From Trypanosoma brucei (lineage: Eukaryota), in assembly GCA_000002445.1 (NCBI GenBank), contig CM000207.1, positions 480,001 to 544,000 on the forward strand: DNA of 64,000 nucleotides, written 5' to 3'. The position numbers were made by a program, and so were the translations under genes. The notes beneath the pieces are model-generated. The model worked only from the letters and a program-made list of their open reading frames with translations. It was not told the origin of the DNA and made no database searches. Positions 1 to 64,000 of this stretch are shown piece after piece; the stretch's first letter is position 1; every line of letters starts with the position of its first letter.

Positions 1-1458
1 GCCACGGTCTCCGTCCTTGTGCGTGGTGACCGACTTGCTACAAGGACAAATGCCATCATTACACACAGTTTCGCAGTTAGTATAAGTTAAAGCAGGAACG
101 GAAGCCGCTCGTTGAGGAGCCCGTCCTCTTCTTGTCCGGGACTTTGTCCTCCGGTAGTCCATTTGAGCTCCATAGAAATCCCTTTCGCTGGCAAGCAGAT
201 ATTGAATTTGTACTGGCCCGTCCACAGACCTCAATGTTTTCTGCACTTCGCTGCAGCATAGGGCACTGGGTTCATCAACCGTGAACACAAGGACCTGAGG
301 ATGATGAAGTGCAATAGCCGTGCGGCGTGGATGCGCCCGTCTACCATAACAAAGATGTGTGACAGCGGACTCCATAGCGGAATTGGCCCGTCGTCTACGC
401 AATGAGGGTTGTTGTATTGACTTCGGTATCGGTGACTCACTCGCTTCTGCTGTTGCTGCGTTTTGTGGGAACAAAAGTTCCGCTACCTCCTTTTCCCTTC
501 TCCGGCGCCATGGTCTCAGGCGATCCACGACAACAGCTTCTACAGCTGGAAGTGCGTGGAGTGCAGGAAGCATATCATAGAAACCGCTATCCCGTGCCAT
601 ATCTAACTCCTTCCCCCAGTCGAAAAACAAAAAAAAAAAAAGAAAAAAATCAATCCCCGTACTGCACAAACTAAACTTTCGTACTGTATTTCTGTGCCCA
701 CTTACTTGTCCCTAACGGAAGTACTGATTTTCGTTTTCGAGAATCCTTTTTCTAACAGTTCTTCTTCAAGCTCCTTTCCCCTGTATTTTTTGTTGTTGCG
801 AAGGGAGGGGAGCTGAGGGAACAAAACAAAGAGAAGTACCAAAAGAGTCTTTGCATTTGGGAGAGCAAATATCCCTTTTCCTGCAGGTAGGGGTAGACGT
901 AGAGGAAATACAAATACCAACAGTGATGTGGGTCCTCCAACACAAACTTGAAGCACAAAAAGGCACCCACGCAATTCCAAATCCATTGTATTCTTGGTAG
1001 GGAGTTGTCCAAGAAGTTCAAAAACATACACAAAAACACACGCCAGCAAACGTAAGACGAACAAGGAGGGAAATGGGGTTCACACCTTGGTTTGTTTTTT
1101 TTTCTTTTACCCAACGTCCCCACCATTCGTCTTTTCCCCCTTGTCATAATCACATGCCAATGACTGCGGCCACCCCTATATCTTCCTTTCGTCCATATTT
1201 GCACTCACCCTTTAGTTTATTTCTTTCTCCCTTAGAGTCATGTCTCCTTCCTCTCTCTCTCTCTTTCTCTCTTCTTTTCTTTTCTTTTTTTTTCTTACTC
1301 CCCTCTTCCACCCATTCAACTCTCCGCCATGCCTCGTCCCGTGCACACCTTTTTTGCGGTCCACTTCCTTTTTCCCCTTCAACAAATCCGCCACCCGCCA
1401 CCGTTCCACTTATTTCACCTCTTATTTTTTTTTCTTCCTTTTACCCAAAAAATGTTTA

Positions 1459-2175
1459 TTACATACGCCGCACCGCAGGGGCATCGTAGAGCCCATTCAC
1501 TTCCCATTGTGGAACTAATATATCGCTCACCATAAACGATAGCGGCACTGGCGGCTGAAGCGGTTGCCCAACTGTTTCTTCAATAGCCCGCTCAATGGCT
1601 GATTCGTTCAAATCCAGTGGGTTGACAGGCGGGAGCGGGAACCGGCGATGCTGCGACCCTCCGCTACGCCAGGAGGATTGAAGGGCTAAAAAATAGCTTT
1701 TACCAACAGGTAATCCTTCTCCCCACAATTCGCGTGTATCATCGCCATGAATAACACCGGAGGTGCGGTTAGCGGGAAATGGGACGCCAGCACATGTGAG
1801 TGGGACATGCGGCGATGTGGACAACACGCCGCTGCTTTGATTATGGCGGCCCACCTGCCACTCACGTGCAAGCTCCGATTCCTTTACGGAAAGCCATGAA
1901 CGTCGCAACATCGAGGCTTCACCAAACGGTATCGGTAACGGTACTACTCCTGCGCATTCAGTTGGAACAGTTATATTTGGCATGTGTTTTCCTCCTGATG
2001 TGGCTGAACGGTGCTCTGACGCCCCCGGGTCCTTTTCGGTATTATTGGTATAATTGCAGATGCCGGGGGAGGAGCCTCGCTGACCCATCAATGGGGAAAC
2101 GCCACCGGGCAGCGCCAGTGTCGATAAATGCCCCACGCGCCCTTCACCTTCCCTTCGCCTCCTCGTTTTTGCCAC
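1459..2175 (-). CDS. hypothetical protein (238 aa)
   Basis: The longest ORF in the only non-low-complexity block between 1.4 and 2.2 kb. Its boundaries coincide with the edges of that complex block. No recognisable motif. Strand is ambiguous because a 222-aa plus-strand ORF overlaps it. Confidence 0.35.
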   Translation of the reverse strand: MAKTRRRREGEGRVGHLSTLALPGGVSPLMGQRGSSPGICNYTNNTEKDPGASEHRSATSGGKHMPNITVPTECAGVVPLPIPFGEASMLRRSWLSVKESELAREWQVGRHNQSSGVLSTSPHVPLTCAGVPFPANRTSGVIHGDDTRELWGEGLPVGKSYFLALQSSWRSGGSQHRRFPLPPVNPLDLNESAIERAIEETVGQPLQPPVPLSFMVSDILVPQWEVNGLYDAPAVRRM

Positions 2176-2688
2176 ACAATCAAATCCTCACGAACCTTAC
2201 TAATATATGTATCTATCTTAATATATATATATATATATGTGTGTGTATATGTATGTGTATGTATGTGTATGTGTTTGTGAGTACTTATCCTTATTTGCTT
2301 TTTTTTTCTTTTGCTTGCTTGTGTGCTATCCCCTCCTTTATCCTGGTGCTCCTTTTCTTGCGCAGCCCTCCCCTTTCTCCTTCCTTCTTTGCCTTTAAGT
2401 TGTCGTATAACTACAAATACCCTTTTCTTTCTTCTACCCCTCTAGAAGGGATTAAAAATATGAATTAAGTTGTGTCTTCACCACTTGCGTAAGTGTGGTA
2501 TTGTTTCCTCTGCCGCTTCAAATTTTTTTAAGGAGGGGGAGGGAAAAAAAAAATCTCAACAACTGCAGTTCCTTTTCCTCTTCTTCACTTGACGTAAAGA
2601 TGGTCACGTGATTAAGATTCCGTGGGTACACGTTGCTGAAACTTCTCTCTTCTTCCTTTCACTAATGATGTGTCCGGCTTTTTTTTTC

Positions 2689-2692
<4 letters not shown>

Positions 2693-2726
<34 letters not shown>
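2693..2726. repeat. (TA)n microsatellite. Similar tracts lie at 2221-2238, 7851-7879, 11641-11670 and 23031-23048.
   Basis: Perfect dinucleotide runs read directly from the sequence. Confidence 0.95.
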
Positions 2727-2728
<2 letters not shown>

Positions 2729-4755
2729 TAAAAAGAAAAACTTTTATTCGACTACTACTACTTCTCCTGCTGCAGCGTGTGTCGCTTTCTTCGGTTTTAT
2801 TGTTTATTTATTTTGAAACTTCTCGCCCTTGCGAACAGAGACGACACAACACTTTGAAAAACCAGATGAGAGATTAAAAAGAAAAAAAATTGAAAAAGTA
2901 AGAGACACCCTTTCCCCTCTTGTTTCTCTTCCTTCCCTCTTTCTACTTTACAATAAAAAAAAGGGTAAAATAATAATAATAATGTATCAAATATTTATTT
3001 ATTTTATCCTCTTTCCCTTGGCGTTATCCTCCTCTTTTACGGCTGCTCAAGAAGATTAAAAGGAAAAAAAAAAACAGATGCTGATAGATTTTTTTCTGTT
3101 TTTTTTGTCTTCATACTGATAGAATATTAATATTAAAACAGTAATGGTCACACAATCATTTATCATACGAAATATTATGGAATAGTTGCGGCAACGCACG
3201 CTTAAGCAGCAATGAGGAGAAAAAAGAAAATTTTATTTTTTATTTCGTTTTAAAGCATTTTTTTTAAAAAAAAGGAAAAACAACAGAACCCAAACAATTT
3301 TGAGCTATCGCCTCACCGTAGCAAGGGTGAAAGAATAATAAAAATAATAGTAATGGCAACCAGAAACTAAAAGTAAAAAAAAAAAAAGAAAAATGACATA
3401 TTCCTCTCCTTCCCACCTTTTCACTCGCCCAAACCCCTTTTTTTTTCTTTCGGTTAAGTGCGAGCAAACCGCTCGTCACCAACAGGAAGCGAAAAGGGTC
3501 AAAAAAGAAAACAAAAACAAAAATCGTCCAGACGCGCAAACGAAGCAGTTGAACGAAATTGTTGGAGGAAGGAAGGAATGAAGGGGGAAAAAAAAAGAAA
3601 GAAAAAAACATTAAACAAGTGGTGCTCACAGTGTAGAGAGTACATCAACTTTAAAATAGGAAAATAATTTAAAGAAACTGAAGGCAAACAACCCAATGGG
3701 TTAAGCTCAAACAAAATACAAATATTCTTGCGTTTCCCATACACCGTAGTTTATTTATTTTTTTTTTGTCATTTTGAAAAAAAATTATATCCCTTCCTCC
3801 TTTCTCTTTTCTCTGTTTCTCGTGTTTTTACTTGCTTGATTTTGTTTCCCTTTCACTCTTATTCCACTTTCTTGCGTTCCCTCAGGTGATGAAAGGAAGA
3901 ATTTATCTTTTGTTTATTTTTATATTTGCTTTAGAGGGGAAGAGAAATAAGCAAGGGCCGGGTGTGTGAGAGGGGGAAAAAAAACATAACAAAAATAAAA
4001 ACAATTGGATTTTAGTTGAGGGCACAAAAGTAAGTAAAAACATAAATTTTGATGAAACATAAGTTTATTCTCTATATATTCATTCGAATTTTTACAGAAG
4101 TTGTGTATGAACACACATGAATATTTATATAAATTAATTATGAAAATGTGAGGCAGGATGGAGTGAACGGTGAGCACCGCCTATCCATCCAAGTAGAGGG
4201 GGGAAAATATGCGTAAAAAACATATATTAATTTTTTTTTTTTACTACGTCACCCTTTCTTCATTATCATTCCTCACGCGCCGCCAAGCACAGTCAAAACA
4301 ACAAACAAGCATACACACCAAAACATGAACAATCAAACGAGTACATAAAAGTATATATATATGCCTGCCCACGTTTGTACTTACGGCTGATTAAACGTAT
4401 ATAAGTAGATACAAACACACACACGTACATATACATATATGTAGTAGTTGGAACATTCATTTCATATTCATATGCACGTGTATGATTTGCTCACCCCGGT
4501 TTCCACCTCCCTGTTTTTTTTTCCTTTCCTAGTGCTTACTTAACTCGCACACACACTCTCTTTCCACTCCACATCCCCTTCTATAATCAGAAACAAAAGA
4601 AAGGAAAAGAAAAGCAAAACAGTTCATATCCGTTCAGACAGTCATCAAGATGAGTAATGGGCACAGAGAGCTAACTGAGCCTTTACTCGAGCACGACGGT
4701 ACACAGACATTAGGGCAGACAAAAGAAAAACCAGAAGAGAATATAAACACACATT

Positions 4756-6990
4756 TCACGCCTTCGTGTATAAGGCCAGTGGTAACCGCCGTAACAAACG
4801 CTGAAGCAGCAGCTCGTGGAGCATCACGCGCCGAAGTGCCGTCACATCCTCTTGCGTGAAGGTTAAAGCGACGCCGTTGACAACACACCACGCCACGTGA
4901 CACACAAAAACACCACAATCAGACGAATTCTGCTGTTGAGGTGCGACATCAAACCAACCATTTGTCGCGTCGTAACCGCAGCAGCTTCCAACTGGTGTGG
5001 CTACAGTCAACCTTCGTTGATCAGCAGCACCATTCACACGCGGTTGATAGCCTCTTTCAGCCTTAACGGTATGATTGCTATTAGCATCGTCACTATCACA
5101 CAAAATACGCCGCGCTTCCTCAAATGTGTGGTGAAGCGCCCCAAGCACAGTACTTCCCTGTGGCACAGGGGCATTTCCGTACAGCAAACTGTCGTAATAT
5201 GTCCATCTGTTTCGTTCCCAATCAAGTACGGCAAGTGTCCAGTGCGACTGCCACAAGTTGACAGGCACAAGCACAATGCGGGTGGTACCCGATTGCAAGA
5301 TATGCCGACGCCTTTTCAGCCAACGGAGGACACCACTGTTTTGCTCAAGAGTTGGGAATCCGCCCGACGAGGGGTTCAAACCGGCATTTCCTATTCGCAT
5401 CTCTTGCTGTACTTTGGCATAGAAATGTGTCCCCATAGACACCGCAGCTTCACAGCCAGCCCTCACATTATACTCGTCACAAATTAGTCCCAGGTAGGCG
5501 TTGATAATTTGGTCGTTTAACCACACGCCTGGTGCCAATGTCGACAACTGCCGGTACGTTATTGCTATTCCGCTCTTGAGTGACACAGCAACCCTCTCCT
5601 GCTCACCAGAGTTCTGAGATCGCGAGCTGTCCCATTTGCCCGTCGTTAGAGTTGTCTCAAAAACAGCTCTATCATCCTCGTCCTCGGCAAGCTCACATAT
5701 ATATGCAGCCTTTCCACATTCGATGTGGCGACGTATGCCATGTGAAAGCGCCTTTGTCGCAACTAAACTTTTCGAAGTTGGTTCCACTTTGGCGACAAGA
5801 GCGCGCATGACATACGACTCCAGAGCTCGTTGAGCCATATGATTAAAGAAATTTATGCACTTTCTTGCCTCTACCTCAACAGCACTCCTCACAAAGTCGC
5901 CCAGTACGATCTCATAAATGTAACGCACCTTCCTGTCGACATCTGTGTCAACGGCGCGCAAAAGAGTTTCGTTACTGTCGTTAAGAGCGCTGTACTGCTG
6001 CGGCCAGCGTGGGTAAAGGTGTTGGCGTTTTTCCTCTGCATTCATTGTGACCGAAGTGATGCTGCCTCCCTTGCTGTCACCACGGAGTTTCCCTTCGACG
6101 TCACGAAGGCAAGCGGCAAGTTTATCACCCCTTTTGTCTCGGATGCACCGACCAACATCCGCGCCGTAGTTTTCGGCAGCATCACGGCACTGCCGCTTAA
6201 AGCTCGCCGCGGCTGCGCTCAAATGTTGTTCTCTCACCTGTTTAGGCCTTTTCGGTGCCTCCTTTCCCGATGTGGGAAGAAGTTGATTGTTAGTGCGCTC
6301 CATTATAAACCGGTCCCCACGGTCGTGCACCGGCTCACACATCAGAGACATTGGCTTTTCCCACTCAGAGAGGTACGGTGATGTGAACCGTTGCCGCACA
6401 TGACCAACAGAGTGGGTGCTCAGCTGCTCAACGGAATAGTGCTCGCTGCCCTCTATTTGTGCATCGGGAAGGCGATATGTTGCCCTCGCAGCAGGCTGTG
6501 AGATCTTCAGCTTTTGCCATTGCCGTTCCTTTTCACTCTCTGTGGTGATTTCCTGGGAATTATTGGGTGTAGTCCACGCAGCATCGCGTTCCAGTGGCGA
6601 TAGTGAGTCGTCTGCCACGCTCATCGAGAGCGGAGTGTCCCGTTTATCCTCTGACAAGATGCACCGGAGCAAGCTTTCCATTCCTTTTGCGATAACACTC
6701 GTTCCCATATGCCTGCTACTTTTTCCTTTCAGTCGTTTATGGGCACAAAGATGCCCAGATGGATATACATCACCAGCAGCGTCGTTAGCAGTGGCACGGG
6801 ATTGCTGCTGAGGTGGGGGCGAAGGAGTAACGCTTCTGCTGCCCGCTTCATTTGCCGGTCGCTGGCCCAGCGGAGGCGTGCAGGGATTCGTTCCAGCCTC
6901 ACACGTCTCTTCTGAAGTTGTCGGGGCCCTGCGTGAGCGGTGTAAAGATGGCAATATCCATCCAGCGGCATTTAAAAGGATATCTGCCAT
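4756..6990 (-). CDS. Ulp1/SENP-family SUMO-specific cysteine protease (peptidase C48), 744 aa
   Basis: The C-terminal domain carries WLNDQIINAYL, the His box HWTLAVLD, Asp in YYDSL, and QQQNSSDCGVFVCHVAW. Together these match the Ulp1 catalytic His-Asp-Gln-Cys signature. Confidence 0.8.
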   Translation of the reverse strand: MADILLNAAGWILPSLHRSRRAPTTSEETCEAGTNPCTPPLGQRPANEAGSRSVTPSPPPQQQSRATANDAAGDVYPSGHLCAHKRLKGKSSRHMGTSVIAKGMESLLRCILSEDKRDTPLSMSVADDSLSPLERDAAWTTPNNSQEITTESEKERQWQKLKISQPAARATYRLPDAQIEGSEHYSVEQLSTHSVGHVRQRFTSPYLSEWEKPMSLMCEPVHDRGDRFIMERTNNQLLPTSGKEAPKRPKQVREQHLSAAAASFKRQCRDAAENYGADVGRCIRDKRGDKLAACLRDVEGKLRGDSKGGSITSVTMNAEEKRQHLYPRWPQQYSALNDSNETLLRAVDTDVDRKVRYIYEIVLGDFVRSAVEVEARKCINFFNHMAQRALESYVMRALVAKVEPTSKSLVATKALSHGIRRHIECGKAAYICELAEDEDDRAVFETTLTTGKWDSSRSQNSGEQERVAVSLKSGIAITYRQLSTLAPGVWLNDQIINAYLGLICDEYNVRAGCEAAVSMGTHFYAKVQQEMRIGNAGLNPSSGGFPTLEQNSGVLRWLKRRRHILQSGTTRIVLVPVNLWQSHWTLAVLDWERNRWTYYDSLLYGNAPVPQGSTVLGALHHTFEEARRILCDSDDANSNHTVKAERGYQPRVNGAADQRRLTVATPVGSCCGYDATNGWFDVAPQQQNSSDCGVFVCHVAWCVVNGVALTFTQEDVTALRRVMLHELLLQRLLRRLPLALYTKA

Positions 6991-7847
6991 TTTATGGTCA
7001 CAAAATATGTCAGATAACGAAAAGGTAAATAAATAAATAAATAGCCGCTTCTACACCGTTTCCACAATTTGCACTACTACTTCGACCTGTGCTATCAGTT
7101 TCCGCAATGTTGAGGAGACTGCTACCCCACAGATGACCTACCGAACGGAAAGAAGTGGTGGAGAAATAAAGATGAACGAAACGTTTTAAATGAATCCCAA
7201 AATGCGGCACCACGACATGTAGCAATAATTGAGGCATATGTGTTCAACCCCCTCCTCCATTCCCCCTGCGGAGATTTACTCTGGTGAACTGAAAATAACA
7301 AATGAGACAAACACAGGAAAGTATCAAAAACATGGGTGGCAACAGGCACTTATCTCCCTTTTCCTTCGCTTTGGGGTCCCATGCACGCATTCACGCTAAA
7401 CAACAAAAACACCTACCCTACGCGTATACATATACAAAAAAAAGAAAAGCGAGAATGAGGGGTGCGGCGACTGACTGCGCCACCAGCGCACTGCCATTGC
7501 CACGGAAGTGTTTAAGAGAATGGAGCTTAATAAATTTTGCGGAAGAGCGAAGTAGGAACTATCGCGACCCACTCGCACTAAGCTCTTCGCTGTTACTCCC
7601 CTTTCCGACACCTTCGCTTGCCGCTTAGCGTTAAAATTCTCCGTATACAGAAGACCCAAACCACATTCCGATTTCCCTCTCTCTCTCTCTCGTACTCATG
7701 TCGATTCACAGATATGTTTCCCTCACTTCAAAAACGGAAAACCTTTTAGATTGAAGGTGCAACGTACAATCAAACTAGTTAAACGCTTATTCTTCATGAC
7801 GGTAACAGTAATGATAACAATAGTTTCTCGGACAATCAGGAGGTTTG

Positions 7848-7881
<34 letters not shown>

Positions 7882-9275
7882 TTCCATAAACATAAAGCAA
7901 ACTATGAAATAAAAAGTGAAAAGTAAATGGAGGGAATAGCAAAAGCAACCTGCACCCACACCCTCACTAATGTTAAGTTGCATCATCGAGCAATATGACA
8001 CATCACCTTGCCCTTCTTTTCCCTCCCTTTTAGTAACCTGTGAAGTGAAGTTGCGGTCCGTCAAACTTTTCCCCCCCACCCATCACATTCATCCCTTACG
8101 CGACAACAAGGGCTAAAAAACAAAAAGGGAACTATAGCTAAAATGTGGCTACCTCCACATTTGCACAGACACAAACACACACGTGCACACGCACACATTG
8201 GGTAACACGCAACCGAGAAAACGGCATAAAAAGAAATAACTCAGTACATAAAAAACCACAAGTGACATAAAGCAAACAATCAAAATTACAAATACACAGG
8301 TGCATATCACACGGGTGTATCCGCGTATGTTGCCCTTATATTCAACACAATGCGCGTCAACAATCCTCTCGTCTCATGCAGGAAGCGGCACTGGTGTGTA
8401 AACATATCCGCCCCATACTCCCTCCTCAGTAAACGAGCGTGAGGAGGAATGGTCAATACATCTCGGATGAACACACATCAGCGTCCCCCACATATGCCTC
8501 GACAGAGGAACACAAGTTTTTAAGTGTATGTAAACTATTGCATACATCACTTTACAGTTTCAAACAGTCAAGTGTATCACATGAGCGCACCATTCGAGAA
8601 ACCCCTCATCCCTCACTTGCCCTAAAGGGCATAAAGAATTGTGAAGGATGAAGAACTAGCAGACAGTAAGAAACGCACAGAGAGAAGTTTTGCGACCACC
8701 TCAACGTCATGTTTGCCGCATTTATAACAAGCACCATTGGATACAGCAGATCACACCTTCACTGCCAACCAATGCGCCGTGTGATGCAATGCGTTTGTAT
8801 GTATGTATGTGCACTTATGTAAGGGAAAAGAAGGAACATAATAATAAGTTGCAAAGAGAGAACATATGTCGCCCGTCACATCCAGGTGTTGCAGGAGGTC
8901 GGTACCACCCACTACAGGAAAACGAAGAGAACATTGGCATAAAACATGGCAACGGTAAAAGTCAAACAAACAAACAAAAAGAAAAGAAAAAAGAAAAATA
9001 AAAGGCGATCGACCAAAAGTACCCTTTCCCCACCATAACTCGTCCTTGTGGCAATCCTCTGGACAGGGCTGACTAGCGCACGTCGCATGCCGACAAGAGA
9101 TAAGAAGGGTGAAGGATCTGGGAGGGAAGAAAGTAAGAAAGAAAAAAAAGAAAGGCCGTTGTGAGGATGTAGAAAAACTCAGGTATCACAGTTGCGGACA
9201 CATTTTCATCTTGTTTTCACAGTACCAACTGTGACAGCGCCTGCACATCAGTCCACCTTCAGCCACTGCTTTGCA

Positions 9276-11615
9276 TCAATTGACAACTCCTGTGCATTCT
9301 TCAACGCTTGGCAATAGCGGCAAACCACAGGCAAGTGCCGCAGCCTCAAAGTCTGTTTCTCTCCATGGACTTTCAATTTGTCCACTCCGCACCGCCTCAG
9401 CTGCCCAATGACCCAGCAGAAAATACCTGTGCTGGAGCAGCTCCACCACAGTAGGCCGCTTTGCTGGCACGCGCGAGAGGCAGCGGCGCAGCATTCCGCG
9501 ACACTCTTCTGATAGTTGCTGGGGAAGTGGAACGTCGTGAAAGTTGTCCTCAACGTAGTTTTTGATGTTATTCATCCACATACGGCTCAGTTCAGCACCC
9601 GCCAATCGTTTGCGCGACTGACCTGTGTTCCCTGGATACAGATCCTCATACAGAGCACCGCGCGGCGTCGCAAGCTCAATAAATGTCATCGCAAACGCGT
9701 AGACGTCGCTGGCAGGCGTCAGTACTCCACTTCCCATGCTTTCAGGCGCAAGATGCGGCACACTACCCAGAAGGTGTGACACGTCTTCCTTTTCGCTCAA
9801 CAAAACTGATCGTATACGACCATAGTGACCCAACTTGACGAGAATTTTGCTCTTGCGATGGTACACATCAGCGGAGGAGTGGATACTGCCATCTCCCGTT
9901 CTTTGTTGACCACAAACAAGAACAGGTGTGGGGTGCCCTCTAGAACTGAGCAGACCCCTCGCTTCCACTTCTCCTCCACTCCTGATGTATGCTGTGGTAC
10001 TATTCTCTGCAATGCTACCACACTCGGCGAAGGACAGAGCATGTGGAAAGGCATGTGTACTGCTAACAGAACCATCTTTAGCAACCTTCCCCCCTTTAAA
10101 CAACCCGTTGGTGCCGAAATTAGTGCCTTCCACACTGGAATTGGAGGATGGAATAGAAACCACCTCACCGTCAATGTATGAGCAATCCTGGATGAGGTGC
10201 TTCACTTCATCGTCTACCCAATGACTGCAGCCGCTATCGCAGTCATCACACTCTGTTCGAGCACGATTTGCCACAATGCTGACAGCCCTTTCCCCCCGCC
10301 GTAGTATTGGATCCGTTCGCTGGCTCCCATACGGCTCATTTTTTGCACCACCGACAGACCTGTGGTGGACTGTGGGCGTCCTCTGCCTGAAGCTACGGCC
10401 AGTCGCCCTCTCCGCAGCGTTTCGTCCTTCGCAGTGCCCGGCACTTCCTTCTGCACGCGATGCGCTAGGTTCGGTGCCAGTGAGGAAGTGGGTGGCATCG
10501 GTAGTGGTGCTTATCAGCGCACGGGAAACTGCGCGTGATGACGCCTTATCGAGACGCCCAGCGGGAATGTCAGAAATGTATGCCGGGTACGCAGTACCGT
10601 ACACGCGGCTAATCGGGTTACTAATGAATATATTCTTGGCACATAGGTCACCGTGAGGTATGTCTGCTTCATGAAGGACAGCCAATGCAAGGAGCACCTC
10701 ACGCATATATGCTCGCACCGTGAGTTCATGCATATAGGCTTTACCAAATTTATCTGGAACCTCTTTCAGTAGAACATCACGAAGCGTCCCGTACTTCGCG
10801 TACTCCATGTAAACACGTAGCTTAGCATTCTTTTGAGGCAGATCGACGCTAAGTGCAGGGTTTTTCAACAAAACAAGAGGATCAGCACAAAAAGGCAACG
10901 TCCTTGATGCCGCTTCAGCGCAACTAGTAGATACACCACCGCTTCCGTTATCCGAGTTATCTGGTACTCGCTCAACCAAAAACACCTTCAGCAACCGGTT
11001 GTTGGATTTCAAGTGACAGAGGTGTTCTGCTTCCTTTACCAGCTGCTCAGAAGTGGCCCAACTGAGATTTTTCATGGAATACTCTTTGCATGCAATAAGA
11101 TATTTCATGTGATGATCACTCCCTTCATCAGTACGGTCCCCCTTTTCTCCCGCACCCTTCCACAAACTTCTGGGCACCGTACACACCGTCATATCTGCGA
11201 GTGTTACATCGCTAAACATGCCCCGTCCTACCCGCCGTTCCAAAGCCCTCATGTGATACATTGTTAGCCTATTTGGCTCTCTTACCACCGCAACGGTCAA
11301 CTCACTTGTTTTCCTCATTAACCCATTACCATTTTGTATTCCCTTTTCATCCCCAGCTCTCGGATGGATCGAGCTGCGATGCTTCTCAATACGGGCTGGT
11401 TCATCAATCGGGGCGCTGTAGCGTCGGCAGCCTTCTTCCAGTTGCTTGTTGTACCACTCACACAAGGAAGAGGAAGGAGAGTAAGGAAGCACAACACTGT
11501 CATCCTCTTCTTCCTCTAATCGCCTCACACCCTTATGCGCCCCGCTCCTCCTGCAGCAAACCCCAACAGCCCACCCTCCATCATGGCTCTTCGTGGTGGA
11601 AGTGTTGCACCCCAT
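9276..11615 (-). CDS. protein kinase-like protein with large insertion. The start is trimmed to MGCNTS (780 aa); the track ORF 9276..11867 reads through an upstream (TA)n tract.
   Basis: Kinase subdomains are present: catalytic loop HGDLCAKN, an APE-like HLAPES, and the C-lobe DVYAFAMTFIELAT...RPTVVELLQHRYF. The DFG position reads HYG. About 290 aa are inserted between the catalytic loop and the DFG-equivalent. The N-terminus MGCNTS fits a myristoylation/palmitoylation consensus. Confidence 0.75.
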   Translation of the reverse strand: MGCNTSTTKSHDGGWAVGVCCRRSGAHKGVRRLEEEEDDSVVLPYSPSSSLCEWYNKQLEEGCRRYSAPIDEPARIEKHRSSIHPRAGDEKGIQNGNGLMRKTSELTVAVVREPNRLTMYHMRALERRVGRGMFSDVTLADMTVCTVPRSLWKGAGEKGDRTDEGSDHHMKYLIACKEYSMKNLSWATSEQLVKEAEHLCHLKSNNRLLKVFLVERVPDNSDNGSGGVSTSCAEAASRTLPFCADPLVLLKNPALSVDLPQKNAKLRVYMEYAKYGTLRDVLLKEVPDKFGKAYMHELTVRAYMREVLLALAVLHEADIPHGDLCAKNIFISNPISRVYGTAYPAYISDIPAGRLDKASSRAVSRALISTTTDATHFLTGTEPSASRAEGSAGHCEGRNAAERATGRSFRQRTPTVHHRSVGGAKNEPYGSQRTDPILRRGERAVSIVANRARTECDDCDSGCSHWVDDEVKHLIQDCSYIDGEVVSIPSSNSSVEGTNFGTNGLFKGGKVAKDGSVSSTHAFPHALSFAECGSIAENSTTAYIRSGGEVEARGLLSSRGHPTPVLVCGQQRTGDGSIHSSADVYHRKSKILVKLGHYGRIRSVLLSEKEDVSHLLGSVPHLAPESMGSGVLTPASDVYAFAMTFIELATPRGALYEDLYPGNTGQSRKRLAGAELSRMWMNNIKNYVEDNFHDVPLPQQLSEECRGMLRRCLSRVPAKRPTVVELLQHRYFLLGHWAAEAVRSGQIESPWRETDFEAAALACGLPLLPSVEECTGVVN

Positions 11616-11637
11616 CACGATCAACCTACCTTCTCTA

Positions 11638-11675
<38 letters not shown>

Positions 11676-12565
11676 CGTGTGCGTGTTTATATTTATGTAA
11701 AAACCTTTTTTTTCCTGGTACCTTCGTGGGGCCGCAGAGTGGTCACAGAACAATCCGCTCCCTTCTGCCCACTCGCGTATGGTTGAAAGGGGTTCACGGT
11801 TACTGCCTCGCGGTATTCCTTCCGCGCCGGGGAATTTTTTTTTTCTGTTGGGTAAGTTCCCAACCACGACTTTAATAGTTTACCTCACGTGGCCCCTTCT
11901 GCGACTCCGAAGTTACTTTTAATTGGGCAACCAGGTACGAGGCAAGAGATTAAATCAAGAAAAGAGTGGAAATGGTAAGAAAATTACGTAAATGAGCGGA
12001 GACTGGTAATATTTTTAAGCACCATCGAGCCCAGGGCCAAAACGAATAAAACCGTAACTGAGGTGAAGAAGAAAATCCAGCAAATATTTGGATGAATGAG
12101 AACTTTCTTTGTCCTCTCCTCCACTGCCCCAAGCGTCCTGCCCGTACAAATTACATGTCGAGATGCACACCGGACAAACAGGGTATAAAAGAATGGAAAT
12201 TAAAGCATTCAGGTATGTGAAAATAAAATAATGAAAAGTAAAAAGGTGAGAAATACTCTAACAGTGCAAAGGAGCTTCCACCACAAAGAAGTCTGTAAAT
12301 GCATCTGAATGCCTAAATGATGCAAGGAAAGCAACGTAAGTAAATGTTAATAATAATAATAAACAAGGAAACGAATTTCACACACAAAAAAAAATAACAG
12401 AAAATCAATAGAACAAATGACACGACTAGTGGTGACGTGCGATAGTCAGTGCTTTAGCCAAGAAAGGGATAAGTGTGACCACGAATGCAACCGTGTCGCA
12501 TCATATCTCGCCCTCACTTCATGTACCACATTTTCTATGTTAAGTGTTGCTACAAGCTACTGCAT

Positions 12566-13717
12566 TTATCGCTCCCTCACGTCTTCCTCTTGTTGGATAG
12601 AACTTAACACAAGTGACAGCAAGCATTCTTGCTGACCTGCTGCCGTGTCATCGTCGCCGGGCCCTTCAGATGCAGTAGCTGCACCGGTTCCATCACATGA
12701 AGCGTTCCGCAACACTGTAAGTGCTTTAGTCCTCATGTTGCACCAATGCGCTTCGTTTTGTTCTCGCTGCTGGCGCCGGTTTACAAGCACATTGCTCGTG
12801 ACGCGGGCTTTCTCGCGCATCGCCTCGCAGATTACATGCGAGTACCACTTATAGATACTCCGGGTGCTGTTATGATTAAGTGAGATGTTATCGAACTTCC
12901 ATTCTTTTGCAAGACATTGTAAGGCAGCTGGAGTGTCAAGCGTCTGTAGGAGCGACAACGATTGAACCGCGGCAGCAAACCCAGCCCCCGACTCTTCTCT
13001 CCTTTCGACCGCGCGACTAACAAGGTACTGCACAACTTCAGAAAAATCTCTCGACGTAAAAGGTAAAGGAGATCCAAGAGGTGCTTGCACATTCAACCGT
13101 TCTGTACCGTTCCCTGTACAATTTATAAATTCCCTTGCAACCCTAACGGTAAGAGAGAGAGCTTCTCCCAGTCGCCGCTTCCGCTTCAGTTGAATTCCAT
13201 GTTTCGCGATAACAGGCAATGTTTCAACAAGTCTTTCCGCATGCACTACCGCTGCTGCACGCTCAAGGCGGGACCTGAGCTCAGACAGCTTTGTGGTGAC
13301 TCGATAGTAAAACCCGTCGACGACATGAGGATTGAACCACGAATTAATGACATACTGTTTCCATAACGACGCCAGCAGTAGCTTCCGTGCCATAAACTGT
13401 GATTCCCGTAACCGATACGCCGACATGGCTTGCATTCGCTCTGCTTCATGTCTGTAATATGAAGGAGCAGATGCCTCAGGGTTGGCGGCAACGGATAAAG
13501 GTAAGGGGAGATGATACACGGTAGGTGCGGTATCAGTGCCTTTGCGTCCAGCAAGTGGCACCTCCTCACGGTGCAGTTGTGTTAATAAGTGGTGCTGTGA
13601 CGCAGCTGTAGAACGGCGCAACTGACGGTATTGGGTGTGCATAATCGTGGCCGCCTCCTCAAGCCGCAGCAACGCGCCCTTTATAGAATCATCAATGCCC
13701 CGACTGCCATGGTTCAT
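12566..13717 (-). CDS. hypothetical protein (383 aa)
   Basis: A long ORF in the same orientation as its neighbours, with normal composition. No recognised motif. Confidence 0.55.
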   Translation of the reverse strand: MNHGSRGIDDSIKGALLRLEEAATIMHTQYRQLRRSTAASQHHLLTQLHREEVPLAGRKGTDTAPTVYHLPLPLSVAANPEASAPSYYRHEAERMQAMSAYRLRESQFMARKLLLASLWKQYVINSWFNPHVVDGFYYRVTTKLSELRSRLERAAAVVHAERLVETLPVIAKHGIQLKRKRRLGEALSLTVRVAREFINCTGNGTERLNVQAPLGSPLPFTSRDFSEVVQYLVSRAVERREESGAGFAAAVQSLSLLQTLDTPAALQCLAKEWKFDNISLNHNSTRSIYKWYSHVICEAMREKARVTSNVLVNRRQQREQNEAHWCNMRTKALTVLRNASCDGTGAATASEGPGDDDTAAGQQECLLSLVLSSIQQEEDVRER

Positions 13718-14732
13718 GTGCCACCACTCACCACTTTCTTTTTTCCTTACCTTCCAGAGTTACGCCGCACACCCGCACACAGGGAACGGTACGTGAAATT
13801 TTTCTTTAGTACGGTTGTGAAGCCTGCTCTTTTTCCTCACACCCTTGTAAAGTGAAAGGCGTGAGGAGTGATGCAATTTAAAACTCTCTAACCTCAGAGA
13901 CTCAACCTGCACACGGTGTTCCTGGTGGAGAAATTGCTATTTATCTACATATATATATGTATATATTGTGAGTAAACAGGTTCGATATGGTAGAGATATG
14001 GCGTATTTAAAGGGGGGAAATACAAGAAAACAGCAGCTTCCACCAAGGGAGGGAAATGATAATCAATTTCTTTCAGTAAAAGTCGGTCAGTTCATCAGGA
14101 TTTGAGGAACCTCATCGAGTAAGGGGGACAACAAACCTTCCCGGTAACCTTTTTTCTTAATTTTTTTCTCTTGGCTTGTTAAATGGAGTCGCTACGCTCG
14201 TTCAGGAAGAAAATAACATGACAACGATCATTAAGTGTTTAAGAAAAAATAGTAACGGTACAGCGTACGCGAAACACTAAATATTTATGCACTCATCCAA
14301 AAACCGTGAAGGGTCGAAGACCAAGGTCAAGGGGCACCAGACCTCAGTTAAAAAAAAGAGGAGTACAGTAAGGTCCAAAAATGAATGCTGATACATGCAG
14401 CTCGCCTCCTCACAAACACATGCGGCGGGTGCCAAAACGAAAAGGATAAAATAAGCACATCAGATGTATCCATAAAATGGAATGCGTATGCATGGTGTGT
14501 ATTTGTCTGTTTGCTTACGATTTTACTTGTCGAAGCCAGATATATTCACTTGTGTATGTGCGTGCAAAGGAATGGGGTAAATGCTGTGCATACAGCCATA
14601 ATGTCCCTCTTTACTCCTCTCCACACTAAACGTAAACGGCTACTGAGCCGTATCCGCCATTTGCCACACCACCTGTGATCATCACTCCGCACACGCGGCA
14701 TGTGATACACATGATGTTAATTCATTTGCATT

Positions 14733-15980
14733 TCATTCCCTACGTACGGGACTCCTTCGCTCCTCTACGTCCTTCCCCACATGTGCGGCGTCATTCCATC
14801 CAGCCGTCTCCAGAGCACCTACAGGAGCGACTGCCGCTTCCCCGGATGCCGGTGATGGGGGGACACCCCCGTGGGTATCGGCAGCACCAGCGCTCACCGA
14901 TGGTCTTCGCCCCCTGCACTTATAGACCACCACCTGTGCTATAACGATTAAGTCTGTAGTTAGTTGGATGCCGCTACACACGAGGAACGGAACAGGTTGT
15001 TCGTACACAATAAAGTAAACCAGTTTGATAATGTCCCCAACGACCCACGTAACCAGGAGAATTAAGGAAAGGCCTTCCGTACACTTGCGGCGATGATTGC
15101 GCAGGATTTGCGGCACCAGCAGCATCGCTTCAAAAATAAGTGCTGTGTACCCAACAACCTGTGGCGCATCCTTCCACGCAGGAATCATGATCAGATAGTA
15201 CAACAGTGTGGTCATAAACATCCCAAGACCCATCATGACACAACGACGTGTGAAGGCACTGGGTGTGTGGGACAGAACACTTTCCTCCAAGCGAACGATA
15301 TGATGGTCCAACCAGTGCAACGGTCCCTGCAAGAATGGAACCCGATCTGCTACAGTAGCGTAGCTGGAGGAATCATCCGGGGAAATCTGTGGTGGTTGCA
15401 ACTCACTTTGGTCAATACAGATCGTCTCATCAACTGTTTTGCCCACGTGTGACCCATTTTCCACAGATCCTACTGGTGCGTCGATACCAATCACAGAACA
15501 CTGACGAATGCATAACAGACGAACAAGCAGCACCATGTGCACGGCCACTGCAACGGCAGACTGGAAGAGCAGCGGAAGCGCATAAGGATTACCCATAAAA
15601 TATAAAATTCTGATATCATTGCTGACAAGCAATATGACAGAAACTAGTGGAGAGTACCCATCTATTATTCCCGTTTTGTTCATTTCGTATAACTGAACGA
15701 GGTAACCAATGTGTGGCCCAAAAATCATTCCAATGGAAAATAGCAGCGACACCAGTTCCTTCGATGAGACCGTATTTGTTGTGTTCTCATCCGCTTTTGG
15801 AGTACTTGTGGAGGTGGGGGAGGGGCCTCCGTCCAGGGAAGCATAGGCGTGAAGCGCTAATAGTAAGATGAGTGCCGATGCGAGGCGAAGGAAGGAGCGA
15901 AAACGTTCAGAAAACGTTGGTGTTGTTTCCATGGAAGCTACTCCCCTTCTCGATAGACGCCTTATCTTTTGTTTGAACAA
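14733..15980 (-). CDS. PQ-loop repeat family multi-pass membrane protein (415 aa)
   Basis: There are multiple hydrophobic helices. A canonical PQ-loop motif, VPQILRNHRRKCTEGLSLILLVTWVVGD, is present, and an N-terminal first loop region is degenerate. This fold is seen in cystinosin, MPDU1 and PQLC-type transporters. Confidence 0.7.
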   Translation of the reverse strand: MFKQKIRRLSRRGVASMETTPTFSERFRSFLRLASALILLLALHAYASLDGGPSPTSTSTPKADENTTNTVSSKELVSLLFSIGMIFGPHIGYLVQLYEMNKTGIIDGYSPLVSVILLVSNDIRILYFMGNPYALPLLFQSAVAVAVHMVLLVRLLCIRQCSVIGIDAPVGSVENGSHVGKTVDETICIDQSELQPPQISPDDSSSYATVADRVPFLQGPLHWLDHHIVRLEESVLSHTPSAFTRRCVMMGLGMFMTTLLYYLIMIPAWKDAPQVVGYTALIFEAMLLVPQILRNHRRKCTEGLSLILLVTWVVGDIIKLVYFIVYEQPVPFLVCSGIQLTTDLIVIAQVVVYKCRGRRPSVSAGAADTHGGVPPSPASGEAAVAPVGALETAGWNDAAHVGKDVEERRSPVRRE

Positions 15981-16399
15981 GTGTACACACGCCCCTATAT
16001 ACCAAGCGTTATTACGGCGCTATATCACCACCAAGCCAATTAGTAATCGTCTTCCTGCTACAGCTTCTAGGGTCCTCACTAAGGTATGAAGAGGAGATGG
16101 TTGCGACGTGTAGGGAAGGGAATAAACACATAATTAGTCACAGTTTAGTTGCTTAGTTGGTTTAAAGCTCGCACCATATTCCCTACCAACCCCTACGCCT
16201 GGTTTGTAGAAGTAAATAGTGAGGAGCAAAATCTACCAACCCTAAAATTGTTGAGCATGCAATGGCGAAAGTCGTACCATGCCTTATTTTATTTGTCGTT
16301 TCGTCTCTGTAAAAGATGCCACTGCGGGGGTCACCGCCGAGTTCTCGATTTCGGTGTGGTATCGCCCCCCCCCAACGCGTTCGATAAACCAAAGCCCCC

Positions 16400-18589
16400 T
16401 CAGTGCAGAGCAGCCGCAGACCTCCCCTTATTTCCTCCAGTTGACTCTGCTACAGAAACCAATTCTAACGAATGCACAACCTTCTTTCCGAGGGGTATGA
16501 GACGCTCAATCGTCTCAGCAACAGCGGCACGTGACTTTGATGTTTTCACTGCTCCTAACACGCCCGGTTCCCCGCATCCCCTTGCTTTATCACAGTCTGC
16601 ACGCTGGTCGCCAACGCTCGCACTAACATTACCAACAGTGGCACTGGCGCGACCCATAGACTCCAGAAGGGTTTGTAAGCGTTCCACGCACTCATACATG
16701 CGGAGTTCCACAGTAGAGCGAGCACCCTCTTTCGTTCGCAGCACGCCCCACAGCACGGCGTACACCTGAGCGATTATGCCGCACTGCTGAAACAACAACA
16801 TATGCTCGACAGAAGTTTGGGAAACGAAAAAAGAAGAAATGTCCTCGCGGTGCTTGCGTTCCATGCCGGCAAGAGCTGACGCGCTATCGATCAACAAGGC
16901 GTGAAGAACCGCCAAGGTATTAGGTGAAGACACTGCCGTGTCCTCCTCGGAAAGATTTGAGAGTAGCTGAACTGAACGGATAAGTAGTTCAAAATCCTCC
17001 CTATCGTACAGAAGCACATCTGTGCCCTCGCGTTCCATCTTCCGCTTGTGTGAAACGTGAATTTGGTGTATAGCGGACAAAGCGATGCCACTTACTGCCC
17101 CGGTTGAGAGCATTTCGATTACCCTCATTGCCGCCTCTGTGGGAATAACGGCGGACACCCCATCGCCTTTCCTGTCAACATCTGAGCCAGTGCGCATGTC
17201 ACAGTGCACGTCTGTAATTGCGGCTGCGTTAGCCAACTCTCGCTCACTTAAGTCTTTCCGGGTGGATGTTAGTGCGGCAAAGGCAGTCACAGCATTTGCA
17301 AGCAAGTCTTGCTGTAGCTGTTTTTCCTCCAGAAGTCCCGCCGCTCCCAAACCCGTCAGGCTGATACCCACCAATCTCACTACCTCCACTATACTTCGCA
17401 CGCAATCCTTGCCACCATTTGCAGCACTCGCATCGGATTTTGAAATCTGGTGCAACACCTCGTACACCATCGGTAGGTTGCTACCGCAGGTTGTCAGATT
17501 CTTCAGAGACATCCATGCCTTTTGCAAGGGTGGCAAGTAGGACAACACCGCAGACCGTTGGGAGCGCGAAGCTGTGGGGAAGTGCAAACAACCACCACTC
17601 TGCTCCGCAGAAGTATCACAAATGGCGCTACTGTCGTGCGACTCCCTGTTCCTTTCTTCGCCGTATCTGTTGTCATTACACAAGTCAATTTTATCAGGCC
17701 GCGTACCAAGCAGAATCAGTCTCGACAGCCAAAACAAATAGTACACCACTGCCTTAACGGTCATGTAATCCGCCTCCTCGTATCGGTAGCTCACTCCCGT
17801 GGCATTATCCCCAGCAGAACTAATAAGCAACCGAGCAACCGCCCCCAGTGCCGCATCTAGTGTCGTTCGCTGCTCAGTACTGAGCAGGCACTCCGTCACT
17901 CCATTCTTCACTGCATCGTAGCGGTTCATCCCATATACTTCCTCCATGATGGCAAGCAAAGTGGTACTGAGAATGGATTCACCACCTGCTAAAACCGCCC
18001 GACGTGCGCCGTCACGCGAAAGGCAAACAAGGTTTAGTACAGCAAGTGCAGCCCACGCCCGTCCCCGTGGACTGAGGTAGCGGTATTTTGTAAGCGTACC
18101 TAGCGCCAATTCTACAGCCCCCTGTTCAACTAGTGAGTCTGACGTGTCGGCATCACCGCGGCTCTCATCTCCTTGGGATGAACAATACGAAGCACCGCTC
18201 GCCAGTTGGCACATATTGGCAACACAACGACAACATCCCTCACAGATGGTCGCATCATCCAAGTGTGATTGCATCAAGTGCAGCACTAAATGTGGTGCTC
18301 CGTTACCCGAACCACCACTGACTCCATCTTGCTCGGTGTAGATACCGCTCTTGGTCGCGTTAAATGACGCAATCGATGCCGTAACATCATCCGTCACGTC
18401 CAAGTCTAGCAACCGCTGGAGTGCAGCGCGGGTTAGCGTTGCGTCGCCGGACTCGTGGTGCTCCGCCAGAACTTGGAGTGTTTGGGCTAATGTGGCCCTC
18501 GGATGTTGAAGTATACGTCCACCTGTGTCCATGAACAGTTCTCTGCTCTCTGCTAAGCTAATCCATCGCATGAAGGAGCGCCGTAACAT
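16400..18589 (-). CDS. hypothetical alpha-helical (ARM/HEAT-like) protein. The start is trimmed to MLRRSF (about 730 aa).
   Basis: The track ORF extends to 18886, which would leave only 64 bp to the upstream gene. The 5' extension crosses a polypyrimidine (minus-strand) spacer. The internal Met at 18589 gives a plausible intergenic gap. Confidence 0.55.
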   Translation of the reverse strand: MLRRSFMRWISLAESRELFMDTGGRILQHPRATLAQTLQVLAEHHESGDATLTRAALQRLLDLDVTDDVTASIASFNATKSGIYTEQDGVSGGSGNGAPHLVLHLMQSHLDDATICEGCCRCVANMCQLASGASYCSSQGDESRGDADTSDSLVEQGAVELALGTLTKYRYLSPRGRAWAALAVLNLVCLSRDGARRAVLAGGESILSTTLLAIMEEVYGMNRYDAVKNGVTECLLSTEQRTTLDAALGAVARLLISSAGDNATGVSYRYEEADYMTVKAVVYYLFWLSRLILLGTRPDKIDLCNDNRYGEERNRESHDSSAICDTSAEQSGGCLHFPTASRSQRSAVLSYLPPLQKAWMSLKNLTTCGSNLPMVYEVLHQISKSDASAANGGKDCVRSIVEVVRLVGISLTGLGAAGLLEEKQLQQDLLANAVTAFAALTSTRKDLSERELANAAAITDVHCDMRTGSDVDRKGDGVSAVIPTEAAMRVIEMLSTGAVSGIALSAIHQIHVSHKRKMEREGTDVLLYDREDFELLIRSVQLLSNLSEEDTAVSSPNTLAVLHALLIDSASALAGMERKHREDISSFFVSQTSVEHMLLFQQCGIIAQVYAVLWGVLRTKEGARSTVELRMYECVERLQTLLESMGRASATVGNVSASVGDQRADCDKARGCGEPGVLGAVKTSKSRAAVAETIERLIPLGKKVVHSLELVSVAESTGGNKGRSAAALH

Positions 18590-18949
18590 AACTGTAGCAC
18601 TGATAACCTTCAACTTACAATATTTCAAGGTGTCCTGTGGCACCACCGTGAGGATGTTCTTTCCTTTTTTCCTCTTGCAAAGATGGCAGCAAATGCCTAA
18701 ACAAAATGTCTGGTCAGGTGTTGAAGGGACACAGAAGAATGCGATGACAGAAAAAGAATTGAAGAAGAGAACGTGCCAAAGGGGGTAATAAAGTTGAATA
18801 TGAAGTATCAAAGAACACAAATTCAGAAACCGGGGCAATGCAGAATCCCCTGCACCTCGGCACGCAGCCATCCGTGGGGTCACCACCGCTAACTCCCAGC
18901 GGCCATAACACCAACCTTTCGAGCCTGACCACTCCCAGCCTCCCAGTAC

Positions 18950-19249
18950 TCAACGCTTACCGCCTTTCTTCGTGCCACTGAGTGAACCCTTTCGTGCATT
19001 TTCCTTTGCGCCTGCAGCCTTACCGAATTTTCCACTGCTGTTGTACCCCCCAGGGCGGAACTTCCGTTTGGTTACGCCCCCTTTCTTCGTGATGACGTTG
19101 CGATACGAGAGTTTACGAGGAGTCGAGCGGCTCTCTTTAATTTTCATACTGCGAATTTGATTGTATGTTTTACTCTTCCGCTTCTTAGGAATAAACGGTT
19201 TACCACGTTCCTTTGCTGTCCGGCGGAGTTGGTTGTTGCTGCGTCCCAT
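18950..19249 (-). CDS. small basic Lys/Arg-rich protein (99 aa), possibly nucleolar or ribosome-associated
   Basis: The ORF is trimmed from 19456 to the Met of MGRSNNQLRR. The upstream part is low-complexity, UTR-like sequence. The product is highly basic, with KKRK motifs. Confidence 0.45.
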   Translation of the reverse strand: MGRSNNQLRRTAKERGKPFIPKKRKSKTYNQIRSMKIKESRSTPRKLSYRNVITKKGGVTKRKFRPGGYNSSGKFGKAAGAKENARKGSLSGTKKGGKR

Positions 19250-19869
19250 TGGCGCAAGCTCTCCGCCGTAAGTGGCACTTTGGGTAAAGGGAATACTTTC
19301 AGCGAAAAAAAAAACAAAAAGAAAAGGCATGTGGAGGGGTGAGAGGAGGAAAAAATATTGCCATGGGCGTGTGCATAAACATATCGCATGTTTTTTTTTT
19401 TTTGGGGAGGGGGGGAAATAAGACAAAATAAATTCCACCTCCTGGTCGAAAAACAAAAGAGGTTACATGGGACTGCGCGCTAACGCAACAGCGGAGAAGG
19501 AAAAAAAAAACACTAGTAAGACAGTCAACAGAAACCGTCAACAATCATAAGCAAAGCAAAATGAAAGCTGCAATAGGTTGAAAAGGGAGGCACGTTTGTA
19601 AACAGCTTCCTTCTCCACCGAAGAATGAGTTCAAATACGTCATACATAAGAGAGTAAGTAAAACTGCGTTAAATTCAAGAGCTTAAAAAAAAAAAAAAAA
19701 CATCTCCTCAAGAGGTACAGGAAGATATGTAAGGAGAAGAATTATGAAGCAGCGGAAACGAAGCGGTTTTGAGCACGTTTCCGGGCCGTATAATTACTCG
19801 CTGACCTTTATTGTTAGTACGGAAGGGAACAAAGAAGGAAGTAGAAACGCTGCTCGTAATGTCCTATTT

Positions 19870-20364
19870 TTATTCTACCGTATGCAAGGGAAGATCGTCC
19901 AACGGAAAGGGTTTACAGGAGATGAATTTCATTCCACTCAAAGCACCTGCGTCCGTTTCGCTGTCGTCTTCTTCCATGTATTCGGACAGTTCAATTTCCT
20001 CAACATCTCCATCATATTCTCCCCTAGAGCCTCTTTTCCCCATGCGACGCTTTTTCTCCAGTGTCTCTGGATAACACGCTTCATCACTAGAAAATCTTCT
20101 CACGATCCGCTCACTGTATGACCTAATTGAAGCGGCTGCTGCCCAGAACGAGGGGTAAAGGCGGCGGGCGACGCGTCGTAGCACACCAGTAGGAATCCAA
20201 TCCAGTTTCACATCGAAATACTGCGTGGCAAATGTCCTGGTAGAGTTGTGGGAACAAAACTCCACCTGTACATTATTTAAGGGCATTGGTTCTTCAGAAA
20301 TAGTCCACGTCGAGCAGGGGTCAATACCTCCTTCCGAGGTGACAGTGGGAGGCACAAACGTCAC
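19870..20364 (-). CDS. hypothetical protein (164 aa)
   Basis: An ORF within a complex-sequence block, in the same orientation as neighbours, with an acidic C-terminal tail. Confidence 0.4.
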   Translation of the reverse strand: MTFVPPTVTSEGGIDPCSTWTISEEPMPLNNVQVEFCSHNSTRTFATQYFDVKLDWIPTGVLRRVARRLYPSFWAAAASIRSYSERIVRRFSSDEACYPETLEKKRRMGKRGSRGEYDGDVEEIELSEYMEEDDSETDAGALSGMKFISCKPFPLDDLPLHTVE

Positions 20365-21306
20365 AATCTAATTAAACCCCTCCCACGAATATTTTATGTA
20401 TATAGTTGTCTGAGCGCTTGCGCCACCGCCCGTTAACGTTAACTCTCTATAGGGTATTCCTGTTGTTTCCCGTAGTTTTTTTTTCTTGACCAGCTCCTAA
20501 ATCCTCTTCAGTGACGCGTCGAACTGAGTCCCAAGAAGCACAGACGCACCCCAGAATAAAAATAATTCTAAGGGAAAGAAGAAAAGGTGGACTAGGGTAA
20601 TTTTACATGATGTTATTCGGACAACTTCTGTCAATCAAAGCAATATTTAGAAAACAAAAACAAAAACAACCGTACATGCATGTGTATGTTACTTTTATAC
20701 GCAACTTTCCTTCCCCTCCCCACACACGTTCCCCAACACCTAAGGTCAAAGCACCACAGCGAATGGGAGGTGTCATGTCTGGGAAGGAGGTCCTCCCCAA
20801 CGGAGGGGAGAAGGAGAAGGGGGAAAAGAGTTCCATGAGAGCAGAAAAGAAAACAAAGAAACTGAACGGCGTCCCATAGGCATGTGCGACGCCTCATCAC
20901 AGCGTGTCTCTGTGTGTGTGTGTGTGAAGGGAGGGGTAAAAATGGAAGAACAATCACAAAGTCCATACACAAGGGCAGCCAATGTTTCTTCATTCCAACA
21001 GGAAACCACCAAGAAACCCGTCCGACTGCTCACGTAAAAAATTGTTTTTTAAAAAAATCAAAAAGCATTAAAAGGGAGGAAAACACACACCCTAAACACG
21101 TCCCTGCGTGCGGTTTACTCCATGGCCTTCCCACATATTTTCCTTCGTTCCTCTTGTCTTCATCTGCCCCATTTCCTTCCAACCACTCCACACACGGAAT
21201 CACGGAATGTCTCCACACCAACAGAGAAAAGAGGAGAGAATCAGCAAAAACGACAAAAAGATGTTTAGGACACCATCAAGATAACACAATAACCCCCAAA
21301 AGTAAC

Positions 21307-22677
21307 TCACCAATACTTATGTGACTCTTTCATTCTCATTTTTTCCCTCTTAAAGGGGCATTCCTCAGGCAGCATAGTGAACACCGACTGCGATGACAAC
21401 GATCCCTGCACGACTGAGCATCCTTGCTCTGTGGTTCTCTTGATGTTTCGCCCATGTTCGCCCTCGTCCTCGTCATCTTCCTCCTCTTCGTCATCTGAGT
21501 TCACGATGAAGCCAGAAAGGCTCGTATCTGAATCATCATCAGCTGCCATCAGCCGTTCCTCAGTGGATGTGGATGAGCGCAAGCTTGTGGTGTCGCTGTC
21601 CATTCCCATCTCGCGGCAACACACCTTACAGTAGCCGATTTCCGACTCATACTTTGGCCCGCCACAAGCCTCATGGCGCAGAACGTTGCACCGAACGCAC
21701 TGGAACAGCGAGCCACCTTCTCCACACTCAGCGCAAACCACCTCGATTGCTCCGTTAGTTTGTGAAGCCTTCACCGCTTCTTCCACCGATAACACAAAAA
21801 CAGAGCCAGATGTACCACTGTTATGAGGGGGCGAATCGTATGGAGTTACCAAATCCACGATTTCGCAGTCACCGTGACGCCTCGTTTCGTCATCGTCGTT
21901 TGTTTTACCATTTAGTGTTCCTCCTTCTGCGTACTGCGTCTGAGTTCCGTTTCGACTTGTGGCGGAAGGAGAATCATGACATTGCTCAGTGGCAGAACTC
22001 TGCACATGGTGTGATCGCCTCACATGAGCCTCATCGCCATCACCGGCTACGCCAGTTCCATTTCTGTTCTCGTAACTTTCAACAGCGCTAGCGGCAATGG
22101 TGCCGGAGGCGGCATCGACTGACGCTAGTGCGAGAAGTTTTTCACCCATTTGACGCACAGCGTCCTTCATGGAGGAATGCCTCTCGTAGGACCTGTCGAA
22201 TTTCATCTGCTCCCTATTAAGAAGGCGAAGGAGGATCCTTTCTCCTTTACTAAGTTTTATGCATGTATTTTGTTGAAACAAATTCGACAGAAACTTATCA
22301 ATATCAGCGGGGACCTCCCGGCGCCACGGGGCCGGTTCCAACAACCTCAGGGAGCCCTCCTGAGCTTCAGCACCGCCGTCATCGGCTTCACCTTCCTCTC
22401 TCTTCCTCTTCTTTTTCTTCCTCCTACCTTCCTCCTCGAAATTGCTGTCGCATTCCTTGAATGTTTCAGCCGCTTCTTCTCGGTTAAATTGTTTGAGAAA
22501 CGATGGTGGGAAGGCGCGCTTAAGTGCGGGAAGAACTCCTTCCAACCACCGAAAGGCGCCCTCATGGTCTTGCGAATTACGCGGTGTTTCACAACTTCCA
22601 CCGCTTACAACGTAGAGATGGTAAACACTCGCGACGGCACGCCACTGTTTAGGTGTCAGTTCTAACAAATCACCCAT
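21307..22677 (-). CDS. PHD-type zinc-finger protein (456 aa)
   Basis: The motif VVCAECGEGGSLFQCVRCNVLRHEACGGPKYESEIGYCKVCC has C4-H-C3 spacing typical of a PHD finger. It also has a basic KKKKRKREE stretch and acidic or serine-rich tails. Confidence 0.65.
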   Translation of the reverse strand: MGDLLELTPKQWRAVASVYHLYVVSGGSCETPRNSQDHEGAFRWLEGVLPALKRAFPPSFLKQFNREEAAETFKECDSNFEEEGRRKKKKRKREEGEADDGGAEAQEGSLRLLEPAPWRREVPADIDKFLSNLFQQNTCIKLSKGERILLRLLNREQMKFDRSYERHSSMKDAVRQMGEKLLALASVDAASGTIAASAVESYENRNGTGVAGDGDEAHVRRSHHVQSSATEQCHDSPSATSRNGTQTQYAEGGTLNGKTNDDDETRRHGDCEIVDLVTPYDSPPHNSGTSGSVFVLSVEEAVKASQTNGAIEVVCAECGEGGSLFQCVRCNVLRHEACGGPKYESEIGYCKVCCREMGMDSDTTSLRSSTSTEERLMAADDDSDTSLSGFIVNSDDEEEEDDEDEGEHGRNIKRTTEQGCSVVQGSLSSQSVFTMLPEECPFKREKMRMKESHKYW

Positions 22678-24244
22678 ATTTATATAGATATCTATGTATG
22701 TTTATCTATTTACTCTTTTTTTAAAAAAAATCTGTTAACTTTGTAATGTGTGATGTTTCCCCCCTCAACTTTTTTTTCGAACGCTTTGCAAAACCGGGAC
22801 TAAAAGATTATATAAAAAAGCTACACACACGACACGCACACGTCTGCGCGCGCGCAAATGCACAATACGAAAACGTGCTTTATGCGTGTACTTTGCAATG
22901 TGTTGCAACTAAAAGGAAAAAAAAGAGAGGTAGTAAGGGGAAGTACAGAGTGACAAGTAACACAGAAACTAGTATAGATTATACTCAATTGCATCTATGT
23001 GCGCAAACACTCGGTACTACCAATACGCAAATATATATATATATATATGAGCTGTGACTTCGTTTCTGCAAACAACGAAGTTGTCAGCATGCCATTATAC
23101 ACGACAGATAAAGAAATCAGAGAAAGAAAAGCAGAAATAAGGGTTAACAAATTGTTTGCTTCGCTTTCTCTTCACCGCCCTATTGAAGTTTTATTAATAT
23201 AATTATCTTTTTCCACGGGTTTCTCCCCCCCCCCAAAAAAAAAGGAAAAGGGGATTAAAAACACTCCTCCACCGTGGTGCAGCCACCGCACAAAAATATC
23301 TCCATCGCACAGCATTGCTTAAGTTGTTAAGAAGAAATTATTTGGTACTCCACAGTAATGAGTGGCCACACGGGGTTTTCATCCTTACATACAGTCTACA
23401 TTTGCATTTTTGGTTAGCGGAGCACCTAAACTCAGCATTTAAGAGAAGGCTGTTCAAATACGCTTAAGTGTGCATACATGTGTATCGGATTTGCACTCTG
23501 TTGAACAAACAAAAGGGGTAAAAACTCTCGAAAAGACGAAGCAAATGCGGATTTGAAACACAAGTTCTGCAGGCATTATAAAACATTCAGTGTGGTGTTG
23601 TGGTTTCGCTCCCTACCACATCCGTCATGTTAGTCGAGCGTACGCTAAAACCCTCAGCAACGCTGGAGGCGTAAATCAGTAAAATAAGTGGAAGAAAATC
23701 CAACATGAAGTCCCGGAGAAGAAGCATTGATCGGTAACGAAGATAGAAAGAGAGAGAAAAAAATGCTTTAGGAAGACAAAAAACAAAAAGAAAAAATAGC
23801 CTTCTATTTTCGTTTATTTTTACCGATACGTTTTCTAGCGGTACTTCCAACTCCCGCCACATTCCTTTTTTTTAAAAAAAGTCTTATATAGCACAGTATG
23901 AATAAGCGACTCGGTTGGTCGGAGGCCCTGGGAAAATGAAGGCAGCGTGGGGGAAACTTTGTTGGAAATAGCGCCCCAAAAGAAGTTTAACAAAAAATAA
24001 CGCACATGTATTTGGTCGCTTATCCGCAACTGGAAGTCATGCGCGGGAGTTCACACAACCATGTGGTGAGGTTTAACACGTATTAACAAATAAACAAATC
24101 CAAGTACCTATTCGTTGATGAGTACACGTAAAGACGATACAGCGGAGCTGACTGACACAAGACGGTACTTCTGACTATTTTTTATAAGCCGAAACATCAT
24201 TCAAGAGCAAATCTCCACGTTTGTTAGCCAAAGTGCTTCACCCC

Positions 24245-25348
24245 TCAGCGGCGCCGCCACACGGTGCAATGAGCAACCCCCAACTGGTAGCGACGAACAT
24301 GATCACGAATAAGAAATGCCTCATCTGTTTCACTGAGAAGATCAAAGTTCGCTCCCAATATTTCCTTCACCAATATTTCACTCGTTGACCCTTCTGCCCT
24401 TCCACCAACCCACGTATCCCGCTCCTCTACCGAACCCTCCCATGAATATGGTGAGGAGATCACGAGGATGCCACCAGAAACGAGCAGCAGCGGCAGCATA
24501 TCCAACAGCTTGCGAGGGTTGGGAACGCGACAGAGCAGATTCGCAACAAGCACAGCGTCAAAGCGCTCTCCTGAAGGAACACGGTACCATGAAGTTATAT
24601 CTTCATCATTTGTATCACCATGGTGGACGGGAGGCACAATATGACCTCTGCCATCATCGCCATCCGAATCAAGAAGATTCATTGCGTCGCCCCGATAGAA
24701 ACGGCACCGTTGAGGAACCGCCCCATCCGGTAGACATGCAGTGCGCTCCACTGTAATATCACCCTGCAAAGGGGCCTCATATTTGATTGGCTGTATGTTT
24801 GGGTTCAGCGCGCTTTGCACGACATTTCTCGCCATTTTGATGAATGCCACAGAGTAATCAATCCCGACAACCCGGCTGAAATATTTACTCATCTCCAGAG
24901 AGGAAGCACCAACCGCACACCCCAAATCAAGAGCACGTCTTTCCTTTCCATCATTAGCAGGCACAAATTCATGAAACTTGCGAGCGACTCGGATGGGATA
25001 ATCAAAGCTCTCAGATATCATACGAAGGTTTTGCGCAAAGCTTTCCGACGAGAGGGTGTAGTGAAACTCCATGTATTGCCGCACACTTGCATCACTTTCG
25101 TAAACGTTCGCCGGTTCTGAGGGACGACAGAGCGCCCAATGGGGAAACCACTTTCCAAAAAACCCAAACAGTTTACGAAGCACCCAAACCCCATCCGTCC
25201 AAGATAGGAACTTGTAGCGACAGCGCAGGAAGTGATCAAAAACGTCACGAAAGGCATATGTCGCTGCGGAGGAAACGACAGCCGTAAAAATGACACTACC
25301 CACTAAACATCTCGTCTCGGGAGCGGTACATTTGCACAACGCCAGCAT
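24245..25348 (-). CDS. S-adenosylmethionine-dependent methyltransferase (class I) domain protein, 367 aa
   Basis: Motif I LDLGCAVGASS is present, followed by motif II/III-like RFDAVLVANLL and a post-I acidic residue. Confidence 0.7.
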   Translation of the reverse strand: MLALCKCTAPETRCLVGSVIFTAVVSSAATYAFRDVFDHFLRCRYKFLSWTDGVWVLRKLFGFFGKWFPHWALCRPSEPANVYESDASVRQYMEFHYTLSSESFAQNLRMISESFDYPIRVARKFHEFVPANDGKERRALDLGCAVGASSLEMSKYFSRVVGIDYSVAFIKMARNVVQSALNPNIQPIKYEAPLQGDITVERTACLPDGAVPQRCRFYRGDAMNLLDSDGDDGRGHIVPPVHHGDTNDEDITSWYRVPSGERFDAVLVANLLCRVPNPRKLLDMLPLLLVSGGILVISSPYSWEGSVEERDTWVGGRAEGSTSEILVKEILGANFDLLSETDEAFLIRDHVRRYQLGVAHCTVWRRR

Positions 25349-25462
25349 AACACAATAAGTTTGGAACCAATGAAAATAAAACTAGAAAATTCAACCTCAC
25401 TGTACGTGCAGTCAAGGAAGAAAAAGCAGGAAAACTGAGCACGGCATCACATTATTCACAAG

Positions 25463-25829
25463 TAGACACCGAAAAAAAAAAAGCAGTATAGAATACACGA
25501 CCCATAAGGCATCATTCAAAGGGGTTGTCAGATTGCTGAAAAAGGGAAATGAAGAGAAAATAATATAACATGGATATACACACAAAACAACAACAACATT
25601 AAAAACACCACAAAGGCCGAATCGAACGGCTGCGAGTCCAACTCGCCTACGGGTTTGAAGCCCGCACCCAGCACCAGCTGAGCTCATCGTGGCGCAACTT
25701 TTTCTTCCATCATCGGATTGAAATTCCATACTCGTGTCATACAGTCGCGTTTTGGGTGGTGACAAGTAACATTTCTCCTTCTCATTCCTTTAAATCCTTT
25801 TTCTTCATCTTTTAGTTGCAAGAAAAAAA
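25463..25829. repeat. 367-bp direct repeat, copy 1 (identical to 29300-29666), carrying tRNA-Sec
   Basis: The two copies are read as identical in the sequence at a 3837-bp offset. The flanks diverge at both ends. Confidence 0.9.
25606..25693 (-). tRNA. tRNA-Sec (anticodon UCA), copy 1, 88 nt
   Basis: Folded by hand as follows. The acceptor stem is 9 bp, GCCACGAUG paired with CUUUGUGGU, with a G73 discriminator. The D-stem is 6 bp (CUCAGC/GCUGGG) with a 4-nt loop. The anticodon stem is 6 bp (UGCGGG/CCCGUA) with loop CUUCAAA, giving anticodon UCA. The variable arm is a long 6-bp stem (GCGAGU/ACUCGC). The T-stem is 4 bp (GCCG/CGGC) with loop UUCGAUU. This is the 9/4 structure characteristic of eukaryotic tRNA-Sec. 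Confidence 0.8.
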
Positions 25830-26181
25830 CAATAGGTTGGAAGAAAACAACAGAAGAGACAATACTTTGGTTGCGTGGAAGTTAGAGTGACTTGTCAAAG
25901 AAAAAATAAGCGTACCACTGGCCAATGGCCCTCCGGCGCGTAGCGGATACCACATCCGCAACACATGCTTATGCCAAGGGATCGTTAGCAGTATCAACAA
26001 TGGAACAGAAGGAAAGCAAATGAGTATATAAAGTAAAGAAGAAAAAAACAGTGGAGATGCGCCACCTCTGCCAGCTTGCACCTCTAAGGACTATGAGAGA
26101 GAAAGAGGGGAAAAGCGTCAGTGCGAAGAGTGGCTAAGCAAAACGCAGCAGAAGTTATAACTGTGAATAAAAATCGTGCCA

Positions 26182-29100
26182 TCACCACCTACGGTGGGCA
26201 CTGCATCGATAGACTGAGGAAGAACACTGAGACACGGCACGAGCACGCGGCCGTGATTGAAGAATTAAGGCACCCTCCGTTCTGAAACATATATCTGACA
26301 CAAGTTTGTTGACTCGAGCCCGGATTTCCGTACCGTCATCAAGCGTCTCCCTCATAAATTGAGCACATTCACAAGGTGATGGGACTGGGCTTACACACAG
26401 CCACCGTGTGATACGATTTGGTGGGATTGCCCAATGCTGTGCACATTCTTTTATCTCCTCCTCTTCCTTGTGAAGAAGCCTAAACTCTGCATCGTCAAGT
26501 GCTTCCAGCCACTTGTCCATACACCCCTCCAGTTTGGTTGTTGAAGGTCCCACATCCCCAATATGGTTATCATAAGGAACATCTTCACAATCGGTAGTTG
26601 TCGCATCACCGTGCTGAGAGCGACGATGCGCATCCACGAGGTTCGCCCGCCAGTGCATGAAAACGGTATGAACATCACCTGTGATTGTTGTAATGCGATT
26701 CGGCGGAGCGGGAGACGGTATGGCCAACGGCACAGCAGAGACATACTCAACAATAAAACACCGCTCCCCGGCACCGGCGAAATAGTTGTGGCTCCAGCTC
26801 ACCCACGGTAAGGGACTCAACGTGTTGCCACACGCCGTCGCGGTATCGGTTTCCCCGTCAAGGCGATCCTCCAACCACGTGTTGACAGCCGAAACCAACA
26901 TCTCCATTGCGCAGTGTGCAGCTTCCTCCTCGTCCAGAATGTCCTCGTCGTCCTCGATAAGAGAGGGCAGGTAGACCTTATCGACGCGTGCGCTAGCACT
27001 CAGTCTTAATTGTGAATGGATGAAGAAATTGGTGTTCAGGCCGCGTGCTTCTAGCTCTTCGAGCAGTGGCCCGTTGTCGCCAACAGTCTGGAAAGCAATG
27101 TCATATTCTTGCATCTGTAAGAAAACCCGCTCTACAAAACACAAGGTCTTCGGCATGTACATCGGTAGCTTCCGATGGCTTTCATGGTCAGTAGTGCTTT
27201 GCACAGAAACGATGGGATCGACTGGTGTGTCGTACGCACGCAAGTTGCCTAGCGCTGTGAGGATATGTTCAAGAAGTGAAGTGGTTTGGGCGTTCCCCCG
27301 CCGCTCCAGCATATCTCCAGAAACATCGACGCTCCACCAGTGAACGACGTTATGGGGGAGGTAACGCCCATTATCTATTGGTAGAACACTTGGTGTCATG
27401 GTGCGACCTAGTAACGCCGCCTCTTCCTCATCTTCCTCCTCTTCCTCATCGCTGTCACCCAAGCACACGTCCAACAGCACATCTTCTTTTCCCTCGACAA
27501 TGCGCTTAACAGAGGCTTCCACCGACTTCTCCCACCATGGCATGCGTAAAGAAAAAATGGGGGACTCAAGAAGCAATTTCTTGGCAGTAGGTCGTTCCGC
27601 CGGGTCTACTGCCATCATCCTGTCAATGCAATGCAAGAACTCTGCCGAAAGATTTCGTGCCCGCAGTGCCCTTGCCATTAGCTGAACACTTGGTGTGAGA
27701 ACCCATGGAGGCCACTGAGTTGTGCTTGTCACTCCCTCCTTTGTTTCATCCCCACTCAAGGAGGTATACCGGGTGTACTGTGTGCCACTGATGCGGTCGG
27801 TAGCGATGATGTTACCATCCTCTTTGTCCACCCCTACGCTGTGCTCACCACAAATACTCTCCTCGTGGCACCCGCGTCGAGCAGCAAGCTCCCGTATAGA
27901 GATTTGAAGCGCCTTGTCGTCTACAAGTGGAATCACCGCCAGTGTTGCCAGCGGTGGGTAGTCACCTCGCGCAACCCAAAGACGTGCTGCAACTGTGGCA
28001 TTACTTTCGGACTCCGTTGGTGACATAAAGGATGGAATCATACCGTTAAAAGTAACTGTCAACATGCCCTCATCCATTCCTAGACCCCCTCCAGTTAGAA
28101 ACACGTAGAAAAGCGCAGCTGCACTCCAAATATCAGACGCGTACGAGTACGGGCACCGGTGCCGATATCCCCAATATCGCGCAATTTCCGGCGGTAAGTA
28201 GGCGCAAGATCCAACCACTGTACGCTCAGTTTGGGAGTCCGAATCTGTTACCTTAGTTGCAATACCGAAGTCAGCAAGGATCAACTCGACGTTGCTTTCC
28301 CAGTTGGTGGGGGAGACCCTGTTGCGGAGGAGTATGTTGGATGGTTTGATGTCTCTGTGCAGTAACCCGTTTCCGTGCAAGCACGCGAGCCCGCTTAGTA
28401 TCTGTGACATCCAGCATACGAGATGTTCCTCAGCTATGTAAGAGCCATACAGTTTGAGCAGTTCCCCGAAGGTGCCGCCGATCCCCACCTCAACGACCAT
28501 GTGCACGGAAGTCGGTGCTGCCACTGTGCGAGGAGATGATGTTGGCATACAGTCGGTACCGTATAATGGATCGTGTTCCACAAAAACACCATAAAAACGT
28601 TCGAGCCGGGGATGTCGAGGAAGCGTGGCAATGACTTGGGCTTCACGTAAAAGGTTGCACAACATGGGGCAGTGGTTTAACACTGCACAACCAACACCAC
28701 TTGGTGTCAGGTGCAATTCATTCATTGCACCTTCACGACCGCAAACACTCGATAGCAGCATGATCGGAGAAGGAAGTTGCGTGAAACTTTTCGCAGCAAA
28801 GAAACGAGTGGGCCGTAGACGGCTCTGCAACACGGTCACAGAGCTAAAGCTCCCGGTGCCTAACTTCAAAACAGTGTTAAAAAGGCAATCGATGGAATAA
28901 CTGCTGTTGAAGATGATACCGTCAATGTCGTCTCCCTCACCCCAATCACCAGTGGCTTCCCCACACGAGGCACAAGCGTGTTGTCCAGACCGAAAACCAC
29001 TGCTTCCCCCGGATAGCAGGCGATCCACGGGGTACTCGTGCAGTGACGATTTTGAACCCGAGCCCAATAGTGGAAAACGCAACCCCCCATTGGGTCCAAC

Positions 29101-29196
29101 CGTTCGCTTTACGAGATCATCACACCAGGAGAGGGGGACACCATCAAGAATATGCGAGGGAGGGAACAAAATGTTGACAGTCAGATACTCCTCCAT
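26182..29196 (-). CDS. Ser/Thr protein kinase with long C-terminal extension (1004 aa)
   Basis: Motifs include the Gly-loop LGTGSFSSV, a β3 Lys in FFAAKSF, HRDIKPSNILL, DFGIATKV, and a PPE (APE-like) motif. The C-terminus has about 550 aa with acidic runs. Confidence 0.8.
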   Translation of the reverse strand: MEEYLTVNILFPPSHILDGVPLSWCDDLVKRTVGPNGGLRFPLLGSGSKSSLHEYPVDRLLSGGSSGFRSGQHACASCGEATGDWGEGDDIDGIIFNSSYSIDCLFNTVLKLGTGSFSSVTVLQSRLRPTRFFAAKSFTQLPSPIMLLSSVCGREGAMNELHLTPSGVGCAVLNHCPMLCNLLREAQVIATLPRHPRLERFYGVFVEHDPLYGTDCMPTSSPRTVAAPTSVHMVVEVGIGGTFGELLKLYGSYIAEEHLVCWMSQILSGLACLHGNGLLHRDIKPSNILLRNRVSPTNWESNVELILADFGIATKVTDSDSQTERTVVGSCAYLPPEIARYWGYRHRCPYSYASDIWSAAALFYVFLTGGGLGMDEGMLTVTFNGMIPSFMSPTESESNATVAARLWVARGDYPPLATLAVIPLVDDKALQISIRELAARRGCHEESICGEHSVGVDKEDGNIIATDRISGTQYTRYTSLSGDETKEGVTSTTQWPPWVLTPSVQLMARALRARNLSAEFLHCIDRMMAVDPAERPTAKKLLLESPIFSLRMPWWEKSVEASVKRIVEGKEDVLLDVCLGDSDEEEEEDEEEAALLGRTMTPSVLPIDNGRYLPHNVVHWWSVDVSGDMLERRGNAQTTSLLEHILTALGNLRAYDTPVDPIVSVQSTTDHESHRKLPMYMPKTLCFVERVFLQMQEYDIAFQTVGDNGPLLEELEARGLNTNFFIHSQLRLSASARVDKVYLPSLIEDDEDILDEEEAAHCAMEMLVSAVNTWLEDRLDGETDTATACGNTLSPLPWVSWSHNYFAGAGERCFIVEYVSAVPLAIPSPAPPNRITTITGDVHTVFMHWRANLVDAHRRSQHGDATTTDCEDVPYDNHIGDVGPSTTKLEGCMDKWLEALDDAEFRLLHKEEEEIKECAQHWAIPPNRITRWLCVSPVPSPCECAQFMRETLDDGTEIRARVNKLVSDICFRTEGALILQSRPRARAVSQCSSSVYRCSAHRRW

Positions 29197-29208
29197 GTAC
29201 AGAAATTG

Positions 29209-29246
29209 CTACGTGAAGGGGGTAAAGGGGAAAAAAAAACGAGAGG
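29209..29246 (-). promoter_or_regulatory. putative polypyrimidine tract plus AG trans-splice acceptor upstream of the kinase ATG
   Basis: The minus strand reads CTCTCGTTTTTTTTTCCCCTTTACCCCCTTCAC, then GTAG, 13 nt before the ATG. This is the typical kinetoplastid SL-addition signal. Confidence 0.4.
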
Positions 29247-29299
29247 TTTCGGTGGTAGCGAATTCTTAATAGTGTGGTGTTGTACAATGAGATTAAAAA

Positions 29300-29666
29300 T
29301 AGACACCGAAAAAAAAAAAGCAGTATAGAATACACGACCCATAAGGCATCATTCAAAGGGGTTGTCAGATTGCTGAAAAAGGGAAATGAAGAGAAAATAA
29401 TATAACATGGATATACACACAAAACAACAACAACATTAAAAACACCACAAAGGCCGAATCGAACGGCTGCGAGTCCAACTCGCCTACGGGTTTGAAGCCC
29501 GCACCCAGCACCAGCTGAGCTCATCGTGGCGCAACTTTTTCTTCCATCATCGGATTGAAATTCCATACTCGTGTCATACAGTCGCGTTTTGGGTGGTGAC
29601 AAGTAACATTTCTCCTTCTCATTCCTTTAAATCCTTTTTCTTCATCTTTTAGTTGCAAGAACAGGT
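29300..29666. repeat. 367-bp direct repeat, copy 2, carrying tRNA-Sec
   Basis: Identical to 25463-25829. Confidence 0.9.
29443..29530 (-). tRNA. tRNA-Sec (anticodon UCA), copy 2
   Basis: The sequence is identical to copy 1 at offset +3837. Confidence 0.8.
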
Positions 29667-29839
29667 TGAGGCATGATAGCGTGTTGTACTGTATCCCACG
29701 TTCCGTCTAATGTGAAAAGAACAAATGTAAGAGTGCCTCGCAGAGAACTCATGGCACGGTCATACTCGTTGCCTTTGATGAATCATACATGAGTGTACCC
29801 TTTTGTACATTAATTTATTTTTTTTTCTAAGCGGGTATC

Positions 29840-29965
29840 TCATCCCTCAAGTGAAGTTACTAAAAGTTGCTTGGGTGTGAACTCAGTTTCGAGATGACTG
29901 AGAATCCAACTTGGCATACGGTGGCCACGGAGCGATGAGGCACATTCACCATCTGTGGACCCCAT
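29840..29965 (-). pseudogene. 5' fragment (41 codons) of a paralogue of the 32261..32845 gene family
   Basis: The first 28 codons (MGSTDGECASSLRGHRMPSWILSHLETE) are identical to the start of the 32261..32845 gene. The sequence then diverges and reaches a stop after 13 more codons. It lies inside the 320-bp repeat. Confidence 0.6.
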
Positions 29966-30200
29966 CCCTTCAAGAGTTTCGTAGGACTGTATATATGGGT
30001 CACTTAAATACGACCTCTACGAAAACAACTTGGACACGGGACAAAACAAAAAACAAAGAGCAAAGAAAGAAAGAAAGAGGAGAACCAAGAGGGAAAAGGA
30101 GCGGGTGAATGAAGTGATGGATTGATTGAATTGAAGGATGACAGCAAACACGCAATAATAGTGAGTGCGCCATACAACAAAATGAAGAAATTGAGAAGAG
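29881..30200. repeat. About 320-bp direct repeat, roughly 98% identical to 32761-33080
   Basis: The identical 65-aa plus ORFs 29911..30108 and 32791..32988 are side-effects of this repeat. The repeat contains the 5' UTR and first 28 codons of the family gene. Confidence 0.85.
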
Positions 30201-30836
30201 GGATGGTGGGAGGAAAAAAGAAAAGAACGTTTTCATTCAATAGTCAACGAAAAGGCCAACAGAAAATGGAAGGGATTCGGAGTCACTTTTCTCGCACCGC
30301 CTCCCATACCGCTGGAACGGTTCAATTACGAAGGGCAGCGGTAACACGAGGAAAAAGCAGGTGGAAAGAAAAACATTTTTGACCGCTCATAGCGCTAAGA
30401 AAAAAAAAAAGTGACCTCTCCAACAAGCTGCAAACCCCCACAACCGACAGGGGTAGTCACTGCAATGCCCTCCCTTCCCCCCCCCCCCAGGAACACGCTT
30501 ACATTTGCTTTGCTTTTCGTTTCTTTTTGATAGGTATGTCATCGATGCTGTACCTGACGCTATATTTGCACTACTAATACGTATACAAAAATACATACAT
30601 ACTCATTTACTTATAGTTAGTTGCACCATTTTGGCACTTGAAAAGCCACTCCCTCGACCGTTAATGCCAGCACAGAAGGTGCATAATGTATGTGTAAAAT
30701 AGTACCTTATAAAACAAATACGAAAACACGCGCGCGCGAGTAAAGGCAAAGGAGTTAGGGTGCGATGCTGTACGAGGAAGCACCACTCTATTTCTTTAAC
30801 TTTTTCCTCTAGTTCCCGGAAAGAACAGTGCTCGAA

Positions 30837-31433
30837 TTATTTCCGTGGATAAAGGGCAACGGTACGCCAGAAATTGTACACCTTCAGCTGGTTGTGGAAC
30901 CGGCTTTCCTCACTGGGATCGTGAGAATGATCCAAAACAAATGTAACCACAAGTCGATCGGTGAATTTCATCTTCATCTGGCCAATGCGCTCCGATGAAA
31001 TGCCGCAACAGGCAGCCACATCTTCCTTGATGGCTCGCTCCAGAGCCACAGACATATTAGAGAGAGCTTGCGACCAACGTGCCCCGCGGAACCGGATCGT
31101 GTGGGTAACGGCCGTTCTCCCGGCAACTGGTTGAAGAGACCGTACGGAAACGTTTGTACCCGATTCACGACGAGAAGTACTGCGGTTATCAAAAGAGAAA
31201 ATCCTGTCGCCACCACTCCTGGAAGAAACTCTCTCGGTATAGTTGTTGTACACCGCTCCCTGCTTTTCCCCATTCGATCCAGAAAAGGAAGCCTTGCGAG
31301 GATTCATGCCATCCGCTGTGAGAGGAGGGGCAACGTGACCTCTGTTTACAGACGCCCGGCGGTTGGCGACCCAATCCGGCATACGATGAACAACCTCTCG
31401 TTGGCTATAGTTAACACCGTTCTGTGTTGTCAT
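30837..31433 (-). CDS. hypothetical protein, family member A (198 aa)
   Basis: Shares an N-terminal HRMPDWVANRR motif and a C-terminal THTIRFRGARW...AIKEDVAACCG...VVTFVLDHSHD region with the ORFs at 32261..32845 and 33726..34358. Confidence 0.6.
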   Translation of the reverse strand: MTTQNGVNYSQREVVHRMPDWVANRRASVNRGHVAPPLTADGMNPRKASFSGSNGEKQGAVYNNYTERVSSRSGGDRIFSFDNRSTSRRESGTNVSVRSLQPVAGRTAVTHTIRFRGARWSQALSNMSVALERAIKEDVAACCGISSERIGQMKMKFTDRLVVTFVLDHSHDPSEESRFHNQLKVYNFWRTVALYPRK

Positions 31434-32260
31434 TTTTCGTCACTTGGGGGCAAACCTTGATGTTAGCTGCACGTGTATGACGACGGAACGTTACACACAG
31501 AGTATGAGAGGAAGGGAATAAGAAGGGATATGAGAAGTCACGGAAACACGAACTACAATGGAATTCAACTACTTTCAGCGACCGTGCGACGTGGCAAGCA
31601 AAGAAATAATTTAATGAAAGGATACATTAACAAATATGTTGAAATGCAGCAGTTGGCCACCCCGCAATGACGTTTGTAAACCGTCAGAGAGTAACGAGTG
31701 TCCTATGACCAAATACGCGAGGAGACATTTAACTCCCCTACTTTACGGCGATCGGGAAGAGCAATCAGACCCCATTGTGTCTTATATCTTGATGCTCACT
31801 TCCCTCGCCCCAATACAACGGACAAATTAACCCCTTGGATAATAATGGCATCCTTTACGCAGCACAGAGGGGAGGAGGAGAGAAAAAAAGAGGAAAACGT
31901 CAAACGTTGCTGGGTTACCAGAGATATAGAAATGTGCCCTTCCCCCACTTCTATATTCCCTAACCCCCTGAATGTCAATAACTGTATAAAACACTGGGAG
32001 GTCGGCACTCACAATATTTTCTTTACTTCACTTTCTCCTTTTTCCCCACTTAAAAATACATTCCTTCATGTGGTAGGAATGTATTTGTGTAGACACATTC
32101 TAAAGAAGCGAAACAAGGAAAAAGCTTTTCCATTACGCGTAAGTGTTTTTTTTTTCGTTTGCCTTCCTATACATGGTCGTCACTGTAAAATAACAATCAA
32201 ACAGCAAAAAAGGTACCTATGTATGACAATTGGTGCCCCCCCCAAAAAAAGTGTATACTT

Positions 32261-32845
32261 TCATCTTAGCAAATAGAGCGATGAAGTTCTCGGAAATTTG
32301 CATACTTTCAAGCGGGCATGGAAGGGCCGCTCCCCGCCATCATCATGCGAGTGGTCGACAATGAATGTTACCACAAGAATATCAGTAAGTTTCAGCTCCA
32401 GCTGAAGAATACGACCAATATCGAGTCCACATCCCTCGCTAATATCCTCCTTGACGGCCTGCGCCACGAGATCCTTTTTCTCTTCTATCAAATTTGCCCA
32501 ATCCGACATGCGAAACCGAATAGTATGTCTGGCAATTCGGTGCCCATTACCTGGTACGGCTGATTGTACAGACACGGAGGGCCTAGAACTACGACAGGAA
32601 TCGGCGCATTCTTCTTCTACAGGCATCACGATCTTTTCCTTTGGAGGTGCCTTCTTTAATATTTTAAGACCTTGCGGGAATCTTTTCTTCAGCACGGTGA
32701 CAGGAACACTTGGAGGGGCCTTCTCCTCTTCGACCAGTGGCGTATCATTCAGGCACTTGGACTCAGTTTCGAGATGACTGAGAATCCAACTTGGCATACG
32801 GTGGCCACGGAGCGATGAGGCACATTCACCATCTGTGGACCCCAT
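32261..32845 (-). CDS. hypothetical protein, family member B (194 aa)
   Basis: Contains RMPSWILSH, RHTIRFRMSDW, AVKEDISEGCG and VVTFIVDHSHDD, which are paralogous to member A. Confidence 0.6.
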   Translation of the reverse strand: MGSTDGECASSLRGHRMPSWILSHLETESKCLNDTPLVEEEKAPPSVPVTVLKKRFPQGLKILKKAPPKEKIVMPVEEECADSCRSSRPSVSVQSAVPGNGHRIARHTIRFRMSDWANLIEEKKDLVAQAVKEDISEGCGLDIGRILQLELKLTDILVVTFIVDHSHDDGGERPFHARLKVCKFPRTSSLYLLR

Positions 32846-33080
32846 CCCTTCAAGAGTTTCGTAGGACTGTATATATGGGTCACTTAAATACGACCTCTAC
32901 GAAAACAACTTGGACACGGGACAAAACAAAAAACAAAGAGCAAAGAAAGAAAGAAAGAGGAGAACCAAGAGGGAAAAGGAGCGGGTGAATGAAGTGATGA
33001 ATTGATTGAATTGAAGGATGACAGCAAACACGCAATAATAGTGAGTGCAGCATACAACAAAATGAATAAATTGAGAAGGG
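32761..33080. repeat. About 320-bp direct repeat, copy 2 (see 29881-30200)
   Basis: Read directly from the sequence. Confidence 0.85.
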
Positions 33081-33725
33081 TACATTTTACAGGTATATAA
33101 AAAACGCGGTAACTACTCACCCCTATAATGACGGTAAAGAATCATTAAGGAATAATGAGGACCCCATGACCCAATGCGCGAGGAAACCTTCAACAGGTAT
33201 ATAAGGTGTGGGAAACATCCACCAAGATACCGCATCAATTGCATAAAATACTATCACCATTTAATCCTCACCATCCATTTCGTGGACCACCTCTTCAATA
33301 CCCCCTTTCCCTCCTCTTCCTCCTCCTCCCACGTGGCACACGATGGTTACATGGGTTAGGAGGGAGAGACATAAGGAAAGAAAAAAACAAACAAACAAAC
33401 AAACGTACCAACAAAAAATCATACAATCAAGAATATCATGCGCTCACTCACCTTTAAATACATATGTCCACATATATACATCAACATGAACATAAGGGGG
33501 TGATACTGCATCAAGGCAACAAAGCGGACACACAAGCACTAATTAGAATTTGGGTATTTGAGGGTGTGGACGAAGGAAAAGAAAAAAAACAAGAGGAACA
33601 AAGGAGAAGAAAGAATAACAATAAAATTAACTGCTTTTTTTTTTTTTGGTGTTCTAATACTGTTGCTGGTGGGCCCTTGTCGGCATTGATATGGGAGGGG
33701 GAAGGGGACTTCAAGATAGTCTAGT

Positions 33726-34358
33726 TTAGCTGTCATGTTGCTTGGTAATAACTTTCCCCATCTTGTGGTCAAGAAATAACGTTGCTAACGGGGTACCAGA
33801 GAGAAATACATTACATTCCAAGAAACGTTCCGCGTCCCCCTCTTCAGCACCGCATTCTTCATCCTCAAACGCAACTTCAAAACCTTCCTCTTCATCCTTG
33901 CCGTTTAGCAGTGGCTTCCACCCCGACCCACGGAAACGAACAACATGTTTGGTCGCATTACCGTCACTTCCAGGACCCGAAGACAGCAGAGATAAGGAGG
34001 GACCTCTACCGTTATCGCGCCCTGCAAGCCTCCTGAGAGAAGCGACCTCGTTATTTTCTTTTGATGGAGTTCGTTCTGCAATACTGGCGGCATCAGTTGA
34101 GGGTTCCACAGCTAATATAGTATCCAGTCTCTGTTCCGAGTCGCCAACGGTTGTATTTTCCGGTGACTCGCATGATGTAAATGCGGGGGACTCGCTGTCC
34201 GAAACTGTGGTAGGCTTGCGGCCTGAGCCGCTTTGAGGAGACATAACGGGAGCCGTACCAAGGGGAGTGTTGATGGGTAAATTAAAACGTCTGCGAACCC
34301 AGTCGGGCATGGGGTGCCATGTGAGGCTATTGATTATATCCTCCGCGTAATACGGCAT
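33726..34358 (-). CDS. hypothetical protein, divergent family member C (210 aa)
   Basis: Contains HPMPDWVRRRF, HVVRFRGSGW and LFLDHKMGK. It is a more divergent paralogue. Confidence 0.5.
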   Translation of the reverse strand: MPYYAEDIINSLTWHPMPDWVRRRFNLPINTPLGTAPVMSPQSGSGRKPTTVSDSESPAFTSCESPENTTVGDSEQRLDTILAVEPSTDAASIAERTPSKENNEVASLRRLAGRDNGRGPSLSLLSSGPGSDGNATKHVVRFRGSGWKPLLNGKDEEEGFEVAFEDEECGAEEGDAERFLECNVFLSGTPLATLFLDHKMGKVITKQHDS

Positions 34359-35915
34359 CTTTCGTAAGTTACTGACTCAATTTCGTATTTATGTAGGATT
34401 TTAAAAGGATCTTTGTATCACAGAAGGAATAAAAAAACAACAACAAGATGAGAAAAAGCAATCGAATACGTCTCAAAGCAAAGGTGACTCGCAAAGCGAA
34501 ATAGTCACGTGAGAGATGACAATAGCAAAAACGGTAAGAACCAATTTATTCTGTCAATCAGAATACGCCACCCACCGACCCACCCACCCACATATATATA
34601 TGTATCGCAACATGTTGGTTATCCTGACTCTCAAGAATTGTTACCAGCTCCTGCCAGACATTTCAAACCCTTGCATGAACAATAAAAACTTTCAACGCCG
34701 GCAGGCCAACCGCTTACCATCTGTATGGTTATATATCATTTTCACACACCACACGGGCATTAAGATGTCTTACAAGTATGTATTTCTCCGAGTGCCCACA
34801 CATATATTTATTGTGATGTACCAAAATGTGTGTATTATTGAAGCATAAATCCAATATGTGTAAAAGAAACAAATTCACTTTTTGTTTCACCGTAGCGAGA
34901 ACGTGCTAGTCGTAGTGTTGGTAAAGGGAAAAAGGTAAGGAAATGTAAGGAAATAAAGGAAAACAAAATAACACGAACCACACGGTTCGATGTCCGTACG
35001 TGCACATGTGCTCCACAACCACGAACGAATGATTAAAGAGAGCTTGTCACTCTTCAACTTGCCTTCTTCAAGAATTTGTCTCATACCTTCATCACCCCAC
35101 ACTGTCGCAATCATCTGCATCGATTCATTTGTCGGTGTACAGACGAAAAATAAATAAATAATAATAATAATACGAATCAAAAAAAAAAAGGCAGAAGATG
35201 GTTTTATGAGAACATGAATGTGTTTGGGTATTTGCGATATGTAAAGATAACAGAATGGCTTGCGACAAAATAAGATAGTTAAATATAAACGAACTAACTG
35301 AAATCCATCAGATCGCAAAACTTTTAATGTCGCGGTGTTTGGAAAATGAAGTTGCAGGTTGCATGCCTTTGTGTAGTTATTCCGTGTCCTTTAACAAAAA
35401 AAAAGGAGGAGGGGAAAACACTCACCTGTGTTGAATCTATTTTCCTCTCACCACTCTGACAGTAGTGAAGGGTATAACAACGAAGCGATGAGGCGGTCGC
35501 TGCAAAGCGGTGTGCGAAACAATCAGTTTAACAAGACTACAATAGGGGGAGGGAATGACGATAAAAATAATTCGAAGACGAACAAATAGACAAAAAAAAT
35601 AATGTTAGAACAGAAAATGAGTGAACCAAGTACATGTAAGTGGGCGTTAGCTACCCATAGGTCAGATGTTCCACATGTTAGAATGCAGCGATGGGACCAA
35701 ACAAAAGTTTTTCACCACCTCGAGGCACGAACCGCAGTCCTACCTAACACAAATTGCCATACAACACAAGGCACTGCGTGCAAAGTCACGCCATTTCCAG
35801 CACAAACCCCCGTTATCTCATTCGCTGGTAATCTCATCTCTCTCCCTTTTCTTCTTCCATACTCAAACCCCAAACACCCTCTCGAGCGTCCCACGCACGT
35901 TGTTCTTTACCCCCG

Positions 35916-37076
35916 TTAGATTTCACTGGGTTTCTGGACGGAGGCGACATTTTCATCTAACATTGTGGCGACATTTGCTACCTTTATATTTATTGCTGCT
36001 TGGCCGTTATCATCAGACGCGCCTGCCTCTCGTCGTTGGATAACCTTATCCCTCTCATAATCCATCATCCGGCGCAGTAGTTTACTGTAGCTTTCAAACC
36101 ATTGAAACTCCTTTGTTGTATAGTCACAGAACTTTCCTTCAGGGTTCATCAGGTACATGATGATGGAGTGGTCCACAAGATAGTCATCCTCGCTCAGTAC
36201 TGTCTCATCAGGGAGAGCAAAGTAAACGCGGTACTGACGCGCCACTGATTCCACTTCTTCCTGAGTGCCCACAAGCCCCAGAATCCGTGGGTTAAAATCT
36301 GCTAGATAATCCCGTATTTTCTCAGGTGTGTCACGGTGCGGATCGAGGGAAATAAATATGGGCTGCCAGTAGTCACGACCCACCTTCTTGTCAAGGTGTT
36401 GAACGACACGGCTGAGCTTTGCCATCTCCTCCGGGCACACATCAGGGCAGTTGGTGAAACCAAAGTAAATGTAGAGCCACTTTCCAAGAAAGTCCTTTTC
36501 AGTGTAGCGGCGCCCATCGACGCCAATTAATGAGAAGGGCCCGCCAATGCTTGGTCCTTCGGGGCTGTCAAAAGCCTTAACCGCACGTAACTTTGGGTCG
36601 AACCGCATTTGCTCACGCCGCACACGAATAGATATGACAACTGTTATAACTCCCAGAGAAAGGAACAACAAACCCCACAGCATCCACGCGGGGCTGTCCC
36701 GCACCTCAGATAACCGCTCACTAAGTTTTCTCCGTTCCGCCTCCTCCTCTCTTTCCACATATTCTTGAAAGGTAAATATCTGTGAGTCCCTTTGCTCCGC
36801 CACGCGAATGTGAATAGGTTTTTCCTTGTCCACAACGTCAATATCTTTTCCACCACCAGTGCCTCCAGTTGAGTGACGTCTCATCATACTAATGGTTATC
36901 ACATCAACCTGGTGAGAAACCGGCCGAGGAGACGCCGCCCGTATCGCCGGTGCAAATGAGGCGCTACTTCCGCATCGGTGCCTGAAAGCAACGCTGATGG
37001 TCCCGCGGTTCTGCAGTAAATTACAAGAAACACTGCAGTTGATCCCTAAATGGACGAGGTGTGAGCCGCGTATCAT
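35916..37076 (-). CDS. SCO1/SenC-family cytochrome c oxidase assembly copper chaperone (about 386 aa; an alternative start is MMRRHS at 36887)
   Basis: Has a thioredoxin-like domain with the CxxxC copper-binding motif in FGFTNCPDVCPEE and the conserved His in YLVDHSIIMYLMNPEG. A predicted TM helix (WMLWGLLFLSLGVITVVISI) lies N-terminal to the domain. Confidence 0.8.
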   Translation of the reverse strand: MIRGSHLVHLGINCSVSCNLLQNRGTISVAFRHRCGSSASFAPAIRAASPRPVSHQVDVITISMMRRHSTGGTGGGKDIDVVDKEKPIHIRVAEQRDSQIFTFQEYVEREEEAERRKLSERLSEVRDSPAWMLWGLLFLSLGVITVVISIRVRREQMRFDPKLRAVKAFDSPEGPSIGGPFSLIGVDGRRYTEKDFLGKWLYIYFGFTNCPDVCPEEMAKLSRVVQHLDKKVGRDYWQPIFISLDPHRDTPEKIRDYLADFNPRILGLVGTQEEVESVARQYRVYFALPDETVLSEDDYLVDHSIIMYLMNPEGKFCDYTTKEFQWFESYSKLLRRMMDYERDKVIQRREAGASDDNGQAAINIKVANVATMLDENVASVQKPSEI

Positions 37077-38900
37077 TTATTTTCGCACTTCCTCCTCCCT
37101 TTCAACTTTCCTTTCTCTATTCACGTGCAGTGAGGGCACCAATGTGCTTGCTTCAGTGAAGCGAAGCCGTCCCAAGATCAGTTGCTGGAGGTTGCAGACG
37201 CACGTGCACCGAACCACGGAGAATAATTATGTATAAATTGATTTATGTTGCGTGTGAGCGCGTCAAAGCAGTGGAAGAGAGATGCACTCTCCTTTTCCCT
37301 AGATGCAACTTTATACTCTCCCTTCTATTCTTAATACGTATGATGTAATTAACCTAAAGCGGCAGTGGCTCGGCACCAAAACAGGGGAGGGGGTGGGTAA
37401 AACGTGAAAGGTAAAAGGGGCAAAAAAGGAATAAATAGTACAACACACTGCAGAACAAAGAATTATCAAAAAAAAATGAAGAACAAGGGAATGAGGACGG
37501 CCGTCGAGGGAACAGAGTACAGGGGGAAAAGGATGTTAAGGGGTTCGTACACCTCATACAAGCTCCCAAGGGAAAGGGCTGAAGGCAGAGCTGAAAAATC
37601 TATATATATTAAATGCTCCTTTTTTTACTCCTTTCTTCTTCCCCCCTTTTTTCTTTTTGTCGTTTTCTCTTCCATTTCCGCTTTGCAATTCACTATGTTT
37701 GTGGTAAAACTGAAGCCGTGCACTCCAGAGAATGTCATACCATTTGCTGTTGAAACAACAACTGCTCATGAGAGAGATTGCAAATGAGGAATATGAAAAG
37801 TGAAAATAAAAAGAAACACCAACAGTGTCTCCCACGTTTGTCAGTGGGACTTCAACGGTTCCTTCATATTTCTCACAATCCATGGAATCCGAAACCCTTT
37901 TGACCTTTTCATAGTCGGTGGGTATGCCATATATGATGTATATATGCATGTATATGTATGTCCTTCATTTCGTATAAACAGTTTCACATCCTACTTGTTT
38001 CTTGCACATACATGGGTTCCCATCTTTTTGTTTTCACAGATACATTTTAAATCCCCCCTTCCTTCCTTTTCTTTCCGTCTCTTCTTTTTTTTTCTTTTTG
38101 AATTACTGTTCTTCTTCATTTATTTCACTTTTTGCTATGTTCCCTTTTCTTCTCATTCACCTATTCTTCCCTGAAAAAGAACAACTTTTCCCTGCATAAC
38201 ATTATTATTCCTGATATCATCCCCTAATTCGCTTTCATAGTCGCGGTCGGGCACACCTGTACATCCGACCACATTATGGACTCCAGCGCCCCACCAGAAA
38301 CTAGCACAGATGGCTTATTTTGGTTTGGGTGAAGTGTTCAGCATTTTTTTTCAATCCTGGAGAGAATCTCTTTGCTTTTGCTTCTCCCCCATGCACATGT
38401 ACACACGCACACATATATAATTAGAACAAAAATAAAAGAAATACAGATACTTTTCTTCTTCCTTTTTCTTTCCGCTCGATTCAACGGCATGTTTAGTTTA
38501 CCTCTCCTCGCCACATCAGAGGCAAGTCGATCCAATCGCGCTCGACCCCAGCGTTACTTTTCCTTTTTATTATCTTCCTTAGAAAAACCTATGACGACTC
38601 ACTCTTTTACTGCGGTCTTTTAGGTTCCTTCACGTTCTGGGTTCCGCTTCAAAACTTAATACCTCCCAGCGCACAGAAGTGCCAACACGGGCAGAACAAA
38701 CCCGAACGTTCTGACAGCCACCGAGTTACCCATAGTCTGTCTCACTTCCCCCATAGCCAATAGGAGGAAAAGGACAAATCAAATCTGAAAGGGAGACAAA
38801 AATGCATAATACATACAAGAATCTTCAATAATACATGCGCACATTATCCACGCGACGTACCGCCTCCAGTCACATTAGAGTCAGTAACAGTTGGAGAGGT

Positions 38901-41183
38901 TTAAGATGCCTGTTGCACAGATGCATCCTCACTGCCAAGTTCCTCAACATCATTGATACTTGGCTCATCGGCGCCCGGAGCGGCTCCAGCCGCAACGTCA
39001 TTGAAGCTCAGTTCCTCAAGTTCCGCACTCGGGAGTTTGTCTGCTGGATGTTCTGCCGCTGTGGGTGCCTCACCCTCAGGGCCCGGGATATCAGAGTTGG
39101 AACCATCTGATTTCGGGGAGTCACCACCACCCAATTGTTTCATCGTTCCCGCCAGCACTTGATCCCTTCTCACAGCGGATGCCTGTCTCGACGAAGTCTG
39201 CTGTTCTCTCCTCCCACCACGGTCAAAAAAATCATCAGCTGCTTCATTATAACCAAGCAGCGCATAACCGTAGCGCACAGCAGGATCATAGTCACACCGG
39301 ACTTCAGCAATTTCCACGCACGGTTTTCGATAATCTTCATCATCTGTATAGCCATAGTCCTCATCACCGAAGTCTTCCAAAGTCTCCACCAAACCGCTTC
39401 CGGCAAAGTTCAACTCCCACATCCTTTCGCGTCGCAACTGAACCAACCACTCGTCAATACGCAGCTTGCTCATTGATTTCGTCGTTCCACCAGTTAGAGA
39501 ATGGTAGAAGGCACAAACTGTTGGGAAGGCGCAACGCTCTAGCAACGCCTGGAGTTCCTCCTTAGGGGTGCTCTTATCGTGCTCCGTAGTGAACGACGCC
39601 TCCAGTGGGTAACCCTCAAAAGTTAGGTTGGTGAAATTCTCTTTCGGCAATCTGAGTGTCGCAGATGCGTCCTCCTTAAAAGCAGCGTCCAGATATTCAC
39701 GGTGCTCCTCATTATCAAGCACTTCCTGCCACTTATCTCCAGTGAAAAATATGTGCAGATCGGAGTACACTGTGTTCTCAATCCGGCGGCGCTTCTCCAG
39801 ATACAGTTTGTCACGACCAGCCTTCTCCAAGCAGCGGCGCCGCCACACCGTCCTTTCGTGTCGACGATCCACATCCGTGAGGAAGGCATCAAGTTGCCGC
39901 ATCTCCTCCTCATCATCTTCGGTGAACAACTCCTTCTTGCTGAGCTCCTCCATGCGTAACTGCAGTTCGCGCTTCTCCTGGTCATCCCGTTCCTCGGCAG
40001 CGAAGAGAGCCTCAAGTTCGTCAATGTCGTGCAGGTCGTTGACGGTGCGAACTGTCTGCTGCATCTTCAGTACTTCTTCAGGTTGTAGTTGAACATAGAC
40101 GGGAATCTCCTTACCCAGGAGCGTCTTGCTTTCCTTCGGCCCAAAAACAAGTAAAACGCTGTCGAGTGAAACAATATCACTCACAACGCGACCGTTCGTT
40201 GTGCGTTGTACGTAGCATCCTTCAACATTGATAGGTTCCTCTTCATCATTTAGTAGATTAAGTGGTTCTTCACCAATCAAAGCCTGCTTCTTTTCGGAAA
40301 TTTGCACCCCTAACATAGCAATCATCTCACGCAGTCCGTTGACCTCGGTGATAAGAAGAGCTTGTTCTTGGAGTTGAGCGAAGCAACCATCAACGACGCG
40401 TTCCTCCGCCTCCCGAGCTCTTGAACACGCCATCTGCACATTCAGCCACCTCCTAATAACAACTGGAAGTGGAGCACCTTGTAGCGCCTGTGAAGATGCG
40501 CCCTTTCTCTTGCTTTCTTTCAGCGATTCGGCGGGGACCAACGCAAGCTCATTCTTTATCTTCTTCCGTTGCAGTTTCGACAGCGGTGCGACCGTGCAGT
40601 CAAGTTCCATTATCCGCCCAACAAAATCACTTTGACGCATGACAATCTGCATGCTTTCCCAACTTCCATTATGATCCTCTTGTAGGGCAATCATGAGCGC
40701 GCGGACAAGTGAAAACAGTTCCTCAGATGGTCGACCCGCTGAACGTAATTCCCTCCAACTGCGCGCGGGTACTTGTTCAATCGCGGCGCGAACTTGATCA
40801 AGCTCCACCATTTGCTGACGAGTGAACGCCGCTGCAATGGCCTGTTTTTCTTGAGTTACCTCACGGGCACGGTAGAGCCGTTCAGAAGAACGATCCTCAT
40901 CCTCCACCAGCTGCTGGTATTGCTGTTGGAGCGCTTTCAGCTCGTTCAGCCCATCAAGACGATCCTGCTGCACCGCAAGTTCACCCAGTTTTTCGTCATA
41001 CGGTTCAAACCCACCAGGCACGGCATCGACACGATCGAACAATTCGACACGAACGTGCTGACTTGTGGGCAGTCCGATAACACGAGCAAGAGTATTGCTC
41101 CACTCATAATCACCGCCAATCCGTTCCAAGCAAATGTAGTCACTTACATTGACCTCCAAACACGATCTGTTCATTCCCGTCAT
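38901..41183 (-). CDS. hypothetical coiled-coil protein, copy 1 (760 aa)
   Basis: A long ORF. Its N-terminal ~570 aa are nearly identical to the 42177..43916 ORF. It has an acidic, serine-rich C-terminal tail that is unique to this copy. Confidence 0.7.
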   Translation of the reverse strand: MTGMNRSCLEVNVSDYICLERIGGDYEWSNTLARVIGLPTSQHVRVELFDRVDAVPGGFEPYDEKLGELAVQQDRLDGLNELKALQQQYQQLVEDEDRSSERLYRAREVTQEKQAIAAAFTRQQMVELDQVRAAIEQVPARSWRELRSAGRPSEELFSLVRALMIALQEDHNGSWESMQIVMRQSDFVGRIMELDCTVAPLSKLQRKKIKNELALVPAESLKESKRKGASSQALQGAPLPVVIRRWLNVQMACSRAREAEERVVDGCFAQLQEQALLITEVNGLREMIAMLGVQISEKKQALIGEEPLNLLNDEEEPINVEGCYVQRTTNGRVVSDIVSLDSVLLVFGPKESKTLLGKEIPVYVQLQPEEVLKMQQTVRTVNDLHDIDELEALFAAEERDDQEKRELQLRMEELSKKELFTEDDEEEMRQLDAFLTDVDRRHERTVWRRRCLEKAGRDKLYLEKRRRIENTVYSDLHIFFTGDKWQEVLDNEEHREYLDAAFKEDASATLRLPKENFTNLTFEGYPLEASFTTEHDKSTPKEELQALLERCAFPTVCAFYHSLTGGTTKSMSKLRIDEWLVQLRRERMWELNFAGSGLVETLEDFGDEDYGYTDDEDYRKPCVEIAEVRCDYDPAVRYGYALLGYNEAADDFFDRGGRREQQTSSRQASAVRRDQVLAGTMKQLGGGDSPKSDGSNSDIPGPEGEAPTAAEHPADKLPSAELEELSFNDVAAGAAPGADEPSINDVEELGSEDASVQQAS

Positions 41184-41796
41184 TTACCTCAATACTCGCG
41201 TATGGTTTACTCCACGTTGACACGCGTGGTCACTACCCTCGCAGCCACGTGACGCGCACGAGGAGTTTTAACAATAAAAACTTGATAACTCTCTCCTCTG
41301 CTACTTACACTCTCAAGTAAAAAATTAACACAAACTACTTCCTACCTATTACAGTCAGTGATATGCTTAAAAAGATTAATACCTTTATTCTCTTTTCCTC
41401 TTGTCCTCAGGTTTACAGGAAAATACGAAAGGAATCAATCAATCAATCAACATATAAAGAGGATCAGCATCAACACGCATGCAACAACATGATCATCCAC
41501 GAAAAAACATCACCAAAATCACGAGCAGCCGCAGCTACAATACACACACACAAACACACAGATGCGCAAAAACGTACACCGATACCACCTTTCTATATAT
41601 GTCATAAAACAAGCAGCAACAAAAAAGCAACAGAAAAGACACAAACGCACACAAACACACAGAAATTTAAAAATGTTAAAAAACAAATCCACATAAAAAA
41701 CAGCAACAATATATATGCAAAACAGCACAATCAGCACCAACGTACAGAAGCAATATAAAATATACAAACAACAAAAGCTACACACAAAAAGTCAGT
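39476..41796. repeat. tandem segmental duplication, unit 1 (about 2.3 kb, period 2733 bp)
   Basis: Near-identical to 42209-44529. It covers the 5' ~1.7 kb of the gene plus ~600 bp of upstream A/C-rich spacer. Confidence 0.85.
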
Positions 41797-42176
41797 AAAG
41801 CAAATTAATACGTCATAAACACATAAAACAAACAGCGTAATTGCCGACACATGACGTCACCACAAAGAAGCCGAACCAGATCCAGTGGTAAAGGAGAAAT
41901 CCCATGAATTAGGGTGGCAAACCAAAGATACAAGCAAGAAAGGTGTATAAAGATTGGATACACTTCCAACGCTAACACCATCTAACTGTGAGAAAACAAT
42001 CAGAGGTGCAATTCAATAAGAAATCGCCTGCAGCAGGTAAATAGCATTTTAAAAATGAAAATGCAAAATTAACAAATGAAAGGTTGCAAAGTTACGTAAA
42101 ACTGTTAAACTACAAGCGGTATTTAGGAATAGAAAAAAAAAATTACGACACAACGATAAAGAAACTTTTCAAGGAA

Positions 42177-43916
42177 CTATCCATCAACGTCCTCCCCTTC
42201 CACTGATTCCGTCGTTCCACCAGTTAGAGAATGGTAGAAGGCACAAACTGTTGGGAAGGCGCAACGCTCTAGCAACGCCTGGAGTTCCTCCTTAGGGGTG
42301 CTCTTATCGTGCTCCGTAGTGAACGACGCCTCCAGTGGGTAACCCTCAAAAGTTAGGTTGGTGAAATTCTCTTTCGGTAATCTGAGTGTCGCAGATGCGT
42401 CCTCCTTAAAAGCAGCGTCCAGATATTCACGGTGCTCCTCATTATCAAGCACTTCCTGCCACTTATCTCCAGTGAAAAATATGTGCAGATCGGAGTACAC
42501 TATGTTCTCAATCCGGCGGCGCTTCTCCAGATACAGTTTGTCACGACCAGCCTTCTCCAAGCAGCGGCGCCGCCACACCGTCCTTTCGTGTCGACGATCC
42601 ACATCCGTGAGGAAGGCATCAAGTTGCCGCATCTCCTCCTCATCATCTTCGGTGAACAACTCCTTCTTGCTGAGCTCCTCCATGCGTAACTGCAGTTCGC
42701 GCTTCTCCTGGTCATCCCGTTCCTCGGCAGCGAAGAGAGCCTCAAGTTCGTCAATGTCGTACAGGTCGTTGACGGTGCGAACTGTCTGCTGCATCTTCAG
42801 TACTTCTTCAGGTTGTAGTTGAACATAGACGGGAATCTCCTTACCCAGGAGCGTCTTGCTTTCCTTCGGCCCAAAAACAAGTAAAACGCTGTCGAGTGAA
42901 ACAATATCACTCACAACGCGACCGTTCGTTGTGCGTTGTACGTAGCATCCTTCAACATTGATAGGTTCCTCTTCATCATTTAGTAGATTAAGTGGTTCTT
43001 CACCAATCAAAGCCTGCTTCTTTTCGGAAATTTGCACCCCTAACATAGCAATCTTCCCACGCAGTCCGTTGACCTCGGACAGCAGCGCAGCTATTCGGTC
43101 ATGTTTCACAACCAATCGATCAGCGACGCGTTCCTCCGCCTCCCGAGCTCTTGAACACGCCATCTGCACATTCAGCCACCTCCTAATAACAACTGGAAGT
43201 GGAGCACCGCGCAACAATTTAGGGAATGAGTCACTCTTCCCTCTACGTTCTTTCAGCGATTCGGCGGGGACCAACGCAAGCTCGTTCTTTATCTTCTTCC
43301 GTTGCAGTTTCGACAGCGGTGCGACCGTGCAGTCAAGTTCCATTATCCGCCCAACAAAATCACTTTGACGCATGACAATCTGCATGCTTTCCCAACTTCC
43401 ATTATGATCCTCTTGTAGGGCAATCATGAGCGCGCGGACAAGTGAAAACAGTTCCTCAGAAGGATTGTTTATATTCCTAATAATCCTCCAACTGCGCGCG
43501 GGTACTTGTTCAATCGCGGCGCGAACTTGATCAAGCTCCACCATTTGCTGACGAGTGAACGCCGCTGCAATGGCCTGTTTTTCTTGAGTTACCTCACGGG
43601 CACGGCAGAGCCGTTCAGAAGAACGATCCTCATCCTCCACCAGCTGCTGGTATTGCTGTTGGAGCGCTTTCAGCTCGTTCAGCCCATCAAGACGATCCTG
43701 CTGCACCGCAAGTTCACCCAGTTTTTCGGCATACGGTTCAAACCCACCAGGCACGGCATCGACACGATCGAACAATTCGACACGAACGTGCTGACTTGTG
43801 GGCAGTCCGATAACACGAGCAAGAGTATTGCTCCACTCATAATCACCGCCAATCCGTTCCAAGCAAATGTAGTCACTTACATTGACCTCCAAACACGATC
43901 TGTTCATTCCCGTCAT
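42177..43916 (-). CDS. hypothetical coiled-coil protein, copy 2 (579 aa). It is C-terminally truncated or replaced relative to copy 1.
   Basis: Matches copy 1 at offset 2733 bp. The ORF ends ...SLTGGTTESVEGEDVDG at the duplication junction. Confidence 0.65.
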   Translation of the reverse strand: MTGMNRSCLEVNVSDYICLERIGGDYEWSNTLARVIGLPTSQHVRVELFDRVDAVPGGFEPYAEKLGELAVQQDRLDGLNELKALQQQYQQLVEDEDRSSERLCRAREVTQEKQAIAAAFTRQQMVELDQVRAAIEQVPARSWRIIRNINNPSEELFSLVRALMIALQEDHNGSWESMQIVMRQSDFVGRIMELDCTVAPLSKLQRKKIKNELALVPAESLKERRGKSDSFPKLLRGAPLPVVIRRWLNVQMACSRAREAEERVADRLVVKHDRIAALLSEVNGLRGKIAMLGVQISEKKQALIGEEPLNLLNDEEEPINVEGCYVQRTTNGRVVSDIVSLDSVLLVFGPKESKTLLGKEIPVYVQLQPEEVLKMQQTVRTVNDLYDIDELEALFAAEERDDQEKRELQLRMEELSKKELFTEDDEEEMRQLDAFLTDVDRRHERTVWRRRCLEKAGRDKLYLEKRRRIENIVYSDLHIFFTGDKWQEVLDNEEHREYLDAAFKEDASATLRLPKENFTNLTFEGYPLEASFTTEHDKSTPKEELQALLERCAFPTVCAFYHSLTGGTTESVEGEDVDG

Positions 43917-44529
43917 TTACCTCAATACTCGCGTATGGTTTACTCCACGTTGACACGCGTGGTCACTACCCTCGCAGCCACGTGACGCGCACGAGGAGTT
44001 TTAACAATAAAAACTTGATAACTCTCTCCTCTGCTACTTACACTCTCAAGTAAAAAATTAACACAAACTACTTCCTACCTATTACAGTCAGTGATATGCT
44101 TAAAAAGATTAATACCTTTATTCTCTTTTCCTCTTGTCCTCAGGTTTACAGGAAAATACGAAAGGAATCAATCAATCAATCAACATATAAAGAGGATCAG
44201 CATCAACACGCATGCAACAACATGATCATCCACGAAAAAACATCACCAAAATCACGAGCAGCCGCAGCTACAATACACACACACAAACACACAGATGCGC
44301 AAAAACGTACACCGATACCACCTTTCTATATATGTCATAAAACAAGCAGCAACAAAAAAGCAACAGAAAAGAAACAAACGCACACAAACACACAGAAATT
44401 TAAAAATGTTAAAAAACAAATCCACATAAAAAAAAGCAACAATATATATGCAAAACAGCACAATCAGCACCAACGTACAGAAGCAATATAAAATATACAA
44501 ACAACAAAAGCTACACACAAAAAGTCAAT
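42209..44529. repeat. tandem segmental duplication, unit 2
   Basis: See unit 1. Its upstream boundary (44529) coincides with the stop codon of the giant repeat gene. Confidence 0.85.
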
Positions 44530-47500
44530 AAAGCATCCACACAGCAGTGTATGGACACTCGTGGAGACTCTCATCAATATCATCCTTCTTTAGGTTGTGT
44601 GGTGGGGTTATGGTAAATTCAAGTTTTAGCATTTCCTCGCTGTAACTCACCACCAAGTCCTGCACCTGTTCCTCATTAAGATGCAACTGAGCAGCCGTTT
44701 CTTTGGTAAAGGCACTTACGACATCAGGTTTCCTCTTCTCCAAAACATAATCCCAGTCCTCACCCTCAAACCCAACATAGTGTTTCGTCACCGTTCCTGT
44801 TGCAGAAGATGAATCCTTCATCATAGCCGCACGTGCAGCGGAAGCACGTGGCACATATAGTGACCACATCTCAGAGAAGGGGCATGCAGCAAGGGTACTT
44901 AATATATCAGCATCATTTAATGAGCACCCAATGACTTTATAATCAATCAACAGACTTCCGAGTCGGCAATCAATGATAACCGCCTGCTGTGGAGAGACAC
45001 CGAGAACACGCGCAGCGTCATTACGGAATGCGTTCTCCAACCCTTCACGATCACCACTAAGCACAAGATCCCAATCATCTCCCTCAAATTTCTCTGTCAA
45101 TACCGATGACTCCCGTGGTCTAAGTTCATACAGCATCCACACAGCAGTGTATGGACATTCATTAAGACGCTCATCAATATCATCCTTCTTTAAGTTGTGT
45201 GGTGGGGTTATGGTAAATTCAAGTTTTAGCATTTCCTCGCTGTAACTCAGCACCAAGTCCTGCACCTGTTCCTCATTAAGATGCAACTGAGCAGCCGTTT
45301 CTTTGGTAAAGGCACTTACGACATCAGGTTTCCTCTTCTCCAAAACATAATCCCAGTCCTCACCCTCAAACCCAACATAGTGTTTCGTCACCGTTTCTGT
45401 TGCAGAAGATGAATCCTTCATCATAGCCGCACGTGCAGCGGAAGCACGTGGCACATATAGTGACCACACTTCAGAGAAGGGACATGCAGCAAGGGTACTT
45501 AATATATCAGCATCATTTAATGAGCACCCAATGACTTTATAATCAATCAACAGACTTCCGAGTCGGCAATCAATGATAACCACCTGCTGTGGAGAGACAC
45601 CGAGAACACGCGCAGCGTCATTACGGAATGCGTTCTCCAACCCTTCACGATCACCACTAAGCACAAGATCCCAATCATCTCCCTCAAATTTTTCTGTCAA
45701 TACCGATGACTCCCGTGGTCTAGATTCATACAGCATCCACACAGCAGTGTATGGACATTCATTAAGACGCTCATCAATATCATCCTTCTTTAGGTTGTGT
45801 GGTAGGGTTATGGTAAATTCAAGTTTTAGCATTTCCTCGCTGTAACTCACCACCAAGTCCTGCACCTGTTCCTCATTAAGTTGCAACTGAGCAGCCGTTT
45901 CTTTGGTAAAGGCACTTACGACATCAGGTTTCCTCTTCTCCAAAACATAATCCCAGTCCTCACCCTCAAATTCCACGTGGTGTTGCGTAACCGTTTCTGT
46001 TGCAGAAGATGAATCCTTCATCATAGCCGCACGTGCAGCGGAAGCACGTGGCACATATAGTGACCACATCTCAGAGAAGGGACATGCAGCAAGGGTACTT
46101 AATATATCAGCATCATTTAATGAGCTCCCAATGACTTTATAATCAATCAACAGACTTCCGAGTCGGCAATCAATGATAACCACCTGCTGTGGAGAGACAC
46201 CGAGAACACGCGCAGCGTCATTACGGAATGCGTTCTCCAACCCTTCACGATCACCACTAAGCACAAGATCCCAATCATCTCCCTCAAATTTTTCTGTCAA
46301 TACCGATGACTCCCGTGGTCTAGATTCATACAGCATCCACACAGCAGTGTATGGACATTCATTAAGACGCTCATCAATATCATCCTTCTTTAGGTTGTGT
46401 GGTAGGGTTATGGTAAATTCAAGTTTTAGCATTTCCTCGCTGTAACTCACCACCAAGTCCTGCACCTGTTCCTCATTAAGTTGCAACTGAGCAGCCGTTT
46501 CTTTGGTAAAGGCACTTACGACATCAGGTTTCCTCTTCTCCAAAACATAATCCCAGTCCTCACCCTCAAATTCCACGTGGTGTTGCGTAACCGTTTCTGT
46601 TGCAGAAGATGAATCCTCCATCATAGCCGCACGTGCAGCGGAAGCACGTGGCACATATAGTGACCACACCTCAGAGAAGGGACATGCAGCAAGGGTACTT
46701 AATATATCAGCATCATTTAATGAGCTCCCAATGACTTTATAATCAATTAACAGACTTCCGAGTCGGCAATCAATGATAACCACCTGCTGTGGAGAGACAC
46801 CGAGAACACGCGCAGCGTCATTACGGAATGCGTTCTCCAACCCTTCACGATCACCACTAAGCACAAGATCCCAGTCATCTCCCTCAAATTTTTCTGTCAA
46901 TACCGATGACTCCCGTGGTCTAGATTCATACAGCATCCACACAGCAGTGTATGGACATTCATTAAGACGCTCATCAATATCATCCTTCTTTAGGTTGTGT
47001 GGTAGGGTTATGGTAAATTCAAGTTTTAGCATTTCCTCGCTGTAACTCACCACCAAGTCCTGCACCTGTTCCTCATTAAGTTGCAACTGAGCAGCCGTTT
47101 CTTTGGTAAAGGCACTTACGACATCAGGTTTCCTCTTCTCCAAAACATAATCCCAGTCCTCACCCTCAAATTCCACGTGGTGTTGCGTAACCGTTTCTGT
47201 TGCAGAAGATGAATCCTCCATCATAGCCGCACGTGCAGCGGAAGCACGTGGCACATATAGTGACCACATCTCAGAGAAGGGACATGCAGCAAGGGTACTT
47301 AATATATCAGCATCATTTAATGAGCTCCCAATGACTTTATAATCAATCAACAGACTTCCGAGTCGGCAATCAATGATAACCACCTGCTGTGGAGAGACAC
47401 CGAGAACACGCGCAGCGTCATTACGGAATGCGTTCTCCAACCCTTCACGATCACCACTAAGCACAAGATCCCAATCATCTCCCTCAAATTTTTCTGTCAG

Positions 47501-50500
47501 TACCGATGACTCCCGTGGTCTAGATTCATACAGCATCCACACAGCAGTGTATGGACATTCATTAAGACGCTCATCAATATCATCCTTCTTTAGGTTGTGT
47601 GGTAGGGTTATGGTAAATTCAAGTTTTAGCATTTCCTCGCTGTAACTCACCACCAAGTCCTGCACCTGTTCCTCATTAAGTTGCAACTGAGCAGCCGTTT
47701 CTTTGGTAAAGGCACTTACGACATCAGGTTTCCTCTTCTCCAAAACATAATCCCAGTCCTCACCCTCAAATTCCACGTGGTGTTGCGTAACCGTTTCTGT
47801 TGCAGAAGATGAATCCTTCATCATAGCCGCACGTGCAGCGGAAGCACGTGGCACATATAGTGACCACACCTCAGAGAAGGGACATGCAGCAAGGGTACTT
47901 AATATATCAGCATCATTTAATGAGCACCCAATGACTTTATAATCAATCAACAGACTTCCGAGTCGGCAATCAATGATAACCACCTGCTGTGGAGAGACAC
48001 CGAGAACACGCGCAGCGTCATTACGGAATGCGTTCTCCAACCCTTCACGATCACCACTAAGCACAAGATCCCAATCATCTCCCTCAAATTTCTCTGTCAA
48101 TACCGATGACTCCCGTGGTCTAGATTCATACAGCATCCACACAGCAGTGTATGGACATTCATTAAGACGCTCATCAACATCATCCTTCTTTAGGTTGTGT
48201 GGTAGGGTTATGGTAAATTCAAGTTTTAGCATTTCCTCGCTGTAACTCACCACCAAGTCCTGCACCTGTTCCTCATTAAGTTGCAACTGAGCAGCCGTTT
48301 CTTTGGTAAAGGCACTTACGACATCAGGTTTCCTCTTCTCCAAAACATAATCCCAGTCCTCACCCTCAAATTCCACGTGGTGTTGCGTAACCGTTTCTGT
48401 TGCAGAAGATGAATCCTCCATCATAGCCGCACGTGCAGCGGAAGCACGTGGCACATATAGTGACCACACCTCAGAGAAGGGACATGCAGCAAGGGTACTT
48501 AATATATCAGCATCATTTAATGAGCACCCAATGACTTTATAATCAATCAACAGACTTCCGAGTCGGCAATCAATGATAACCACCTGCTGTGGAGAGACAC
48601 CGAGAGCACACGCAGCGTCATTACGGAATGCGTTCTCCAACCCTTCACGATCACCACTAAGCACAAGATCCCAGTCATCTCCCTCAAATTTTTCTGTCAA
48701 TACCGATGACTCCCGTGGTCTAGGTTCATACAGCATCCACACAGCAGTGTATGGACATTCGTGGAGACGCTCATCAATATCATCCTTCTGTAGGTTGTGT
48801 GGTAGGGTTATGGTAAATTCAAGTTTTAGCATTTCCTCGCTGTAACTCACCACCAAGTCCTGCACCTGTTCCTCATTAAGTTGCAACTGAGCAGCCGTTT
48901 CTTTGGTAAAGGCACTTACGACATCAGGTTTCCTCTTCTCCAAAACATAATCCCAGTCCTCACCCTCAAATTCCACGTGGTGTTGCGTAACCGTTTCTGT
49001 TGCAGAAGATGAATCCTCCATCATAGCCGCACGTGCAGCGGAAGCACGTGGCACATATAGTGACCACATCTCAGAGAAGGGACATGCAGCAAGGGTACTT
49101 AATATATCAGCATCATTTAATGAGCACCCAATGACTTTATAATCAATCAACAGACTTCCGAGTCGGCAATCAATGATAACCACCTGCTGTGGAGAGACAC
49201 CGAGAGCACGCGCAGCGTCATTACGGAATGCGTTCTCCAACCCTTCACGATCACCACTAAGCACAAGATCCCAATCATCTCCCTCAAATTTCTCTGTCAA
49301 TACCGATGACTCCCGTGGTCTAGATTCATACAGCATCCACACAGCAGTGTATGGACATTCATTAAGACGCTCATCAATATCATCCTTCTTTAGGTTGTGT
49401 GGTAGGGTTATGGTAAATTCAAGTTTTAGCATTTCCTCGCTGTAACTCACCACCAAGTCCTGCACCTGTTCCTCATTAAGTTGCAACTGAGCAGCCGTTT
49501 CTTTGGTAAAGGCACTTACGACATCAGGTTTCCTCTTCTCCAAAACATAATCCCAGTCCTCACCCTCAAATTCCACGTGGTGTTGCGTAACCGTTTCTGT
49601 TGCAGAAGATGAATCCTCCATCATAGCCGCACGTGCAGCGGAAGCACGTGGCACATATAGTGACCACACCTCAGAGAAGGGACATGCAGCAAGGGTACTT
49701 AATATATCAGCATCATTTAATGAGCACCCAATGACTTTATAATCAATCAACAGACTTCCGAGTCGGCAATCAATGATAACCACCTGCTGTGGAGAGACAC
49801 CGAGAGCACACGCAGCGTCATTACGGAATGCGTTCTCCAACCCTTCACGATCACCACTAAGCACAAGATCCCAATCATCTCCCTCAAATTTCTCTGTCAA
49901 TACCGATGACTCCCGTGGTCTAGATTCATACAGCATCCACACAGCAGTGTATGGACATTCATTAAGACGCTCATCAACATCATCCTTCTTTAGGTTGTGT
50001 GGTAGGGTTATGGTAAATTCAAGTTTTAGCATTTCCTCGCTGTAACTCACCACCAAGTCCTGCACCTGTTCCTCATTAAGTTGCAACTGAGCAGCCGTTT
50101 CTTTGGTAAAGGCACTTACGACATCAGGTTTCCTCTTCTCCAAAACATAATCCCAGTCCTCACCCTCAAATTCCACGTGGTGTTGCGTAACCGTTTCTGT
50201 TGCAGAAGATGAATCCTCCATCATAGCCGCACGTGCAGCGGAAGCACGTGGCACATATAGTGACCACACCTCAGAGAAGGGACATGCAGCAAGGGTACTT
50301 AATATATCAGCATCATTTAATGAGCACCCAGTGACTTTATAATCAATCAACAGACTTCCGAGTCGGCAATCAATGATAACCACCTGCTGTGGAGAGACAC
50401 CGAGAACACGCGCAGCGTCATTACGGAATGCGTTCTCCAACCCTTCACGATCACCACTAAGCACAAGATCCCAATCATCTCCCTCAAATTTTTCTGTCAG

Positions 50501-53500
50501 TACCGATGACTCCCGTGGTCTAGGTTCATACAGCATCCACACAGCAGTGTATGGACATTCGTGGAGACGCTCATCAATATCATCCTTCTTTAGGTTGTGT
50601 GGTGGGGTTATGGTAAATTCAAGTTTTAGCATTTCCTCGCTGTAACTCACCACCAAGTCCTGCACCTGTTCCTCATTAAGTTGCAACTGAGCAGCCGTTT
50701 CTTTGGTAAAGGCACTTACGACATCAGGTTTCCTCTTCTCCAAAACATAATCCCAGTCCTCACCCTCAAATTCCACGTGGTGTTGCGTAACCGTTTCTGT
50801 TGCAGAAGATGAATCCTCCATCATAGCCGCACGTGCAGCGGAAGCACGTGGCACATATAGTGACCACACCTCAGAGAAGGGACATGCAGCAAGGTTACTT
50901 AATATATCAGCATCATTTAATGAGCACCCAATGACTTTATAATCAATCAACAGACTTCCGAGTCGGCAATCAATGATAACCACCTGCTGTGGAGAGACAC
51001 CGAGAGCACGCGCAGCGTCATTACGGAATGCGTTCTCCAACCCTTCACGATCACCACTAAGCACAAGATCCCAATCATCTCCCTCAAATTTTTCTGTCAA
51101 TACCGATGACTCCCGTGGTCTAGATTCATACAGCATCCACACAGCAGTGTATGGACATTCATTAAGACGCTCATCAACATCATCCTTCTTTAGGTTGTGT
51201 GGTAGGGTTATGGTAAATTCAAGTTTTAGCATTTCCTCGCTGTAACTCACCACCAAGTCCTGCACCTGTTCCTCATTAAGTTGCAACTGAGCAGCCGTTT
51301 CTTTGGTAAAGGCACTTACGACATCAGGTTTCCTCTTCTCCAAAACATAATCCCAGTCCTCACCCTCAAATTCCACGTGGTGTTGCGTAACCGTTTCTGT
51401 TGCAGAAGATGAATCCTTCATCATAGCCGCACGTGCAGCGGAAGCACGTGGCACATATAGTGACCACACTTCAGAGAAGGGACATGCAGCAAGGGTACTT
51501 AATATATCAGCATCATTTAATGAGCACCCAATGACTTTATAATCAATCAACAGACTTCCGAGTCGGCAATCAATGATAACCACCTGCTGTGGAGAGACAC
51601 CGAGAGCACGCGCAGCGTCATTACGGAATGCGTTCTCCAACCCTTCACGATCACCACTAAGCACAAGATCCCAATCATCTCCCTCAAATTTCTCTGTCAA
51701 TACCGATGACTCCCGTGGTCTAGATTCATACAGCATCCACACAGCAGTGTATGGACATTCATTAAGACGCTCATCAACATCATCCTTCTTTAGGTTGTGT
51801 GGTAGGGTTATGGTAAATTCAAGTTTTAGCATTTCCTCGCTGTAACTCACCACCAAGTCCTGCACCTGTTCCTCATTAAGTTGCAACTGAGCAGCCGTTT
51901 CTTTGGTAAAGGCACTTACGACATCAGGTTTCCTCTTCTCCAAAACATAATCCCAGTCCTCACCCTCAAATTCCACGTGGTGTTGCGTAACCGTTTCTGT
52001 TGCAGAAGATGAATCCTTCATCATAGCCGCACGTGCAGCGGAAGCACGTGGCACATATAGTGACCACACCTCAGAGAAGGGACATGCAGCAAGGGTACTT
52101 AATATATCAGCATCATTTAATGAGCACCCAATGACTTTATAATCAATCAACAGACTTCCGAGTCGGCAATCAATGATAACCACCTGCTGTGGAGAGACAC
52201 CGAGAACACGCGCAGCGTCATTACGGAATGCGTTCTCCAACCCTTCACGATCACCACTAAGCACAAGATCCCAATCATCTCCCTCAAATTTTTCTGTCAG
52301 TACCGATGACTCCCGTGGTCTAGATTCATACAGCATCCACACAGCAGTGTATGGACATTCATTAAGACGCTCATCAATATCATCCTTCTTTAGGTTGTGT
52401 GGTAGGGTTATGGTAAATTCAAGTTTTAGCATTTCCTCGCTGTAACTCACCACCAAGTCCTGCACCTGTTCCTCATTAAGTTGCAACTGAGCAGCCGTTT
52501 CTTTGGTAAAGGCACTTACGACATCAGGTTTCCTCTTCTCCAAAACATAATCCCAGTCCTCACCCTCAAATTCCACGTGGTGTTGCGTAACCGTTTCTGT
52601 TGCAGAAGATGAATCCTCCATCATAGCCGCACGTGCAGCGGAAGCACGTGGCACATATAGTGACCACACTTCAGAGAAGGGACATGCAGCAAGGGTACTT
52701 AATATATCAGCATCATTTAATGAGCTCCCAATGACTTTATAATCAATCAACAGACTTCCGAGTCGGCAATCAATGATAACCACCTGCTGTGGAGAGACAC
52801 CGAGAACACGCGCAGCGTCATTACGGAATGCGTTCTCCAACCCTTCACGATCACCACTAAGCACAAGATCCCAATCATCTCCCTCAAATTTTTCTGTCAG
52901 TACCGATGACTCCCGTGGTCTAGGTTCATACAGCATCCACACAGCAGTGTATGGACATTCGTGGAGACGCTCATCAATATCATCCTTCTTTAGGTTGTGT
53001 GGTGGGGTTATGGTAAATTCAAGTTTTAGCATTTCCTCGCTGTAACTCACCACCAAGTCCTGCACCTGTTCCTCATTAAGTTGCAACTGAGCAGCCGTTT
53101 CTTTGGTAAAGGCACTTACGACATCAGGTTTCCTCTTCTCCAAAACATAATCCCAGTCCTCACCCTCAAATTCCACGTGGTGTTGCGTAACCGTTTCTGT
53201 TGCAGAAGATGAATCCTTCATCATAGCCGCACGTGCAGCGGAAGCACGTGGCACATATAGTGACCACATCTCAGAGAAGGGACATGCAGCAAGGGTACTT
53301 AATATATCAGCATCATTTAATGAGCACCCAATGACTTTATAATCAATCAACAGACTTCCGAGTCGGCAATCAATGATAACCACCTGCTGTGGAGAGACAC
53401 CGAGAACACGCGCAGCGTCATTACGGAATGCGTTCTCCAACCCTTCACGATCACCACTAAGCACAAGATCCCAATCATCTCCCTCAAATTTTTCTGTCAA

Positions 53501-56500
53501 TACCGATGACTCCCGTGGTCTAGATTCATACAGCATCCACACAGCAGTGTATGGACATTCATTAAGACGCTCATCAATATCATCCTTCTTTAGGTTGTGT
53601 GGTGGGGTTATGGTAAATTCAAGTTTTAGCATTTCCTCGCTGTAACTCAGCACCAAGTCCTGCACCTGTTCCTCATTAAGATGCAACTGAGCAGCCGTTT
53701 CTTTGGTAAAGGCACTTACGACATCAGGTTTCCTCTTCTCCAAAACATAATCCCAGTCCTCACCCTCAAACCCAACATAGTGTTTCGTCACCGTTCCTGT
53801 TGCAGAAGATGAATCCTTCATCATAGCCGCACGTGCAGCGGAAGCACGTGGCACATATAGTGACCACATCTCAGAGAAGGGACATGCAGCAAGGGTACTT
53901 AATATATCAGAATCATTTAATGAGCGTCCAATGACTTTATAATCAATCAACAGACTTCCGAGTCGGCAATCAATGATAACCACCTGCTGTGGAGAGACAC
54001 CGAGAACACGCGCAGCGTCATTACGGAATGCGTTCTCCAACCCTTCACGATCACCACTAAGCACAAGATCCCAATCATCTCCCTCAAATTTTTCTGTCAA
54101 TACCGATGACTCCCGTGGTCTAGATTCATACAGCATCCACACAGCAGTGTATGGACATTCATTAAGACGCTCATCAATATCATCCTTCTTTAGGTTGTGT
54201 GGTGGGGTTATGGTAAATTCAAGTTTTAGCATTTCCTCGCTGTAACTCACCACCAAGTCCTGCACCTGTTCCTCATTAAGTTGCAACTGAGCAGCCGTTT
54301 CTTTGGTAAAGGCACTTACGACATCAGGTTTCCTCTTCTCCAAAACATAATCCCAGTCCTCACCCTCAAATTCCACGTGGTGTTGCGTAACCGTTTCTGT
54401 TGCAGAAGATGAATCCTTCATCATAGCCGCACGTGCAGCGGAAGCACGTGGCACATATAGTGACCACACTTCAGAGAAGGGACATGCAGCAAGGGTACTT
54501 AATATATCAGCATCATTTAATGAGCACCCAATGACTTTATAATCAATCAACAGACTTCCGAGTCGGCAATCAATGATAACCACCTGCTGTGGAGAGACAC
54601 CGAGAACACGCGCAGCGTCATTACGGAATGCGTTCTCCAACCCTTCACGATCACCACTAAGCACAAGATCCCAGTCATCTCCCTCAAATTTTTCTGTCAA
54701 TACCGATGACTCCCGTGGTCTAGATTCATACAGCATCCACACAGCAGTGTATGGACATTCATTAAGACGCTCATCAATATCATCCTTCTTTAGGTTGTGT
54801 GGTGGGGTTATGGTAAATTCAAGTTTTAGCATTTCCTCGCTGTAACTCACCACCAAGTCCTGCACCTGTTCCTCATTAAGTTGCAACTGAGCAGCCGTTT
54901 CTTTGGTAAAGGCACTTACGACATCAGGTTTCCTCTTCTCCAAAACATAATCCCAGTCCTCACCCTCAAATTCCACGTGGTGTTGCGTAACCGTTTCTGT
55001 TGCAGAAGATGAATCCTTCATCATAGCCGCACGTGCAGCGGAAGCACGTGGCACATATAGTGACCACATCTCAGAGAAGGGACATGCAGCAAGGGTACTT
55101 AATATATCAGAATCATTTAATGAGCACCCAATGACTTTATAATCAATCAACAGACTTCCGAGTCGGCAATCAATGATAACCACCTGCTGTGGAGAGACAC
55201 CGAGAACACGCGCAGCGTCATTACGGAATGCGTTCTCCAACCCTTCACGATCACCACTAAGCACAAGATCCCAGTCATCTCCCTCAAATTTCTCTGTCAA
55301 TACCGATGACTCCCGTGGTCTAGATTCATACAGCATCCACACAGCAGTGTATGGACATTCATTAAGACGCTCATCAATATCATCCTTCTTTAGGTTGTGT
55401 GGTAGGGTTATGGTAAATTCAAGTTTTAGCATTTCCTCGCTGTAACTCACCACCAAGTCCTGCACCTGTTCCTCATTAAGTTGCAACTGAGCAGCCGTTT
55501 CTTTGGTAAAGGCACTTACGACATCAGGTTTCCTCTTCTCCAAAACATAATCCCAGTCCTCACCCTCAAATTCCACGTGGTGTTGCGTAACCGTTTCTGT
55601 TGCAGAAGATGAATCCTTCATCATAGCCGCACGTGCAGCGGAAGCACGTGGCACATATAGTGACCACATCTCAGAGAAGGGACATGCAGCAAGGGTACTT
55701 AATATATCAGCATCATTTAATGAGCACCCAATGACTTTATAATCAATCAACAGACTTCCGAGTCGGCAATCAATGATAACCACCTGCTGTGGAGAGACAC
55801 CGAGAACACGCGCAGCGTCATTACGGAATGCGTTCTCCAACCCTTCACGATCACCACTAAGCACAAGATCCCAGTCATCTCCCTCAAATTTTTCTGTCAA
55901 TACCGATGACTCCCGTGGTCTAGATTCATACAGCATCCACACAGCAGTGTATGGACATTCATTAAGACGCTCATCAATATCATCCTTCTTTAGGTTGTGT
56001 GGTGGGGTTATGGTAAATTCAAGTTTTAGCATTTCCTCGCTGTAACTCACCACCAAGTCCTGCACCTGTTCCTCATTAAGTTGCAACTGAGCAGCCGTTT
56101 CTTTGGTAAAGGCACTTACGACATCAGGTTTCCTCTTCTCCAAAACATAATCCCAGTCCTCACCCTCAAATTCCACGTGGTGTTGCGTAACCGTTTCTGT
56201 TGCAGAAGATGAATCCTTCATCATAGCCGCACGTGCAGCGGAAGCACGTGGCACATATAGTGACCACACCTCAGAGAAGGGACATGCAGCAAGGGTACTT
56301 AATATATCAGCATCATTTAATGAGCACCCAATGACTTTATAATCAATCAACAGACTTCCGAGTCGGCAATCAATGATAACCACCTGCTGTGGAGAGACAC
56401 CGAGAACACGCGCAGCGTCATTACGGAATGCGTTCTCCAACCCTTCACGATCACCACTAAGCACAAGATCCCAGTCATCTCCCTCAAATTTTTCTGTCAA

Positions 56501-59500
56501 TACCGATGACTCCCGTGGTCTAGATTCATACAGCATCCACACAGCAGTGTATGGACATTCATTAAGACGCTCATCAATATCATCCTTCTTTAGGTTGTGT
56601 GGTGGGGTTATGGTAAATTCAAGTTTTAGCATTTCCTCGCTGTAACTCACCACCAAGTCCTGCACCTGTTCCTCATTAAGTTGCAACTGAGCAGCCGTTT
56701 CTTTGGTAAAGGCACTTACGACATCAGGTTTCCTCTTCTCCAAAACATAATCCCAGTCCTCACCCTCAAATTCCACGTGGTGTTGCGTAACCGTTTCTGT
56801 TGCAGAAGATGAATCCTTCATCATAGCCGCACGTGCAGCGGAAGCACGTGGCACATATAGTGACCACATCTCAGAGAAGGGACATGCAGCAAGGGTACTT
56901 AATATATCAGCATCATTTAATGAGCACCCAATGACTTTATAATCAATCAACAGACTTCCGAGTCGGCAATCAATGATAACCACCTGCTGTGGAGAGACAC
57001 CGAGAACACGCGCAGCGTCATTACGGAATGCGTTCTCCAACCCTTCACGATCACCACTAAGCACAAGATCCCAGTCATCTCCCTCAAATTTTTCTGTCAA
57101 TACCGATGACTCCCGTGGTCTAGATTCATACAGCATCCACACAGCAGTGTATGGACATTCATTAAGACGCTCATCAACATCATCCTTCTTTAGGTTGTGT
57201 GGTAGGGTTATGGTAAATTCAAGTTTTAGCATTTCCTCGCTGTAACTCACCACCAAGTCCTGCACCTGTTCCTCATTAAGTTGCAACTGAGCAGCCGTTT
57301 CTTTGGTAAAGGCACTTACAACATCAGGTTTCCTCTTCTCCAAAACATAATCCCAGTCCTCACCCTCAAATTCCATGTGGTGTTGCGTAACCGTTCCTGT
57401 TGCAGAAGATGAATCCTTCATCATAGCCGCACGTGCAGCGGAAGCACGTGGCACATATAGTGACCACATCTCAGAGAAGGGACATGCAGCAAGGGTACTT
57501 AATATATCAGCATCATTTAATGAGCTCCCAATGACTTTATAATCAATCAACAGACTTCCGAGTCGGCAATCAATGATAACCACCTGCTGTGGAGAGACAC
57601 CGAGAACACGCGCAGCGTCATTACGGAATGCGTTCTCCAACCCTTCACGATCACCACTAAGCACAAGATCCCAGTCATCTCCCTCAAATTTCTCTGTCAA
57701 TACCGATGACTCCCGTGGTCTAGATTCATACAGCATCCACACAGCAGTGTATGGACATTCATTAAGACGCTCATCAATATCATCCTTCTTTAGGTTGTGT
57801 GGTAGGGTTATGGTAAATTCAAGTTTTAGCATTTCCTCGCTGTAACTCACCACCAAGTCCTGCACCTGTTCCTCATTAAGTTGCAACTGAGCAGCCGTTT
57901 CTTTGGTAAAGGCACTTACGACATCAGGTTTCCTCTTCTCCAAAACATAATCCCAGTCCTCACCCTCAAATTCCACGTGGTGTTGCGTAACCGTTTCTGT
58001 TGCAGAAGATGAATCCTCCATCATAGCCGCACGTGCAGCGGAAGCACGTGGCACATATAGTGACCACATCTCAGAGAAGGGGCATGCAGCAAGGGTACTT
58101 AATATATCAGCATCATTTAATGAGCACCCAATGACTTTATAATCAATCAACAGACTTCCGAGTCGGCAATCAATGATAACCACCTGCTGTGGAGAGACAC
58201 CGAGAACACGCGCAGCGTCATTACGGAATGCGTTCTCCAACCCTTCACGATCACCACTAAGCACAAGATCCCAATCATCTCCCTCAAATTTCTCTGTCAA
58301 TACCGATGACTCCCGTGGTCTAGGTTCATACAGCATCCACACAGCAGTGTATGGACATTCGTGGAGACGCTCATCAATATCATCCTTCTTTAGGTTGTGT
58401 GGTGGGGTTATGGTAAATTCAAGTTTTAGCATTTCCTCGCTGTAACTCACCACCAAGTCCTGCACCTGTTCCTCATTAAGTTGCAACTGAGCAGCCGTTT
58501 CTTTGGTAAAGGCACTTACGACATCAGGTTTCCTCTTCTCCAAAACATAATCCCAGTCCTCACCCTCAAATTCCACGTGGTGTTGCGTAACCGTTTCTGT
58601 TGCAGAAGATGAATCCTCCATCATAGCCGCACGTGCAGCGGAAGCACGTGGCACATATAGTGACCACATCTCAGAGAAGGGACATGCAGCAAGGTTACTT
58701 AATATATCAGCATCATTTAATGAGCACCCAATGACTTTATAATCAATCAACAGACTTCCGAGTCGGCAATCAATGATAACCACCTGCTGTGGAGAGACAC
58801 CGAGAACACGCGCAGCGTCATTACGGAATGCGTTCTCCAACCCTTCACGATCACCACTAAGCACAAGATCCCAATCATCTCCCTCAAATTTTTCTGTCAG
58901 TACCGATGACTCCCGTGGTCTAGATTCATACAGCATCCACACAGCAGTGTATGGACATTCATTAAGACGCTCATCAACATCATCCTTCTTTAGGTTGTGT
59001 GGTAGGGTTATGGTAAATTCAAGTTTTAGCATTTCCTCGCTGTAACTCACCACCAAGTCCTGCACCTGTTCCTCATTAAGTTGCAACTGAGCAGCCGTTT
59101 CTTTGGTAAAGGCACTTACGACATCAGGTTTCCTCTTCTCCAAAACATAATCCCAGTCCTCACCCTCAAATTCCACGTGGTGTTGCGTAACCGTTTCTGT
59201 TGCAGAAGATGAATCCTCCATCATAGCCGCACGTGCAGCGGAAGCACGTGGCACATATAGTGACCACACTTCAGAGAAGGGACATGCAGCAAGGGTACTT
59301 AATATATCAGCATCATTTAATGAGCACCCAATGACTTTATAATCAATCAACAGACTTCCGAGTCGGCAATCAATGATAACCACCTGCTGTGGAGAGACAC
59401 CGAGAGCACGCGCAGCGTCATTACGGAATGCGTTCTCCAACCCTTCACGATCACCACTAAGCACAAGATCCCAGTCATCTCCCTCAAATTTCTCTGTCAA

Positions 59501-62500
59501 TACCGATGACTCCCGTGGTCTAGATTCATACAGCATCCACACAGCAGTGTATGGACATTCATTAAGACGCTCATCAATATCATCCTTCTTTAGGTTGTGT
59601 GGTGGGGTTATGGTAAATTCAAGTTTTAGCATTTCCTCGCTGTAACTCACCACCAAGTCCTGCACCTGTTCCTCATTAAGTTGCAACTGAGCAGCCGTTT
59701 CTTTGGTAAAGGCACTTACGACATCAGGTTTCCTCTTCTCCAAAACATAATCCCAGTCCTCACCCTCAAATTCCACGTGGTGTTGCGTAACCGTTTCTGT
59801 TGCAGAAGATGAATCCTTCATCATAGCCGCACGTGCAGCGGAAGCACGTGGCACATATAGTGACCACATCTCAGAGAAGGGACATGCAGCAAGGGTACTT
59901 AATATATCAGCATCATTTAATGAGCACCCAATGACTTTATAATCAATCAACAGACTTCCGAGTCGGCAATCAATGATAACCACCTGCTGTGGAGAGACAC
60001 CGAGAGCACACGCAGCGTCATTACGGAATGCGTTCTCCAACCCTTCACGATCACCACTAAGCACAAGATCCCAATCATCTCCCTCAAATTTCTCTGTCAA
60101 TACCGATGACTCCCGTGGTCTAGATTCATACAGCATCCACACAGCAGTGTATGGACATTCATTAAGACGCTCATCAATATCATCCTTCTTTAGGTTGTGT
60201 GGTAGGGTTATGGTAAATTCAAGTTTTAGCATTTCCTCGCTGTAACTCACCACCAAGTCCTGCACCTGTTCCTCATTAAGTTGCAACTGAGCAGCCGTTT
60301 CTTTGGTAAAGGCACTTACGACATCAGGTTTCCTCTTCTCCAAAACATAATCCCAGTCCTCACCCTCAAATTCCATGTGGTGTTGCGTAACCGTTTCTGT
60401 TGCAGAAGATGAATCCTCCATCATAGCCGCACGTGCAGCGGAAGCACGTGGCACATATAGTGACCACACCTCAGAGAAGGGACATGCAGCAAGGGTACTT
60501 AATATATCAGCATCATTTAATGAGCACCCAATGACTTTATAATCAATCAACAGACTTCCGAGTCGGCAATCAATGATAACCACCTGCTGTGGAGAGACAC
60601 CGAGAACACGCGCAGCGTCATTACGGAATGCGTTCTCCAACCCTTCACGATCACCACTAAGCACAAGATCCCAATCATCTCCCTCAAATTTTTCTGTCAG
60701 TACCGATGACTCCCGTGGTCTAGATTCATACAGCATCCACACAGCAGTGTATGGACATTCATTAAGACGCTCATCAATATCATCCTTCTTTAGGTTGTGT
60801 GGTAGGGTTATGGTAAATTCAAGTTTTAGCATTTCCTCGCTGTAACTCACCACCAAGTCCTGCACCTGTTCCTCATTAAGTTGCAACTGAGCAGCCGTTT
60901 CTTTGGTAAAGGCACTTACGACATCAGGTTTCCTCTTCTCCAAAACATAATCCCAGTCCTCACCCTCAAATTCCACGTGGTGTTGCGTAACCGTTTCTGT
61001 TGCAGAAGATGAATCCTTCATCATAGCCGCACGTGCAGCGGAAGCACGTGGCACATATAGTGACCACACTTCAGAGAAGGGACATGCAGCAAGGGTACTT
61101 AATATATCAGCATCATTTAATGAGCACCCAATGACTTTATAATCAATCAACAGACTTCCGAGTCGGCAATCAATGATAACCACCTGCTGTGGAGAGACAC
61201 CGAGAGCACGCGCAGCGTCATTACGGAATGCGTTCTCCAACCCTTCACGATCACCACTAAGCACAAGATCCCAGTCATCTCCCTCAAATTTCTCTGTCAA
61301 TACCGATGACTCCCGTGGTCTAGATTCATACAGCATCCACACAGCAGTGTATGGACATTCATTAAGACGCTCATCAATATCATCCTTCTTTAGGTTGTGT
61401 GGTAGGGTTATGGTAAATTCAAGTTTTAGCATTTCCTCGCTGTAACTCACCACCAAGTCCTGCACCTGTTCCTCATTAAGTTGCAACTGAGCAGCCGTTT
61501 CTTTGGTAAAGGCACTTACGACATCAGGTTTCCTCTTCTCCAAAACATAATCCCAGTCCTCACCCTCAAATTCCACGTGGTGTTGCGTAACCGTTTCTGT
61601 TGCAGAAGATGAATCCTCCATCATAGCCGCACGTGCAGCGGAAGCACGTGGCACATATAGTGACCACATCTCAGAGAAGGGACATGCAGCAAGGGTACTT
61701 AATATATCAGCATCATTTAATGAGCACCCAATGACTTTATAATCAATCAACAGACTTCCGAGTCGGCAATCAATGATAACCACCTGCTGTGGAGAGACAC
61801 CGAGAGCACGCGCAGCGTCATTACGGAATGCGTTCTCCAACCCTTCACGATCACCACTAAGCACAAGATCCCAATCATCTCCCTCAAATTTTTCTGTCAA
61901 TACCGATGACTCCCGTGGTCTAGATTCATACAGCATCCACACAGCAGTGTATGGACATTCATTAAGACGCTCATCAACATCATCCTTCTTTAGGTTGTGT
62001 GGTAGGGTTATGGTAAATTCAAGTTTTAGCATTTCCTCGCTGTAACTCACCACCAAGTCCTGCACCTGTTCCTCATTAAGTTGCAACTGAGCAGCCGTTT
62101 CTTTGGTAAAGGCACTTACGACATCAGGTTTCCTCTTCTCCAAAACATAATCCCAGTCCTCACCCTCAAATTCCACGTGGTGTTGCGTAACCGTTTCTGT
62201 TGCAGAAGATGAATCCTCCATCATAGCCGCACGTGCAGCGGAAGCACGTGGCACATATAGTGACCACACTTCAGAGAAGGGACATGCAGCAAGGGTACTT
62301 AATATATCAGCATCATTTAATGAGCACCCAATGACTTTATAATCAATCAACAGACTTCCGAGTCGGCAATCAATGATAACCACCTGCTGTGGAGAGACAC
62401 CGAGAACACGCGCAGCGTCATTACGGAATGCGTTCTCCAACCCTTCACGATCACCACTAAGCACAAGATCCCAGTCATCTCCCTCAAATTTTTCTGTCAA

Positions 62501-64000
62501 TACCGATGACTCCCGTGGTCTAGATTCATACAGCATCCACACAGCAGTGTATGGACATTCATTAAGACGCTCATCAATATCATCCTTCTTTAGGTTGTGT
62601 GGTGGGGTTATGGTAAATTCAAGTTTTAGCATTTCCTCGCTGTAACTCACCACCAAGTCCTGCACCTGTTCCTCATTAAGTTGCAACTGAGCAGCCGTTT
62701 CTTTGGTAAAGGCACTTACGACATCAGGTTTCCTCTTCTCCAAAACATAATCCCAGTCCTCACCCTCAAATTCCACGTGGTGTTGCGTAACCGTTCCTGT
62801 TGCAGAAGATGAATCCTTCATCATAGCCGCACGTGCAGCGGAAGCACGTGGCACATATAGTGACCACATCTCAGAGAAGGGACATGCAGCAAGGGTACTT
62901 AATATATCAGCATCATTTAATGAGCACCCAATGACTTTATAATCAATCAACAGACTTCCGAGTCGGCAATCAATGATAACCACCTGCTGTGGAGAGACAC
63001 CGAGAACACGCGCAGCGTCATTACGGAATGCGTTCTCCAACCCTTCACGATCACCACTAAGCACAAGATCCCAGTCATCTCCCTCAAATTTTTCTGTCAA
63101 TACCGATGACTCCCGTGGTCTAGATTCATACAGCATCCACACAGCAGTGTATGGACATTCATTAAGACGCTCATCAACATCATCCTTCTTTAGGTTGTGT
63201 GGTGGGGTTATGGTAAATTCAAGTTTTAGCATTTCCTCGCTGTAACTCACCACCAAGTCCTGCACCTGTTCCTCATTAAGTTGCAACTGAGCAGCCGTTT
63301 CTTTGGTAAAGGCACTTACGACATCAGGTTTCCTCTTCTCCAAAACATAATCCCAGTCCTCACCCTCAAATTCCACGTGGTGTTGCGTAACCGTTTCTGT
63401 TGCAGAAGATGAATCCTTCATCATAGCCGCACGTGCAGCGGAAGCACGTGGCACATATAGTGACCACATCTCAGAGAAGGGGCATGCAGCAAGGGTACTT
63501 AATATATCAGCATCATTTAATGAGCACCCAATGACTTTATAATCAATCAACAGACTTCCGAGTCGGCAATCAATGATAACCACCTGCTGTGGAGAGACAC
63601 CGAGAACACGCGCAGCGTCATTACGGAATGCGTTCTCCAACCCTTCACGATCACCACTAAGCACAAGATCCCAATCATCTCCCTCAAATTTTTCTGTCAA
63701 TACCGATGACTCCCGTGGTCTAGATTCATACAGCATCCACACAGCAGTGTATGGACATTCATTAAGACGCTCATCAATATCATCCTTCTTTAGGTTGTGT
63801 GGTGGGGTTATGGTAAATTCAAGTTTTAGCATTTCCTCGCTGTAACTCACCACCAAGTCCTGCACCTGTTCCTCATTAAGTTGCAACTGAGCAGCCGTTT
63901 CTTTGGTAAAGGCACTTACGACATCAGGTTTCCTCTTCTCCAAAACATAATCCCAGTCCTCACCCTCAAATTCCATGTGGTGTTGCGTAACCGTTCCTGT
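44525..64000 (-). CDS. giant repetitive protein, partial. At least 6483 aa lie in the window and the 5' end is beyond it. It is built of 200-aa tandem units.
   Basis: A single uninterrupted minus-strand ORF runs across more than 19.4 kb. There are 32 units such as ...VEFEGEDWDYVLEKRKPDVV...ECPYTAVWMLYESRPRESSVLTEKFEGDDWDLVLSGDREG...CPFSEMWSLYVPRASAARAAMMKDSSSATETVTQHH. The stop codon is at 44525-44527. Confidence 0.8.
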   Translation of the reverse strand, partial: TGTVTQHHMEFEGEDWDYVLEKRKPDVVSAFTKETAAQLQLNEEQVQDLVVSYSEEMLKLEFTITPPHNLKKDDIDERLNECPYTAVWMLYESRPRESSVLTEKFEGDDWDLVLSGDREGLENAFRNDAARVLGVSPQQVVIIDCRLGSLLIDYKVIGCSLNDADILSTLAACPFSEMWSLYVPRASAARAAMMKDSSSATETVTQHHVEFEGEDWDYVLEKRKPDVVSAFTKETAAQLQLNEEQVQDLVVSYSEEMLKLEFTITPPHNLKKDDVDERLNECPYTAVWMLYESRPRESSVLTEKFEGDDWDLVLSGDREGLENAFRNDAARVLGVSPQQVVIIDCRLGSLLIDYKVIGCSLNDADILSTLAACPFSEMWSLYVPRASAARAAMMKDSSSATGTVTQHHVEFEGEDWDYVLEKRKPDVVSAFTKETAAQLQLNEEQVQDLVVSYSEEMLKLEFTITPPHNLKKDDIDERLNECPYTAVWMLYESRPRESSVLTEKFEGDDWDLVLSGDREGLENAFRNDAARVLGVSPQQVVIIDCRLGSLLIDYKVIGCSLNDADILSTLAACPFSEVWSLYVPRASAARAAMMEDSSSATETVTQHHVEFEGEDWDYVLEKRKPDVVSAFTKETAAQLQLNEEQVQDLVVSYSEEMLKLEFTITLPHNLKKDDVDERLNECPYTAVWMLYESRPRESSVLTEKFEGDDWDLVLSGDREGLENAFRNDAARALGVSPQQVVIIDCRLGSLLIDYKVIGCSLNDADILSTLAACPFSEMWSLYVPRASAARAAMMEDSSSATETVTQHHVEFEGEDWDYVLEKRKPDVVSAFTKETAAQLQLNEEQVQDLVVSYSEEMLKLEFTITLPHNLKKDDIDERLNECPYTAVWMLYESRPRESSVLTEKFEGDDWDLVLSGDREGLENAFRNDAARALGVSPQQVVIIDCRLGSLLIDYKVIGCSLNDADILSTLAACPFSEVWSLYVPRASAARAAMMKDSSSATETVTQHHVEFEGEDWDYVLEKRKPDVVSAFTKETAAQLQLNEEQVQDLVVSYSEEMLKLEFTITLPHNLKKDDIDERLNECPYTAVWMLYESRPRESSVLTEKFEGDDWDLVLSGDREGLENAFRNDAARVLGVSPQQVVIIDCRLGSLLIDYKVIGCSLNDADILSTLAACPFSEVWSLYVPRASAARAAMMEDSSSATETVTQHHMEFEGEDWDYVLEKRKPDVVSAFTKETAAQLQLNEEQVQDLVVSYSEEMLKLEFTITLPHNLKKDDIDERLNECPYTAVWMLYESRPRESSVLTEKFEGDDWDLVLSGDREGLENAFRNDAACALGVSPQQVVIIDCRLGSLLIDYKVIGCSLNDADILSTLAACPFSEMWSLYVPRASAARAAMMKDSSSATETVTQHHVEFEGEDWDYVLEKRKPDVVSAFTKETAAQLQLNEEQVQDLVVSYSEEMLKLEFTITPPHNLKKDDIDERLNECPYTAVWMLYESRPRESSVLTEKFEGDDWDLVLSGDREGLENAFRNDAARALGVSPQQVVIIDCRLGSLLIDYKVIGCSLNDADILSTLAACPFSEVWSLYVPRASAARAAMMEDSSSATETVTQHHVEFEGEDWDYVLEKRKPDVVSAFTKETAAQLQLNEEQVQDLVVSYSEEMLKLEFTITLPHNLKKDDVDERLNECPYTAVWMLYESRPRESSVLTEKFEGDDWDLVLSGDREGLENAFRNDAARVLGVSPQQVVIIDCRLGSLLIDYKVIGCSLNDADILSNLAACPFSEMWSLYVPRASAARAAMMEDSSSATETVTQHHVEFEGEDWDYVLEKRKPDVVSAFTKETAAQLQLNEEQVQDLVVSYSEEMLKLEFTITPPHNLKKDDIDERLHECPYTAVWMLYEPRPRESSVLTEKFEGDDWDLVLSGDREGLENAFRNDAARVLGVSPQQVVIIDCRLGSLLIDYKVIGCSLNDADILSTLAACPFSEMWSLYVPRASAARAAMMEDSSSATETVTQHHVEFEGEDWDYVLEKRKPDVVSAFTKETAAQLQLNEEQVQDLVVSYSEEMLKLEFTITLPHNLKKDDIDERLNECPYTAVWMLYESRPRESSVLTEKFEGDDWDLVLSGDREGLENAFRNDAARVLGVSPQQVVIIDCRLGSLLIDYKVIGSSLNDADILSTLAACPFSEMWSLYVPRASAARAAMMKDSSSATGTVTQHHMEFEGEDWDYVLEKRKPDVVSAFTKETAAQLQLNEEQVQDLVVSYSEEMLKLEFTITLPHNLKKDDVDERLNECPYTAVWMLYESRPRESSVLTEKFEGDDWDLVLSGDREGLENAFRNDAARVLGVSPQQVVIIDCRLGSLLIDYKVIGCSLNDADILSTLAACPFSEMWSLYVPRASAARAAMMKDSSSATETVTQHHVEFEGEDWDYVLEKRKPDVVSAFTKETAAQLQLNEEQVQDLVVSYSEEMLKLEFTITPPHNLKKDDIDERLNECPYTAVWMLYESRPRESSVLTEKFEGDDWDLVLSGDREGLENAFRNDAARVLGVSPQQVVIIDCRLGSLLIDYKVIGCSLNDADILSTLAACPFSEVWSLYVPRASAARAAMMKDSSSATETVTQHHVEFEGEDWDYVLEKRKPDVVSAFTKETAAQLQLNEEQVQDLVVSYSEEMLKLEFTITPPHNLKKDDIDERLNECPYTAVWMLYESRPRESSVLTEKFEGDDWDLVLSGDREGLENAFRNDAARVLGVSPQQVVIIDCRLGSLLIDYKVIGCSLNDADILSTLAACPFSEMWSLYVPRASAARAAMMKDSSSATETVTQHHVEFEGEDWDYVLEKRKPDVVSAFTKETAAQLQLNEEQVQDLVVSYSEEMLKLEFTITLPHNLKKDDIDERLNECPYTAVWMLYESRPRESSVLTEKFEGDDWDLVLSGDREGLENAFRNDAARVLGVSPQQVVIIDCRLGSLLIDYKVIGCSLNDSDILSTLAACPFSEMWSLYVPRASAARAAMMKDSSSATETVTQHHVEFEGEDWDYVLEKRKPDVVSAFTKETAAQLQLNEEQVQDLVVSYSEEMLKLEFTITPPHNLKKDDIDERLNECPYTAVWMLYESRPRESSVLTEKFEGDDWDLVLSGDREGLENAFRNDAARVLGVSPQQVVIIDCRLGSLLIDYKVIGCSLNDADILSTLAACPFSEVWSLYVPRASAARAAMMKDSSSATETVTQHHVEFEGEDWDYVLEKRKPDVVSAFTKETAAQLQLNEEQVQDLVVSYSEEMLKLEFTITPPHNLKKDDIDERLNECPYTAVWMLYESRPRESSVLTEKFEGDDWDLVLSGDREGLENAFRNDAARVLGVSPQQVVIIDCRLGSLLIDYKVIGRSLNDSDILSTLAACPFSEMWSLYVPRASAARAAMMKDSSSATGTVTKHYVGFEGEDWDYVLEKRKPDVVSAFTKETAAQLHLNEEQVQDLVLSYSEEMLKLEFTITPPHNLKKDDIDERLNECPYTAVWMLYESRPRESSVLTEKFEGDDWDLVLSGDREGLENAFRNDAARVLGVSPQQVVIIDCRLGSLLIDYKVIGCSLNDADILSTLAACPFSEMWSLYVPRASAARAAMMKDSSSATETVTQHHVEFEGEDWDYVLEKRKPDVVSAFTKETAAQLQLNEEQVQDLVVSYSEEMLKLEFTITPPHNLKKDDIDERLHECPYTAVWMLYEPRPRESSVLTEKFEGDDWDLVLSGDREGLENAFRNDAARVLGVSPQQVVIIDCRLGSLLIDYKVIGSSLNDADILSTLAACPFSEVWSLYVPRASAARAAMMEDSSSATETVTQHHVEFEGEDWDYVLEKRKPDVVSAFTKETAAQLQLNEEQVQDLVVSYSEEMLKLEFTITLPHNLKKDDIDERLNECPYTAVWMLYESRPRESSVLTEKFEGDDWDLVLSGDREGLENAFRNDAARVLGVSPQQVVIIDCRLGSLLIDYKVIGCSLNDADILSTLAACPFSEVWSLYVPRASAARAAMMKDSSSATETVTQHHVEFEGEDWDYVLEKRKPDVVSAFTKETAAQLQLNEEQVQDLVVSYSEEMLKLEFTITLPHNLKKDDVDERLNECPYTAVWMLYESRPRESSVLTEKFEGDDWDLVLSGDREGLENAFRNDAARALGVSPQQVVIIDCRLGSLLIDYKVIGCSLNDADILSTLAACPFSEVWSLYVPRASAARAAMMKDSSSATETVTQHHVEFEGEDWDYVLEKRKPDVVSAFTKETAAQLQLNEEQVQDLVVSYSEEMLKLEFTITLPHNLKKDDVDERLNECPYTAVWMLYESRPRESSVLTEKFEGDDWDLVLSGDREGLENAFRNDAARALGVSPQQVVIIDCRLGSLLIDYKVIGCSLNDADILSNLAACPFSEVWSLYVPRASAARAAMMEDSSSATETVTQHHVEFEGEDWDYVLEKRKPDVVSAFTKETAAQLQLNEEQVQDLVVSYSEEMLKLEFTITPPHNLKKDDIDERLHECPYTAVWMLYEPRPRESSVLTEKFEGDDWDLVLSGDREGLENAFRNDAARVLGVSPQQVVIIDCRLGSLLIDYKVTGCSLNDADILSTLAACPFSEVWSLYVPRASAARAAMMEDSSSATETVTQHHVEFEGEDWDYVLEKRKPDVVSAFTKETAAQLQLNEEQVQDLVVSYSEEMLKLEFTITLPHNLKKDDVDERLNECPYTAVWMLYESRPRESSVLTEKFEGDDWDLVLSGDREGLENAFRNDAACALGVSPQQVVIIDCRLGSLLIDYKVIGCSLNDADILSTLAACPFSEVWSLYVPRASAARAAMMEDSSSATETVTQHHVEFEGEDWDYVLEKRKPDVVSAFTKETAAQLQLNEEQVQDLVVSYSEEMLKLEFTITLPHNLKKDDIDERLNECPYTAVWMLYESRPRESSVLTEKFEGDDWDLVLSGDREGLENAFRNDAARALGVSPQQVVIIDCRLGSLLIDYKVIGCSLNDADILSTLAACPFSEMWSLYVPRASAARAAMMEDSSSATETVTQHHVEFEGEDWDYVLEKRKPDVVSAFTKETAAQLQLNEEQVQDLVVSYSEEMLKLEFTITLPHNLQKDDIDERLHECPYTAVWMLYEPRPRESSVLTEKFEGDDWDLVLSGDREGLENAFRNDAACALGVSPQQVVIIDCRLGSLLIDYKVIGCSLNDADILSTLAACPFSEVWSLYVPRASAARAAMMEDSSSATETVTQHHVEFEGEDWDYVLEKRKPDVVSAFTKETAAQLQLNEEQVQDLVVSYSEEMLKLEFTITLPHNLKKDDVDERLNECPYTAVWMLYESRPRESSVLTEKFEGDDWDLVLSGDREGLENAFRNDAARVLGVSPQQVVIIDCRLGSLLIDYKVIGCSLNDADILSTLAACPFSEVWSLYVPRASAARAAMMKDSSSATETVTQHHVEFEGEDWDYVLEKRKPDVVSAFTKETAAQLQLNEEQVQDLVVSYSEEMLKLEFTITLPHNLKKDDIDERLNECPYTAVWMLYESRPRESSVLTEKFEGDDWDLVLSGDREGLENAFRNDAARVLGVSPQQVVIIDCRLGSLLIDYKVIGSSLNDADILSTLAACPFSEMWSLYVPRASAARAAMMEDSSSATETVTQHHVEFEGEDWDYVLEKRKPDVVSAFTKETAAQLQLNEEQVQDLVVSYSEEMLKLEFTITLPHNLKKDDIDERLNECPYTAVWMLYESRPRESSVLTEKFEGDDWDLVLSGDREGLENAFRNDAARVLGVSPQQVVIIDCRLGSLLIDYKVIGSSLNDADILSTLAACPFSEVWSLYVPRASAARAAMMEDSSSATETVTQHHVEFEGEDWDYVLEKRKPDVVSAFTKETAAQLQLNEEQVQDLVVSYSEEMLKLEFTITLPHNLKKDDIDERLNECPYTAVWMLYESRPRESSVLTEKFEGDDWDLVLSGDREGLENAFRNDAARVLGVSPQQVVIIDCRLGSLLIDYKVIGSSLNDADILSTLAACPFSEMWSLYVPRASAARAAMMKDSSSATETVTQHHVEFEGEDWDYVLEKRKPDVVSAFTKETAAQLQLNEEQVQDLVVSYSEEMLKLEFTITLPHNLKKDDIDERLNECPYTAVWMLYESRPRESSVLTEKFEGDDWDLVLSGDREGLENAFRNDAARVLGVSPQQVVIIDCRLGSLLIDYKVIGCSLNDADILSTLAACPFSEVWSLYVPRASAARAAMMKDSSSATETVTKHYVGFEGEDWDYVLEKRKPDVVSAFTKETAAQLHLNEEQVQDLVLSYSEEMLKLEFTITPPHNLKKDDIDERLNECPYTAVWMLYELRPRESSVLTEKFEGDDWDLVLSGDREGLENAFRNDAARVLGVSPQQAVIIDCRLGSLLIDYKVIGCSLNDADILSTLAACPFSEMWSLYVPRASAARAAMMKDSSSATGTVTKHYVGFEGEDWDYVLEKRKPDVVSAFTKETAAQLHLNEEQVQDLVVSYSEEMLKLEFTITPPHNLKKDDIDESLHECPYTAVWMLY
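44530..64000. repeat. 600-bp tandem repeat array (at least 32.5 units) with exact period. It is coding, on the minus strand.
   Basis: The antisense 90-aa ORFs recur exactly every 600 bp from 44973 to 63573 with no indels. The units are about 98-99% identical at the nucleotide level. Confidence 0.95.

What the first reader, a model, noticed from the sequence alone, without database searches (positions are those of the whole stretch)
44530..64000. Each 200-aa unit is itself an ancient duplication of two ~95-aa modules (FEGEDWD...W-LY)
Within every unit, the first half (FEGEDWDYVLEKRKPDVVSAFTKETAAQLQLNEEQVQDLVVSYSEEMLKLEFTITPPHNLKKDDIDERLNECPYTAVWMLY) aligns collinearly with the second half (FEGDDWDLVLSGDREGLENAFRNDAARVLGVSPQQVVIIDCRLGSLLIDYKVIGCSLNDADILSTLAACPFSEMWSLY). 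Conserved positions are FEGxDWDxVL, AF, AA, QV, a hydrophobic core, CP[YF] and W.LY. The protein is therefore a beads-on-a-string array of at least 65 alternating A/B domains of about 95 aa, each probably an independent fold. I do not recognise this module as a named domain family.
Basis: seen in the sequence. Interest (0 to 1): 0.6.

Follow-up and report, generated by a model that had tools for sequence, protein, structure and literature searches.

The report
Gb4 repeats: paired FAZ1-type domains
The region is the repetitive tail of Gb4, a known giant cytoskeletal protein of Trypanosoma brucei. Each 200-residue repeat does consist of two related small folded domains, but that domain is already catalogued (Pfam PF23398), so the finding is correct and mostly not new.

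Summary
The minus-strand ORF 44525..64000, still open at the window end, holds 33 A and 32 B modules at an exact 200-aa period. A and B are homologous (BLASTP E=1e-12; hhalign 99.4%, E=1.6e-21).

First, the module is a named family: both halves match Pfam PF23398 (FAZ1_cons) over their full length. Second, the gene is Gb4 (Tb09.160.1200, 8214 aa). It has the longest ORF in T. brucei, 600-nt repeats, and its protein sits at the posterior microtubule plus ends.

A-type and B-type modules each have closer partners in the Gb4 of other trypanosomes than they have in each other. The split is therefore old, whereas the array is a recent amplification (98.7% DNA identity between units).

One side result may be new. 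The heads of Gb4 orthologues, and of two paralogues next to the gene in this window, carry a dynein-type microtubule-binding stalk (E=3.7e-20 against solved dyneins).

Proposed mechanism, by inference: the head anchors on microtubules and the acidic domain array acts as a long tether or scaffold.

The parts
44525..64000 (-). The 3' 19.5 kb of the Gb4 gene (Tb09.160.1200): 6491 codons plus the stop codon at 44525-44527. It holds 32 complete 600-nt units and a final A module. The ORF is open at the window end.
   Evidence: Identity as Gb4: the peptide VVIIDCRLGSLLIDYKVI occurs 30 times and is the repeat listed for Gb4 Tb09.160.1200 (PMC2254594). Gb4 is described with 600-nt repeats and no unique 3' end (PMC5397161). 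The closest relatives are annotated Gb4.
63401..64000 (-). One example 600-nt (200-aa) repeat unit. Unit k spans 64000-600k-599 to 64000-600k, for k=0..31.
63725..63994 (-). A module (TVTQHH.EFEGEDWD...VWMLYE), a PF23398 FAZ1_cons domain.
   Evidence: Pfam 6.9e-30, 103.3 bits, profile positions 2-93 of 93. AF2 elements b1 3-10, a1 14-36, b2 44-51, b3 55-62, a2 70-79, a3 83-90. Translation checked.
63701..63724 (-). Short A-to-B linker (SRPRESSV).
63449..63700 (-). B module (LTEKFEGDDWD...MWSLYVP), a PF23398 FAZ1_cons domain. It has a G-S turn (RLGSLLIDY) in the b2-b3 hairpin.
   Evidence: Pfam 8e-17, 61.4 bits, profile positions 7-91 of 93. AF2 elements b1 99-103, a1 108-131, b2 138-144, b3 148-155, a2 161-169, a3 174-179. 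GS motif counted.
63401..63448 (-). B-to-A linker (RASAARAAMMKDSSSA), rich in Ala and Ser. It continues into the first residues of the next unit.
   Evidence: pLDDT falls at the C-terminal end of the model (last block 79).
44528..44800 (-). Terminal A module. The protein ends exactly at ...VWMLY, so there is no unique C-terminal sequence.
   Evidence: This agrees with PMC5397161.
42177..43916 (-). Context: a 579-aa Gb4-head paralogue immediately downstream of Gb4. It has a dynein-stalk-like region (43251-43664) and one FAZ1_cons domain (42231-42500).
   Evidence: Pfam 7e-16. Collinear with the T. theileri Gb4 head plus first module, E=1e-12, and with the head of the Porcisia protein P0009, the top-scoring hit and a probable Gb4 relative, E=5e-8. 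Coordinates checked.
38901..41183 (-). Context: a 760-aa second paralogue, 94% identical to the 579-aa protein over 572 aa, followed by a distinct acidic tail. It has a dynein-stalk-like region (40518-40931) and one FAZ1_cons domain (39501-39770).
   Evidence: The head alone matches a dynein heavy chain (9y6s_7G residues 3228-3364) at E=3.2e-8. Coordinates checked.
30837..31433 (-). Context: a 198-aa protein with a C-terminal FAZ1_cons domain (30846-31106).
   Evidence: Pfam 1.3e-13. Identical to EAN76343.1, which UniRef names a FAZ1 conserved domain-containing protein.
32261..32845 (-). Context: a 194-aa protein with a C-terminal FAZ1_cons domain (32273-32530).
   Evidence: Pfam 5.1e-12. Identical to EAN76344.1.

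Best explanation
The region is the repetitive 3' part of Gb4 (Tb09.160.1200, 8214 aa, about 928 kDa). [quoted passage not shown] Shown here: each 200-aa unit is a didomain of two diverged copies (A and B, 29% identical) of the kinetoplastid FAZ1_cons domain (Pfam PF23398). Each copy is a compact module of about 90 residues with three antiparallel strands and four helices. The fold is ferredoxin/SEA-like and has no close solved relative. A joins B through about 8 residues, and B joins the next A through a 16-20-residue Ala/Ser-rich link. The A and B types predate the radiation of the genus Trypanosoma. The T. brucei array of about 37 units is a recent amplification and homogenisation of one A-B pair taken from an older, heterogeneous module array. 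The conserved residues are almost all core hydrophobics and aromatics, so the module looks structural rather than enzymatic. Inferred: the unique N-terminal head, which lies outside this window, carries a dynein-type coiled-coil stalk with a microtubule-binding domain, as do the heads of Gb4 orthologues and of the two paralogues in this window. That head anchors the protein on microtubules. The strongly acidic chain of about 75 folded modules (pI 4.4, roughly -18 net charge per unit) then serves as a long tether, spacer or scaffold at the posterior tip, several hundred nanometres long if extended. It may also offer many copies of a protein-protein contact module that FAZ and flagellar cytoskeleton proteins share.
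Against: The role of the repeats has not been tested; a 2021 paper states that their function is unknown (PMC8625193). T. brucei Gb4's own head is not in the window, so assigning it a dynein-like head rests on orthologues and paralogues. PF12777 only just reaches its cut-off (24.2 against 24 bits), and no binding data exist. The fold is a prediction. The relative orientation of A and B is only moderately supported and I could not inspect the coordinates. That the FAZ10 globular domain belongs to PF23398 is my inference, not the authors' statement. The equivalence of Pfam-B PB000506 with PF23398 is also inferred.
Confidence: 0.8

Rival explanations
1. The repeats themselves are the microtubule-binding elements, as in the repetitive MARP proteins of T. 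brucei. Many weak sites would then coat or cap microtubule ends.
For: Gb4 is described as capping posterior microtubules (Rindisbacher 1993, cited). MARP repeats bind microtubules directly (PMC8625193). The same domain occurs in many cytoskeleton-associated proteins (PMC4406125).
Against: The unit is strongly acidic (pI 4.4, 37 D+E against 19 K+R), whereas the microtubule surface is itself acidic. The modules are folded globular domains, not short basic motifs. A dedicated dynein-type microtubule-binding region sits in the heads of the family.
Confidence: 0.12
2. The modules are true distant homologues of SEA domains. The G-S turn in B modules would be an autoproteolytic or mechanically labile site, making the tail a force-sensitive chain.
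Confidence: 0.06
3. The array has no structural role of its own. It would be a neutral or runaway expansion that is tolerated, or that acts mainly as a repetitive antigen.
For: The units are nearly identical (98.7%) and mosaic in their variants, which suggests ongoing unequal exchange. Gb4 appears in lists of repetitive antigens (PMC2254594; T. cruzi antigen atlas among the hits).
Against: A multi-module tail follows the head in all orthologues examined across trypanosomatids, including diverged and non-homogenised arrays of 22-24 modules. The reading frame is intact over 19.5 kb. The fold-determining residues are conserved. The protein has been detected by mass spectrometry (PMC3545838).
Confidence: 0.07

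Closest known systems
Gb4 of Trypanosoma brucei (Tb09.160.1200 / Tb427tmp.160.1200; Rindisbacher, Hemphill & Seebeck 1993)
   Same: It is this gene. The 600-nt repeat, the B-module peptide, the absence of a unique 3' end and the chromosome 9 context all agree.
   Different: Nothing differs. The window simply lacks the first ~1723 codons, including the 752-codon unique head.
Pfam PF23398 FAZ1_cons, as found in FAZ1 and in the cytoskeletal proteins listed with Pfam-B PB000506 (FAZ4, FAZ6, FAZ8, FAZ10, PFC20, FLAM8)
   Same: Both halves of the unit are full-length members well above the cut-off. All carriers are cytoskeleton-associated (PMC4406125).
   Different: Most T. brucei carriers listed have one or a few copies next to coiled coils. 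Gb4 has about 75 copies in a homogenised A-B array. The equivalence of PB000506 with PF23398 is inferred.
Globular end domains of the FAZ10 central region (bioRxiv 10.64898/2026.05.05.722045)
   Same: The described topology is the same (three antiparallel strands and four helices, about 12 kDa). The domain was shown to be folded and monomeric. FAZ10 is listed with PB000506.
   Different: The authors do not name the family, and I could not compare the sequences.
SEA domains and other ferredoxin-like alpha+beta sandwiches (MUC16 SEA repeats, PCDH15 MAD12, ACT)
   Same: They are the best structural matches, and there is a G-S turn in the same hairpin. MUC16 is likewise a giant array of such domains (own knowledge for MUC16).
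Dynein heavy chain stalk and microtubule-binding domain (PF12777). This applies to the Gb4 head, not to the repeats.
   Same: The heads of Gb4 orthologues and of the two paralogues in this window align through CC1, the globular MTBD and the start of CC2.
   Different: There is no AAA+ motor, and the stalk hairpin is fused to FAZ1_cons modules. The Pfam score is borderline. Microtubule binding has not been tested.

Membership tests
Pfam PF23398 (FAZ1_cons) | Score at or above the family's gathering cut-off (27.5 bits) | tested here: met
   A module 103.3 bits (6.9e-30) and B module 61.4 bits (8e-17). Four stretches were found in a two-unit query.
Pfam PF23398 (FAZ1_cons) | Match over the full length of the 93-position profile | tested here: met
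   A covers profile positions 2-93 and B covers 7-91.
Pfam PF23398 (FAZ1_cons) | Family core residues: F-x-G-x-x-W at the b1/a1 junction and W-x-L-Y at the C-terminus | tested here: met
   Both A and B carry them. Frequencies in 322 modules: W14 98%, G11 94%, F9 81%, Y89 86%, L88 78%.
Gb4 (Tb09.160.1200) | Tandem 600-nt repeats that encode the peptide VVIIDCRLGSLLIDYKVI | tested here: met
   The period is exactly 600 nt. There are 30 perfect copies in the window, against 35 in the full 8214-aa protein (PMC2254594).
Gb4 (Tb09.160.1200) | The ORF ends within the repeats, with no unique 3' coding sequence | tested here: met
   The stop codon directly follows ...VWMLY of an A module. PMC5397161 says the same.
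Gb4 (Tb09.160.1200) | T. brucei chromosome 9 context | tested here: met
   Three neighbouring proteins are identical to EAN76342/3/4 of TREU927, on a 3.06-Mb record. That this record is chromosome 9 rests on the Tb09 gene identifier.
Gb4 (Tb09.160.1200) | 2256-nt unique 5' region, and localisation at the posterior cytoskeleton | not testable with these tools
   The 5' end lies beyond position 64000, and localisation is an experimental property.
SEA domain (PF01390) | Sequence match to the SEA profile | tested here: not met
   No SEA hit at E up to 10 for the unit or among the families listed for the 56 module pairs (top 25 of 65 shown).
SEA domain (PF01390) | b-a-b-b-a-b ferredoxin-like fold with four strands | tested here: inconclusive
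SEA domain (PF01390) | G/SVVV autoproteolysis motif in the b2-b3 hairpin | tested here: inconclusive
   B has LG-SLLIDY at that hairpin and A has none. The motif occurs in 64 of 322 family modules. Cleavage was not tested.
Dynein stalk/MTBD (PF12777), for the Gb4-family head | Match to the dynein stalk profile and to solved MTBDs, including the globular part | tested here: met
   The head profile matches 50 or more dynein chains, best E=3.7e-20. Isolated 130-141-aa MTBD constructs score about 1e-19 to 1e-20. PF12777 gives 24.2 bits against a cut-off of 24, in 5 of 8 heads. The window paralogue alone scores E=3.2e-8.
Dynein stalk/MTBD (PF12777), for the Gb4-family head | Present in T. brucei Gb4 itself, and binds microtubules | not testable with these tools
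   The head of T. brucei Gb4 is outside the window.

The most novel reading that the evidence does not exclude
Gb4-family proteins may be non-motor microtubule-associated proteins that bind microtubules through a dynein-derived stalk and microtubule-binding hairpin. They would then carry, as cargo or tether, an array of kinetoplastid-specific SEA-like modules. In T. brucei that array has been re-expanded to about 75 copies from a single A-B pair. I found no paper in the searchable library that links Gb4 to a dynein-type binding domain. The Pfam score is borderline, so databases probably do not annotate it. A more speculative extension is that the G-S hairpin of B-type modules is a labile site, which would make the tail responsive to force.
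Probability: 0.35. Interest if true: 0.55.

Novelty: already known. Interest (0 to 1): 0.3.

Why it matters
For the finding as stated, little changes. The gene has been known since 1993, the domain is in Pfam, and any InterPro view of Gb4 would show two domains per repeat.

The useful additions are these:
- A high-confidence fold for a domain shared by many flagellum-attachment-zone and flagellar proteins whose molecular role is unknown.
- Evidence that the A and B types are conserved across trypanosomes, while the array itself is young.
- A concrete and testable idea of how Gb4 attaches to microtubules, through a dynein-type binding head. This could explain its plus-end or posterior localisation. 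It would also be a rare case of the dynein stalk being reused outside a motor.

Tried and rejected
- **FAZ10 as the gene's identity:** rejected. FAZ10 has 35-aa repeats and lies on chromosome 7.
- **Tandem Repeats Finder:** found nothing, because the 600-nt unit exceeds its 500-nt maximum period.
- **The search for homologous proteins:** returned no hits with the unit or with a five-module alignment, although family members are in the collection. The exhaustive profile search was used instead.
- **Single-sequence AlphaFold2:** the A-B unit gave a poor model (pLDDT 41.8). Only the 56-sequence alignment gave a confident one.
- **Foldseek against afdb50:** not available. I therefore could not look for relatives outside kinetoplastids by structure.
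- **blastn of the repeat unit against the rest of the window:** no DNA-level copies elsewhere. The 'VEGEDVDG*' end of the 579-aa paralogue is therefore not a detectable remnant of a repeat.
- **Profile search of the module against PDB sequences:** one partial hit only, mL100.
- **Pfam scan of the window paralogue's head alone:** no dynein hit. The link appeared only with a profile of orthologous heads and with phmmer against the PDB.
- **The original Gb4 paper (PubMed 8459837):** not held. I could not check whether its authors had already noted the two-half structure of the repeat.

Full report
**What is there.** All long ORFs in the window lie on the minus strand, as expected for a trypanosome polycistronic unit. 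Three neighbouring proteins are identical to T. brucei brucei TREU927 entries: the kinase EAN76342.1, and EAN76343.1 and EAN76344.1.

The ORF 44525..64000(-) translates into 6491 codons followed by a stop. It has no in-frame stop at its upstream end, so the gene runs off the window. FEGEDWD occurs 33 times and FEGDDWD 32 times. The period is exactly 200 aa and the A-to-B offset is exactly 94 aa.

The 32 full units average 98.7% DNA identity, and all 32 are distinct. Of the 200 amino-acid columns, 21 are variable, and the variants are distributed in a mosaic pattern. Tandem Repeats Finder missed the array only because its longest period is 500 nt.

**Are the two halves related?** Yes.
- BLASTP of A against B gives 24/82 identities, E=1e-12, collinear from FEG.DWD to W.LY.
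- Profiles built from A-type and B-type modules of several species align with hhalign probability 99.4% and E=1.6e-21.
- Each half independently matches the same Pfam model end to end.

**Is the module unnamed?** No. It is Pfam PF23398, 'FAZ1, conserved domain'. A scores 103.3 bits and B scores 61.4 bits, against a cut-off of 27.5.

A 2026 preprint on repeat proteins of protozoa lists PF23398 among enriched signatures. In 2015 Sunter and colleagues reported a Pfam-B domain (PB000506) in nine T. brucei proteins: FAZ proteins including FAZ1, FAZ4, FAZ6 and FAZ8, plus GB4, PFC20, FLAM8 and Tb927.10.870. All the characterised ones are cytoskeleton-associated (PMC4406125; table in PMC4827413). I infer that PB000506 and PF23398 describe the same domain but could not test it.

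**Which gene is it?** I first considered FAZ10 and rejected it, because it has 35-aa repeats and lies on chromosome 7. The gene is Gb4.
- PMC5397161 describes GB4 (Tb427tmp.160.1200) as the longest ORF of T. brucei, 24,645 nt. It has a 2256-nt unique 5' part, then 37 repeats of 600 nt, and no unique 3' end. [quoted passage not shown]
- PMC2254594 lists 'Gb4, Tb09.160.1200, 8214 aa, 35 x VVIIDCRLGSLLIDYKVI'. That peptide is in the B module and occurs 30 times in the window.
- PMC3545838 detected the 928-kDa protein by mass spectrometry.
- The protein is used as a marker of microtubule plus ends and the cell posterior.
- The function of its repeats is stated to be unknown.
- The closest relatives of A and B in an exhaustive profile search are annotated Gb4 in T. 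cruzi marinkellei, T. vivax, T. conorhini, T. grayi, T. theileri and Strigomonas.

**The family.** A profile of five modules from this window finds 264 cluster representatives at E of 1e-3 or better, and 142 at 1e-10 or better. Many carry 5-26 copies. Every hit that carries a name is from a kinetoplastid.

In 322 non-redundant modules the most conserved positions are W14 (98%), G11 (94%), Y89 (86%), F9 (81%), L88 (78%) and D32 (77%). These are mostly core residues. I see no set that looks catalytic.

**The fold.** A single-sequence AlphaFold2 run was poor (pLDDT 41.8). With an alignment of 56 adjacent module pairs, the A-B unit is predicted with mean pLDDT 95.6 and pTM 0.72. Each module follows the order b1-a1-(short helix)-b2-b3-a2-a3.
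- Foldseek against the PDB gives nothing at E of 1e-3 or better; its top hits are engineered tandem ferredoxin folds and ACT pairs.
- At sequence level the only PDB hit is a partial one to the kinetoplastid mitoribosomal protein mL100.
- No Pfam SEA match exists.

It belongs to a common fold class and has no close solved relative.

A recent preprint on FAZ10 describes 12-kDa globular domains with three antiparallel strands and four helices. They are folded and monomeric in solution. That is the same topology and probably the same family, by my inference.

**How old is the duplication?** T. brucei A is 44-49% identical to particular modules of T. vivax and T. cruzi marinkellei Gb4. B is 51-56% identical to other modules of the same proteins. 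A and B are only 29% identical to each other.

A neighbour-joining tree, without bootstrap, groups A with modules from five other species and B with modules from two other species. The T. vivax fragment alternates B-A-B-A.

Other Gb4 orthologues, in Trypanosoma and Strigomonas, contain several further module types. A probable relative in Porcisia has 24 diverged modules after a head of about 450 residues.

A and B are therefore two old members of a heterogeneous array, and T. brucei has recently amplified one A-B pair. 'Ancient duplication' is right for the homology but too simple as a history.

**Surroundings.** Four further genes in the window carry one FAZ1_cons domain each:
- two small proteins, at 30837-31433 and 32261-32845;
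- two tandem paralogues, at 42177-43916 (579 aa) and 38901-41183 (760 aa), which are 94% identical over 572 residues.

A fifth small gene (33726-34358) has only the N-terminal half of the module. The two larger paralogues are collinear with the head plus first module of T. theileri Gb4 (E=1e-12) and with the head of the Porcisia protein P0009, a probable Gb4 relative (E=5e-8).

**The head.** Reading these heads, I recognised a pattern I recalled from dynein and tested it.
- A profile of eight heads matches dynein heavy chains at E=3.7e-20, across CC1, the globular microtubule-binding domain and the start of CC2. It also matches isolated 130-141-residue MTBD constructs at about 1e-19 to 1e-20. 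The similarity is therefore not just coiled coil.
- PF12777 is hit by 5 of 8 heads but only just reaches its cut-off (24.2 against 24 bits). This probably explains why databases name these proteins only after the FAZ1 domain.
- The head of the window's 760-aa protein alone matches a dynein heavy chain at E=3.2e-8.
- No paper in the library connects Gb4 with a dynein-type binding domain.
- T. brucei Gb4's own head is beyond the window, so for that protein this remains an inference.

**Mechanism.**
- Shown: this is a chain of folded, acidic didomains (pI 4.4, 37 acidic against 19 basic residues per unit), joined by short A-to-B links and longer Ala/Ser-rich B-to-A links.
- Inferred: the head anchors on microtubules through the dynein-like domain, and the tail of about 75 modules acts as a long tether, spacer or scaffold at the posterior tip. 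If each module spans about 3 nm (my estimate from its size), the tail could extend several hundred nanometres.
- The acidity argues against the repeats being the microtubule-binding part.
- A G-S turn sits in the b2-b3 hairpin of B and in 20% of family modules. This is where SEA domains carry their self-cleavage site. I regard it as a lead with low probability.

**Verdict.** Both the gene and the domain are already known, so the finding itself scores low. The predicted fold and the dynein-like head are the parts worth following up.

Noticed in passing
window 40518-40931(-) and 43251-43664(-); also the heads of Gb4 orthologues P0009, P0021, P0023, P0041 (residues ~60-290): The N-terminal heads of the two Gb4-like paralogues, and of Gb4 orthologues, contain a dynein-type stalk with a microtubule-binding domain. 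The head profile scores E=3.7e-20 against solved dyneins, and the window protein alone scores 3.2e-8. Pfam PF12777 is only borderline. I found no paper that links Gb4 to this domain.
   Followed up: partly
window 38901-41183(-) and 42177-43916(-): Two tandem paralogues lie directly downstream of Gb4. They are 94% identical over 572 residues and then diverge. The 579-aa copy stops at ...TTESVEGEDVDG*, and the 760-aa copy continues into an acidic tail. At 760 aa, the longer one is close in length to the 752-codon unique head reported for Gb4. Whether Gb4's own head is a third copy could not be checked.
   Followed up: partly
window 30837-31433(-), 32261-32845(-), 33726-34358(-): This is a cluster of three small genes (198, 194 and 210 aa). 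Each has a variable N-terminal part and a C-terminal FAZ1_cons module. The third has only the first half of the module (strand-helix-strand-strand) and gives no Pfam hit. T. equiperdum has the same arrangement (L001).
   Followed up: partly
B modules throughout 44528-64000(-), e.g. 63449-63700: A G-S-L-L-I motif sits exactly in the predicted b2-b3 hairpin of B modules, and 64 of 322 family modules have G-S-L-x-x there. SEA domains carry their G/SVVV self-cleavage site at the equivalent position. There is no sequence-level SEA match.
   Followed up: partly
PDB 7aih chain BG (mL100), residues 1224-1279: A kinetoplastid mitochondrial ribosomal protein matches the N-terminal half of the module (FDGDW...AF..D motif) at E=6e-5. 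The domain may therefore also occur outside cytoskeletal proteins, and part of it may already be visible in a solved structure.
   Followed up: no
window 44528-64000(-), unit variants: Variant residues such as P/L at unit position 66, M/V at 178, K/E at 195 and I/V at 75 occur in shuffled combinations among units. A distinct A variant (TKHYVGFEG...LHLNEEQVQDLVL) appears in three places, including the last two A modules. This pattern fits repeated unequal exchange or gene conversion.
   Followed up: no
family alignment of 322 modules: Three polar positions are fairly conserved across the family: H5 61%, D32 77% and H64 62%. They are only partly kept in T. brucei Gb4: A has H5, E32 and P/L64, and B lacks H5. 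Whether they form a site in other members is unknown.
   Followed up: no
tool behaviour: The word-indexed protein search returned no hit for the unit or for a module alignment. Yet exact family members from this window are in the same collection, and the exhaustive search found 264 representatives. A negative result from that tool is not informative for this family.
   Followed up: yes
window 35916-37076(-), 26182-29196(-), 24245-25348(-): Ordinary neighbours: a SCO1/SenC homologue, a 1004-aa protein kinase (EAN76342.1) and a methyltransferase-domain protein. All are on the same strand as Gb4.
   Followed up: no

What the first reader, a model, noticed from the sequence alone, without database searches (positions are those of the whole stretch)
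44530..64000. Exact 600-bp phase over more than 19 kb, with a SNP mosaic pointing to concerted evolution, and a risk of assembly collapse
All 32 unit boundaries fall exactly 600 bp apart, with no indel anywhere. Units differ only by a small set of recurring point variants, for example ESRP versus EPRP with LNE versus LHE, QHHVE versus KHYVG, MMK versus MME, and GC versus GS. These are shuffled among units without higher-order periodicity, as expected from unequal crossover or gene conversion. The two C-terminal-most units (44.5-45.7 kb) and one internal unit (about 53.7 kb) share a distinct subtype (KHYVG/QLHLN, plus a changed third-position block). Such arrays are routinely mis-sized in short-read assemblies, so the true copy number is uncertain.
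Basis: seen in the sequence. Interest (0 to 1): 0.5.

Follow-up and report, generated by a model that had tools for sequence, protein, structure and literature searches.

The report
Repeat array of trypanosome GB4 gene
The 600-bp repeat array is real, but it is the already described repetitive part of GB4, the largest gene of Trypanosoma brucei, which encodes a giant cytoskeletal protein at the posterior tip of the cell; so this is a well-characterised curiosity, not a discovery.

Summary
On the minus strand, 44525..64000 is one uninterrupted reading frame of 6,491 codons. It holds 32 full 600-nt units plus a 273-nt partial unit that ends at a TGA stop. There are no indels and only 37 variable columns. 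The frame runs off the window at 64000.

The window is T. brucei TREU927 chromosome 9, and the gene is GB4 (Tb09.160.1200, 8,214 aa). The literature already describes it as 2,256 nt of unique sequence plus 37 repeats of 600 nt. Each 200-aa unit holds two Pfam FAZ1_cons domains, here called types A and B.

- 133 of 378 site pairs fail the four-gamete test.
- Linkage between variants is lost beyond about 50 bp.
- There is no higher-order periodicity.
- The 3'-terminal units are the most divergent.
- A and B types are orthologous across Trypanosoma species, yet units are about 98.7% identical within T. brucei, and the repeat period differs by lineage (200, 205, 303 and 313 aa).

The assembly-collapse worry could not be tested here. 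However, every unit is unique and all 800-mers are unique, so Sanger or long reads can resolve the array. Short reads cannot.

Verdict: already known, low interest. One side lead: orthologue N-termini and the two downstream paralogues carry a dynein-like microtubule-binding stalk.

The parts
44525..64000 (-). C-terminal 6,491 codons plus the stop of the GB4 ORF (Tb09.160.1200). The frame is open to the window edge, so the 5' part of the gene lies beyond 64000.
   Evidence: Searches show a single open frame. One search gives the 18-aa perfect repeat VVIIDCRLGSLLIDYKVI reported for Tb09.160.1200; it occurs 30 times here. One search places the neighbours in TREU927 chromosome 9.
44801..64000 (-). 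32 full 600-nt repeat units in exact register. Each encodes 200 aa, made of a FAZ1_cons domain of type A followed by one of type B.
   Evidence: 600-nt spacing, 37 variable columns, no indels. PF23398 hit with 4 stretches in 400 aa, 317.7 bits against a cutoff of 27.5.
44528..44800 (-). Truncated last unit (273 nt). It is a complete A domain of the divergent KHYVG subtype, with 18 differences from the consensus.
44525..44527 (-). TGA stop codon. Repeat homology ends abruptly here, and the T-rich 3' UTR downstream is unrelated to the unit.
44801..45400 (-). Last full unit, of the terminal subtype (KHYVG, QLHLN, LVLSY). It is the most divergent full unit, with 16 differences from the consensus.
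53201..53800 (-). Internal unit whose first ~150-200 nt carry the terminal subtype. The shared sites are 11-150, and the rest of the unit is generic. This looks like a short conversion tract.
63101..63400 (-). Example A-type FAZ1_cons domain (first 100 codons of the unit at 62801-63400).
   Evidence: and the AF2 model (beta-alpha-beta-beta-alpha-alpha).
62801..63100 (-). Example B-type FAZ1_cons domain (second 100 codons of the same unit).
43917..44524 (-). GB4 3' UTR and intergenic region. It is also the upstream part of a 2.3-kb tandem duplication.
   Evidence: The published 3' UTR is about 272 nt.
42177..43916 (-). Truncated paralogue (579 aa) with one FAZ1_cons domain and a dynein-MTBD-like segment. 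It is context, not part of the array.
38901..41183 (-). Full-length paralogue (760-aa ORF; 757 aa in the database as P0031) with one FAZ1_cons domain.

Best explanation
The region is the repetitive 3' nine-tenths of GB4 (Gb4, Tb09.160.1200), the longest ORF of Trypanosoma brucei. GB4 is a roughly 928-kDa cytoskeletal protein that marks the posterior end of the subpellicular microtubule corset, where the microtubule plus ends lie.

Protein level:
- Each 600-nt unit encodes two ~95-aa FAZ1_cons domains, types A and B. Each is a small beta-alpha-beta-beta-alpha fold.
- The whole protein is therefore inferred to be a string of about 75 acidic globular domains. By inference from orthologues, this string hangs from an N-terminal coiled-coil stalk with a dynein-like microtubule-binding domain.

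DNA level:
- The array stays in exact 600-nt register because recombination between units is homology-guided and in register.
- Any frameshift, or any indel that disrupts a domain, in this single giant ORF would be selected against.
- Repeated short-tract gene conversion or unequal sister-chromatid exchange homogenises the units and shuffles the few segregating variants. The edge units escape most of this.

Shown here: the identity of the gene, the domain content, the in-phase array, the mosaic statistics and the cross-species pattern. Inferred: the recombination mechanism, the beads-on-a-string shape and the role of the N-terminal MTBD. The biological function of the repeats themselves is unknown.
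For: Identity:
- Five neighbouring proteins are exact matches to T. brucei TREU927 entries EAN76330-76342 on a 3,057,547-bp contig.
- The published perfect repeat of Tb09.160.1200, '35 x VVIIDCRLGSLLIDYKVI' in 8,214 aa (PMC2254594), occurs 30 times in the window part.
- Kramer 2017 describes GB4 as 2,256 nt unique plus 22,388 nt, that is 37 repeats of 600 nt (PMC5397161).
- The protein has been detected by mass spectrometry at 928 kDa (PMC3545838).
- It localises to the posterior tip or plus ends (PMC12871344; Leishmania orthologue).

Domains:
- PF23398 FAZ1_cons, 317.7 bits, four stretches per 400 aa.
- AF2 model with pLDDT 86 shows two beta-alpha-beta-beta-alpha-alpha domains.
- The unit has pI 4.4.

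Array dynamics:
- No indels and 37 variable columns.
- 133 of 378 site pairs fail the four-gamete test, with Rm of at least 9.
- Linkage is gone beyond about 50 bp.
- pN/pS is 0.43, so there is purifying selection.
- Edge units are the most divergent.
- A/B orthology across species contrasts with within-species homogeneity.
- Repeat periods are lineage-specific at 200, 205, 303 and 313 aa.

N-terminal MTBD in orthologues: a profile hits dynein stalk/MTBD structures at E = 6.5e-21.
Against: - The variants show no spatial autocorrelation along the array. Simple unequal crossover would be expected to leave neighbouring units more alike. So either conversion is distance-independent, or part of the mosaic is an assembly or haplotype-merging artefact.
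- The unit count and order come from one Sanger reference assembly and were not checked against independent reads.
- T. brucei GB4's own N-terminus lies outside the window, so the MTBD is only inferred from orthologues.
- The repeats are acidic, so they are unlikely to bind the acidic tubulin surface themselves. A 2021 paper states that their function is unknown (PMC8625193).
Confidence: 0.9

Rival explanations
1. The array is real, but the fine-scale SNP mosaic, and possibly the unit number and order, are partly artefacts. Near-identical Sanger reads may have been mis-placed, or the two alleles of a heterozygous diploid may have been merged into chimeric units.
For: Variants more than 50 bp apart are essentially unlinked (r2 about 0.03). 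There is no neighbour similarity or lag structure, which is what random read placement would also give. Only 38% of 250-mers and 75% of 400-mers are unique. Gb4 orthologues in T. vivax, T. grayi and T. cruzi marinkellei sit as 'partial' genes on contigs of 1.5-3.6 kb, and the T. theileri orthologue is also annotated partial. The Lister 427 'tmp' ORF length is identical to TREU927's. I believe from memory that this assembly was reference-guided, so it is probably not an independent confirmation.
Against: All 32 units are distinct, 99.6% of 600-mers and all 800-mers are unique, and the longest exact repeat is 640 nt. Sanger reads with mate pairs can therefore tile the array. The 19.5-kb frame has no frameshift or stop, which argues for high base-level quality. 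Tightly linked variant blocks (236/237/239 with 276; the 9-site subtype block) are preserved intact.
Confidence: 0.2
2. A single recent burst of amplification was followed by independent point mutation in each unit, with no ongoing exchange between units.
For: Overall divergence is low (1.3%) and 8 variants are singletons.
Against: 29 of 37 variable columns are shared by several units in incompatible combinations: 133 four-gamete failures, some between sites 18-26 bp apart. Under this model that would need massive recurrent mutation. The A-B unit type predates the T. brucei/T. vivax/T. cruzi splits, so the array architecture is old while the units are young.
Confidence: 0.05
3. The variants are kept by diversifying selection. 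Different units would be functionally specialised, for example as antigenic or binding variants.
For: 23 of 38 segregating variants change the amino acid. GB4-family proteins are described as antigens in some trypanosomatid serology papers, seen only as search listings.
Against: pN/pS is 0.43, below 1. The protein is intracellular and cytoskeletal. Variant positions follow no ordered pattern along the array.
Confidence: 0.03

Closest known systems
GB4 / Gb4 microtubule-associated repetitive protein of T. brucei (Tb09.160.1200; Rindisbacher, Hemphill & Seebeck 1993; Kramer 2017)
   Same: It is the same gene: same organism and chromosome context, same 600-nt unit and ORF architecture, and the same 18-aa perfect repeat.
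   Different: Nothing differs in kind. The window shows only 32.5 of the published ~37.3 units and lacks the 752-aa unique N-terminus. The per-unit variant, linkage and resolvability statistics reported here did not turn up in the papers I could read.
FAZ1_cons (PF23398, formerly Pfam-B 506) domain family of kinetoplastid cytoskeletal proteins (FAZ1, FAZ8, FLAM8, PFC20, Tb927.10.870, GB4)
   Same: Every half-unit is a full-length match to the Pfam model. Sunter 2015 lists GB4 among the nine T. brucei proteins with this domain.
   Different: I did not analyse the other T. brucei family members. The two paralogues in this window carry one copy each, and homologues in Leishmaniinae and Phytomonas carry many diverged copies. 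GB4 carries about 75 near-identical copies in strict A-B alternation.
Other giant repetitive trypanosome cytoskeletal proteins: MARP-1/2 (38-aa repeats), FAZ10, T. cruzi H49/calpain-like protein (68-aa repeats), Tb927.1.1740 'FUTSCH'
   Same: They are also very large and cytoskeleton-associated, with tandem near-identical repeats that are hard to assemble.
   Different: Their repeats are short (14-68 aa) and are described in the literature as coiled-coil or otherwise lacking known domains. The GB4 unit is 200 aa and folds into two globular domains. The MARP repeats bind microtubules directly, whereas the function of the GB4 repeats is unknown.
Mucin MUC16 (tandem SEA-domain repeats), an architectural analogy only
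Classical concerted evolution of tandem arrays (rDNA, satellite DNA, other coding repeat arrays)
   Same: Units are homogeneous within a species and divergent between species, edge units are divergent, and variants are shared in a recombinant mosaic.
   Different: There is no neighbour-similarity gradient inside the array. The array lies inside one ORF, so phase is additionally enforced by selection on the reading frame.

Membership tests
GB4 (Tb09.160.1200) gene of T. brucei | Located on T. brucei chromosome 9 in the TREU927 gene context | tested here: met
   Five flanking proteins are exact matches to EAN76330, EAN76333, EAN76339, EAN76340 and EAN76342 on a 3,057,547-bp contig.
GB4 (Tb09.160.1200) gene of T. 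brucei | Tandem 600-nt (200-aa) repeats forming the 3' end of the ORF, with a short 3' UTR | tested here: met
   compared with the description in PMC5397161.
GB4 (Tb09.160.1200) gene of T. brucei | Contains the published perfect repeat VVIIDCRLGSLLIDYKVI (35 copies in the full protein) | tested here: met
   There are 30 exact copies in the 32.5 units visible. The published figure is in PMC2254594.
GB4 (Tb09.160.1200) gene of T. brucei | Full length of 8,214 aa, made of a 752-aa unique N-terminus plus about 37 units | not testable with these tools
   The ORF runs off the window at 64000. The full protein was not retrievable from the protein databases.
GB4 (Tb09.160.1200) gene of T. brucei | [quoted passage not shown] | not testable with these tools
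   Literature only.
Pfam PF23398 FAZ1_cons domain family | Score above the Pfam gathering threshold over the full model length | tested here: met
   317.7 bits against 27.5; model positions 2-93 of 93; four stretches in two units.
Array under concerted evolution | Units more alike within a species than orthologous unit types are between species | tested here: met
   98.7% nucleotide identity within T. brucei. T. vivax B copies are 98% identical. Cross-species identity is 40-48% for A-A and 45-51% for B-B, while A versus B is 30%.
Array under concerted evolution | Evidence of exchange between units (recombinant variant combinations) | tested here: met
   133 of 378 four-gamete failures, Rm of at least 9. 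Linkage decays within about 50 bp. Caveat: an assembly artefact is not excluded.
Array under concerted evolution | Edge units escape homogenisation | tested here: met
   At the 3' edge, the last full unit has 16 differences and the partial unit 18 of 276, against 1-11 elsewhere. The T. vivax terminal copy is only 36% identical to its internal copy. The 5' edge is outside the window.
Array under concerted evolution | Copy-number polymorphism between alleles or strains | not testable with these tools
   No independent T. brucei assemblies or reads were reachable.
Collapsed or mis-sized assembly of a tandem array | Read depth, or spanning long reads, disagree with the assembled copy number | not testable with these tools
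   Only a resolvability proxy could be computed: unique k-mer fraction is 17% at 150 nt, 99.6% at 600 nt and 100% at 800 nt.
Dynein heavy-chain stalk/MTBD-like domain (PF12777) in GB4-family N-termini | Significant sequence match to the dynein stalk and microtubule-binding domain | tested here: inconclusive
   The orthologue profile hits dynein MTBD structures at E = 6.5e-21. Pfam itself is sub-threshold (22.3 against 24 bits). The window paralogues link only transitively (E = 7e-10 to P0044; own profile E = 0.055). T. brucei GB4's N-terminus is not in the window.

The most novel reading that the evidence does not exclude
The variant pattern may be real rather than an assembly artefact: linkage lost within about 50 bp, no similarity gradient between neighbouring units, and one internal unit carrying a ~150-200-nt tract of the terminal subtype. 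If so, it would imply unusually frequent, very short-tract, distance-independent gene conversion inside a 22-kb coding array of T. brucei. GB4 would then be a natural single-locus recorder of mitotic homologous recombination, the same machinery that builds mosaic VSG genes. Array length and variant order could also serve as a fast strain marker.
Probability: 0.2. Interest if true: 0.4.

Novelty: already known. Interest (0 to 1): 0.15.

Why it matters
It matters little as a discovery. GB4 and its 37 x 600-nt repeats have been in the literature since 1993 and are used as a tool: smFISH along the whole mRNA, and a posterior-tip marker.

Three practical points come out of the check:
1. The array can be tiled uniquely by reads of 800 nt or more but not by short reads. 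Copy number and unit order in short-read trypanosomatid assemblies should therefore not be trusted, and three of the four orthologue genes examined end on 1.5-3.6-kb contigs.
2. The variant statistics give a concrete, testable baseline for intra-array recombination in a diploid, mostly clonal parasite.
3. The domain-level picture gives a testable model for a protein whose repeats have no known function: about 75 acidic SEA/ferredoxin-like FAZ1_cons domains, with a dynein-like microtubule-binding stalk in orthologue N-termini and in the two neighbouring paralogues.

Tried and rejected
- TRF found nothing because its longest period is 500. The repeat finder and an in-register comparison were used instead.
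- The word-indexed protein search with one unit returned only an Angomonas 'Gb4' protein. Neither it nor the exhaustive representative search returned T. brucei GB4 itself, so the N-terminus and full length could not be examined directly.
- I tried to fetch independent T. brucei contigs around the 3' end of the array by exact look-up of the downstream paralogues (757-, 579- and 576-aa versions). All three failed, so no cross-strain copy-number or unit-order comparison was possible.
- The original 1993 paper is not held.
- Higher-order repeat structure: rejected (lags 1-28).
- Neighbour clustering of variants: rejected (p about 0.3).
- Degenerate repeat remnants in the 3' UTR or elsewhere in the window: none.
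- Coding potential on the plus strand: only a mechanical 90-aa antisense ORF that recurs once per unit.
- Diversifying selection: rejected (pN/pS 0.43).
- The prokaryote-oriented tools (promoter/terminator scan, phage/plasmid/E. coli BLAST, Rfam) were not used, because the window is a kinetoplastid polycistron.
Full report
**1. Observation**

The window's only long frame in 44.5-64 kb is on the minus strand. It is open from base 64000 down to a TGA at 44525-44527, which is 6,491 codons. TRF missed the array because its longest period is 500.

The repeat finder shows copies spaced exactly 600 nt apart. Cutting the coding strand every 600 nt from the window edge gives 32 full units plus a 273-nt partial unit before the stop. 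The 32 full units differ at only 37 of 600 columns (29 recurring, 8 singletons). There are therefore no indels anywhere.

- ESRP/EPRP is perfectly linked to LNE/LHE in 4 full units.
- MMK/MME splits 18:14.
- GC/GS/GR splits 26:5:1.
- The KHYVG/QLHLN subtype is found in the last full unit (44801-45400), the truncated last unit (44528-44800) and one internal unit (53201-53800).

Two corrections apply. The array is cut by the window edge rather than ending at 64000. The subtype units span 44.5-45.4 kb.

**2. Identity**

All sizeable ORFs lie on the minus strand, the layout of a kinetoplastid polycistron. Five neighbouring proteins are exact matches to Trypanosoma brucei brucei TREU927 entries EAN76330-EAN76342 on a 3,057,547-bp contig, which is chromosome 9.

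A 400-aa stretch of two units contains four full-length Pfam PF23398 'FAZ1 conserved domain' matches, scoring 317.7 bits against a cutoff of 27.5. So each unit holds two such domains, which I call A and B. The only hit of the word-indexed protein search was an Angomonas protein named 'microtubule-associated protein Gb4'.

The literature settles the identity:
- Tb09.160.1200 'Gb4' is 8,214 aa and holds '35 x VVIIDCRLGSLLIDYKVI' (PMC2254594). That 18-mer occurs 30 times in the window part.
- Kramer (PMC5397161) describes GB4 as the longest T. brucei ORF: 2,256 nt unique plus 22,388 nt, which is 37 repeats of 600 nt, with a 3' UTR of about 272 nt.
- The 928-kDa protein has been seen by mass spectrometry (PMC3545838).
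- It is used as a marker of the posterior tip and microtubule plus ends (PMC12871344). The Leishmania orthologue is peripheral and posterior-biased.

By subtraction, about 4.9 more units and the 752-aa unique N-terminus lie beyond base 64000. The feature is therefore already known.

**3. Anatomy of the array**

- All 32 units are distinct at nucleotide level (29 distinct at protein level). Mean pairwise difference is 7.8 nt, or 1.3%.
- Of 38 segregating variants, 23 are non-synonymous and 15 synonymous. This gives pN/pS of 0.43, with 28 transitions and 10 transversions. That indicates moderate purifying selection, not diversifying selection.
- The array ends abruptly. The last unit stops right after a complete A domain, and the T-rich 3' UTR has no similarity to the unit. 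No unit-like DNA occurs elsewhere in the window.
- The unit is acidic, with pI 4.4.
- An AlphaFold2 model of one unit, built on a thin alignment, has mean pLDDT 86. It gives two beta-alpha-beta-beta-alpha-alpha domains.

**4. Testing the concerted-evolution interpretation**

Within the array:
- 133 of 378 pairs of informative sites show all four allele combinations, giving a minimum of 9 exchange events. Some of these pairs are only 18-26 bp apart.
- With the two subtype units removed, mean r2 drops from 0.61 (<10 bp) to 0.28 (10-50 bp) and about 0.03 beyond 50 bp.
- The 3' edge units are the most divergent: 16 differences in the last full unit and 18 of 276 in the partial unit, against 1-11 elsewhere.
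- The internal subtype unit shares a tract covering sites 11-150 (possibly to 196) with the terminal units and is otherwise generic. This looks like a short conversion tract.
- There is no higher-order periodicity (lags 1-28). Neighbours are not significantly more alike than random pairs.

Between species:
- The exhaustive search found 92 homologues. The best are only 28-44% identical.
- Named orthologues are T. vivax, T. cruzi marinkellei, T. theileri and T. grayi 'Gb4, partial'.
- T. brucei A is closest to the A-type domains of T. c. marinkellei (48%) and T. vivax (40%).
- T. brucei B is closest to their B-types (51% and 45-47%).
- A versus B within T. brucei is only 30%, and the T. vivax B copies are 98% identical to each other.
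- The repeat period is 200 aa in T. brucei, 205 in T. vivax, 303 in T. c. marinkellei and 313 in T. grayi.

An old A/B architecture combined with young, lineage-homogeneous units is the classical signature of concerted evolution or turnover. A single recent amplification followed by independent mutation is not compatible with the recombinant mosaic.

**5. Testing the assembly-collapse concern**

This could not be tested directly. Exact look-ups meant to pull independent T. brucei contigs around the 3' end of the array all failed.

What can be said from the sequence:
- The longest exact repeat inside the array is 640 nt.
- The fraction of unique k-mers is 17% at 150 nt, 38% at 250 nt, 75% at 400 nt, 99.6% at 600 nt and 100% at 800 nt or more.
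- Short reads cannot resolve the array, but Sanger reads with mates or long reads can. The window comes from the Sanger-era TREU927 reference.
- A 19.5-kb frame without a single frameshift argues for good base-level quality.

Reasons to keep the caution:
- The near-absence of linkage beyond 50 bp and the lack of neighbour similarity are also what mis-placed reads or merged alleles would produce.
- The published 427 'tmp' ORF length (24,645 nt) equals the TREU927 length. I believe, from memory, that this assembly was reference-guided, so it is probably not an independent count.
- Three orthologues sit on 1.5-3.6-kb contigs and all four are annotated partial.

I put about 0.2 on a partial-artefact reading of the mosaic.

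**6. How it most likely works**

Shown: the array encodes some 65 (in the window) of about 75 tandem FAZ1_cons domains in strict A-B alternation, within a single giant ORF.

Inferred, DNA level: register is kept because recombination between units is homology-guided and in register. Any frameshift or domain-breaking indel in this ORF would also be selected against. Conversion or unequal sister-chromatid exchange homogenises interior units and shuffles variants.

Inferred, protein level: an extended, acidic beads-on-a-string rod. A 2021 paper states that the repeats themselves have no known function (PMC8625193).

A side lead bears on how the protein is anchored:
- The conserved N-terminal region of Gb4 orthologues is a clear homologue of the dynein heavy-chain coiled-coil stalk plus microtubule-binding domain. 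A profile search against the PDB gives E = 6.5e-21 to yeast dynein, and also hits isolated MTBD structures. Pfam PF12777 is just sub-threshold in T. theileri Gb4.
- The two paralogues immediately downstream of GB4 in this window share that segment with the orthologues (35% identity, E = 7e-10). Their own family profile reaches dynein only weakly (E = 0.055).
- T. brucei GB4's N-terminus lies outside the window, so an MTBD in GB4 itself is inferred, not shown.
- Phyre2 'dynein stalk' predictions have been reported for FAZ1, FAZ2 and FAZ10 (PMC7394968). That passage does not mention GB4.

**7. Comparison and verdict**

This is GB4 itself, a member of the FAZ1_cons (formerly Pfam-B 506) family. 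Sunter 2015 lists that domain in nine T. brucei cytoskeletal proteins, GB4 among them.

It differs from other giant trypanosome repeat proteins (MARPs, FAZ10, H49, 'FUTSCH') in that its unit is long and, in the AF2 model, folds into two globular domains. Architecturally it resembles MUC16's tandem SEA repeats, but that is analogy only.

Novelty: already known. Interest: low, at 0.15. The per-unit variant, LD and resolvability statistics and the MTBD lead are modest additions. The most novel reading still open is that the mosaic is real and reports very frequent short-tract conversion (probability about 0.2).

Noticed in passing
window 39471-41802 and 42201-44535: A 2.3-kb direct tandem duplication at 97% identity. 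It produced a truncated 579-aa copy (42177-43916, minus strand) of a 760-aa gene carrying a FAZ1_cons domain (38901-41183, minus strand); the proteins are 94% identical over 572 aa. The upstream end of the duplicated segment falls within about 10 nt of the GB4 stop codon, so the array end and the duplication breakpoint coincide.
   Followed up: partly
Gb4 orthologues P0044 aa ~70-290, P0047, P0037, P0039, P0043; window paralogues aa ~131-195 (about 40600-40790 and 43330-43520, minus strand): The conserved N-terminal region of Gb4-family proteins is homologous to the dynein heavy-chain stalk and microtubule-binding domain (profile against the PDB, E = 6.5e-21). Pfam PF12777 is just below threshold. 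The window paralogues link to it transitively (E = 7e-10) and only weakly on their own (E = 0.055). This would explain microtubule binding without involving the acidic repeats.
   Followed up: partly
window 44973-63845, plus strand, every 600 nt: A 90-aa ATG-initiated antisense ORF recurs once per unit (32 copies). It is a mechanical by-product of the repeat, and nothing suggests that it is expressed.
   Followed up: no
P0040 (T. vivax Gb4 fragment), aa 354-439: The last domain copy before the end of the T. vivax fragment is strongly degenerate: 36% identical to the internal A copy, while the internal B copies are 98% identical to each other. This mirrors the divergent 3'-terminal units in T. 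brucei.
   Followed up: no
P0037 (Porcisia hertigi), P0038, P0039, P0041, P0043 (Phytomonas sp. EM1): In Leishmaniinae and Phytomonas the homologues carry many diverged FAZ1_cons domains (about 28% identity to the T. brucei unit) rather than one amplified pair. The Porcisia protein has its own near-identical multi-domain repeats with periods of 285, 322 and 607 aa, which points to independent amplifications.
   Followed up: partly
window 2693-2726, 7850-7879, 11640-11670: Perfect (AT)15-17 microsatellites. The plus strand also has a persistently negative GC skew across the whole window, strongest (-0.17 to -0.24) over the array, consistent with one long minus-strand transcription unit.
   Followed up: no
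[not shown]
   Followed up: partly
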